From the NCBI GenBank assembly GCA_964016885.1, contig OZ024744.1, positions 4,650,001 through 4,714,000 of the forward strand: a DNA stretch of 64,000 nt, read 5' to 3'. The notes below the pieces were generated by a model. That model saw only the letters and a list, made by a program, of their open reading frames with translations. It did no database searches and was not told the DNA's origin. Source of the stretch: Eledone cirrhosa (taxonomy: Eukaryota). This document shows positions 1 through 64,000 of this stretch, one piece after another. The position numbers and the translations under genes are program-made. How positions within the stretch are numbered: position 1 is the stretch's first letter; every line of letters starts with the position of its first letter.

Positions 1-33
1 GGTCCTGAAAGTTTTCATTTGTATAAACACATC

Positions 34-64
<31 letters not shown>

Positions 65-219
65 GGCAAGGACAGCGGGAGCTTGGTACTTTTTGTATTT
101 GGACCTGGTGTATATATCAGAGTATCAGAGATAATGAGTCTAATAACTGTTTCATGTAATTGTTATATTATTTGTATATATACATATAGGTTTACTATTA
201 TTTTGTTTATATTTTGTAG

Positions 220-267
220 CTGTCACTTCATGTTTGTCTCATCGAAGTTCTAATTTCATGACTAATT
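220..267 (+). CDS. Putative micro-exon A (48 nt, phase 1-1) of an uncharacterised multi-exon gene; xVTSCLSHRSSNFMTN
   Basis: Acceptor attttgtAG at 218-219 and donor GTAAGTtataatttaaa at 268. Length is divisible by 3. Only the phase-1 frame is open; the other two contain stops. Confidence 0.65.
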
Positions 268-593
268 GTAAGTTATAATTTAAAAATTATCTATTAATTA
301 TTCAGTAATTTATTTATGTTTATATCAGTAAATTTGTAACTAATTAATTCAGAAAAGAATATCACACTTACAAAATTTGATAGTAAATATATATTTACGG
401 AGCTAACCAACCGGGATCCTGGATCTTATAAATATAAATGGTAGGGTCAGCGGGAGTTCGGTATTTCTGTGTTCGGACCTGGTGTATATATCAGTATATC
501 AGAAATAATGAATCTAATAACTGTTTCCAGTATTTGTAATATTATAGGTATATATACATGTAGGTGTACTATTATTTTGCTTATAATTTCTAG

Positions 594-653
594 ATGGCAT
601 CTCACCTTTGTCACCTCGAAATACATCACTAATATTTAGACGAAATAAAAATT
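594..653 (+). CDS. Putative micro-exon B (60 nt, phase 1-1); xGISPLSPRNTSLIFRRNKN
   Basis: Acceptor aatttctAG at 592-593 and donor GTAAGTtataatttaaa at 654. Open in phase 1. Lies in a tandem copy of the exon A unit. Confidence 0.7.
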
Positions 654-801
654 GTAAGTTATAATTTAAATATTGTCTATTAACTTATTCAGTTATTTAT
701 TTAGGTTTTGATCAGTAAATTTATAACTACTTAATTCAGTCAAGAATATCACACTTTATATTATAAACTCCCTAACATAATCAAATATAAACATTTTATT
801 C

Positions 802-1800
802 ACCTCGATCCTCAGAGACCTTGGAATGAGGACAGAAGTAAAGATATACTTTTTCAGGCCATTATCAGAGTTAGCTAAGAAAGAATGACATTATATCTGG
901 TTCAAAAGAGAAGATGAATGTTGCACAAGATACATTGAGGTAGATGGAATTATCTCACAGATTAGTGTTCTCATCTTTAACAAAACTACATCCTACACTT
1001 CTTAACTCTTTCTGGTCTCCCTTCGTTGTTCATACTCCTCATACACGTATCCCCTAGATCAGGCAATACACTCAATATTTGGTTATACCACTATATATAT
1101 TTGTTCTTTAGAACCTGTGAAAACTACAATATATGTCTCATAATTCCAGACATCCCACATATGACTAGCTACACTTTACGGAAGCTTTAGATTCGTGGTA
1201 TACTTTTGCATTTAATTTTATCGAGTAACTGTTTGTGTTTTTCTCCATTGGTATTATTTTGTGCATGTGTATGTGTGTATGTGTGTATGTGTGTGTGTGT
1301 GTGCGTGTATGTGTGTGTGGGGGGGTTTGTGTGTGTGTGTAAGGTTCTGTATGAGCCCTGAGTGTGCGTGTTAAACATGTTATTGACCTCGATCCTCAGA
1401 GACCTTGGAATAAGTTCAAAAGCGAACATACACTTTTTCAGGGCATTATCAGAGTTAGCTAAGAAAGACTGACATTATATCTAGTTCAAAAGGGAAGATG
1501 AATGTTGCACTAGAAATATTGAGGTAGATGGAATTATCTCACAGATCACTGTTCTCATCTTTAACAAAATTTCATCGTACACTTCTTTTAATATTTCTGG
1601 TCTTCCATCACTGTTCATACACCTCATCCTCTTATCGATTAGATCAGCCATTACTGTAAATATTTGGTTATACCACTATACTTATTTGTTCTTTAGGACC
1701 AGTGGGAAACTACATTATTTGTCTCATAATCCCAGACACCCCACATATGACTAGCCACACTTTGCTCCTTTCGGAAGTTCCAGATTTGTGGTATACGTCA
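802..1800 (+). repeat. Direct duplication of ~400 bp of intronic sequence (802-1205 vs 1386-1797) separated by a (TG)n tract
   Basis: acctcgatcctcagagaccttggaat...ttatcagagttagctaagaaag...cccacatatgactagc occurs twice. Confidence 0.9.
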
Positions 1801-1947
1801 GCATGTTATTGACAGAACAAACTGTAGAAATGGTTCTAGCTGATTAAAAAAACGACAACTTTTCTACCACTTCTTCAACTTGACAACAAACTCTTCCCAA
1901 GAAACCCTTCTAGCTTTACTATTATTTTCTTCTGTATTTATTTCTAG

Positions 1948-2025
1948 TCACGAATGAAGAGTTATCTCCTCTAGAGCACTTTATCTCTGAGTCAGATATT
2001 CCAACATGTGGTAACTGGAAAAAAC
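1948..2025 (+). CDS. Putative micro-exon C (78 nt, phase 1-1); xTNEELSPLEHFISESDIPTCGNWKK
   Basis: Pyrimidine tract and tttctAG at 1946-1947; donor GTAAGTtatatttcaaa at 2026. Open in phase 1. Confidence 0.7.
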
Positions 2026-3050
2026 GTAAGTTATATTTCAAACATACTTTCTATTAGTCTGTTCAGTAATTAATACGTCAGTTTCAACATTAACATAAAA
2101 ACGACATTCTCATGTACATTGTGTGTCATATAACGTTATTGTGTATGTGTATCTGTGTGTGGGCGGGGGGGGGGGTATCTGTGTGGGTTCATTTGAATGA
2201 AAATAAAATCGTGCTTGGTTAAGACCATACAAAATGTATTAAGAAAATATGAAGACTGCGGGAAAATGGACATAATGCAGGACAGTCCCTTCCCATCAAG
2301 GAACCTCTGAAGTTCCTTGGTATTTCGATGCATTAAGATCGATTACATTAGCTCCAGTGCACTTAGGACAGTATGAAATGGAGACAAGTTATGACGATTT
2401 GTCTTTCGACTATTTACAAATAAAATATAAATTTTTACAAATCAATATATTGCAACTGACAGTAAGAGTTGGATATGGAATAAGAGTTGGATACAAAGTC
2501 AAACATATCAGCCTAGACTAGAATGTATGTACAGAAGGGGATGTGAGACAGAGAAGGTAGAAGAGACATATTGATATTAGTCCTAAATAGACAGATACAT
2601 CGAACAGGGAGACAGTGAAGTAGAGATCAAATAACTCAGGTGGTGTAAAGTTTCTCTTTCTCACTTCACTTTCCGTGCATACTTTCTCTTCTAGGTTAAT
2701 ATGTTGAACTTATTATCTCTTCTTTTCAGTTGAAATATATTGATCTGTAGCAGATTTTATTAGCTTTGTAAATAGTCGAAAAACTAAGCGTCTTGTCTTG
2801 ACTCCATTTGTAACTGTCCTAAGTGCACTGGAGTTAGTGAGCCGAAATCACAAGGATCTCAAAAAGTCAACTAATGAGACCTGTCCTGTGTTTTATCTGT
2901 TTTTTCCATTTTTCCGTTGTCATCGCCCACATATATTGTATATATATAATCTCTTTTACTCTTTTAACTGTACCAGCCATCCGGCTGAGGCCATTATATA
3001 TATATATATACATGTCAGTTTACTATTATTTTCTTGGTTATGTTTTCCAG

Positions 3051-3107
3051 ATAAACCTTTGATAGAAAATGCTAAGATACAGACATGTAGGTCTGCCTTT
3101 TCAAAGT
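3051..3107 (+). CDS. Putative micro-exon D (57 nt, phase 1-1); xKPLIENAKIQTCRSAFSK
   Basis: Acceptor gttttccAG at 3049-3050 and donor GTAAGTtataatttaga at 3108. Open in phase 1. Confidence 0.7.
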
Positions 3108-3279
3108 GTAAGTTATAATTTAGACACTATCTGCATGTTTCTATATATGGAAGTCTATATCTCGTGTGTGGTGGAACTGATGAATAAAATAAGGTGGATA
3201 AACCCATGTGTGGAGAAACGTTGGTGTTATTGTTGTGCTGATGTATATATGTGAGCCTTGCGAAAACTGATGGTATGTC

Positions 3280-6200
3280 GGAAGAATGACAACAGAAAGT
3301 CCATCATTATCTACGTAAGTTTTTGACTCTGTGCACATAGGAAGGATGATAAAAATTCTAACTACTTAAGATACCCAACAAAGATTACTTGGAGCAATTA
3401 GTAAAATGTACGAAGGCACCAGAGCAAGAGTTATTAGTCCTGATGGTGAAATCAACTATTTTGAAACAGTTGTGGGAACCCTGAATGCGACACTATAGCC
3501 CTTTCTTTTTACAATTGTTTTGGACTAGGGGATGTGCAAGACATACGATGACAGAGAAATAGAGCTTAGCTTTACACTATAAGATAAATAAGCAGAAGAC
3601 ATTCTACAATTACGGTTACAGATCTAGACCTTGCAGACGATCTGGCCCTGCTTACTGAAGAGATAGATTAGGCACAAGAGGTACTAAGCAAATTAGAGCG
3701 GGAGCCAGCGAAGATTGGATTGCATTACAATAGGATGGAAACAGAGTTCCAAGTCTTCAGTCATGATGTACCTGTTGATATCACAGTAAAATGGGGAGAA
3801 ACATTGAATGTTGTTGAAAACTTTAAATATTTAGGATCCTGAACACAGATTTCTGAAAAAAGAATTTTCAGTAGAAAAGCGCTGGTGTGTACAGCGTAAA
3901 ATGATATGGAGCTCCAAGCTAGCAAGAAGACTGGAGGTTACAGTGTTCATGGCTACAGTAGGACACTTAGAAATGCCTTAAAATATAATTTGATAGATGC
4001 TACACCAGAATGGTCAGAATGACACTCAATGGGTTTGGTAACAAATATAGAATTTTATGATGATCTTCCAAAAGGTTCATTAAAAGTTCAACAAAGAAAG
4101 ATGTCACTCACAGGCCACTGTATCAGACACAGGGATGTGGTGGTACACAACTCAGTACTCCGGTAGTATACTGAAGGAAGAAACTGTAGAGGAAAGATGT
4201 CACTCGCAAGCCACTGTATCAGACACAGTGATGGGGTGGTACACAACTCAGTAATCTGGTAATACACTGAGGGAAGAACTTGTAGAGGAAGGATGTTACT
4301 CACAGGCCACTGTATCAGACACAGTGATGTGGTGGTACACAACTCAGTATTTTGGTAATATACTGAAGGAAGAACTTGTAGATGAAGGATGTCACTCACA
4401 GGCCACTGTATCAGACACAGTGATGGGGTGATACACAACTCAGTACTCTGGTAATATACTGAAGGAAGAACCTGTAGATGAAGGATGTGACTCACAGGCC
4501 ACTGTATCAGACACAGTGATGGGGTGGTACACAACTCATTACTCTGGTAATATACTGAAGGAAGAACATGTAGAGGAAGGATGTCACTCACAGGTCACTA
4601 ACAGACACAATGATGGGGTGGTACACAACTCAGTACTTTGGTAATATACTGAAGGAAGAACATGTAGATGAAGGATGTCACTAACAGGCGAATATATCAA
4701 ACACAGTGATGGGGTGGTACACAACTCAGTACTCTGGTAATATACTGAAGGAATAACTTGTAGAGGAAGGATGTCACTCACAGGCCACTGTATCAGACAC
4801 AGTGATGGGGTGGTACACAACAGAGTACTCTGGTAATATACTGAATGAATAACTTGTAGATGAAGGATGCCACTCACAGGCCACAGTATCAGACACAGTG
4901 ATGGGGTGGTACACAACTCAGTACTCTGGTAATATACTGAGGGATGAACCTGTAGAGGAAGGATGCCACTCACAGGCCACTGTATCAGACACAGTGATGG
5001 GGTGGTACACAACTCAGTACTCTGGTAATATACTGAGGGAAGAACCTGTAGAGGAAGGATGTCACTCACAGGCCACTGTATCAGACACAGTGATGTGGTG
5101 GTACACGTCTCAGTACTCTGGTAATATACTGAGGGAAGAACCTGTAAAGGAAGGATGTTACTCACATGCCACTGTATCAGACACAGTGATGGGGTGGTAC
5201 ACAACTCAGTACTCTGGTAATATACTGAGGGATGAACCTGTAGAGGAAGGATGCCACTCAGAGGCCACTGTATCAGACACAGTGATGGGGTGGTACACAA
5301 CTCAGTACTCTGGTAATATACTGAGGGATGAACCTGTAGAGGAAGGATGCCACTCACAGGCCACTGTATCAGACACAGTGATGTGGTGGTACACGTCTCA
5401 GTACTCTGGTAATATACTGAAGGAATAACTTGTAGAGGAAGGATGTTACTCACATGCCACTGTATCAGACACAGTGATGGGGTGGTACACAACTCAGTGT
5501 CCTGGTAATATACTGAGGGAAGAACCTGTAGAGGAAGGATGTCACTAACAGCCCACTGTATCAGACACAGTGATGTGGTGGTACACAACTCAGTGCTCTG
5601 GTAATATACTGAGGGAAGAACCTGTAGAGGAAGGATGTCACTCACAGCCCACTGTATCAGACACAGTGATGGGGTGGTACACAACTCAGTACTCCGGTAA
5701 TATACTGAGGGAAGAATTGTAGAGAAAGTATGTCACTCACAGGCCACTGTATCAGACACAGTGATGTGGTGGTACACAAATCAGTACCCTGGTAATATAC
5801 TGAAGGAAGAACCTGTAGAGGAAGGATGTAACTCACAGGTCACTAACAGACACAGTGATGTGGTGGTACACAACTCAGTACTCTGGTAATATACTGAATG
5901 AGGAACTTGTAGATGAAGGATGTCACTCACAGGCCACTGTATCAGGAAACGGTGATGTGGTGGTACACAACACAGTACTCGGGTAATATACTGAATGAGG
6001 AACTTGTAGATGAAGTATGTCACTCACAGGCCACTGTATCAGACACAGTGATGTGGTGGTACACAATTCAGTACTCTGGTAATATACTGAATGAGGAACC
6101 TGTAGAGGAAGGATGTCACTCACAGGGCACTGTATCAGACACAGTGATTTGGTGGTACACAATTCAGTACTCTGGTAATATACTGAATGAGGAACCTGTA

Positions 6201-9200
6201 GAGGAAGGATGTCACTCACAGGCTACAGTATAACACACAGTGATGTGGTGTTACACAACTCAGTACTCTGGTAATATACTCAAGGAAGAACCTGTGGAGG
6301 AATTATGTCACTCACAGGCCACTATGAGTCACAATGATGGGGTGGTACACAACTCAGAACTCTGGTAATATACTGAAGGAAGAATCTGTAGAGGAAGTAT
6401 GTCACTCACAGTCACTGTATCAGACGCAGTTATGGGGTGGTACACAACTCAGTACTCTGGTAATGTAAAGAGAGAAGAACTTGTAAAGGAAGTATGTCAC
6501 TCACGGCCACTGTATCAGACACAGTGATGGGGTGGTACACAACTCAGTACTCTGGTAATATACTGCAGGAAGAACATGTAGAGGAAGGATATCACTCACA
6601 GGCCACTGTATCAGACACAGTGATGTGGTGGTACACAACTCAGTACTCTGGTAATATACTAAAGGAAGAACCTGTAGAGGAAGGATATCGATCACAGGCC
6701 ACTGTATCAGACACAGTGATGGAGTGGTATACAACTCAGTACTCTGGTAATATAGTGAAGGAAGAACCTGTAGAGGAAGTATGTCACTCACAGGCCACTA
6801 TCAGACACAGTGATGGGGTGGTACACAACTCAGTACTCTGGTAATATACTGAGGAAAGAACATGTAGCGGAAGGTTGTCACTCACAGGCCACTGTATAAG
6901 ACACAGTGATAGGGTGGTACACAATTTAATACTCTGGTAATATATTGAAGGAAGAACCTGTAGAGGAAGGATGTGACTCACAGGCCACTGTATCAGACAC
7001 AGTGATGGGGTGGTACACTACTCAGTACTCTGGTAATATACTGAAGGATGAACATGTAGAGGAGGGTTGTCACTCACAGGCCACTGTATCAGACACAGTG
7101 ATGTGGTGGTACACAACTCAGTACTCTGGTAATATACTGAAGGAAGAACCTGTAGAGGAAGGATGTCACTCACAGGTCACTATCAGACACAGTGATGGGA
7201 TGGTACACAACTCAGTACTCTGGTAATATGCTGAAGGAATAACCTGTAGAGAAAGCTTGTCACTCACAGGCCACTGTATCAGACACAATGATGTGGTGGT
7301 ACACAACTAAGTACTCGGGTAATATACTGAAGGAAGAACCTGTAGACGAAGGATGTAACTCACAGGTCACTAACAGACACAATGATGGGGTGCTACACAA
7401 CTCAGTACTTTGGTAATATACTGAAGGAAGAACATGTAGATGAAGGATATCACTAACAGGCGAATATATCAAACACAGTGATGGGGTGGTACACAACAGA
7501 GTACTCTGGTAATATACTAAAGGAATAACTTGTAGATGAAGCATGTCACTCACATGACAAAGTATCAGACACAGTGATGGGGTGGTACACAACTCAGTAC
7601 TCTGGTCATATACTGAAGGAAGAAAATTAGAGGAAGGATGTCACTCACAGGCCACTGTATCAGACACAGTGATGTGGTGGTACACAATTCAGTACTATGG
7701 TACTATACTGAAGGAAGAACCTGTAGAGGAGGGATGCCACTCAGAGGCCACTGTATCAGACACAGTGATGGGGTGGTACACAACTCAGTACTCTGGTAAT
7801 ATACTGAAGGAAGAATCTGTAGAGGATGTATGTCACTTACAAGCCACCGTATCAGACACAGTGATGTGGTGGTACACAACTCAGTATTTTGGTAATATAC
7901 TGAGGGAAGAACTTATAGAGGAAGGATGTTACTCACAGGCCACTGTATCAGCCACAGTGATGTGGTGGTACTCAATTCAGTACTATGGTAATATCCTGAA
8001 GGAAGAACCTGTAGAGGAAGGATGCCACTCACAGGCCACTGTATCAGACACAATGATGGGGTGGTACACAACTCAGTCCTCTGGTAATATACTGAAGGTA
8101 GAACCTGTAGAGGAAGGTTGTTACTCACAGGCCACTGTATCTGACACAGTGATGTGGTCGTACACAACTCAGTACTCTGGTAATATACTAAAGGAAGAAC
8201 CTGTAGAGGAAGGATATCACTCACAGGCCACTGTATCAGACACAGTGATGTGGTCGTACAAAACTCAGTACTCTGGTAATATACTAAAGGAAGAACCTGT
8301 AGAGGAAGGATATCACTCACAGGCCACTGTATCAGACACAGTGATGGAGTGGTATACAACTCAGTACTCTGGTAATATAGTGAAGGAAGAACCTGTAGAG
8401 GAAGTATGTCACTTACAGGCCACTATCAGACACAGTGATGGGGTGGTACACAACTCAGTACTCTGGTAATATGCTGAGGGAAGAACATGTAGCGGAAGGT
8501 TGTCACTCACAGGCCACTGTATCAGACACAGTGATAGGGTGGTACACAATTTAAGACTCTGGTAATATATTGAAGGAAGAACCTGTAGAGGAAGGTTGTC
8601 ACTCACAGGCCACTGTATCAGACACAGTGATAGGATGGTACACAATTTAATACTCTGGTAATATATGGAATGAAGAACCTGTAGAGGAAGGATGCCACTC
8701 ACAGTCCACTGTATCAGACACAGTGATAGGGTGGTACACAATTTAATAATCTGGTAATATATGGAATGAAGAACCTGTAGAGGAAGGATGCCACTCACAG
8801 TCCACTGTATCAGACACAGTGATGTGGTGGTACACAACTCAGTACTCTGGTAATATACTGAAGGAAGAACCTGTAGAGGAAGGATGTCACTCACAGGTCA
8901 CTATCAGACACAGTGATGGGATGGTACACAAATCAGTACTCTGGTAATATACTGAAGGAAGAATCTTAGAGGAAGGATGTCACTCACAGGCCACTGTATC
9001 AGACACATTGATGGGGTGTTACACAACTCAGTTCTCTGGTAAGATACTGAAGGAAGAACATGTAGATGAAGGATGTCACTAACAGGCCACTGTATCAGAC
9101 ACAGTGATGGGGTGGTACACAACTCAGTACTCTGATAATATACAGAGGGAAGAACATGTAGAGGAAGGTTGTCACTCACAAGCCACTGTATCAGACACAG

Positions 9201-12200
9201 TGATGTGGTGGTACACAACTCAGTACTCTGGTAATATACTGAAGGAAGAATATGTAGAGGAAGGATTTTACTCACAGGCCACTGTATCAGACACAGTGAT
9301 GGAGTGGTACACAACTCATACTCTGGTAATATACTGAGGGAAGAACATGTAGAGGAAGGTTGTCACTCAATGGTCACTATCAGACACAGTGATGGAGTGA
9401 TACACAACTCAGTACTCTGGTAATATACTAAACGAAGAACCTATAGAGGAAGGATTTCACTCACAGGCCAATGTATCAAACACAGTGATGGGGTGGTACA
9501 CAACTCAGTACTCTGGTAATATACTGAAGGAAGAATCTTAGAGGAAGGATGTCACTCACAGACCACTGTATCAGATACATTGATGTGGTGGTATACAACT
9601 CAGTACAATGGTAATATACTGAAGGAAGAACCTGTAGAGGAAGTATGTCACTCACAGGCCACTGTATCAGACGCAGTTATGGGCGGGGGGGGGGGTACAC
9701 AACTCAGTACTCTGGTAATGTAAAGAGGGAAGAACTTGTACAGGAAGTATGTCACTCACGGGCCACTGTATCAGACACAGTGATGGGGTGGTACACAACT
9801 CAGTACTCTGGTAATATACTGCAGGAAGAACATGTAGAGGAAGGATATCACTCACAGGCCACTGTATCAGACACATTGATGGGGTGGTATACAACTCAGT
9901 ACTATGGTAATATACTGAAGGAAGAACATGTAGAGGAAGGATGTCACTCACAGGCCACTCTATCAGACACAGTAATGTGGTGGTACACAACTCAGTACTC
10001 TGGTAATATACTGAAGGATGAACCTGTAGAGGAAGGATGTCACTCACAGGCCACTGAATCAGACACAGTGATGGGGTGGTACACAACTCAGTACTCTGGT
10101 AATATACTGAAGGAAGAATTTGTAGAGGAAGGATTTTACTCACAGGTCACTGTATCAGACACAGTGATGGAATGGTACACAACTCATACTCTGGTAATAT
10201 ACTGAGGGAAGAACATGTAGAGGAAGGTTGTCACTCAATGGTCACTATCAGACACAGTGATGGAGTGATACACAACTCAATACTCTGGTAATATACTAAA
10301 GGAAGAACCTATAGAGGAAGGATATCACTCACAGGCCAATGTATCAAACACAGTGATGGGGTGGTACACAACTCAGTACTCTGGTAATATACTGAAGGAA
10401 GAACATGTAGAGGAAGGATGTCACTCACAGTAAACTGTATCAGACACATTGATGTGGTGGTATACAAGTCAGTACTATCGTAATATACTGAAGGAAGAAC
10501 CTGTAGAGAAAGAATGTCACTCACAGGCCACTGTATCAGACGCAGTTATGGGCGGGGGGGGGGTACACAACTCAGTACTCTGGTAATGTAAAGAGGGAAG
10601 AATTGTACAGGAAGTATGTCACTCACGGGCCACTGTATCAAACACAGTGATGGGGTGGTACACAATTCAGTACTCTGGTAATATACTGCAGGAAGAACAT
10701 GTAGAGGAAGGATATCACTCACAGGCCACTGTATCAGACACAGTGATGGCGTGGTATACAACTCAGTACTATGGTAATATACTGAAGGAAGAAACTGTAG
10801 AGGAAGTATGTCACTCACAGGCCACATTCAGACAATGTGATGGAGTGGTACACAACTCATACTCTGGTAATATACTGAGGGAAGAACATGTAGGGGAAGG
10901 TTGTCACTCACAGGCCACTGTACCAGACACAGTGATAGGGTGGTACACAATTTAATACTCTGGTAATATACTGAAGGAAGAACCTGTAGAGGAAGGATGT
11001 CACTCACAGGCCACTCTATCAGACGCAGTGATGTGGTGGTACACAACTCAGTACTCTGGTATTATACTGAAGGAAGAACCTGATGAGGAAGGATGTCACT
11101 CAAAGGTCACTATCACACACAGTGATGTAGTGATACACAACTCAGTACTCTGGTAATATACTAAAGGAAGAACCTATAGAGGAAGAATGTCACTCACAGG
11201 CCAATGTATCAAACACAGTGATGGGGTGGTACACAACTCAGTACTCTGGTAATATACTGAAGGAAGAATCTTAGAGGAAGGATGTCACTCACAGGCCACT
11301 GTATCAGACACAGTGATGTGGTGGTACACAACTCAGTTCTCTGGTAAGATAATGAAGGAAGAACATGTAGATGAAGGATGTCACTAACAGGCTACTGTAT
11401 CAGACACAGTGATGGGGTGGTACACAACTCAGTACTCTGATAATATACAGAGGGAAGAACCTGTAGAGGAAGGTTGTCACTCACAGGCCACTGTATCAGA
11501 CGCAGTTATGAGGCCGGGTGTACAGGACTCAGTACTCTGGTAATGTAAAGAGGGAAGAACTTGTACAGGAAGTATGTCACTCACGAGCCACTGTATCAGA
11601 CACAGTGATGGGGTGGTACACAACTCAGTACTCTGGTAATATACTGCAGGAAGAACATGTAGAAGAAGGATGTCACTCACAGGCCACCGTATCAGACACA
11701 GTGATGTGGTCGTACACAACTCAGTACTCTGGTAATATACAGACGGAAGAACCTGTAGAGGAAGGATGTCACTCACAGGCCACTGTATCAGACACAGTGA
11801 TGGGGTGGTACACAACTCAGTACTCTGGTAATATACTAAAGGAAGAACCTGTAGCGGAAGGATGTGACTCACAGGCCACTGTATCAGACACAGTGATGGA
11901 GTGGTACACAACTCATACTCTGGTAATATACTGAGGGAAGAACATGTAGAGGAAGGTTGTCACTCACAGGCCACTGTATCAGACACAGTGATAGGGTGGT
12001 ACACAATTTAATACTCTGGTAATATGCTGAAGGAAGAACCGGTAGAAGAAGGATGTCACTCACAGGCCACTCTATCAGACGCAGTGATGGGGTGGTACAC
12101 AACTCAGTACTCCGGTAATATACTGAAGGAAGAACTTGTAGATGAAGGATGTCACTCACAGGCCATTGTATCAGACACATTTATGTGGTGGTACACAACT

Positions 12201-12460
12201 CAGTACTCTGGTAATATACTGAAGGAAGAACCTTTAGAGGAAGGATGTCACACGCAGGCCACTGTATCAGACACAGTGATGGGGTGGTACACCACTCAGT
12301 ACTCTGGTAATATACTGAAGGAAAAACCCTTCTCGAAAATGAAAATGACCTACGTGGTCACTTTGGTAGAAGACTGATAGATGTAGATAGTAGAGGAGGT
12401 CAAGACAATCATAAATGACCTTGTGGAATAGAGGGAAGTGTGGAATCAGTGGAGCATCCC
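3280..12460 (+). mobile_element. Degenerate RTE-type LINE (RT 3' half), split by an internally derived 96-bp satellite
   Basis: Translations FDSVH, MYEGTRARVISPDGE, TDLDLADDLALL, VENFKYLGS and DDLPKGSLKVQQRKM up to ~4100. The element resumes after the array as KMTYVVTLVED..EEVKTI at ~12340. Multiple stops and frameshifts. Confidence 0.8.
4096..12322. repeat. 96-bp tandem satellite, about 86 copies
   Basis: Consensus aggccactgtatcagacacagtgatggggtggtacacaactcagtactctggtaatatactgaaggaagaacctgtagaggaaggatgtcactcac. It explains all the 32-aa periodic ORFs in the track. Confidence 0.98.
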
Positions 12461-12593
12461 ACTGGTTGGCGGAGTATAGGATAAGATATGTATATATGTG
12501 TGTGGTGGATGGTACACAACGTTGTCGTATAAGTGTGGGTGTGTGCAACCATAAATGCAGCTTCTAGGGGCAGTTGTGATGATTATAGAAAAT

Positions 12594-13071
<478 letters not shown>

Positions 13072-13074
13072 AGA

Positions 13075-13250
13075 TAATAATAACTTCAAAAATCATGCTT
13101 GATGGGAACAGCAAGAACCCTGCGATATGTCCTGAATGTCTGAGTATGCAGGTAGCGGCTTGATATTCATTTCAACAAACTTTCCAGTTAAATAACATTA
13201 ATGACTGAGACTCAAAGAATAATAATAATGATAATGATAATAATAATAAT
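13075..13250 (+). mobile_element. 3' end of an R4/Dong-like (RLE) non-LTR retrotransposon
   Basis: Translation LQKSCLMGTARTLRYVLNV* resembles the QK...LGTARILRKVL C-terminus of this clade. A short UTR and an (AAT)n tail follow. Confidence 0.6.
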
Positions 13251-13520
13251 GTTTCCTTTATTAACCACAAGGGTTGACACAAAATATAACATTAAGGACA
13301 GCACAGGACGGTGCAAATGGGCATTTCCGCGTGTAAAGAAAATAAAACAAAGGAACTGACAAAAAAAGGAAACAAAAGAAAATTTCCCAATAGGAGGGAG
13401 ATTTCCGAGGGACACTCGCGGAGAAAGCCCATTAAAAAAGCGACAGAGGGACACTCGAGGAGAAAGCCCATTAAAAAAGCGACAGTGGCGCGTGTTTCGT
13501 TATTGGTTAGCTCAAGGTTC
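13251..13520 (-). mobile_element. Probable retroelement 3' tail with a ~39-bp internal tandem duplication
   Basis: The minus strand ends ...cccttgtggttaataaaggaaac followed by (ATT)n. gagggacactcg(c/a)ggagaaagcccattaaaaaagcgaca is repeated twice at 13407-13485. Confidence 0.4.
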
Positions 13521-13640
13521 GATCTATATCGATCTAGCCAAACTGTGGAATCAAAAGATCGTCGAACCTGTCTGTTGGTAAGGACTATATACATATATAT
13601 GTGTGTGTACGGTTGCTATTATATTGTTTATTTCTTCCAG

Positions 13641-13703
13641 ACAAGCTTTACAGAGAGCCTGCTACTTATGAGTCACTCAAGTATAAAGATATTTTTATGA
13701 ATC
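13641..13703 (+). CDS. Putative micro-exon E (63 nt, phase 1-1); xKLYREPATYESLKYKDIFMN
   Basis: Acceptor tttcttccAG at 13639-13640 and donor GTAAGTtataatttaaa at 13704, followed by the conserved intronic block. Open in phase 1. Confidence 0.72.
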
Positions 13704-15054
13704 GTAAGTTATAATTTAAACACTATTAAATTGTTCAGAAATAAATATAGGTTTTGAACATTAAATTTATAACGACTTACTTCAGTCCAGAATATTAAAC
13801 ATTATATGAAATACGACTTAACAGAAACCAAAATAAAATCCATTTGAATCCCACCATCTTTCCCACAAGATACATTGAAGAATGGACGAAATATTAAGGC
13901 TGTCTTTTAACAAAAGCAAAGAGAGATGGGCAAAATATTAATAGAAATACATATACGGTAGACATGTGACTGAATGTACTCAAAACACCTTTTAAAGTGT
14001 ACAACACCACATATATATATATGTGCGTGTGTACAAATATATATATACTCAGTTCTGAGCTGAATTTGTTGCTGTACCCCAAATACAGGAGTCGATGTCT
14101 CATCAGGTGGTGAGGTAACTCTGTACGTGTTTCAGCCTCTTCTACTGCGACACGAGAGTTACTCAGGTCCACCCTCCGATGTTGGCAAGGAAACTCCTGC
14201 TGCACAACACAATCTTAATTGAGTCTGATGTTCCACCTAAATGTATCAAGAGCACCATTCATTTCAATCAGATGTAATGACTCGCTTCCTCGGGTTTCTC
14301 AGAGTGTTCCCTTTCCTTTGCCACCAGTCCAAGTACCCTGAGGAGCGAGAGAGCCCTGGTTTCCACAAATCCTCTGACATGGAAACAGGATGCCTCCCAT
14401 TAGCAGGTTCCACAGAGTTCAACCAAATCACAGTACTTCCTGGAATTCCTGTTGAATGCCTCATGGCTGTTCCCCTCTCAAGGGACAGTTAACTTCACAG
14501 TTTTCACCAAGATCTATTCCATGCACCACAAGACAAGATGGAAAAAAGGGGGCAGTGGGATTTGCCATCCATGTTAAATGAGATCACCCAGATGCCCTGC
14601 AATTTTGTGTTAGTCGTATTTCTTATATCAAACTTGCAATGTTCTCCTTCTTTATAAAACTTGCCGTTGTTCAACCCCTTCAATCTAACACCCACTGTAT
14701 CAGCCAGTACTCTAAGCCATATATTTCTGTTCATCAGGGCCAGTGTTTCATGGTTCAAATCTTACCACATTTACGCAGGCCACTGTCTGCTAATTTCAAA
14801 AGTTTTAGATTTGTGTGACAGAGAAGCATAGCATAGAAAGCGTGAACCAGTGAAAAGGTTCTAGTTGGTTCAAACAACCACAACACCTTCTGCCCGATCT
14901 TCAACTCGACCAAAATCACCTCCCATGGTACACATATAGGATTGTTATTATTTTCTTTCGTATTTTTTTGCAGACATGACTCCAAGAGAGACCATTTTCC
15001 TCGACCTGTTCTTTTAGTGGAATAGGATGTGTGTGTGTGTGTGAGCAAGCATAA

Positions 15055-15410
15055 ATTCTTCTTCTTCTTACTTTTGCCAGTGATCCCAAAGCCTTGTCGT
15101 GCGTAGAGCCAACCAGGTTCACCAACGCCCTTCATCGCCTGTGTCAGCTCCTCTACATCCTGCTGTTGATGGGAACCAGTCGGTCTCCTTCCTGATCACT
15201 CGCAAGCAGCTCTCGGAGTTGCTTTAGAGCCGCTGGAACAGGGTGGTGATCTTGAAAGGCGTACCGACAAGCTGAAGAATTCCCCAGATGTATGCATGTT
15301 TGATCGTGTCGAAAGCCGCCTTGACGTCGACGAAAGTGACGAAGAGGCAGCGATCACTCCTGAGATCTTTCGATAATGAGGCTGAGGGCAGAAATGTGGT
15401 TAGCAGTGGA
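15055..15410 (-). mobile_element. Internally deleted non-LTR retrotransposon (RT fragment plus 3' end)
   Basis: The minus strand encodes HISALSLIIER and CLFVTFVDVKAAFDTIKHAYIWGILQLVGTPFKITTLF, and ends in an (AAG)n tail near 15058. Confidence 0.7.
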
Positions 15411-15515
15411 AGTTATAAAGTGTGTGGTTACGATATTTCATAAGATTTTCTGCAACATATAAATATATATATAAGTATATATGTACACGCACACACACAC
15501 ACGCGCACACACACA

Positions 15516-15606
<91 letters not shown>

Positions 15607-15614
15607 ACAGACAC

Positions 15615-15643
<29 letters not shown>

Positions 15644-15648
<5 letters not shown>

Positions 15649-15760
15649 AAAATGCATGACCCTGACGGCAGAGATCAAGCCGTCTCGACGGCTATTTCTG
15701 GAGTCAGAAATAGCCATCGTACGGCTTTAGCTCTGCCGTCGGGGTCATACATTTTCCTAT
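15644..15760. repeat. Fold-back hairpin (arms ~57 bp, 4-nt loop) embedded in (TA)n
   Basis: ataggaaaatgcatgaccctgacggcagag...gctatttctg GAGT cagaaatagc...ctctgccgtcggggtcatacattttcctat. Confidence 0.9.
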
Positions 15761-15836
15761 TACCCATTCTACTACCCTAAGTATTGAGTACTCTGGTGCG
15801 TTATGGTCCATCTGGTTCCTTACCACAAATCCTTCG

Positions 15837-15950
<114 letters not shown>

Positions 15951-15956
15951 TTATAT

Positions 15957-15999
<43 letters not shown>

Positions 16000-16034
16000 C
16001 ACAGGATTACTAATATTCTGTATATATTTTTCAG

Positions 16035-16085
16035 ATGGCCCTTCCACTGTGACACCAATCAAGCATACACGTACTTTTAAAAAGC
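16035..16085 (+). CDS. Putative micro-exon F (51 nt, phase 1-1); [17 protein letters not shown]
   Basis: Acceptor tttttcAG at 16033-16034 and donor GTAAGTtataatttaaa at 16086, followed by the conserved intronic block. Open in phase 1. Confidence 0.72.
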
Positions 16086-16397
16086 GTAAGTTATAATTTA
16101 AACATTATCTTTTAACTTATTCAGTAATTAATTTAGGTTTTGAATAGTACATTTATAACGACTTATGTCAGTTTGAAATATTAAATATATTACAAACGCC
16201 TTACCACAGTCCAGAATAGTTTATTGATAAGATTAAAAACCATTAGAATCTATATATCATTGTAACAAGATACTAATTTATATAAGACGAATCACCAAAT
16301 GCATCGGTACGTCTTCCGCCAACATCTGGCCTGCAATTTCTTAGTCACTTTATGTACTTATTTGCACAACAAATTACTGACCTAATTTTTTTTCCAG

Positions 16398-16463
16398 GCG
16401 AGCTTTCCGTAAAATTTCCTATCAAGGAGTCGCACGCGCCAACTAAAAATATATTTACAACAT
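16398..16463 (+). CDS. Putative micro-exon G (66 nt, phase 1-1); xELSVKFPIKESHAPTKNIFTT
   Basis: Branch-point-like ctgac/ctaat upstream, ttttttttccAG at 16396-16397, and donor GTAAGTtaaattttaaa at 16464. Open in phase 1. Confidence 0.7.
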
Positions 16464-16579
16464 GTAAGTTAAATTTTAAACACCTATTAGTTTTTACGGA
16501 ATTGTATACTGTGATATTTTATTAATTGGAATAAAAACCACCAGAATCTACACAGCTTGCCAACAAGATGGATGTGTAC

Positions 16580-17222
16580 TTATTTATTCCGGGAAATAGA
16601 ATCCTTTAGTTTTAGAGGCGGTGAATTCATCAAAGATATATTTTGTAGCCGTTTGGTTGTTGAATTCTTTTCCTTTAACATGTTCTTGAAATGCATCAAA
16701 AAGTAATAAATAGCAAATAACAGTTGGCAAATTATTCGCTGAGTAAGCTGAATTACGCAGAATTTTGTAGCCCAAGCCATTCAATTTCCAGATTGTTGTA
16801 TGTCTGAAGTGAGTTTGGGCATTGTCGTGCAAGTAGATAGGAAATTTCTTCCATTGGCCAATGCTAGACACATACGCTATCTTTGTTTCATTGTGACAAT
16901 GCTTCTCAGCTGTGATTGTTTCGCCAAGATTCAGAAAGCTGCATTACATTAATTCGGATGCAGCCACCAAACAATTACCTTAGTCATCTTTTGTGGTTAT
17001 GTTGCTTTTTGAACTTGTAGAGGAGTTTTATTCCTGTCCAACCACCGTACTGAACCTGGTCAGTTTCTGTACAGGATTTACGTTTCATCGCATGTAACAA
17101 TGCCATCAAGAAATGAATAGTTTTCCTTGCACAAAAGAAACGAAGATCAAACTTCGAAACTGATTTCCTGTTGTTCATTCAATCCAAGTAGCACCCATTT
17201 TTCAAGTTTCTTTCACATTCCA
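16580..17222 (-). mobile_element. Degenerate mariner (Tc1/mariner, DD34D-type) transposase fragment
   Basis: IYLHDNAQTH...KLNGLGYKILRNSAYSANNLPT...KGKEFNN matches the mariner LLHDNARPH and PPYSPDL region. Frameshifted. Confidence 0.85.
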
Positions 17223-17227
17223 GCTCC

Positions 17228-17319
<92 letters not shown>

Positions 17320-17321
<2 letters not shown>

Positions 17322-17461
17322 CAAATTTAATATAGAAATGGCTTCTACAGGACTAGAATTGTTTCATTTGATGGAAGTTTAGTGAATTTAGTGGCCCTGG
17401 TGATTTCCTTTGAATGAAACAGTTCTATTCCTCTAGAAGCGATTTCTATATTAGATTTGTT
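17320..17461. repeat. Fold-back hairpin (arms ~57 bp) next to microsatellite
   Basis: aacaaatttaatatagaaatggcttctacagg...ggaa pairs with ttcc...cctctagaagcgatttctatattagatttgtt. Confidence 0.88.
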
Positions 17462-17684
17462 GTATACACTCTACTAATATATTGAGTAACTTAGTTGCTG
17501 TGGTTGCCTCCGATTCAACACGGGACTCTCATATATGTGCATATATATATATATGTATTAATAAGAGGAATTCCAACTTTGTCTGATTTACTCGTTTTAT
17601 TTACAATCCTTTAAAATTTATAATGGTATTATAATGAAATAGTATGATAGAATATTAAATTCTAAGTGTTGTTATTAATAACAA

Positions 17685-19062
17685 AAAACAAATCCTCGAT
17701 TCCCATTATGCCAAACCCATGACTTCCAAACATCTGATCCACCGAAACTCGGCTGTTTCGGACCATACCAAAATCAACATACTGATTGCGGATTTGGTAC
17801 AAGTGATGAGAAACGTGTCCCGCATGTGCAACCCCGAAGGACTAGAGAGACACATACAACACTTCATCCACCGTATGCAGTTCTCTGCTTACAATCAGAG
17901 AGATAGAATCAGAGTGTATAGAGGAACCAGAACCAAATGGGAAAAAATGGTAAATAATGACACAAATGGGACCTGCCCCTTGTATGGGAGCAAATTTTGG
18001 AATAGAATAGAAAGAACTAGGAATAAGGCTAATAGAATAAACTCATGGTATGATAGCAATAAATACCAGAGTGTAATGTTCATCGATACAACCCCTAGAG
18101 GTGAATTAGCTTACAAATTTAGAAGGGCCCTAGATAAGCATAAACTCAATATTAAGATAGTAGAAAGACCAGGTACCTCCGTAAAAACACTTATTAGCAA
18201 GACATACCCTTTCCAAAGACCGACCTGTATAGATAAGAAATGTATAACCTGTAAAATAAGCCCCCATATTAACTGTAAAACTAGAAATGTAGTGTATAGC
18301 ATAAGATGTACTGAAGGATAATGTAGAGACAAAAATATAGTGTACATAGGTGAGACAGTTCGTAGTGTAGGGGAACGGATAAATGAACACTGGCGAGACC
18401 TTCAAGATAGTAAAGAATCATCTGTACTCTACCAACATGCTAAAATAGAACATAAGGGTAAATTAGAGAACATAGAAATAAAATAGAATCTACACACAGA
18501 AAAGACGCAATGTTTAGACAAATCACAGAGGCAATAAACATAAAAGAATTACAACCAAAATTAAATAGAAAATATGAGTGGAACAGCAACATCACAACTT
18601 ACAATTAAGGACAAAATGAAAACACACACACACATAGAACAAACAACCAACCGGTAACATGTAAATAAACAAATAAATAAACAAATATGAACACACACAG
18701 ACACCCAGACGTGGCGCATGCGCAGACTGAGCACACAACACATACACATAAACAAAATGGCGTAGGACAGAACAAAGGAGAGGCACAAAAACAAAGAAAA
18801 TAATCCCCAGTCACTGAAGAGGTCACATAATGTGTGACGAAAGAACTTTGACAATATATAAACAACTATCTGGTTGTGGAACCAACCAACCAACCAGAAA
18901 TTTATAAATTCCTGAATTTATAAATTTATTATAATAAATTGAAGTGAAAGCAACCGGTGCGTGTGTTTCTTATTGGCAACATGACCCTCCCAAAGTATAA
19001 CAATATCGGTTTCAACACACGATTTCAGATAAAGAATCTTGCTAAACAAATTCAGAAACGAA
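17685..19062 (+). mobile_element. 5'-truncated Penelope-like element (RT thumb, GIY-YIG endonuclease, pLTR)
   Basis: ORF 17719-18321 (HYAKPMTSK...CIDKKCITC...CKTRNVVYSIRC), then past a stop IVYIGETVRSVGERINEH. A hammerhead lies in the 3' repeat. Confidence 0.88.
18810..18852 (+). ncRNA. Minimal type I hammerhead ribozyme (Penelope pLTR)
   Basis: Stem I GUCA/UGAC; core CUGAAGA; stem II GUCACAU/GUGUGAC; GAAA; minimal stem III G-AA-C; cleavage triplet CUU. Confidence 0.65.
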
Positions 19063-19192
<130 letters not shown>

Positions 19193-19206
19193 ATATATGT
19201 ATATGA

Positions 19207-19536
19207 TTAAGAGCTCCTTTTCCCTTTGAGAGGTTTTGTTTTTAGTCCTGCAGGATGTCCAAAGTCACCCTCCTCACCAAGAAACCTTGGTGGGGTGGTG
19301 GGGTTGTCAGTTTAGTCGCCAACGCCCCGACCATGAGACAGATTGTACCGGGATACATGGGACATACATACATACATACATACATACATACATACATACA
19401 TACATACATACATACATACATGTATGTATGTAAATACATATAAGTATGTATGTAAATACATATATGTATGTATGTAAATATATATATGTATGTATGTAAA
19501 TATATATATGTATGTAAATATATATATGTATGTATG

Positions 19537-19587
<51 letters not shown>

Positions 19588-19944
19588 AAAAAGAGATGAA
19601 ATCGAAAATGCAACTGAAGTCTTATTTTTTAAAAAAATATATATATTTATTTGGTTCCTTTACCGGTTTCGGAGTTCTTCACATGTGAGAAAAACCACAG
19701 ACCCTCCATCTCAACTCACCTTTTGAAACGCAGAAGAACTGCGAAACCGGTAAAGGAACCAAATAAATATATATATATTTTTTTTAAATAAGACTTCAGT
19801 TGCATTTTCGATTTCATCTCATTTTCTTTATACTTCCACTCGTGTAGGACACCTCGGTTATTTTTCATTTTGTAAAAAAAACCTCACTTTCTAATATATA
19901 TATATATATATACATATATACATACATATATATATATCTATCTA

Positions 19945-20034
<90 letters not shown>

Positions 20035-20205
20035 AGGTCATCAGTTGGTGCTACTGGTAACATGTATCCCAGTACAACCTGTGTCATGGTCGGGTCGTTG
20101 GCGACTAAACTGGCAACCCCACCAAGGTTTCTTGGTGAGGAGGGTGACTTTGGACATCCTGCGGGACTAAAACCAAATCCTGTCAAAGGGCAAAGGACCT
20201 CTTAA
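19207..20205. repeat. Inverted pair of a ~150-bp element (19207-19359 vs 20061-20205), probably a LINE 5' UTR
   Basis: caggatgtccaaagtcaccctcctcaccaagaaaccttggtgggg...cagtttagtcgccaacg is the reverse complement of 20095-20163. Confidence 0.85.
19593..19820. repeat. Fold-back repeat (arms ~88 bp) with a hammerhead-like motif at 19719-19756
   Basis: gagatgaaatcgaaaatgcaactgaagtcttattt...ttggttcctttaccggtttcg and its reverse complement. The right part reads CCUU-UUGAAAC-GCAG..CUGC-GAAACCGGUA-AAGG. Confidence 0.85.
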
Positions 20206-20807
20206 GAATCAATGGCCATCCAAAATCACTGGGAGAGATGACCCCTTAGCCTTTGTCAAGGCAGAATTCTAGGAGAAGGAAAACTCTGATATAACACCTG
20301 CAACCCTGATGGTATCCAATGATGTTGACTTGTTCTTTTTGGTAAATATAATCTTGGTCAAGAGAGTGGGACTGATTTTGTGCAGTGCCTTTGCTCACTA
20401 TAAAAGCTTCATGGCACAGGCATTGCTTTATATCTGGAGATCTCTCTGCACTTGTCGTCACATGGGACCATGGGCCCAGCACTATGTTTCAATAATTGTC
20501 ACAAGTGTAGTGTTTGTACCAGAGTTTTCAAGTTGCTGGCTGGACTAAAAAGTCACACTCATTCAGCGCATCGGTAGGGGTTCTCCTACATGGATATAAA
20601 GTAGTGGCTGTACTCGAAAACGAGTTGGCAGCCACCATATATATATATATATATGTATATTATTATTGTTGTTGTCGTTATTATTATTGTTGTTATTATT
20701 ATTACTATTATTGTTATTAATATATATATATATATATGTGTATATATATATATGTTTTTTTTTCTCGTGCAATGGCCATACTCGATAACGAAGGGGAAGC
20801 TATCATA

Positions 20808-20852
<45 letters not shown>

Positions 20853-20890
20853 GAGAAAGGGAGAGAGATAGAAAGTGAGAGAGAGAATGA

Positions 20891-20989
20891 GAGGCTCGTC
20901 TGGAAAAAATAACGAAGAAAATAATAGCAAACCCTCTCTCTCTCTCACTTTTTCCTTATTTTCTTCGTTATTTTTTCCAGACGAGCCTC
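20891..20989. promoter_or_regulatory. Perfect 34-bp inverted repeat covering the 3' splice site of exon H
   Basis: gaggctcgtctggaaaaaataacgaagaaaataa (20891-20924) is the exact reverse complement of 20956-20989. A regulatory role is inferred only. Confidence 0.6.
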
Positions 20990-21043
20990 ACGTAGAGACT
21001 CCGGTCAATGATACATTCGTGAATGACTGTACATATACACAGT
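20981..21043 (+). CDS. Putative micro-exon H (63 nt, phase 1-1, GC donor); xEPHVETPVNDTFVNDCTYTQ
   Basis: Acceptor ttttttccAG at 20979-20980. The donor reads GCAAGTtataatttaaa at 21044, a GC variant of the family donor. Open in phase 1. Confidence 0.6.
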
Positions 21044-21240
21044 GCAAGTTATAATTTAAACATTCACATTTTCAAAAACTCTTCTAATGCTTACTCCTAG
21101 ATCTCCTTTAAGCTCTCAAACAGCTGTGGGGGGATTTGCTTTCACCAAAGTCTTCAAGTTATCCACCTTCCTTATTTCCTTGTCCTCAAGAATTAATTCA
21201 CCACAATGGGACTTTTGGAAACCATATATATATATATATA

Positions 21241-21421
21241 GAAGTTAGTTCCAAGAGGTCACGGGTTTTACCTTGCGGATTTTCAACTCGAGTAACTGGG
21301 CTATAGCCGAAGAACGGAAGGCTACCGTTCTTCGGCTATAGCCCATACACTCGAGTTGAAATCTGCAAGGTGAAACCCCTGTCCTTGAAAATGGTTTATT
21401 ATCTGTTGTGGAACTAACTTC
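21241..21421. repeat. Fold-back hairpin (arms ~55 bp, plus outer 12-bp IR) following (TA)n
   Basis: gggttttaccttgcggattttcaactcgagt..tgggctatagccgaagaacgg / ccgttcttcggctatagccca..actcgagttgaaatctgcaaggtgaaaccc. Outer gaagttagttcc / ggaactaacttc. Confidence 0.88.
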
Positions 21422-21603
21422 GAAGGAAACTCGTCCATGGACTGAGTGCTCTACTACTGCGACTATAACCTCCGTGTTCTACATATAAATATATGTATTT
21501 ATATTTGTGTGGGGTTTTGCATGTATACTTATGTGCCTATTGTTCAATCGTATATCTTCATTTAATTTTTATTTTTTTCTTATTTTAGCCAATTCTTCCC
21601 CAG

Positions 21604-21651
21604 ATTCGTTTGACTAGGATTCTCCCATATTTGAGCATACAACTATGGAAG
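21604..21651 (+). CDS. Putative micro-exon I (48 nt, phase 1-1) with an in-frame TAG at 21615-21617; xSFD*DSPIFEHTTME
   Basis: Acceptor ttcttccccAG at 21602-21603 and donor GTAAGTtgtaatttaaa at 21652. Same architecture as the other exons, but with one stop in the shared frame. Confidence 0.5.
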
Positions 21652-22137
21652 GTAAGTTGTAATTTAAACTCACTTTTATAAAATATATTGTATATTTAAA
21701 TGTATTATGTCATTCTTTCATATTCATTTATATGTTATATATACCTGTGTTTTTTTATGTTGAGATAGGTCAAAAAGCATTTAAATAATAAATATGTACA
21801 CCATTTTTAATTGTAACAAACTCTCAACGTCTTGTTAAATTTAAAATTTCTGATATTGACATCCATATCAAAATAATCTAAAGACATTAAAAGACCATTC
21901 ATTGACTTATTGAACCACGGCGACTGAGGAAGGTCCACAGCTGCATTTTCCTACAAGATGTTCTACAATAACATTAGTCCTAAATTGTTAATCAGTTTTT
22001 TTTTTCCGCCACCCTTTCGGACCTCACAGACTACTAAATTCATAATTTCAAATCCCGCGAGCTTAGCAATATTGAAATAAATTAGAATTATCAAGAATAT
22101 AAAACGACCGCAGTTGAAAGGTATATACAAATACACA

Positions 22138-22442
22138 TCTACACTTTAGCCGTCATTTTTACGGCACGGGGTCAGCTAGTCTACTAATATAAAAGCCGAG
22201 TGTATTTGTCCGGAACGCTCGAGAGATGTGGAAAAAGGAAGGGGTGGTTACGTTGACTGAGGAAGGAGGGTGTGAGAAACTATAGAAGTCAAGTATTCTA
22301 AGATTCGTCACAGCTGAGTGTTTGCATGTTCGTATCACTTGTGTGAGTGGGCTCGAAGGAAGCAACCAACCAACAAACGACTCTTTTTTATATTATATAT
22401 AGATATTACAATTAGCCGTCATTTTTGACGGCATGGGGCTAG
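22138..22442 (+). mobile_element. Head-to-tail pair of non-autonomous Helitrons (42 bp + 263 bp)
   Basis: A^TC start at 22138. The hairpin gccgtcattttt(g)acggc followed by CTAG occurs at 22176 and 22439. The second unit starts TCTACTAATATAAAAG. The insertion sits between A and T with no TSD. Confidence 0.75.
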
Positions 22443-22533
22443 TTGTTAAATAGCATACGAAACAATTATAGTTGTCCACTTATCACATTATATATACATG
22501 TAAGTTTACTGTGATTTTTATGTTTGTTTTCAG

Positions 22534-22541
22534 ATATGTAG
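22534..22541 (+). CDS. Putative terminal exon, coding part (x-Met-stop), followed by a 3' UTR
   Basis: Strong acceptor tttgttttcAG at 22532-22533. Phase-1 reading is AT ATG TAG. No family donor follows, and AATAAA lies at 22729-22734. Confidence 0.4.
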
Positions 22542-22979
22542 AACGATAAGAGATTGAACAAAATGAATACGATAAGAAATTGTATAAAAACCTGTGTCTA
22601 CTATTAGTGAACATAGAGTAAATATGGGATATTTTAGGAGAAAAAAACATTTCAAACGTACAGAGAATCTACCACTGTAAATTATTTCGAATATTAACTG
22701 ATTTGATATCTAACACAGTTAATTTAAAAATAAATGGATAAATGTAGACATATATGGAAAATCTGAGGAAGTACTAATGAATGTTATCCACCATTTTTCG
22801 ATATTTCGGTCCTCTCTCTTTCAATCTCTCTCCCTCTCACTCTCTCTTTCTATCTATCTCCGTCTCACTCTCTCTCACTCTCGCTCTCCATTTCTCTCCA
22901 CCCTTCACGACCCCTCCCCCATTGCTTTCAATCTGTATTTTTTATTTGTTTTTCGTTTTTTTATTTTGACTACCGTCTC

Positions 22980-24610
22980 CCCTTAGGACACCCCTTTCCC
23001 ACTCCCCGTCCCTACTATACCTAACCTGTAATCCTTCCTCCACCAACTCCACACCCACCTCAAACACCACCTCACACTTCTCCTCCCTCCATGCTACCTC
23101 CAACCATCCCTCCCACCCTCCCTCTAACTCTCCTACCACTTCTTTGCTAAGACCCGGCTCTCCAGCCACATCCGCTGCCTCCATCTACTCCTCATCCCCC
23201 CGGATTTCGGCTCCATTTCCACGCCTCCCCCCTCTCATTACTCCCAACCCAACACATTCTTACCCGCTCCTCCCATCTCCTCTTGTACGTCTCAATCTGC
23301 TCCCCCCTCTCTACATCCGCAACCTCGACCACAACCTACCCCAAACCCTTCTTCACCTCAACTCCACTTCCTCCCACCTCACCAGCTCCATCCTTCTTTT
23401 CATCCATAACCTCAACCATGATCTCTTCTCCTTCCTCACCTCCACCAAGCTCTACAAATTCAACTCACTCTTTCTCCCAACCACCACAAACCCACCTCTG
23501 AGACCCCTCCACCCCCACCAAACCCCTCCACCCACATCTAACCCATCCACACCCACCAAACCCCTCAACCAGCACCTAACACCTCCACCACCACCTAACA
23601 CCTCCACCCCCACCCAACGCCTGCACCACAATCTAACCCCTCCACCACCACCTACCCCTCCATCCACCCCAACCCACTCAACCTCACACACCCACATCAC
23701 GCCACCCAACTAGCCTCCACCCAACTAACCCCCTTACCACCTAATCCACCCCTACTACACCACACCCCACATAATCCCCCATCCCCACACCACCCTCCAC
23801 CCACACTTAACCCCTCACATTCGTCGCCCCCATCCTCACCCACACTTAACCCCTCACACCCGGTACCACCACCCATCCACACCCACTTAAACCCTCACCA
23901 CCTACCACACCCCGACACACCCACTTAATCCCTCACCCCGTCACCCCCACTCCCACTTAACCCACTTACACACACACACTTAACACATCGCACCCGACAC
24001 CCCCACGCGTCCATCCATCAACCCCTCCACTCCCACTTAACCCACACGTAACCTCTCACACCTGTCACCCCTACCCCTCCGCTCCCACTTAACCCCCACT
24101 TAACCTCACACTCGTCACCCCCACGCTCCATCAGCACTTAACCCCTCACACCCGTCACCCCCGTCCTTCCAACACCACCCTCTGCTCCCACTCTCCCGAA
24201 TTGACCACTACTTCCGGTTGCGTGTGCCACACTGCCATTTCACTTCCTCATTACCATTTTACTCTCGCTCCAGCTTTATCTTTACCCCATGATACCATCG
24301 ACCTCTTCTACACATACACCTTACCTTCCACCACCCCTGCCCAGACTCTCACTTTCTAGCTTCCCCACCCTTTCTCTTCGCCTCCACCCACTGCTATACA
24401 CACTACCACACCCTTGCCATCCTCGACCTATACACCCCTTCCAACTCCCTTTATTTTCACTTTTTAAAAAATCTGTTTTTTGTATATCTATTTTTATTTT
24501 TCCTTCTTTACATGTTCTTGTTTACTTCTCTCCTTACAATCGTGCTTCAGTTCCTCTTGGAGTTCCTTACCTACCTTTTGTTTGTTCTTTCCAACTATGA
24601 CGACAGTGCT
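22980..24610 (+). mobile_element. Degenerate Penelope-like remnant (ORF N-terminal region plus C-rich low-complexity sequence)
   Basis: Translations KTRLSSHI, IPPGFRLHFH (across a frameshift) and ILLFIHNLNHDLFSFLTSTKLYKFNSL resemble PLE N-termini. A degenerate ccacttaacccctcacac repeat follows at 23790-24180. Confidence 0.45.
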
Positions 24611-24767
24611 GGCAAACCAGATGATGCTTGCTAAAGTAAGGGATGCTCCTTGTTTTTTTGTTTTTTTTTTGGGGGGGGGGTACGTTTGTTGACCCTTTCG
24701 TGTATATATATATATATATATTATAGATAACGAGGAATCAGTGATGCATCAAAACACATTTTGTTAA

Positions 24768-24848
24768 CATATTACATATGTTTCTCCGATGATCAGCTCA
24801 AGGCAGGATCTATTATAGATCCAACCTGACTCTACATCCTCAGATATA
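24768..24848 (-). ncRNA. Hammerhead-like motif with extended stem II, in a (TA)n-flanked remnant
   Basis: Minus strand UAUAU-CUGAGGA-(long hairpin including GGAUCUA/UAGAUCC)-GAAA-CAUAUG-UA-AUAUG. The stem II closing pairs are poor. Confidence 0.35.
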
Positions 24849-24936
24849 TTTGGCGTTTTCAAAGCATTTCATCTGATTGAAATCATTCGATCCGTTCCAT
24901 CGTCAACAATTGACATCATCCTGTTGATACGGCCAT

Positions 24937-24995
<59 letters not shown>

Positions 24996-25130
24996 AGTGT
25001 AATTTTCTACACAAAACGAAGGTTATAGAGAAAATTGAGGTTGGTAATGGCACATGGAATATATAAGAGACAGAATACTTTTTTGTGAAAAAACATAATT
25101 TTATAAGGTAAGGAAATAATAAAGGGTATA

Positions 25131-25180
25131 CAAAATGACCGGTTTCGATGGGTCTGCAAAAGCCATCTTTTCAAATGTTG
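25131..25180 (-). ncRNA. Mirror copy of the U3-A8 hammerhead (left-arm pLTR)
   Basis: Minus strand CAACAU-UUGAAAA-GAUGG...CCAUC-GAAACCGGUC-AUUUUG. Stem I has 5 of 6 pairs. Confidence 0.6.
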
Positions 25181-25637
25181 ATTAATATTAAGAAAAATTA
25201 ATAATACGAAGAGTTAAAATTTGAGACTTGAAAATTCAAGTATAAAATTCATTGTGGGATTTCATAGCAGTTTTCATCTAGGTAGCAACAACAGGTTGAC
25301 TGCCGTGTCCCTTTCTGGTAGTGAATGAGAAGTTATTTGGGGTGTGGGTTATTTTATAAAGGTCAGATTTAGCAATCACCAACTGGCCAGCTGCTGGTCA
25401 GTGAGGGGGTGGAAGCAATATACATACACATGTCTTCCTGTGGTGGGTAGGATAGTGGAGCGTGATAGAAAGGGATTTAGTGCACTTACACCTATATATA
25501 CACACACATACCTTCATCCACACATACATACATATACATATACATATACATATATATATATATATATACATATACACACATACATACACACACACATACA
25601 TATACATACACACATACACACACACATGTATACACAT

Positions 25638-25670
<33 letters not shown>

Positions 25671-26033
25671 CATACACACACACACATATACACATACATA
25701 CACCCACACACAGAAATGGCCTCCAAATATATATATATATATACATACATACACATATATTTTTTCCATAATATAAGAAGTTGGGGCAGTGAAATTAAAA
25801 TACAAGTCATTCTGATCACATTGAGTTCTTCATGTAGATTGGGCCCCGCAACCGACAGTGGTGAATTCTGTGTGCGCATATATATATATAGATATATGTG
25901 TGTGCACGTGCAGGGTTTAACATGGATGTGTTGGTCACACAAAGGCATGGTCTGTCAATGAATAAACCTGATTCTACAGAATTGGTCTCTGGTCTTTAAT
26001 AGTAGTTATTCCGTGCGTATGTGTGTTTATATT

Positions 26034-27143
26034 TTATGACAATTCTATCGGGTGTGATAACCCGTTTAGTTTTGGTTTAAATTTGTTAAGGAATAGATTT
26101 TCTTTGTTTATTCTTTGTTGCTGTGTGAACGAATCTGAGCACTTGTAGAAGGGGAAGATTTTAAAGTTGGGTAGTGTCATTCCTGCGCAGTTCGCAATAT
26201 GGCTGCTCAGCAGGATTTTTCTTGTGTTAGCGTCCCGGATTTGTTGGCGGTGGATGGTCATTCTTTTGCGTAATGAGGTGCCCGTCTGTCTTATGTAGTT
26301 GTGTTTGCACCCACCGCAAGGTATTGCGTAAATCAAGTTCTCCGAGTTGCAGGTGAAATTGTTTTTTACTGTAAATGTTTGGCCATCTTTGAACGTAAAT
26401 GTTTGTCCTTCAGTGAGGTAGAGGCACGTTCCACAGTTTGTTCTACCACATTTGGTAACTGTAGGGTTGAGGATTGGTTTGGGTATATTTGGTCCAGTGA
26501 GAATGCGTTTAAGTGATGTGGGTTGTCTTTTACTTTTAAGGATCTTGTGTGTTTCAAGAATAGACTTCATTTTTACATCTTTAAGTAGGATGGGGAGGTT
26601 TTTGTGTAGGTGATCAAACATTTCGGTATTTCTGGGGTTGAAAGTGGATACATATGGCAGGGTGTTGAGTGTGGTTTTCTGTTTTGGATTGTTAAGTTGA
26701 TGGGGATTTAGGTGTTTTGCCCTGTCTATTCCATTGTTGATTATTTCAAGTGGAAAGGCTCTTAAGATAAGGGTGTCTTTTAGTTCCTTTAGTCTTTGCT
26801 CCCGTTTAGGTGGATCTGATACTATGGTACATATACGTTTGGCCAAATTGTAAAGAATGTTAAGTGTTGTATGTTTTGGGTGACTTGATGTGAAAAAGAG
26901 GTATTGCTTGGAATCTGTGGGTTTATAGAATATATCTGTATCTAATTGCCCGTCTATTACAGAGATGAGAATATCCAAGAAGGCTAATTCCTTAGGATTG
27001 GATTCCATTGTGAATTGTATGTTATTATCTATGTTGTTTATCATGTTTTTAAACGTAGTAAGTGAGTTCATGTCTTCTTGCCATAGGATAAAGCAGTTGT
27101 CTAGATATCTTTTCCAATTGGCTTTGAGGTGTGTGTGGAAAGA
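26034..27143 (-). pseudogene. Penelope RT / GIY-YIG fragment (left arm, mirror copy)
   Basis: Same motifs as the right arm, with YIG changed to YIR and a frameshifted, extended C-terminus. Confidence 0.9.
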
Positions 27144-27144
27144 C

Positions 27145-28233
27145 TCTTTCCACACACACCTCAAAGCCAATTGGAAAAGATATCTAGACAACTGCTTTAT
27201 CCTATGGCAAGAAGACATGAACTCACTTACTACGTTTAAAAACATGATAAACAACATAGATAATAACATACAATTCACATTGGAATCCAATCCTAAGGAA
27301 TTATCCTTCTTGGATATTCTCATCTCTGTAATAGACGGGAAATTAGATACAGATATATTCTATAAACCCACAGATTCCAAGCAATACCTCTTTTTCACAT
27401 CAAGTCACCCAAAACATACAACACTTAACATTCCTTACAATTTGGCCAAACGTATATGTACCATAGTATCAGATCCACCTAAACAGGAGCAAAGACTAAA
27501 GGAACTAAAAGACACCCTTATCTTAAGAGTCTTTCCACTTGAAATAATCAACAATGGAATAGACAGGGCAAAACACCTAAATCCCCATCAACTTAACAAT
27601 CCAAAACAGAAAACCACACTCAACACCCTGCCATATGTATCCACTTTCAACCCCAGAAATACCGAAATGTTTGATCACCTACACAAAAACCTCCCCATCC
27701 TACTTAAAGATGTAAAAATGAAGTCTATTCTTGAAACACACAAGATCCTTAAAATTAAAAGACAACCCAAATCACTTAAACGCATTCTCACTGGACCAAA
27801 TATACCCAAACCAATCCTCAACCCTACAGTTACCAAATGTGGTAGAACAAACTGTGGAACGTGCCTCTACCTCACTGAAGGACAAACATTTACATTCAAA
27901 GATGGCCAAACATTTATAGTAAAAAACAATTTCACCTGCAACTCGGAGAACTTGATTTACGCAATAACTTGCGGTGGGTGCAAACACAACTACATAGGAC
28001 AGACGGGCACCTCATTACGCAAAAGAATGACCATCCACCGCCAACAAATCCGGGGCGCTAACACAAGAAAAATCCCCTTGAGCAGCCATATTGCGAACTG
28101 CGCAGGAATGACACTACCCAACTTTAAAATCTTCCCCTTCTACAAGTGCTCAGATTCGTTCACACAGCAACAAAGAATAAACAAAGAAAATCTATTCCTT
28201 AACAAATTTAAACCAAAACTAAACGGGTTATAA
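27145..28233 (+). pseudogene. Penelope RT C-terminal part, Zn-finger linker and GIY-YIG endonuclease (right arm)
   Basis: WKRYLDNCFILW (YxDD changed to YLDN), SFLDILI, DIFYKPTD, CGRTNCGTC, NLIYAITCGGCKHNYIGQTGTSLRKRMTIH. Confidence 0.9.
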
Positions 28234-28845
28234 CCCCAATAGAATTGTCATAAAATATAAACACACATACGCACGGAATAACTACTATTAAAGACCAGAG
28301 ACCAATTCTGTAGAATCAGGTTTATTCATTGACGGACCATGCCTTTGTGTGACCAACACATCCATGTTAAACCCTGCACGTGCACACACATATATCTATA
28401 TATATATGCGCACACAGAATTCACCACTGTCGGTTGCGGGGCCCAATCTACATGAAGAACTCAATGTGATCAGAATGACTTGTATTTTAATTTCACTGCC
28501 CCAACTTCTTATATTATGGAAAAAATATATGTCTGTATGTATATATATATATATATATTTGGAGGCCATTTCTCTGTGTGTGGGTGTATGTATGTGTATA
28601 TGTGTGTGTGTGGGTGTGTGCATGTGGATGTATGTATTGTGTGTGCGTGTGTGTGTGTGTGTATGTATGTGGGTATCTGGATGTATGCGTATGTGTATAT
28701 ATATATATATATATGCGTGTGTGTGTGTGTGTGTATATATATGTGTGTGTATGTGTGGATATATATATGTGTGTGTGTGTATGTTTGTATGTGTGTATCT
28801 ATATATATATGTGTGCGTGTGTGTGTGTATGTATGTGTGGGGGTG

Positions 28846-28878
<33 letters not shown>

Positions 28879-28879
28879 G

Positions 28880-28914
<35 letters not shown>

Positions 28915-28957
28915 ATGTATGTGTGTATCTGGATGTATGTGTATGTATATATATATA

Positions 28958-28988
<31 letters not shown>

Positions 28989-29444
28989 GTGTGTGTGTAT
29001 GTGTATATATGTGTGTGTGTATGTGTGTATGTATGTGTATGTGTGTGTGTATGTATGTGTGTATATGTATATATATATATATATGTATATGTATATGTAT
29101 ATGTATGTATGTGTGGATGAAGGTATGTGTGTATATATAGGTGTAAGTGCACTAAATCCCTTTCTATCACGCTCCACTCTCCTACCCACCACAGGAAGAT
29201 ATGTGTATGTATATTGCTTCCACCCCCTCACTGACCAGCAGCTGGCCAGTTGGTGATTGCTAAATCTGACCTTTATAAAATAACCCACACCCCAAATATT
29301 CACTACCAGAAAGGGACACAGCAGTCAACCTGTTGTTGCTACCTAGATGAAAACTGCTATGAAAATCCCACAATGAATTTTATACTTGAATTTTCAAGTC
29401 TCAAATTTTAACTCTTCGTATTATTAATTTTTCTTAATATTAAT

Positions 29445-29494
29445 CAACATTTGAAAAGATGGCTTTTGCAGACCCATCGAAACCGGTCGTTTGT
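29445..29494 (+). ncRNA. Minimal hammerhead ribozyme, U3-A8 core variant (right-arm pLTR)
   Basis: CAACAU-UUGAAAA-GAUGG...CCAUC-GAAA-CCGG-UC. The C3:G8 pair is replaced by U3:A8, and stem III is palindromic. Confidence 0.6.
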
Positions 29495-29949
29495 TATACC
29501 CTTTATTATTTCCTTACCTTATAAAATTATGTTTTTTCACAAAAAAGTATTCTGTCTCTTATATATTCGATGTGCCATTACCAACCTCAATTTTCTCTCT
29601 CTCTATATATATATACATAATTTCATTTGAGTTTCTGTGAAAGATAGCATAAACACCATTCCACACTCTCCTACTTTCATCAACATCAATCACCAGAGTG
29701 AGTGAATGGGAGGGGTTGTGAGAGTAGATAGAAAGAGAGAGGGAGCGAGAGATAGATTGAAAGAGAAGGGAGTCGAGATATCGACAAATGGAAGATAAAA
29801 TTCATTAAGACTTCCACACATTTTAAATATATTTATAAATTTATTTATTTATTTTAAAATTCACTGTGTTAGATTATGTATGAAACATTATGTAAAGAAT
29901 AAATAATGTTGATAACTGTGTTTTGTTTGTTCATCATTTTCTGTTTATA

Positions 29950-29991
<42 letters not shown>

Positions 29992-29997
<6 letters not shown>

Positions 29998-31407
29998 TTC
30001 AAAATATTAACAAAATAGATATTCTTGTGATCAATTATATTTTATTATACATATTTCAGAGGTACTGAGTTAAGTTCAACAGTACGTCCTCATCAGATAA
30101 ACTAAGATGATGCATGACATACCCTGACATAGTAGATGGTTAAGATTCAGTCATGGTAGTGATTAACTTATGACAAGACTCACTATTTATACACTAATAT
30201 TGAGAACATGAGATAACATAATACAAACAATAGAAGGGGTGCGTCTAATAGAGCTTAAGAAATACATGGCATCAATATAACAGTTATAACATTTTTTATT
30301 TTTAAAAACTACTGCAGAAAGAGGAGGGAAAGGAAAGCATAGAGGAAGAAACAGGTGATGTGATACTATATTTAGTAGGTGACTTGAACAATATTTTCAG
30401 TAACTTATTTACTATATTGCATTATTGCATTATTGTATTATATTATATTATATATATTTGAAAGGTATCACCTCAATTATAAACAAATAATAAACTATAA
30501 TCTTTGCATTTTTTTATCAACACATATATATAATTAAAAATTCGGACTCTTTAAATTTAGTTTTAAGGCCGGTTGATACTCTAGGCACTCAAACTATTTA
30601 ACAATAAATTCTTTAATAATTATAACTATAATTATTTTATAAATTATATTATATAAACTGTTGTCAATATTATAAATAATGTTGGTAAAGATTACCTTCG
30701 TGAAGATATGAAAGCATTATATATATATTTTCTTTCTCGTGTTTCGTAAATCCTTTCAATTTATTTTCATAAAATTTGAATTTTAGAAATTAAACATAAT
30801 TAGAATATTAATACAAATACCTATTAACTTTTAAAACCTAAAATATTATTCATTACTCTGAAATAACTTAAATTAAATATTTTGAAAATTAACCGTCAAC
30901 GATATTAATTTGGACATGTGTTGCATATATGGAAATCTATATAAACTTGAACATAAATTACTCCCCTTTGTCTTTCTCTCTCTCTCTTTAATCATCTTTC
31001 ATCTGTTTTTTCAAGCCACCTACTAAATATATTATCACATCAGCTGTTTCTTCCTCTATGCTTTCCTTTCCCTCCTCTTTCTCCAGTAGTTTTTAAAAAT
31101 AAAAAAATGTATAACTGTTATATTGATGCCATGTATTACTTAAGCTCTATTACACGCACCCTCTCTATTGTTTATATTATGTTATCTCATGTTCTCAATA
31201 TTAGGTGATACATATTGAGTTTTGTCATAAGTTAATCACTACCATGACTGAATCTTAACCATCTACTATGTCAGGGTATGTCATGCATCATCTTATTTTA
31301 TATGATGAGGACGTACTGTTGAACTTAACTCAGTACCTCTGAAATATGTATAATAAAATATAATTGATCACCAGAATATCTATTTTGTTAATATTTTGAA
31401 CTAATAT
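29992..31407. repeat. Long inverted repeat, ~400-bp arms (29992-30389 / 31009-31407) around a ~620-bp AT-rich spacer; foldback or MITE-like
   Basis: ttcaaaatattaacaaaatagatattc...gaggtactgagttaagttcaacagtacgtcctcatc...gaggagggaaaggaaagcatagaggaagaaacag and its reverse complement. About 90% identical by eye. Confidence 0.9.
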
Positions 31408-31499
31408 TAATAACTCTGGAAAACCTCACTCTTGAGTGCTTCCAATCTAGTGTAAAACTCATTCTTTGATGTATTCATTGAATCTTGTTTAACTTGAAA

Positions 31500-31539
<40 letters not shown>

Positions 31540-31605
31540 TTTTTTTTTAAGTTACGACAGTAAACAAAACAACAAAACGTGGAAGCGAAGAGGCAGTACA
31601 AATGT

Positions 31606-31795
31606 TGGTGAATTGGCAGTATCGGTAGAGGGTTGGACGCCATGCTTTCTAGCATAGTTACATCCCTTTACGATCTGAGTTCAAATTCCGGTGAGGTTGA
31701 CTTTGCCTTTCATCCTTACGGGGTCGATAAAATAAAGTACCAGTAATGTACTGGATAATTGCTGGCCTTGTGCCTAAAGTAGAAACAATTATTAG
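31606..31795 (+). mobile_element. tRNA-derived SINE of the type abundant in Octopus genomes
   Basis: A-box-like tggcagtatcgg and B-box gagttcaaattcc, with body gactttgcctttcatcct..cggggtcgataaaataaagtaccagt and tail gctggccttgtgcc..gaaacaattatt. Confidence 0.85.
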
Positions 31796-31804
31796 TTTCA
31801 CGCT

Positions 31805-32662
31805 TGAGAGTGGGGGTTGGGGGACGACGTTTCGGGCATAATCCCTTCATCAGGAGAAACGTGGGCAGGAAGAGGGTTCCGAGAGTGTGTGGGGGAGTGA
31901 TGGAAAGATATTAAAAATATTAGTTAAAAAAAGGTGGGGCGAGAAACGGGAGGAAAAGGAATTTTTTGGAGAGTAAAAAAATTAAAATTAAAAGAAACAA
32001 GTGGTGAAAGGGTGTGAGGCGTGTAGGGGTGGTGGTGGGTGGAGGCGTAGAGAGGGAGTGTATGTGTGATGGTGTGTTGGGAGGGGAGTAATATTAGTGG
32101 AGGGGTCGAATGCTAAACGAAGGGGGTGGCGAGTTCAGGCCGGGGGGTATGTGGGTCTGTAGCGTGAAGATGGTGTGTTGCACGACTGTGAGGCGGGTGG
32201 CGGGGTTCCCATGGCAGGTCGCAGACTGTGAGGTGGTGGGCGGAATGTCCAGGGGAACCAAAGTGGCGGGCGATGAGGGAACTCCCGTCGAGACGGATAT
32301 CTCCAAGGTGCTCCGTGAACCTATCCGCCAGGCGACGTCCAGTGTGTCTGACGTAGGTTGCGCTGCACTCTGTGTAGCGAAGTCCATAGACGAGGTTAGA
32401 GGAGGTGCAGCGGAATGCATGCCGGACAGAGAAAGAGCGGCCGTTGGGACCCTGGAAGGTGGTGGTGTTGGTGATGTGGGGGGGGAGGTGTGGCAACGAG
32501 GTCTGGAGCAGGGAAGGGAACCGGGGGGCGGGTGTGCTAGAGAGCTGTGGACGAGGAGGGAGCGGAGATTACGCGCGTGTTTGAAGGATGGGAGGGGTGG
32601 GAATAGGAAGATGGTGGAGGTGGAGAGGTCGGACTGGAGGCGTCGGAAGAGGCGGAGCATAG
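31805..32662 (-). mobile_element. 3' fragment of a Penelope-like element (GIY-YIG plus pLTR)
   Basis: PPLPSFKHARNLRSLLVHS, CSRPRCHT and FRCTSSNLVYGLRYTECSATYVRHTGRRLADRFTEHL (frameshifted). A hammerhead lies downstream. Confidence 0.85.
31821..31858 (-). ncRNA. Minimal hammerhead ribozyme (Penelope pLTR)
   Basis: Minus strand CUGAUGA-A-GGG-AUUAUG-CCC-GAAACGUC. Canonical core, weak stem I. Confidence 0.7.
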
Positions 32663-33435
32663 TGCGGTATATATATATATATATATTGGTTACTACTTAC
32701 ATGTACCACTGTTATGTCTGTCCCCCTCCTGTCGGTATGTTTTCTACTTTTTTTCTTTATTTCTCTCCTTTATTTTCCTTTTTTCTTTTTTTTCTTTATT
32801 TCTCTCTCTTCGCCATCACTTCTTTCCCTCGTGGCTTTTTGATAGATAAATGGCTATGGGCGTGCTACGGATAGATGTATTGTCTATAATGCGCTGAAAC
32901 ATCTGTGACACGTTGTAGACAACTGAGGAAGGGAAACTGTCTATCTCTTGTTTGTGTCGCCTTACTAACACGCGTTATCAGTAACCACACAGCAACATCT
33001 CTCTCAATCCATATTTTTGTATTTACTGCTGTTACCTCCTCTCCACCCTCTCTATCTCGCTTGGTTTGTTGTTCCTGGTCGGACTTATATCCTATCACTC
33101 TTTTGGATCAACTCCTTCTCTCTCTCTCCCTCTCTCTCTCTCACTCACTCTCTCTTTCTCTCCCCCTCCCCCTCTCCCTTTCTCTCTATCGATCTCTCTT
33201 GTTTATTAGTTCTGGTTAGACTTGCGTTGTCTCACCCTGGATTAACTTCCTTTCCCTCCTCCTCCTTCTCTCTCTATATCCTTCGTACTCACGACTTCTG
33301 CCTTTTACCCCTCTTTCCCTTCCGGTCCCTCTGTCTTTCTCTATTTGCGTTTGCTTTCACCGAGAATAGATGTGTCTACCATGCTCCACTGTTAATATGG
33401 AACACACTTTCGATGTATATAGGTAAATATATCTT

Positions 33436-34300
33436 ACATTGGCTCCCTACCTTTTTATCATCGTAGTGGACTATTGTATGTGCCTTGCACTGGAGAAACA
33501 CCAGGACTCTGGCTTTACTGTAGCACCGGCTCAGAGCAGGAGAGTTAGGGCGAAAAAGGTATCGGATGCTGAATTTGCCGACGACATAGTTTCGGTGACA
33601 AATACAGTGAAGGAGGCAGAGGATTTGATGCAGGAGGTTGAGACTGTGTCGATGAGTGTGGGGCTGAGAATGAATGAGACTAAAGCAAATATCTGGTAGA
33701 GAATGTTGAGAAACCAGAGGGGATTACTAAAGTAGGCGGGAAGCCGCTGGAATTGGTTGAGGACTTCCTGTATTTGGGAGCAAATATTGGGAATACAGAA
33801 GATGATGTGGTTGAGAGGAAGAGCAAAGCCTGGGCGCCGTGCCACCGCTTGAAATCGGTGTGGAGTCGGACCTTCGTAAATACCTGAAAATCCGCTTCTT
33901 CATTGCTGTAGTGGAGTCTGTGCTGCTGTACGCGTCTGAGACTTGGACACTGACCAAGAAACTCACTCAGATGGTGGATGGGTGCTACACGAGAATACTG
34001 AGGATGGCTCTGAACATTAATCAGTATACACTGAGGATGAAAAACTCAGAGATGTATGGGAGCCTCCCAAAAGTCAGATCAAAAGTGACACAGAGGAGAC
34101 TGACGTTAGCTGGATATGCTCACCGACATCCAGAGTTGACACCGAACATGGACACACTGGAAGTGGAAGACCTACGCTAACCTATGTTGATGCTCTAAGG
34201 ACAGACACTGGTCTGTTGGAGACGCAGGACATAGCAGCGATAATGATGGACAGAGGCCGCTGGAGAGAACTCGTTCATGGATCTCGGGAATTTTACCCGC
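33436..34300 (+). mobile_element. 5'-truncated RTE-type LINE RT fragment
   Basis: LAPYLFIIVVDY, DAEFADDI, GLRMNETK, VEDFLYLG, ESVLLYASETWTLTKK, DGCYTRILRMAL, QRRLTLAGYAHRH, GRPTLTYVDAL. Frameshifted. Confidence 0.9.
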
Positions 34301-34574
34301 CCTCAAAAAGAGAATATCTTAACGAAAACACACACATATATATAAATACACACGTACATACACACAGACACACACAGAGACTCACACACAAAAATATACA
34401 AACGCTAACAGAGACATTCCGACCAGAACATTCCAGAACAGACCTTCTGAGTACCAAGTCCCAAAGAGGAAAAAACAATATTGACATGAGAAGGTGTATG
34501 TTATAGATATTTACACAAACAAATGTTCCACAATATTCAAGGTAAACAAAACAAAGGCTTCATCAAAGTCAGAT

Positions 34575-37500
34575 ACACGACAGCCTACTACAATATATCA
34601 CATTCAAACTACACTATATTACATCACACTACAATATACCACACTACACTAAACTATATCACATCACAGTACAATATACCATTCCACGTTATAATATATC
34701 ACATCACACTAAACCATGCCACACCATATTACAATATATCACACCACACTTCAATATACCACACTACATTATAGCACATCACACTACAATATACAAAACC
34801 ACAATATATCACACAACACTACAATATATCATACGGCCCTACACTAAACCACACAATACTAGATTATATCACACCACACTACAATATACCACACAAAACT
34901 ACAATATACCATATAACACTACAATATACCACAGACCACTACATTATACCACACGACACTTCTATATACCACATCACACTACACTATACAGCACCAGGAT
35001 ACAATATAATACACAACACTACGCTATAACACACCACACTACACTTTATAACACACCCACTACAATACACTACACCACACTACAATATACCACACCGCAC
35101 TGCAATATACCACACCACATTACAATATGTCCCACCACACTACAATATACCACTCCACACTACACTATATCGAAACCACACTACACTATACCACACCACA
35201 CAACAATATATCACACCACACTACACTATATCACACCGCACTACAATATACCACACAATAATATAGCACACCACACTACAATATACAACACCACACTACA
35301 ATATGCCACACTACAATACACCAGACCACAATACATTATTTAACATCACACTACACTATCCCACACCACACTACAATATACCACCCTAAAGTACAGTATA
35401 CCATACACCACTACACTATATCACAGCACACTACAATATATCTCACAACAATACAATATACCACTCCACATTATAATACATCACACCACACTACAATATA
35501 TCACAACACACTACAATATACCACACTACAGTATATCACATAACACTACAATATACAACACTACACTATATTACAAGCTACTACAATATATCACATCACA
35601 CTACACTATATCACTTCACTCTACAATATATCACACGGTACTAAAATATACGACACCACACTACAATATAACACACAATACTAGAATATATCACACCACA
35701 CTACAATATACCACAGCACACTACAATATACCATATCACACTACAATATACCACACCACACTACATTATACCACACCACACTATTATATACCACATCCCA
35801 CTGCACTAGACCGCACAAGGATACAATATACTACACAGCGCTACGCTATACCAGACGGACACTACACTATATCACACTACTATATATCACACCACACTAC
35901 AGTTTATCACACCACACTACAATATACCAAACCACACTAAACTTTATCACACACCACTACAATATACTACACCACACTACAATATACCACACCACACTAT
36001 AATATACCACACCACATTACAATATATCCCACCACTCTACAATATACCAATCCACACTACACTATATCAAACTACACAACAGTATACCGCAACACACTAC
36101 AATATATCACACTACACTACACCATATCACACCATATTACAATATATCACACCACATTACAATATATCACACTACACTACAATATATCACACCACACTAC
36201 ACTATATCACGCCACACTACAGTATACCACACTAAACTACACTATATCACACCACACTACACCATATCACACCGTACTACCAATTACCACACCTCACTAC
36301 AATATGCCACACCACAATACAATATACCACACCACATTACAATATATAAAACCACACAACAATACATCACAACACAGTACAGTATACTACACCGCACTAC
36401 AACATACCACACCACATTAGAATATATCACACCACACTACAATATATCCCATCACACTATACCACACCACACTACAAAATAGTATAACACACTACACTAT
36501 ACCTCGCCACACTACAATATATCTGGCCAGACTGCACTATATCTATATCTGGCCACACTGCACTATATCGCACCACACTACAATATACCACATCACATTA
36601 CAATATACCACATCACACTACAATATAGCACACCACACGACAATATATCACACTACTATATATCACACCACACTACTGTATATCACACCACACTACACTA
36701 TACCACACCACACTACCATATATCACACCACACTACTCTATACCACACCACTCTACACTATATTACACTACACTACACTATATCACAAGACACTACAATA
36801 TACCCCACCACACTAAACTACATTACACTTCACTACAATATACCACACCACACTACCATATATCAAACAACACTACACTATACCACACCACAGTACAATA
36901 TATCACACCACACTACAATATCCACACCACACTACAATATATCACACCTCACTACAATATACCACACTACACTATATCACAACCTACTATAATATATCAC
37001 GTGCCAACTACATTATATCACATCACACTCCAATATATCACACCACACTACACTATATCACACCTCACTAAAAGATACCACACCACACTACAATATATCA
37101 CATCACGCTACAAAATGTCACACCACACTACCTTATACCACACCACACTACCATATGCCATGTCACACTACACTATGCCACACCACACTACACTATACCA
37201 GCCAACACTGGGATATGTCACACCACACTACTCTTTATCACACCAGACTACAATATACTACACCACACTACAATATACCACTCCACACTACACTATATCG
37301 AAATCACACTACACCATACCACACCACTCTACAATATATCACACCACACTTCATTATATCACACCACACTAAAATATACCACACCACACTACAATATAGC
37401 ACACCACACTACACTACATTATATCACACCACACTACAATATACTACACCACACTACAATATACCACACTACAACATACCAGACCACAATACATTATTTC

Positions 37501-40500
37501 ACATCACAATACACTATCCCACGCCACACTACAATATACCACACCAACGTACAGTATACCACACAGCACTACAGTATATCACACCACTCTACAATATATT
37601 TCATCACAATACACTATACCACTCCACATTATAATACATCACACCAAACTACATTATTTCACATCACACTACTCTATCCCACATCACACTAAAATATAGC
37701 ACACTACACTAGTATATACCACAGCACACTATACCAGACTACAATATATGACATCACACTATTATATACCACCCCTCACTAGATTATACCACACCAGGAT
37801 ACAATATACTACACAGCAATACGCTATACCACACCACACTACAATTTATCACACCCCACTACAATATACTACACCACACTACAACATACCACACCACGCT
37901 ACAATATACCACACTCATTTAAATATAGCCCACCACACTACAATATACCACTCCGCACTACACTATATCAAACTAGACTACAATATACCACACCACACTA
38001 CAATATATCACACCACGAAATACTATATTACACTACACTACAATATATCACATCACACTACACTATTTCATACCACACTACAATATATAAAACCACACTA
38101 CAATATATCACACCAAACTACAGTATACTACACCACACTATATTATACCACACCACACTAGACTATACCACACCACACTACAATATCCCACCACACTATG
38201 CCATACCACAATTACAATGTATCACCCTACACTACAATATATAACACCACACTTCACTATATCACACCACACCACAATATACCACATCACACTACAATAT
38301 ACAACACCACACAACACTATATCACACTACTATATATCACACCATACTACAGTATATCACACCACACTACAATGTATAACACCACACTACAGTATATCAG
38401 ACCACACTACACTCTACCACACCATACTACCATATATCACACCAAACTACATTATACCACACAACACTACACTATATTACACTACACTACACTATATCAC
38501 ATCACACTACAATATACCACACCACACTACGCTATATCGCACTACACTACAATATACCACACCACACTACCATATATCAATCTACACTACACTATATCAT
38601 ACCACACTACAATATATCACACTTCACTATATCACAACCTACTACAATATATCACATCACACTAAAAAATCTCACACCACACTACAATATACCACACTAC
38701 AATATTCCACACCACACTACAATATACCGAACAGTACTAGACTCTATCACACCACACTACAATATACCACAGCACACTACATTATACTAGACCACACTAG
38801 TATATACCACATCACAATATACTATACCGCACCAGGACACAATATACTACACAGCACTACGCTATACCACATCACACTACACTTTATCACACCCAACTAC
38901 AATATACTACACAACACTACAATATACCACACCACACTACAATATACCACACCACATTACAATATATCCCACCACACTACAATATACCACTGCTCACTAC
39001 ACTATATCAAACTACACTACTGTATACCACACCACACTACAATATATCAGACAAAACTACACTATATCACACCACACTACACTATATCACACCACACTAC
39101 AACATATAACACCACACTGCACTATATCACACCACACTATAATATACCACATCACACTACAATATACCGCATCACACTACGATATACCACACCACACAAC
39201 ACTATATCACACTACTATATATCACACAACACTACAGTAAATCACACCACACTTAAATATATAACACCACACTACACTATACCACACCACACTACACTAT
39301 ACCACACCACACTACACTATATTACACTACACTACACTATATCACAACGCACTATAATATCCATACCACACTACAATATATCACATAACACTAAACTATA
39401 CCACACTACACTAGATCACAAACTACTACAATATATCACATCACACTATATTTATATCACATCACACTCCAACATATCACACCACACTACATTATATCAC
39501 ACCACACTACAAGATACCACACCGCACTACAATATATCACATCACACTACAAAATGTCACATCATACTACATTATACCACACCACTCTACAATATAACAC
39601 ATCACACTACACTATTCCACACCACACTACAATATACCAGACAACACTGAGCTATGCTCCACCACACTACTCTTTATCACACCAGACTACAATATACTAC
39701 ACCACACTACAATATATCACACCACACTACACTATCCCACACCACACTACAATATACCACACCAAAGTATAGTATACCACACAACACTACACTATATCAC
39801 ACCACACAATAATATAGCACACCACACTAAAATATACTACACCACACTACAATATACCACACTACAACATACCTGACCACAATACATTATTCCACATCAC
39901 ACTACACTATCCCACACCACACTACAATATACCACACCAAATACAGTATACCACACAACACTACACTATATCAAACCACACTACAATATATCTCACCACA
40001 ATAAAATATACCACTCCACATTATAATACATCACACCAAACTACATTATTTCACATCACACTACTCTATCCCACATCACACTACAATATAGCACACCAAA
40101 ATATTATATACCACAGCACTCTATACCAGACTACAATATATGACACCACACGACAATATACCACAGCACACTACATTATACCACACCACACTATTATATA
40201 CCACATCAAACTACACTATACCGCACCAGGATACAATACACTACACAGCAATACGCTATACCACACCACACTACAATGTATCACACCCCACTACAATATA
40301 CTACACCACACTACAATATACCACACCACACTACAATATACCACACTCATTACAATATATCCCACCACACTACAATATACCACTCCACACTACACTATAT
40401 CAAACTAGACTACAGTATACCACACCACGCTACAATATATCACACCACACTACAGTATATTACACCACACTACAATATATCCCACAACGCTACAATATAT

Positions 40501-43500
40501 CACACTACACTACAATATATCACATCACACTACACTATATCACACCAGAATAGAGTATACCACACCACACTACACTAAATCACATCACACTACCATATAC
40601 CACACGTCACTACAATATGCCACACCACACTACAATATACCACACTACAATATATCAAACCACACTACAATATATCACACCACACAACAGTAAACTACAC
40701 CACACTACATTATACCACACCACACTAGACTATACCACACCACACTATAGTATATCCCACCACACTATACCATACCACACTACAATATATCACGCTACAC
40801 TACAATATATAACGCCACACTGCACTGTATCACACCACACAACACTATATCACACTACTATATATCACACCACACTGCAGTATATCACACCACACTACAA
40901 TATATAACACCACACTACAGTATATCAGACCACACTACACTCTACCACAGCACACTACCATATATCAAACCAGACTACATTATACCACACTACACTACAC
41001 TATGTTACACTACACTACACTACATCACATCACACTACTATATACCACACCACACTACGCTATATTACACTACACTACAATATACCACACCACACTACAA
41101 TATATCACACTACACTATATCACAACCTACTACACTATATCACATCACACTACAATATATCACATCACACTAAAAAATGTCACACCACACTACATTATAC
41201 CACACCACTCTACAATATACCACACTACAATATTGCACACGACACTACAATATATCACACAACATTACAATATACCACACCATACAATAATATAGCACAC
41301 CGCACTACAATATACTACACCACACTACTATATACCAGACCACAATACATTATTTCATTTCACACTACACTATCCCACACCACACTACAATATACCACCC
41401 CAAAGTACAGTATACCACACCTCATTACAGTATACCACACAACAATACACTTCAGTATAACACACTACACTATATCACAACCTACTACAATATATCACAT
41501 CACGCTAGACTATATCACATCGCTCTACAATATACCACACCACATTACAATATATAAAACCACACAACAATACATCACAACACACTACATTATACTACAC
41601 CGCACTACAACATACCACACCACATTAGAATATATCACACCACACTACAATATATCCCATCACACTATACCACACCACACTACGAAATATTATACCACAC
41701 TACACTATACCTCGCCACACTACAATATATCTGGCCAGACTGCACTATATCTATATCTGGCCACACTGCACTATATCGCACCACACTACAATATACCACA
41801 TCACATTACAATATACCACATCACACTACAATATACCACACCACACGACATTATATCACACTACTGTATATGACACCACACTACAGTATATCACACCTAA
41901 CTACAATATATAACACCACACTACAGTATATCACACCACACTACACTATACCACACCATACTACCATATATCACACCACACTACTCTATACCACACCACA
42001 CTACACTATATTACACTACACAACACTATATCACAAGACACTACAATATACCCCACCACACTAAACTACATTACACTACACTAACAATATACCACACCAC
42101 ACTACCATATATCAAACCACACTACACTATACCACACCACAGTACAATATATCACACCACACTACAATATATCACACCTCACTACAATATACCACACTAC
42201 ACTATATCACAACCTACTATAATATATCACGGGCATACTACATTGTATCACTTCACACTCCAATATGTCACACCACACTACACTATATCACACCTCACTA
42301 CAAGATACCACACCACACTACAATATATCACACCACACTACAATATATCACACCACACTACAATATACCACACCACAATACAATATAGCACACCACACTA
42401 CACTACACTATATCACACCACACAATAATATAGCACACCACACTACAATATACTACACCGCACTACAATATACCACACTACAACATACCAGACCACAATA
42501 CATTATTTCACATTACACTACACTATCCCACACCACACTACAATATACCACACCAACGTACAGTATGTCACACAGCACTACACTATATCACACCACACTA
42601 CAATATATTTCACCACAATACAATATACCACGCCACATTATAATACATCACACCAAACTACATTATTTCACATCACACTACTCTATCCCACATCACACTA
42701 CAATATAGCACACCACAATATTATATACCACATCACACTATACCAGACTACAATATATGACACCACACTACAATATAGCAGAGCACACTACATTATACCA
42801 CACCACACTATTATATACCACATCACACTAAACTATACCGCACCAGGATACAATATGCTACACAGCACTACGCTATACCACACCACACTACAATTTATCA
42901 CACCCCACTACAATATACTACACCACACTACACTATACCACACCACACTACAATATACCACGCTCATTACAATATATCCCACCACACTACAATATACCAC
43001 TCCACACTAAACTATATCAAACTAGACTACAGTATACCACACCACACTATACTATACCACACCACACTACACTATATCACACCACACTACAATATATCCC
43101 ACAACGCTACAATATATCAAACGACACTACAATATATCACATCACACTACACTATATCACACCACACTACAGTGTACCGCACCACACTACGCTATATCAC
43201 ATCACACTACCATATATCACACACCATTACAATATGCCACACCACACTACAATATACCACACCACACTACAATATATTAAACCACACTACAATATATCAC
43301 ACCACACAACAGTATACTACACCACACTACATTATACCGCACGACACTAGACTATACCACACCACACTACAGTATATCCCACCACACTATACCATACCAC
43401 ACTACAATATATCACACTACACTACAATATATAACGCCACACTGCACTATATCACACCACACCACAATATACCACATCACACTACAATATACCGCATCAC

Positions 43501-44479
43501 ACTACAATATACAACACCACACAACACTATATCACAATACTATATATCACACCACACTACAGTATATCACACCACACTACAATATATAACACCATGCTAC
43601 AGTATATCAGACCACACTACACTCTACCACACCACACTACATATAACACACCACACTACATTATACCACACTACACTACATTATATTACACTACACTACA
43701 CTATATCACATCACACTACAATATACCACACCACACTACGCTATATTACACTACACTACAATATACCACACCACACTACCATATATCAAACCACACTACA
43801 CTATATCACACCACACTACAATATATCACACTACACTATAATCACAACCTACTACAATATATCACATCACACTACACTATATCACATCACACTAAAAAAT
43901 GTCACACCACACTACATTATACCACAACACACTACAATATACCACACTACAATATTGCACACCACACTACAATATATCACAGCACATTACAATATACCAC
44001 ACCATACAATAATATAGCACACCACACTACAATATACTACACCACACTACAATATACCACACTACAATATACCAGACCACAATACATTATTTCATTTCAC
44101 ACTACACTATCCCACACCACACTACAATATACCACCCCAAAGTACAGTATACCACACCACATTACAGTATACCACACAACACTACAATATATCACACCAC
44201 ACTACAATATACCACACTACGCTATATCACAACCTACTACAATATATCACATCTCACTAGACTATATCACATCACTCTACAATATATCACACGGCACTAC
44301 ATTATACCATACTACACTACAGTATACCGAACAAAACTAGACTCTATCACACCACACTACAATATACCACATCACACTACATTATACCACACCACACTAG
44401 TATATACCACATCACACTACACAATACCGCACCAGGATACAATATACTACACATACTACAATATACTACATATACTACA
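34575..44479. repeat. Degenerate pentamer-based satellite (CACCA-CACTA-CAATA-TACCA/TATCA, ~20-bp unit), left block
   Basis: Continuous G-poor repeat. It produces the HHTTIY / TTLQY / TPHYN pseudo-ORFs. Confidence 0.97.
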
Positions 44480-47400
44480 ATATACTACTATAAATCTTGT
44501 TACAGGGGACTAAACCCAGAATTTGTCTCCTATTATTGATTGTCGCTTCTTCAGTTTTCTTCTACGAAATGTAACGGAAATATTTCATTTTCTTCTCAAC
44601 TCTCCACATTCGGTTCATTCATCTATATATCTTACAATCCCCCAGAATCTAAAAATCGTATTCAAAATTGGCTTTCTATAATTCTGTTCTGTCTCACCGT
44701 TGTTCTAAAAATAATTCTGCTCCTCGCAAACTACCCATACCCCTCCCACCCGCCCCCACTCTCCACCTTATTATTTGGACCAATCACAAGTAAACGACCT
44801 ATGCTAGCACTCCTGGTTGCTTTTTCGATATGATGGATGAACTAGGGAATTTCTGGAGTGTCAGAAGAATCTGGACACCCGAAGACAATGCAAAAGATAA
44901 CGACAAATTCACCTCATGCTGCCGGACGAAAGGGCAAAGCCCCACCCTCTTTGTTGCGGCCGCGGATGGCCAACATACCCCCAACCCCATCAACCTCACC
45001 CCACCCTGCACCCCACCCACCAAACGCAATCCAAAACTTCAGAGTTGGTACCATGAATGTAGGGACCTTAAAAGGTCGCTCAAACGAGGTTGTAGAAATG
45101 CTTGAACGTAAGGAGGTTGATGTCTGCTGCATCCAAGAGACCAGGTGGAGGCGCGGGTCTGCTAGATTCATTGTGGGTAAAAAACGATGCTTTTAGCTTT
45201 TCTGGGTGGGAAATGACAATGGGCTGGGTGGGGTAGGAATCATGTTAGCAGAAAAATGGGTGGATAAGATAATAGACGTAAATAGAGTAAACGACAGAAT
45301 AATTAAAATAAGACTTGTTCTAAATAGAACTACTGTGACGATAATAACTGCGTATGCGCCCCAATCCGGACTGCCTGGCGCTATAAAAGGCACTTTCGAT
45401 GAGACACTGATGCTCACTACCTCCCAAATAACCGACAGTGACTATATAATTATTGCTGGCGACCTAAATGGTCACGTTGGACAACATTGTGACGGCTATG
45501 ATGAAATCCATGGAGGCTATGTGTTTGGTACTAGAAATGAGGAAGGCTCCAGAATCCTGGAATTCTGTGACGAAAATAACATAACAATCTGTAACACTAA
45601 CTTCAAAAAATGAGACAATCACTTGATCACCTACAGATCAGGGGAACATACCAGCCAGGTAGATTATATCCTTACCAGAAGACGTGACAGAGTGACTGTT
45701 GTAAACACTAAATCCCTCCCCCATGAAGAATGCACTTCCCAACATAGACTGATAATTAGCGACCTCGAGACGTACTCGACAGCAGAAGAGGACTATCCTC
45801 AGGAGAAAAATATGGAAGCTAAAGGACCCCACAGCCAGAAATAAATTTCAAAGCATATTACTTGATGCTTTCGACAGTAAGGAAGAGCATTTAGAGTCGG
45901 ACAATATAGAGGGACAGTGGGAATTCCTGAAAGCAAACCTGCTAATGGCGGCAGACGAAGTCTGTGGCCGGAGCAGGCCTATAGGCAGGAGGAGAGTAAC
46001 GTGGTGGTGGAACAGTAAGGTGGAGGAGTCGATTAAGGCCAAAAAGCAGGCTTGGAAAGTATGGCGGGATGGGGGAAGTAGAGAAGACTATCAAGTGGCC
46101 AGGAGAGAAGCTAGGAGACAAGTGTACTTCGCAAGAAGGGAAGCAGAGGAAATAAAGTTCAAGCATTTTCTACAACGCGAGGACCAAAAACGTGAGGTGT
46201 TCAGGATTGCTAGGCAATGTGTCAAGGAAAACCGTGATATTGTTGGGGAGAAGTGTGTACTAAATGATGATGGCGTACTCGCCATCACTGACGCTGATAA
46301 GAAGGTCGCTTGGAAGTGTCACTACGAGAGGCTACTAAATGAGGAGAATAAATGGGAGAAGGATAGTCTCCCCCAGATCGATCCAATAGAGGGACCAGCA
46401 GTGTTAGTTGAAGGTAGTATAATAAGTAAGGCAATCAAAGATATGAAGACGGGTAAGGCGGTTGGGCCTTCGGAAATAGTTGCTGAGATGCTGAAGGCCT
46501 CTGGAACGGTGGGACACACCATGGTCACCCGGATAGTAAACCAAGTCATACAGAATGGGGTTGTTCCGAAGGACTGGCGTAGCAGCATCATCATTAACTG
46601 TTACAAGGGTAAAGGAGACGCCCTAGATAGGAGTAACTATAGAGGCATTAAATTAATCGACCAGGTCATGAAGGTCACGGAAAAAGTAATAGTGCAACTA
46701 ATCAGAGAGAGAATCGATCTAGATGAAATGCAGTTCGCGTTTGTGTCAGGCAAAAGTACCACAGACGCTCTTTTCATTGTACGACAACTACAGGAGAAGT
46801 ACCTAGCTAAAAGTAAACCCCTATACTTAGCTTTTGTCGACTTGGAGAAAGCCTTCAACAGAGTCCCCCGTTCCATTATCTGGTGGGCTCTTAGAAAACT
46901 AGGTGTTGACGAATGGCTTGTGAGAGCTATACAAGCCATGTATAAAGAAACAGTGAGCAAGGTTAGAATTAACAACGAATATAGTGAAGAGTTTAGCGTA
47001 AAAGTTGGTGTCCATAAGGGCTTTGTTCTTATCCCCCTACTATTTATGATTGCCTTTCAGGCTATAACAGAGGAGTTCAAGACCGGCTGCCCATGGGAAC
47101 TCCTATACGCAGATGATCTAACACTCATAGCTGAATCAATGGCCGAGCTATAGAAGAAATTCCAAACATGGAAGCACGGCCTAGAATCAAAAGGCCTTAA
47201 AATTAACCTGGCTAAGACTAAAGTTCTAGTTTGTAGGAAAGAAAATAAGTCGCCGGGCCCTTCCGGGAAATGTCCATGCTCAGTGTGTAGGAAAGGCGTA
47301 GGTAGAAACTCCATTTTATGTCCCAAATGCAAAGTATGGGTGCATAAAAGATGTAGTGGGATCACAGGTAAGCTAACTAAGAACACAGAGTTTACATGTG

Positions 47401-48455
47401 GCCGGTGTTCTGGTGCAATAAGTAGCAGCAAGTGCCCACAAAATACTAGCTCTTTCAATTGCGCAGAGGGTTCTATAGAAATAGTGGACAGCTTCCGTTA
47501 CCTGGGTGACAAAATCAGCAGTGGGGGAGGGTGCTCGGAAAGTACAGTAGCTAGAGTCAGAACTGGATGGAAAAAGTTCAGAGAGCTTATACCACTATTA
47601 GCCGCTAAAGGGTTCTCCCTAAAAATGAAAAGCAGGTTGTATGATGCCTGCATACGAACAGCAATGTTGCATGGCAGTGAGACCTGGGCATTGTGTGCAG
47701 AGGATATACGCAGACTAGAGAGGAACGAAGCTTGCATGCTCCGCTGGATGTGTAATAGTAATATACGTGAACGGCAAAGCATAAACGAACTAAGGAAAAA
47801 ATTAGAAATAAGAGGATTCAGATGTTGTTTACTCGAGAGAAGGCTACGTTGGTATGATCACGTGATGCGCATGAAAGAAGCCAGCTGTATAGCAAAGTGC
47901 AGGGCAATAAAGATAGACGGTAGCCACGGAGTAGGCAGACCGAGAAAAACCTGGGACGAGCTGATAAATTCCCACCTCACACACTTACAACTCTCCAAGA
48001 CAATGTCAGTGGACCGAGACCTTTGGCGGTACTCAGTAATAAAAAAGACCCGCCTTACCTAAATACAAAGTTAAACCTACTACAGTCAGTAGGCATCTCT
48101 AACAAAATACACCCCCGTCCCCCCACCCCCACCCCATCCACACCGCCCCTTTCAATGTAAAGTTATGTTGGTGCCACAAAATCCAGGCCGAAACAAATGA
48201 GATCGTGTAGGTGTCACGCAAACAAAAAAAAACAGTCCACACTGTAAATGTGGCCGTGTAGGCAAAACGGTAAAAACCTCCCAGCCCCACACTGTAAATG
48301 TGGCTGGTGTTAGGAAGGGCATCCAACTGTAGAAAACCCGCCAGAGAGTCCTATGCGAGCAAGACAACCACTCTTGCCTCATGTGGGAAAGCTCCCGTCC
48401 AAACCCATGCAAGCGTCGAACATGGACGTTAAACGATGATGATGATGATGATGAT
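44480..48455 (+). mobile_element. Near full-length but disabled RTE-clade LINE (APE endonuclease, RT, Cys/His-rich insertion) with (GAT)n tail
   Basis: FRVGTMNVGTL, CCIQETRW, GVGIML, AYAPQ, AGDLNGHVG, SQVDYIL, NYRGIKL, AFVDLEKAFNRV, LLYADDL, FRYLG, HGSETW, GRPRKTW. Stops at 45194, 45611 and 47151, and a frameshift near 45775. The 3' end is GGACGTTAAAC(GAT)n. Confidence 0.95.
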
Positions 48456-51400
48456 AAACAGCACTACGCTATACCACATCACACTTCACTTTATCACACC
48501 CCACTGCAATATACTACACAACAAAATACAATATACCACACCTCACTACAATATACCACACCACATAACAATATATCCCACCACACTACAATATACCACT
48601 CCACACTACACTATATCAAACTACACTACTGTATACCACACCACACTACAATATATCACACAACACTACACTATATCACACCACACTACAATAAATCCCA
48701 CCACGCTACAATATATCACACTACATTACAATATATCACATCACACTACACTATATCACACCACACTACAATATATAACACCACACTGCACTATATCACA
48801 CCACACTACAATATACCACATCACACTACAATATACCGCATCACACTACAATATACCACACCACACAACACTATATCACACTTCTATATATCACACCACA
48901 CTATAGTATATCCAGCACTCTTAAATATATAACACCACACTACAGTATATCACACCACACTACACTATACCACACTACACTATATTACACTACACTACAC
49001 TATATCACAACACAAAACAATATCCACACCACACTACAAAATATCGCACAACACTAAACATTACCACACTACACTATATCACAACATACTACGATATATC
49101 ACATCACACTACATTGTATCTCACCACACTACAATATACCAGACAACACTGGGCTATGCCACACCACACTGCTCTTTATCACACCAGACTACAATATACT
49201 ACACCACACTACAATATATCACACCACACTACACTATACCACACCACACAATAATATAGCACACCACACTACAATATACCATACTACCATATACCAAACC
49301 ACACTACACTATGCCACACCACACTACAATATACCAGCCAACACTGGGATATGTCACACGGCACTACTCTTTGTCACACCGGATTACAATATACTACACC
49401 ACAATACAATATACCACTCCACACTACACTATATCGAAATCACACTTCACTAAACCACACCACACTACAATATATCACACCACACTATAATATATCACAC
49501 CAAACTACAATATACCACACCAGACTACAATATATCAAACCACATAACATTATATCTCACCCCACTACAATATATCCCACCAGGCTACAATATATCACAC
49601 TACACTACAATATATCACATCACACTACACTATATCACACCACACTACAGTATACCACATCACATTACACTATATCACATCACACTACCATATACCACAC
49701 ATCACTACAATATGCCACACCACACTACAATATACCACACCACACTACAATATATCAAACCACACTACAATATATCACACCACACTACAGTATACTACAC
49801 AACACTATATTATACCACACCACGCTAGACTTTGCCACACCACACTACAGTATAACCCACCACACTATAACATACCACCACACTACACTATATTACACTA
49901 CACTACACTATATCACATCACACTACAATGTATCTCACTATATATATCACAACCTACTACAATATATCATATCACACTACAATATATCACATCACACTAA
50001 AAAATGTCACACCACACTACATTATACCACACCACACTACAATATACCACACTACAATATTCCACACGACACTACAATATACCACACCACATTGCAACAT
50101 ATCCCACCACACTACAATATACAACTCCACACTACACTATATCAAAATACACTACTGTATACCACACCACACTACAATATATCACACAACACTACACTAT
50201 ATCACACCACACTACAATAAATCCCACCACGCTACAATATATCACACTACACTACAATATATGACATCACACTACACTATATCACACCACACTACAATAT
50301 ATAACACCACACTGCACCATATCACACCACACTACAATATACCACATCACACTACAATATACCGCATCACACTACAATATACCACACCACACTACAATAT
50401 ACCACACCACACAACATTATATCACACTACTATATATCACACCGCACTACAGTATATCACACCACACTACACAATACACACCACACTACACTATAATACA
50501 CTACACAACATTATATCACAAAACACAACAATATCAACACCACCCTACAATATATCACACTACACTATATCACAACCTACTACAATATATCACACCACAC
50601 TACAATATATCACATCACACTAAAAAATGTCACACCACACTATATTATACCACACCACACTACAATATACTACACTACAATATTCCACACCACACTACAA
50701 TATCTCACACCACATTACAATATACCACACCATACAATAATATAGCACACCGCACTACAATATACTACACCACACTACAATATACCACACTACAATATAC
50801 CAACCCAAAGTACAGTATACCACACCACACTACAGTATACCACACGACACTACAATATATCACACTACACTACAATATATAACACCACACTGCACTATAT
50901 CAGACCACACTACAATATATAACACCACACTAAAGTATATCAGACCACACTACACTCTACCACACCACACTACAGTATATAACACCACACTACACTATAC
51001 CACACCACACTACACTATATTACACTACACTACACTATATCACAACACACTACAATATCCACACCACACTACAATATATCACACAACACTAAACTATACC
51101 ACACTACACTATATCACAACCTACTACAATATATCACATCACACTACAATATATCACACCACATTACAATATACCACACCACACTACAATATATCACACC
51201 ACACTACAACATACCACAGTACAACATACCAGACCACAATACATTATTTCACATAACACTAAACTATCCCACACCGCACTACAGTATACCACACCAAAGT
51301 ACAGAATACCACATAACACTACATTATATCAAAGCACACTACAATATATCTCACCACAATACAATATACCACTCCACATTATAATACATCACACCAAACT

Positions 51401-54400
51401 ACATTATTTCACATCACACTACTCTATCCCACATCACACTACAATATAGCACACCAAAATATTATTTACCACATCACACTATACCAGACTAAATTATATG
51501 ACACCACACTACAATATACCACAGCACACTACATTATACCACACCACATTATTATATACCACATCACATTAAACTATACCGCACCAGGATACGATATACT
51601 ACACAGCACTACGCTATACCACACCACACTACAATTTGTCACACCCCACTACAATATACTACACCCCACTACAATATACCACACCACACTACAATATACC
51701 ACATCACAGTACACTATATCACACCGCACTACAGTATACCACACCACATTACACTATACCATATCACAATACCATATATCACACATCATTACAATATACC
51801 GCATCACACTACAATATACCACACCACACAACACTATATCACACTACTATATATCACACCACACTACAGTATATCACACCACACTACAATATATAACACT
51901 ACACTACAGTATATCAGACCACACTACACTCTACCACACCACACTACCATATATCACACCACACTACATTATACCACACCACACTACACTATATTACACT
52001 ACACTACACTATATCACATCACACTACAATATACCACACCACACCATTCTATATTACACTACAATATACCACACCACATTACCATATATGAAACCACACT
52101 ACACTATATTACACCACACTACAATATATCACACTACACTATATCACAACCTACTACAATATATCACATCACACTACAATATATCACATCACACTAAAAA
52201 TGTCACAGCACACTACATTATACCAAACCACACTACAATATACCACTCCACACTACACTATATCAAACTACACTACTGTATACCGCACTACACTACAATA
52301 TATCACACAACACTACAATATATCACACAACACTACACTATATCACACCACACTACAATAAATCCCACCAGGCTACAATATATCACACTACACTACACTA
52401 CATCGCATCACACTACACTATATCACACCACACTACAATATATAACACCACACTGCACTATATCAAGCCACACTACAATATACCACACCACACTACAATA
52501 TACCACACCACACTACACTATACCATTCCACACTACGCTATAACAAACTACACTACTGTATACCACACTACACTACAATATATCACACAACACTACAATA
52601 TATCACACAACACTACACTATATCACACCACACTGCAATATATCCCACCACGCTACAATATATTACACTACACTACACTATATCACATCACACTGCACTA
52701 TATCATACCACACTACAATATACCACATCACACTACAATATACCGCATCACACTACAATATAGCACACCACACAACACTATATCACACTACCATATATCA
52801 CACCACACTCCAATATATCACACCACACTTAAATATATTACACCACACTACATTATATCACACCACACTACACTATGCCACACCAGACAACACTATACCA
52901 CACCACACTAGTATATACCACATCACACTACACTATACCGCACCAGGATACAATATACTACACAGCACTACGATATACCACATCACACTACACTTTATCA
53001 CGTCCCACTACAATATACTACACAACACTACAATATACCACACCACACTACAATATACCACACCACATTACAATATATCACACCACACTACAATATACCA
53101 CTCCACACTACATTATATCAAACTACACTACTGTTTACCACACCACACTACAATATATCACACAACACTACACAATATCACACCACACTACACTATATAA
53201 CACCACACTACTATATACCACATCACACTACTATATACCGCATCACACTACAATATACCACACCACACAACACTATATCACACTACTATATATCACACCA
53301 CACTACAGTATATCACACCGCACTACACTGTACCACACGACACTACACTATATTACACTACACTACACTATATCACACAACGCTAAACATCACCACACTA
53401 CACTATATCACAACCTACTACAATGTATCACATCACACTACATTGTATCACATCCACACTCCAATATATCACACCACACTACACTCTATCACACCACAAT
53501 ACAAGATACCAAACCACATTACACTATATCACATCACACTACCAAATGTCACATCACACTACATTATACCACACCACTCTACAATATGCCACATCACACT
53601 GCACTATGCCACACCACACGACAATATACCAGACAACACTGGGCTATGCCACATCACACTACACTTTATCACACCAGCCTACAATATACTACACCACACT
53701 ACAATATATCACACCACACTACACTATACCACACCACACAATAATATAGCACACCACACTACAATATACCATACTACAATATACCAGACCACACTAGCCT
53801 ATGCCACACCACACTACAATATACCAGCCAAAACTGGGATATGTCACACAGCACTACTCTTTATCACACCAGACTACAATATACTACACCACACTACAAT
53901 ATACCACTCCACACTACAGTATATCGAAATCACACTTCACTATACCACACCACACTACAATATATCACACCAGACTACAATATATCACACCACACTACAA
54001 TATACCACACCACATTACAATATATCACACCACATTACACTATATCACACCCCACTACAATATATCCCACCACGCTACAATATATCACACTGCACTACAA
54101 TATATCACATCACACTACACTATATCACACCACACTACAGTATACCACACCACACTACAATATATCACATCACACTACCATATACCACACATCACTACAA
54201 TATGCCACACCACACTACAATGTACCACACCACACTACAATATATCAAACCACACTACAATATATCACACCACACTACAGTATACTACACCACACTATAT
54301 TATACCACACCACACCAGACTACCACACCACACTACAGTATATCCCACCACACTGTACAATACCACACTACAATATATCACACTAGACTACAATATACCA

Positions 54401-57400
54401 CATCACTCTACAATATACAGCATCACACTACAATATACCACACCACACAAGACTATATCACACTACTATATATCACACCACACTACAGTAAATCACACAT
54501 CACTGCAATATATAACACCACACTACAGTATATCAGACCACACTACACTCTACCACACCACATTACCATATATCACACCACACAACATTATAAAACACCA
54601 ACATTACACTATATTACACTTCACTACATTATATCACATCACACTACAATATACCACACCACACTACGCTATATTACACTACACTACAATATACCACACC
54701 ACTCTACCATATATCAAACCACACTACCTTATATCACAACACACTACAATATATCTCACTACACTATATCACAACCTACTACAATATATCACATCACACT
54801 AAAACATCTCACAGCACACTACATTATACCACACCACACTACATTATACCACACCATACTACAATATACAACACCACACTACAATATATCACACCACATT
54901 ACACTATACCATATCATACAATAATATAGCACACCACACTACAATATACTACACCACACTGCAATATACCTCACTACAATATACCAGACCACAATACATT
55001 AGTTCATTTCACACTACACTATCCCACACCACACTACAATATAGCACCCCAAAGTACAGTATACCACACCACATAACAGTATGCCACACAACACTACAAT
55101 ACACAACACAACACTATATCACAACCTACTACAATATATCACATCACACTGGGCTATATCACATCACTCTACAAATATCACACCGCACTACAATATACCA
55201 CACATCACTACAATATACCGAACAATACTAGACTCTATCACACCACACTACAATATATTACACCACACTTAAATATATTACACCACACTACAGTATATCA
55301 CACCACACTACACTATGCCACACCACACTACCGTATACCACACCACACTAATATATACCACATCACACTACACTATACCGCACCTGGATACAATATACTA
55401 CACAGCACTGCGCTATACCACATCACACTACACTTTATCACATACCACTACAATATACTACACACCACTACAATATACCACACCACACTAAACCATATTA
55501 CACTAGAATATACCACACCACAGTACAATATATCACATCACACTACACTATATCACACTACTGTATACCACATCACACTACAATATACCGTACAATACTA
55601 GACTCTATCACACCACACTACAATATAGCCCAGCACACTACAATATACCACATCACACCACATTATACCACACAACACTACATTATACCACACAACACTA
55701 CATTATACCACACGGCACTATTATATACCATATCACACTACATTATACCGCACCAGGATACAATATACTACACAGCATTACGCTATACCACACCACACTA
55801 CACTTTATCACACCCCCACTACAATAAACTACACCACACTACAATTTACCACACCACACTACAATATAACACACCACATTACAATATATCCCACTACACT
55901 ACAATATACCAATCCACACTACACTATATCAAACTACACTACAGTATACCACACCACACTACAATATATCACACCACACTACGATATTGCACACCACACT
56001 ACAATATATCACATCACACTACCAAATACCACACACCATTACAATATGCCACACCAGACTACAATATACCAAACGACACTACAATATATCAAACCATATT
56101 ACAATATATCACACCACACTAGGGAATACTACACCGCACTACAATATACCACACTACACTAGACTATACCACACCACACTACAGTATATCCCACCACACT
56201 ATGCCATACCACACTACAATATATCATAACACACTACAATATACCAAATCACACTACACTATACCACACCACACAACACTATATGACACTACTACATATC
56301 ACACCACACTACAGTATATCACACCACACTACTATATATAACACCACACTACAGTATATCACACCACACTACGCTATACCACACCACACTACCATATACC
56401 ACACATCACTTCAATATGCCACACCATGCTACAATATACCAGACCCCACTACAGTATATCACACCACACTACACTATATTACACTACACTACACTCTATC
56501 ACAAACACATTACAATATACCACACCACACTGAACTAAATTACACTTCACTATACCACACCACAGAACAATATATCACACCACACTACAATATATCACAC
56601 CACACTACAATATATACACCACCCTACAATATATTACACCACACTATAAAATACTACACCACAATAAAATATACCACACTACAATATACCAGATCACAAT
56701 ACTTTATTTCACACAACATTAAACAATCCTCACCACACTACAATATACCACACCACACTATTATATACCATATGACACTACACTATGCCGCACCAGGATA
56801 CAATATACTACACAGCACTACGCTATACCACACCACACTACTCTTTATCACACCCCACTACAATATACTACACCACACTACAATATACTACATCAGACTA
56901 CAATATAACACACCACATTACAATATATCCCACCGCACTACAATATACCACTCCACACTACACTATATCAAACTACACTACAGTATACTACACCACACTA
57001 CAATATATCACACCACACTACAACATATCAAACTACACTACTATATATCACACCACATTTCAGTATACTACACCGCACTGCGATATACCACATCAGACTA
57101 GACTTTACCACACCACACTACTATATATCACACCACACTACAGTATATCACACCACACTACAATATATAACACCACACTGCAGTATATCACACCACACTA
57201 CACTTTACCACACCACACGACAGTATATCATACCGCACTACACTATATTTCAATACACTACACTATATCACAACACACTACAATATACCACACCACACTA
57301 AACTATATTACACTAGACTATACCACACCACAGTACAATATATCACATCACACTACACTATATATCACTACAGTATACCACACCACACTACAATATACCG

Positions 57401-60400
57401 CACAATACTAGATTCTATCACACCACATTACAATATACCACAGCACATTACAATATACCATATCACACTACATTATACCACACCAAACTATTATATACCA
57501 TATCACACTACACTACACTATACCGCACTAGGATACAATATACTACACAGAACTACGCTATACCACACCACACTACACTTTATCACACGCCACTACAATA
57601 TACTACACCACACTACAATTTACCACATCACACTACAATATAACACACCACATTACAATATATCCCACCACACTACAATATACCACTACACACTACACTA
57701 TATCAAACTACACTAGAGTATACCACACCACACTAAAATATATCACACCACACTACACTATATCACACCACACTACAGTATATCACTACCATATACCACA
57801 CATCATTACAATATACCACACCAAACTACAATATACCAAACCACACTACAATATATCAAACCACACTACAATATATCACATCACACTAGAGTATACTACA
57901 CCGCACTACAATATACCACACCACACTAGACTATACCACACCACACTACAGTATATCCCCCCACATTGTACCATACCACACTACAATATGTCACACCACA
58001 CTACACTATACAACACCACACTACAATATATCTGACCACACTACAATATATAACACCACACTACACTATATCATAACAAACTACAATATACCACATCACA
58101 CTACAATATACCACATCACACTACAATATACCACACCACACAACACTATATCACACTACTACATATCACACCACACTACAGTATATCACAACACACTACA
58201 ATATATAACACCACACTACAGTATATCACACCACACTACACTATACCACACCACATTACCATATACCACACATCACTACAGTATGCCACACCACACTACA
58301 ATATATCACACCACACTACAATATACAACACCACACTACACTATATCACACGACACTACAATATATCACACGACACTACAATATATCACACCACACTACT
58401 ATATACCACATCACACTACAATGTACCACACCACAATACAATATCCCACAGCACACTACTCTAGACTACAATATATCACATCACACTACAACATACCACA
58501 CCGCATTACAGTATACCACACCACACCACACTACAATATATCACACCACACTACAATATATCACACCACACTTTAATATATCTCACCACACTACAATATA
58601 CCACATCACACTACACTAAACCATACCACACTACATTATAGCACACCACACTACTATATACCACATCACACTGCACTATATCACACCAAGCTTCAATATA
58701 CTACACAACACTACGCTATACCACACCACACTACAATATACTACACCACACTACTATATATCACATCACACTACAATATACCAAACCACGCTACAATATA
58801 CTACAAAACACTACGCTAAACCACACCACACTACACTTTATCACACCCCACTACAATATACTACACCACACTACAATATACCACACCTCACTACACTTTA
58901 TCACACCCCACTACAATATACTACACCACACTACAATATACCACACCACATTACAATATAAAACACCACATTACTATATATACCACCACACTACAATATA
59001 CCACCCCACACTAACCTATATCAAACTACACTACAGTATGCCACACCACACTACAATACATCACATCACACTACAATATATCACATCACACTAGAGTATA
59101 CTACACCGCACTACAATATACCACACCACACTAGACTATACCACACCACACTACAGTATATCCCCCCACACTATACCATACCACACTACACTATATCAGA
59201 ACACACTGCGATATACCACATCACACTACAATATACCACATCACACTACGATATACCACACCACACAACACTATATCACAATACTAGATATCACACCACA
59301 CTACATTATATCACACCACACTACAATATATAACACCACACTACAGTATATCACACCACACTACACTATACCACACCACACTACCATATACCACACATCA
59401 CTACAATATGCCACACCACACTACAATATAACACACCACACTACATTATATCACACTGCACTATGTTACACTACACTACACTGTATCACAACACATTACA
59501 ATATACCGCACCACACTAAACTATATTACACTACACTATACCACACCACAGTACAATATATCACACCACACTACAATATACAGCACCACACTACACTATA
59601 TCACACGTCACTACAATATATCACACGACACTACGATATATCACACCACAATACAATATACCACAGGATACTACTCCAGACTACAATATATCACATCACA
59701 CTACAATATACCACACTGCATTACAGTATACCACACCACACCACACCACACTACAATATATCACACCACACTATAATATATCTCACCACACTACAATATA
59801 CCACGCTGCAGTATATCACACCACACTACACTATATCACAACGTACTACAATATATCACATCACACACCACTATATCACATCACACTACAGTATATCACA
59901 CCACACTACACGCTATCACACCAAACTAATATATACCACACCACACTAGAATATATCACATCAAACTACAATATATCACACCGCACTACATTATAACACA
60001 CCACACTACAATATATCACACAATACTACACTCTAACACACCCCATTACAATATACCACACCACACTACAATATACCACATCACACTACACTAAACCATA
60101 CCACACTACATTATACCACACCACACTACTATATACCACATCACACTACACTATATCATACCACGCTTCAATATACTACACAACACTACGCTATACCACA
60201 CCACACTACAATATACTACACCACACTACTATATATCACATCATACTACAATATACCACACCACGCTACAATATACTACACAACACTACGCTAAACCACA
60301 CCACACTACACTTCATCACACCCCACTACAATATACTACACCACACTACAATATACCACACCACACTACAATATAAAACACCACATTACTATATATACCA

Positions 60401-63400
60401 CCACGCTACAATATACTACCCCACACTAACCTATATCAAACTACACTACAGTATGCCACACCACACTACAATATATCACATCACACTACAATATATCACA
60501 CCACACTACAATATATCTCACTACGCTACAATATATCACACCACACTACACTATATTACACCACACTACAGTATACCACACCACACTACACTATATCACA
60601 TCACACTACCATATACCATACCTCACTACAATATGCCACACCACACTACAATATACCACACCACACTACAATATATCTCAACCACACTTCAATATATCAC
60701 ACGACACTACTGTATACTACACCGTACTACCATATACCACACCACACTAGACTATACCACACCACACTGCACTATCTCCCACCACACTATCTCCCACCAC
60801 ACTATACCGCACCACACTACAATATATCACACCACACTACAATATATCCCACCACGCTACAATATATCACACTGCACAACAATATATAACACCACACTAC
60901 ACTATATCACACCACACTACACTACACTATATCACATCACACTACCATATGCCACACCTCACTACAATATACCACACTACAATATATAACACCACACTGC
61001 AGTATATCACACCACACTACACTTTACCACACCACACGACAGTATATCATACCGCACTACACTATATTTCAATACACTACACTATATCACAACACACTAC
61101 AATATACCACACCACACTAAACTATATTACACTAGACTATACCACACCACAGTACAATATATCACATCACACTACACTATATATCACTACAGTATACCAC
61201 ACCACACTACAATATACCGCACAATACTAGATTCTATCACACCACATTACAATATACCACAGCACATTACAATATACCATATCACACTACATTATACCAC
61301 ACCAAACTATTATATACCATATCACACTACACTACACTATACCGCACTAGGATACAATATACTACACAGAACTACGCTATACCACACCACACTACACTTT
61401 ATCACACGCCACTACAATATACTACACCACACTACAATTTACCACACCACACTACAATATAACACACCACATTACAATATATCCCACCACACTACAATAT
61501 ACCACTACACACTACACTATATCAAACTACACTAGAGTATACCACACCACACTAAAATATATCACACCACACTACACTATATCACACCACACTACAGTAT
61601 ATCACTACCATATACCACACATCATTACAATATACCACACCAAACTACAATATACCAAACCACACTACAATATATCAAACCACACTACAATATATCACAT
61701 CACACTAGAGTATACTACACCGCACTACAATATACCACACCACACTAGACTATACCACACCACACTACAGTATATCCCCCCACATTGTACCATACCACAC
61801 TACAATATGTCACACCACACTACACTATACAACACCACACTACAATATATCTGACCACACTACAATATATAACACCACACTACACTATATCATAACAAAC
61901 TACAATATACCACATCACACTACAATATACCACATCACACTACAATATACCACACCACACAACACTATATCACACTACTACATATCACACCACACTACAG
62001 TATATCACAACACACTACAATATATAACACCACACTACAGTATATCACACCACACTACACTATACCACACCACATTACCATATACCACACATCACTACAG
62101 TATGCCACACCACACTACAATATATCACACCACACTACAATATACAACACCACACTACACTATATCACACGACACTACAATATATCACACGACACTACAA
62201 TATATCACACCACACTACTATATACCACATCACACTACAATGTACCACACCACAATACAATATCCCACAGCACACTACTCTAGACTACAATATATCACAT
62301 CACACTACAACATACCACACCGCATTACAGTATACCACACCACACCACACCACACTACAATATATCACACCACACTACAATATATCACACCACACTTTAA
62401 TATATCTCACCACACTACAATATACCACATCACACTACACTAAACCATACCACACTACATTATAGCACACCACACTACTATATACCACATCACACTACAC
62501 TATATCACACCAAGCTTCAATATACTACACAACACTACGCTATACCACACCACACTACAATATACTACACCACACTACTATATATCACATCACACTACAA
62601 TATACCAAACCACGCTACAATATACTACAAAACACTACGCTAAACCACACCACACTACACTTTATCACACCCCACTACAATATACTACACCACACTACAA
62701 TATACCACACCTCACTACACTTTATCACACCCCACTACAATATACTACACCACACTACAATATACCACACCACATTACAATATAAAACAGCACATTACTA
62801 TATATACCACCACACTACAATATACCACCCCACACTAACCTATATCAAACTACACTACAGTATGCCACACCACACTACAATACATCACATCACACTACAA
62901 TATATCACATCACACTAGAGTATACTACACCGCACTACAATATACCACACCACACTAGACTATACCACACCACACTACAGTATATCCCCCCACACTATAC
63001 CATACCACACTACACTATATCAGAACACACTGCGATATACCACATCACACTACAATATACCACATCACACTACGATATACCACACCACACAACACTATAT
63101 CACAATACTAGATATCACACCACACTACATTATATCACACCACACTACAATATATAACACCACACTACAGTATATCACACCACACTACACTATACCACAC
63201 CACACTACACTATACCACACCACACTACCATATACCACACATCACTACAATATGCCACACCACACTACAATATAACACACCACACTACATTATATCACAC
63301 TGCACTATGTTACACTACACTACACTGTATCACAACACATTACAATATACCGCACCACACTAAACTATATTACACTACACTATACCACACCACAGTACAA

Positions 63401-64000
63401 TATATCACACCACACTACAATATACAGCACCACACTACACTATATCACACGTCACTACAATATATCACACGACACTACGATATATCACACCACAATACAA
63501 TATACCACAGGATACTACTCCAGACTACAATATATCACATCACACTACAATATACCACACTGCATTACAGTATACCACACCACACCACACCACACTACAA
63601 TATATCACACCACACTATAATATATCTCACCACACTACAATATACCACGCTGCAGTATATCACACCACACTACACTATATCACAACGTACTACAATATAT
63701 CACATCACACACCACTATATCACATCACACTACAGTATATCACACCACACTACACGCTATCACACCAAACTAATATATACCACACCACACTAGAATATAT
63801 CACATCAAACTACAATATATCACACCGCACTACATTATAACACACCACACTACAATATATCACACAATACTACACTCTAACACACCCCATTACAATATAC
63901 CACACCACACTACAATATACCACATCACACTACACTAAACCATACCACACTACATTATACCACACCACACTACTATATACCACATCACACTACACTATAT
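48456..64000. repeat. Same pentamer-based satellite, right block, running to the window end
   Basis: The satellite phrase resumes directly after the LINE tail (…ctacac | agcactacgctatacc). It contains kb-scale internal duplications. Confidence 0.97.

Follow-up and report, generated by a model that had tools for sequence, protein, structure and literature searches.

The window analyzed here, a stretch of 64,000 nucleotides of the Eledone cirrhosa genome (contig OZ024744.1, positions 4,650,001 to 4,714,000), contains a series of very short exon-like segments and raises the question of whether they belong to a protein-coding gene and, if so, of what kind. A preliminary description had proposed nine such segments, each with an acceptor and a near-identical donor, and all nine were found on the + strand where it had placed them (Table 1), each preceded by a T-rich AG acceptor and followed by a donor that has 0 to 2 mismatches to a 17-mer. 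Eight of the nine are open in one phase-1 frame, as had been claimed, and base shuffles give P = 2.7e-4 for at least 8 of 9. All nine lengths are multiples of three (3n), a count that does not represent nine independent trials because the window exons are homologous copies. For the ninth exon, proposed as 48 nt from 21604, we prefer a start at 21589 and a length of 63 nt, since the tract there is stronger and the corresponding exons of two paralogues are open and 63 nt long; its TAG lies 34 nt upstream of the last junction and is also carried by an inverted twin copy of the gene (~99% identical). The terminal exon predicted at 22534 was borne out. The exon with the GC donor is identical in the C18 paralogue, and in the C28:28.86 Mb paralogue its donor is GT. 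We considered the 96-bp tandem array as a giant coding exon and rejected this, as 20 of 82 spacings are not 3n and even the best + frame is interrupted by a stop in 16 of 59 full-length units.

Table 1. Features of the window (positions count from its first nucleotide).
Feature	Position	Strand	Remarks
Phase-1 internal exon	220..267	+	48 nt; 60-nt class with 12-nt loss
Phase-1 internal exon	594..653	+	60 nt; 60-nt class, diverged
Phase-1 internal exon	1948..2025	+	78 nt; 66-nt class with 12-nt gain towards the 5' end
Phase-1 internal exon	3051..3107	+	57 nt
Intronic 96-bp tandem array, not coding now	4096..12328	.	~86 copies; neutral control inside the gene
Phase-1 internal exon	13641..13703	+	63 nt; 3 of 63 bases differ in the C18 orthologue
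Decayed unit, probable pseudo-exon	14945..15020, end approximate	+	family-type acceptor at 14974, then no family donor
Phase-1 internal exon	16035..16085	+	51 nt
Phase-1 internal exon	16398..16463	+	66 nt
Phase-1 internal exon	20981..21043	+	63 nt; GC donor
Penultimate (ninth) exon	21589..21651	+	63 nt; in-frame TAG at 21615-21617
Terminal exon	22534..22750, 3' end approximate	+	two residues, TAG, 3' UTR; AATAAA at 22729

On sequence evidence, the nine exons belong to a gene of ~130 kb with ~127 predicted exons, of which they form the diverged 3' tail. The expectation that the 5' part of a coding gene lies upstream is supported by the first exon and ~115 further exons found there, and the gene model runs from a 226-nt first coding exon through ~125 phase-1 exons of 48 to 78 nt to the terminal exon. 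All but two of the modeled exons (125/127) are 48 to 78 nt and 3n, with modal lengths of 60 and 66 nt. The description of the exons as sequence diverse is accurate for the nine in the window but fails for the ~115 upstream, where most exons are near-identical within each of two types and come as doublets of 60 and 66 nt. In this gene all 121 called units are 3n and 120 are open, with 0 to 1 units on the opposite strand. Decayed units occur towards the start of the array as well as within the window. No family units shorter than 48 nt were found in a search down to 20 nt; the frame-blind caller applied to seven copies covers exons of 30 nt and longer.

A genome scan with the 17-mer, which the preliminary description had suggested as a route to more exons and paralogues, returned both, with 254 exact matches against 4 for a reversed control, and among the 100 matches listed, 97 sit on C18 or C28 in clusters that each keep to one strand. 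The gene has at least 16 copies; those placed lie on both strands and span 51 to 224 kb, and in 16 of 16 the first and last exons match in order and strand. The first exon has 17 genomic matches, 2 of them broken, and the terminal exon has 29, 19 of them over its start or body. The first coding exon is 220 or 226 nt among genes, so that phase 1 is kept across a 6-nt indel, and in six of the seven regions read one and the same codon serves as the terminal stop, either TAG or TAA (TAG in the window, TAA in four paralogues). A recent origin of the terminal TAG by mutation was considered and rejected: the stop is ancestral, and it is the C18 type that reads through. Copies differ greatly in size, with 3, 20 (part read), 24, 28, 73, 121, and 280 called units in the seven that were read. 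The repeating blocks are doublets of 60 plus 66 nt (~1.5 kb, with an intron of 621 to 629 nt) or triplets of ~1.78 kb. Frameshifts are present in three copies, among them the largest, whose exons 46, 57, and 63 out of 280 shift the frame, and the copy at 45.25 Mb, with one such exon; together with the broken first exons, they indicate that some copies are decaying or rely on exon skipping. Exons of 58 and 61 nt occur in the copy at 43.2-43.4 Mb.

Across the seven copies, 538 of 549 units called without regard to frame were 3n and open, which supports the proposal that the gene grew by duplication of symmetric phase-1 exons. Exons fall into eight length classes between 48 and 78 nt, all 3n, while gaps in the neighboring intron flanks are mostly 1 to 2 nt and are 3n in only 25 of 219 cases. 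In a set of 128 distinct 3n exon sequences, the numbers interrupted by a stop are 74, 119, and 3 for the three frames, and on exon trees ~14 to 17 nonsense changes would be expected, whereas 1 is known there. Three units bear a stop, namely the last of 121, the last of 24, and number 272 of 280, and the frame is intact in 73 of 73 units of the C18 copy and 28 of 28 of the 34.1 Mb copy. Some calls were corrected: 90- and 92-nt calls from a first pass (71 and 2, respectively) became open 60-nt exons with an acceptor matrix trained on introns, and two 98-nt calls reflected second donor-like sites behind real 60-nt exons.

Constraint on the protein differs along its length. Residues 1 to 45 of the first exon have dN/dS values of 0.06 to 0.41 between three gene types, whereas between types residues 46 to 75 show 0 synonymous against 2 to 6 nonsynonymous changes; in close C28 pairs, dN/dS is 0.6 to 0.7 or all changes are nonsynonymous. 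Micro-exon dN/dS is ~1.0 to 1.4, which alone is no different from neutrality. In 36 of 36 doublet pairs, which are not independent, the exons are more divergent than the mid-intron between them, and two doublets of the C18 gene differ by 0.21 at nonsynonymous sites against 0.03 in the intron; higher exon G+C and the gapped intron alignment account for part of this excess. Pair and tree counts are nonindependent throughout because of concerted evolution.

The predicted product of the window copy is 2,653 residues long and rich in S (15%), T (10%), P (9%), K (8%), and E (8%), with 142 S/T-P sites. Its first exon encodes a strongly basic N-terminus with two invariant cysteines and a helix moment of 0.66 over residues 9 to 28, and a hydropathy scan detected no signal peptide or membrane segment (best 9-residue window 0.8, best 19-residue window 0.65). 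The earlier suggestion that the product is disordered is likely to hold, with the FoldIndex of the repeats near 0 being borderline by this measure rather than strongly disordered.

Taken together, we consider it probable that this is an octopod family of coding repeat proteins built by exon amplification. As the sequences show, the array grew by tandem duplication of exon-plus-intron blocks (the 60- plus 66-nt doublets, or triplets), a process that exon symmetry makes harmless to the frame. Blocks are homogenized within a gene and diverge between genes, with array ends such as the nine window exons escaping homogenization and drifting, and whole genes were then copied by segmental duplication, often inverted. 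Selection retains the open frame, the splice flanks, and the N-terminal ~45 residues while leaving repeat residues free to change at neutral or faster rates. We infer that splicing joins the exons in a single long mRNA and that the product is an intracellular, unfolded protein, reaching ~5,800 residues in the largest copy if broken exons are skipped. The basic amphipathic helix, two cysteines, and an arginine run may form an anchor, either a lipid-modified membrane anchor or a nucleic acid or chromatin contact, and the S/T-P-rich repeats could act as a spacer tuned by phosphorylation. The trait that varies would be the length of this spacer, determined chiefly by unequal crossing-over in the genome and secondarily by exon skipping. 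The anchor and phosphorylation steps are suggested by motif reading and analogy. From the ampliconic, fast-evolving pattern we also offer the tentative guess, possible rather than probable, of a germline (testis) role.

A different purpose for the exon symmetry was suggested by the preliminary description, which likened the gene to schistosome micro-exon genes (MEGs); symmetric exons would then serve combinatorial skipping and supply a pool of variants for recognition or evasion. The phase 1-1 structure of every exon fits this, as does the excess of exon over mid-intron divergence in the doublet pairs, although base composition and alignment gaps explain part of it. The contrast between repeats and N-terminus in dN/dS recalls the difference between mature and signal regions in MEGs (PMC4350168), and the frameshifting exons of the largest copy need to be skipped if it is fully expressed. 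We nevertheless regard this reading as unlikely. The product has neither signal peptide nor membrane segment, its length of ~2,650 residues compares with fewer than 190 in MEGs, and its exons measure 48 to 78 nt where the majority of MEG exons measure 15 nt. Within one gene the exons are mostly identical or nearly so, and skipping would therefore yield length variants and not new sequence; symmetry is equally the condition for tolerating genomic duplication and needs no splicing purpose. Quite unlikely, in our judgment, is the more far-reaching proposal of an independent, much larger, nonsecreted counterpart of MEGs, in which a private octopod family of giant genes, with a fast-diverging repeat type per copy, would skip hundreds of exons combinatorially and would thereby give each cell or individual its own set of isoforms of a scaffold inside the cell, with gamete compatibility, germline conflict, and neuronal identity as examples of possible roles. 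If true, genes with up to ~280 exons would be among the most exon-rich known.

The family could also be formerly coding, with the window copy or most copies now pseudogenes within recent segmental duplications. The TAG in the penultimate exon shared with the inverted twin, the broken first exons and frameshifts, and the decayed units, both within the window and early in the array, are compatible with this. That TAG, however, costs only ~13 residues. Decay of mRNA is usually escaped when a stop lies within 50 to 55 nt of the last junction, and this stop is inside that distance. The other 120 units of the gene are intact, among them eight diverged, single-copy exons in the window that are beyond repair by homogenization, as are all those of the C18 and 34.1 Mb copies; we judge the pseudogene reading to be improbable. 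A noncoding satellite or mobile repeat whose unit contains splice-like words by chance is far less credible still. It would explain why flanks are better conserved than the stretch between them and why a 1.5-kb tandem repeat makes up much of the array, but not the confinement of each cluster to one strand, the single open frame of three, the eight 3n length classes set against intron gaps of mostly 1 to 2 nt, the ATG and stop exons that bracket the arrays in 16 of 16 copies, or the synonymous TAA/TAG swap of the terminal stop. A dispersed repeat in random orientation without 3n bias had been named as the outcome that would count against a gene, and we instead observed single-strand clusters with frame constraint.

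In its mode of growth the octopod family resembles the exon amplification of DAZ and NBPF rather than schistosome MEGs. DAZ on the primate Y is multicopy and inverted-duplicated, with a small exon and its intron amplified inside the gene, a ~24-residue repeat per exon, and repeat numbers that vary among copies through amplification with pruning (PMC2322974). The octopod family shares the inverted-duplicated copies, the exon-plus-intron amplification, and the copy-specific repeat number. DAZ, however, has an RRM domain and 8 to 24 repeats, whereas the octopod genes have no known domain, up to 280 exons, and two or three alternating exon types, and we found no sequence relation. NBPF/Olduvai (DUF1220) is likewise a lineage-specific family with exon doublets tandemly amplified in higher-order blocks (PMC9313022), but Olduvai doublets consist of ~52 plus >140 nt that are not each a repeat unit, while each octopod exon is symmetric. 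A Pfam scan of the exon-1 product gave no match over the cutoff to any family, RRM, DAZ repeat, and Olduvai domain included. Long runs of small duplicated exons, each with one low-complexity repeat, also occur in titin PEVK and ANKRD36, and in titin length is tuned by exon skipping. Those repeats adjoin folded domains of known families, none of which was detected here. MEGs have 10 to 20 exons per gene of 6 to 81 nt, the majority 15 nt (bioRxiv 10.1101/2023.06.21.545858), and combine small symmetric exons and a fast-evolving body with a conserved N-terminus and species-specific expansion (PMC4350168; bioRxiv 10.1101/2023.06.21.545858), features that the octopod coding region largely parallels. 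They differ in having a signal peptide, products of up to 189 residues, and demonstrated alternative splicing, against 125 to 280 exons, thousands of residues, and predicted splicing in the octopod family, and MEGs as a class are confined to flatworms, whereas this genome carries molluscan hemocyanin genes with seven units, of a type that marks it as octopod.

The exon-1 protein had no match at E ≤ 0.01 among longer or similar-length proteins, and the only weak Pfam hits were 2 below the cutoff. In an HMM search, 2 of 1.84 billion representatives matched, and both were rejected as chance: a 3,500-residue bacterial repeat protein that summed weak stretches and a low-complexity sequence of 346 residues. 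These searches cover exon 1, as single micro-exons encode only 15 to 25 residues. Rfam returned 0 matches for window positions 1 to 34000, and a literature search on cephalopod or octopus microexons and mollusc tandem exons returned nothing on the family (subscription journals and most supplements were outside its scope). A family of very large genes, with a gene span of >1.5 Mb in E. cirrhosa, has no representative in a protein library that does include Octopus proteins. Such genes are invisible to open reading frame tracks and easily masked as repeats, and cephalopod gene catalogues may miss the family for this reason. It offers a clean natural experiment on how symmetric exons allow a protein to expand from tens of repeats to hundreds, in which broken copies and the intronic satellite serve as built-in controls, and, if skipping is combinatorial, it would add a second route to protein diversity in a group known for RNA-level diversification.

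Octopus annotation tables in paper supplements could hold partial models of the family. A search with the terminal exon returned no RNA record. Three sequencing runs from one sample (X1 to X3), searched over positions 20950 to 22810, gave contigs that cross introns, are DNA-like, and are uninformative on expression, with none of the listed joints corresponding to an exon junction; at 21617 and 22541 the contigs have T and C, as in the C18-type paralogue, where the window copy has G at both.

All nine short segments previously described in the window were recovered, each behind a T-rich tract and AG and each a multiple of three in length, with eight of the nine open in phase 1 as claimed (P = 2.7e-4 for at least eight in base shuffles), and the donors behind all nine differ from GTAAGTTATAATTTAAA by no more than two mismatches. 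The best reading of the ninth exon is 21589-21651 (63 nt), which contains an in-frame TAG. In the terminal exon proposed at 22534, phase 1 does continue, for two residues to a stop, and an AATAAA lies at 22729. Because the units are homologous, with flanks that align and length differences that are internal gains and losses of multiples of three, the nine lengths do not count as independent trials. The preliminary description had also placed the 5' part of the gene upstream, and when we read 150 kb upstream of the window to trace the array, it ran on for ~100 kb, with the window's nine exons as its diverged tail. We modelled 125 micro-exons in this gene (71 of 60 nt, 46 of 66 nt, and eight of other lengths divisible by three), the 60- and 66-nt exons mostly alternating in ~1.5-kb tandem blocks. 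The first coding exon has an ATG, ends in phase 1 after 226 nt, and carries a family-type donor, and the full model comprises 127 exons over 130 kb, encoding 2,653 residues up to the first stop. The 5' end of the array holds two decayed units: a tail-type exon with a stop, and a 66-nt unit that has lost its acceptor, although an in-frame AG follows 15 nt downstream. In other gene copies, fallback acceptors of this in-frame kind produce 45-nt calls.

An exact match to the donor is present 254 times in the genome, versus 4 times for the reversed control, and 97 of the first 100 places listed fall in single-strand clusters on chromosomes C18 and C28, the latter carrying the window at 4650001-4714000. 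The exon-1 peptide has 17 genomic matches (65-100% identity) and the terminal region 29, of which 19 were taken as exon matches and 10 were left out as a short 3' piece only or a second fragment. Every first exon placed on a chromosome (16 of 16) pairs with a same-strand terminal exon 51-224 kb downstream. A further first exon, which sits on a small contig, has no partner, and neither do three of the terminal matches. We read six further copies besides this gene, five of them in full and the sixth over 60 of its 103 kb, and each copy read has its own dominant repeat types, with 73 called units in the copy at C18:5.2 Mb, 280 in triplets in that at 43.2-43.4 Mb, and only 3 in the 28.8 Mb copy, whose first exon is frameshifted. 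This gene and its inverted twin, 4.3 Mb apart, are ~99% identical over the parts aligned. The C18 gene type, whose first-exon peptides are 95-96% identical to that of the window's gene, has lost the ancestral stop and has ~19 additional C-terminal residues. More near-identical gene ends lie on small contigs C159 and C1507, which may be alternative haplotypes.

Unit calling used intron features alone and was blind to frame; 538 of 549 calls in seven copies proved to be open multiples of three; 3 contain a stop and 8 are of other lengths, two of them double calls, which leaves six true frameshifts. Of 130 distinct sequences in the first-pass set, 128 had lengths divisible by three; 74 of these contain a stop in one frame, 119 in another, and 3 in the third. 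As controls, gaps in flanking introns are multiples of three in 25 of 219 cases, the ~625-nt intron within the doublet (the 60- plus 66-nt exon pair) takes 2-23 gaps per pair versus none in its two exons, and 20 of 82 spacings in a 96-bp tandem array in the intron 3108-13640 are not multiples of three. For 73 different 60-nt exons and 37 different 66-nt exons, parsimony trees carry 395 changes, among which neutrality would predict 14-17 nonsense changes. Units with a stop and those of the window itself had been removed before this count, and one 60-nt unit with a stop is known in the set. All three stops sit in the last or nearly last exon (121/121, 24/24, and 272/280), a pattern noticed post hoc. 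In 16 of 17 copies exon 1 keeps phase 1 with a length of 226 or 220 nt; it is broken by a TGA in one copy and by frameshifts in another. Its residues 1-45 have a dN/dS of 0.06-0.41 between three gene types. At the terminal stop, this gene and its twin have TAG and four other copies have TAA, while the C18 type reads through to a later stop. Combined, these lines of sequence evidence argue strongly, if indirectly, that the family is spliced and translated.

The TAG in the penultimate exon of the window's gene, common to the twin and missing in two paralogues, could signal gene death or a tolerated trim. It removes ~13 residues and lies 34 nt ahead of the last junction; transcripts usually escape mRNA decay when a stop is within 50-55 nt of that junction, and this mRNA should therefore escape. 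A tolerated trim is the more likely reading.

Repeat exons have a dN/dS of about 1.0-1.4. Across 101 pairs, selected by downstream flank, exon divergence is 0.185 versus 0.100 in upstream and 0.084 in downstream flanks, and exceeds the upstream value in 83 pairs and falls below it in 18. Exon divergence is also higher than that of the central part of the shared intron in all 36 pairs compared, the excess being clear in some (0.167 versus 0.028) and slight in others (0.159 versus 0.143). The pairs are not independent, G+C is higher in the exons, and intron distances are reduced by gapped alignment; we therefore take the pattern to reflect relaxed to mildly diversifying selection. An excess of exon over intron divergence has been described in duplicated primate families, NPIP and ANKRD36B among them, in the part of that study available (PMC3906575). 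Two observations speak against a simple account. Between this gene and the C18 copy, exon 20981 is unchanged but exon 21589 has 9 differences in 63 bases, and the introns differ by 2-3%. Synonymous divergence in residues 1-45 (0.26-0.45) is also far above flank divergence (0.04-0.09), which points to patchy gene conversion.

In the modelled product half of the residues are S, T, P, K, or E, net charge and FoldIndex are near zero, 142 S/T-P sites occur (66 followed by a basic residue), and the hydropathy profile shows neither a signal peptide nor a membrane segment. Residues 1-45 are strongly basic and contain an arginine run, a predicted amphipathic helix (moment 0.66), and invariant Cys14 and Cys28. 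Protein searches, in a collection that includes Octopus vulgaris proteins, found no homologue. We infer an intracellular anchor-plus-spacer protein, whose head would bind membrane via lipid-modified cysteines, or nucleic acid, and whose tail would be an unfolded, phosphorylation-tuned chain differing in length between copies. Germline expression is a guess, made by comparison with ampliconic families.

The preliminary description had likened the gene to schistosome micro-exon genes, and small symmetric exons and a fast-evolving body are indeed shared; as far as the available portions of the sources describe them, the assignment fails on the size and the number of the exons, on the signal peptide, and on the taxon (PMC4350168; bioRxiv 10.1101/2023.06.21.545858). 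The available parts of two other accounts describe DAZ, where one small exon is likewise amplified within multi-copy inverted genes (PMC2322974), and NBPF, where exon doublets are amplified (PMC9313022). The family belongs to neither, though amplification works alike. Literature searches, which miss most subscription journals, found no paper on it. The exon-amplification process is already known; the family is real and previously unrecognised, and it merits further work for its scale (125-280 tiny exons per gene and no fewer than 16 genes), its lack of a known domain, and its absence from protein libraries.

Locations of family genes and other elements (C, chromosomes or contigs of the same genome, G000; L011, stretch upstream of the window)
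Feature	Position	Remarks
This gene	C28:4542721-4672790 (+)	first coding exon 4542721-4542946
Inverted twin	G000:C28:88502-220429 (-)	
C18 gene type	C18:5.15-9.38 Mb; C28:126.7-126.8 Mb	six copies, mixed orientation; one copy
Decayed units	L011:8050 and 8464-8537 (C28:4548050-4548537)	
(ACC)n-like repeat, 2 kb	L011:100-2120 (C28:4540100-4542120)	just upstream of first exon; also in both paralogues compared
96-bp tandem array	window 4096-12328	intron of gene; also in matching intron of C18-type copies
Penelope-like fragment	window 17659-18318	within intron of gene
Two near-identical Penelope-like ORFs	window 26037-28230	opposite strands, inverted; overlap around 26.9-27.4 kb; GIY-YIG match in one
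Degenerate 5/20-bp satellite (ACACC/ACTAC type), ~30 kb	window 34587-64000	GC skew -0.85 (extreme); broken near 44.5-48.4 kb by a LINE
LINE-like ORFs	window 45756-48059	reverse transcriptase, then PHD-finger match
Hemocyanin genes	C1:173.74-173.91 Mb; C26:21.93-22.02 Mb	three in tandem; inverted pair

The 96-bp array may descend from a coding repeat, because one plus and one minus frame are mostly open (stops in 16 and 8 of 59 units); diverged relatives occur on C2, C3, C15, and C17. Elsewhere, the genome holds at least five seven-unit molluscan hemocyanin genes and a partial match on C27; the available part of one account gives seven units for octopods and Nautilus and eight for squids and cuttlefish (PMC4491423).
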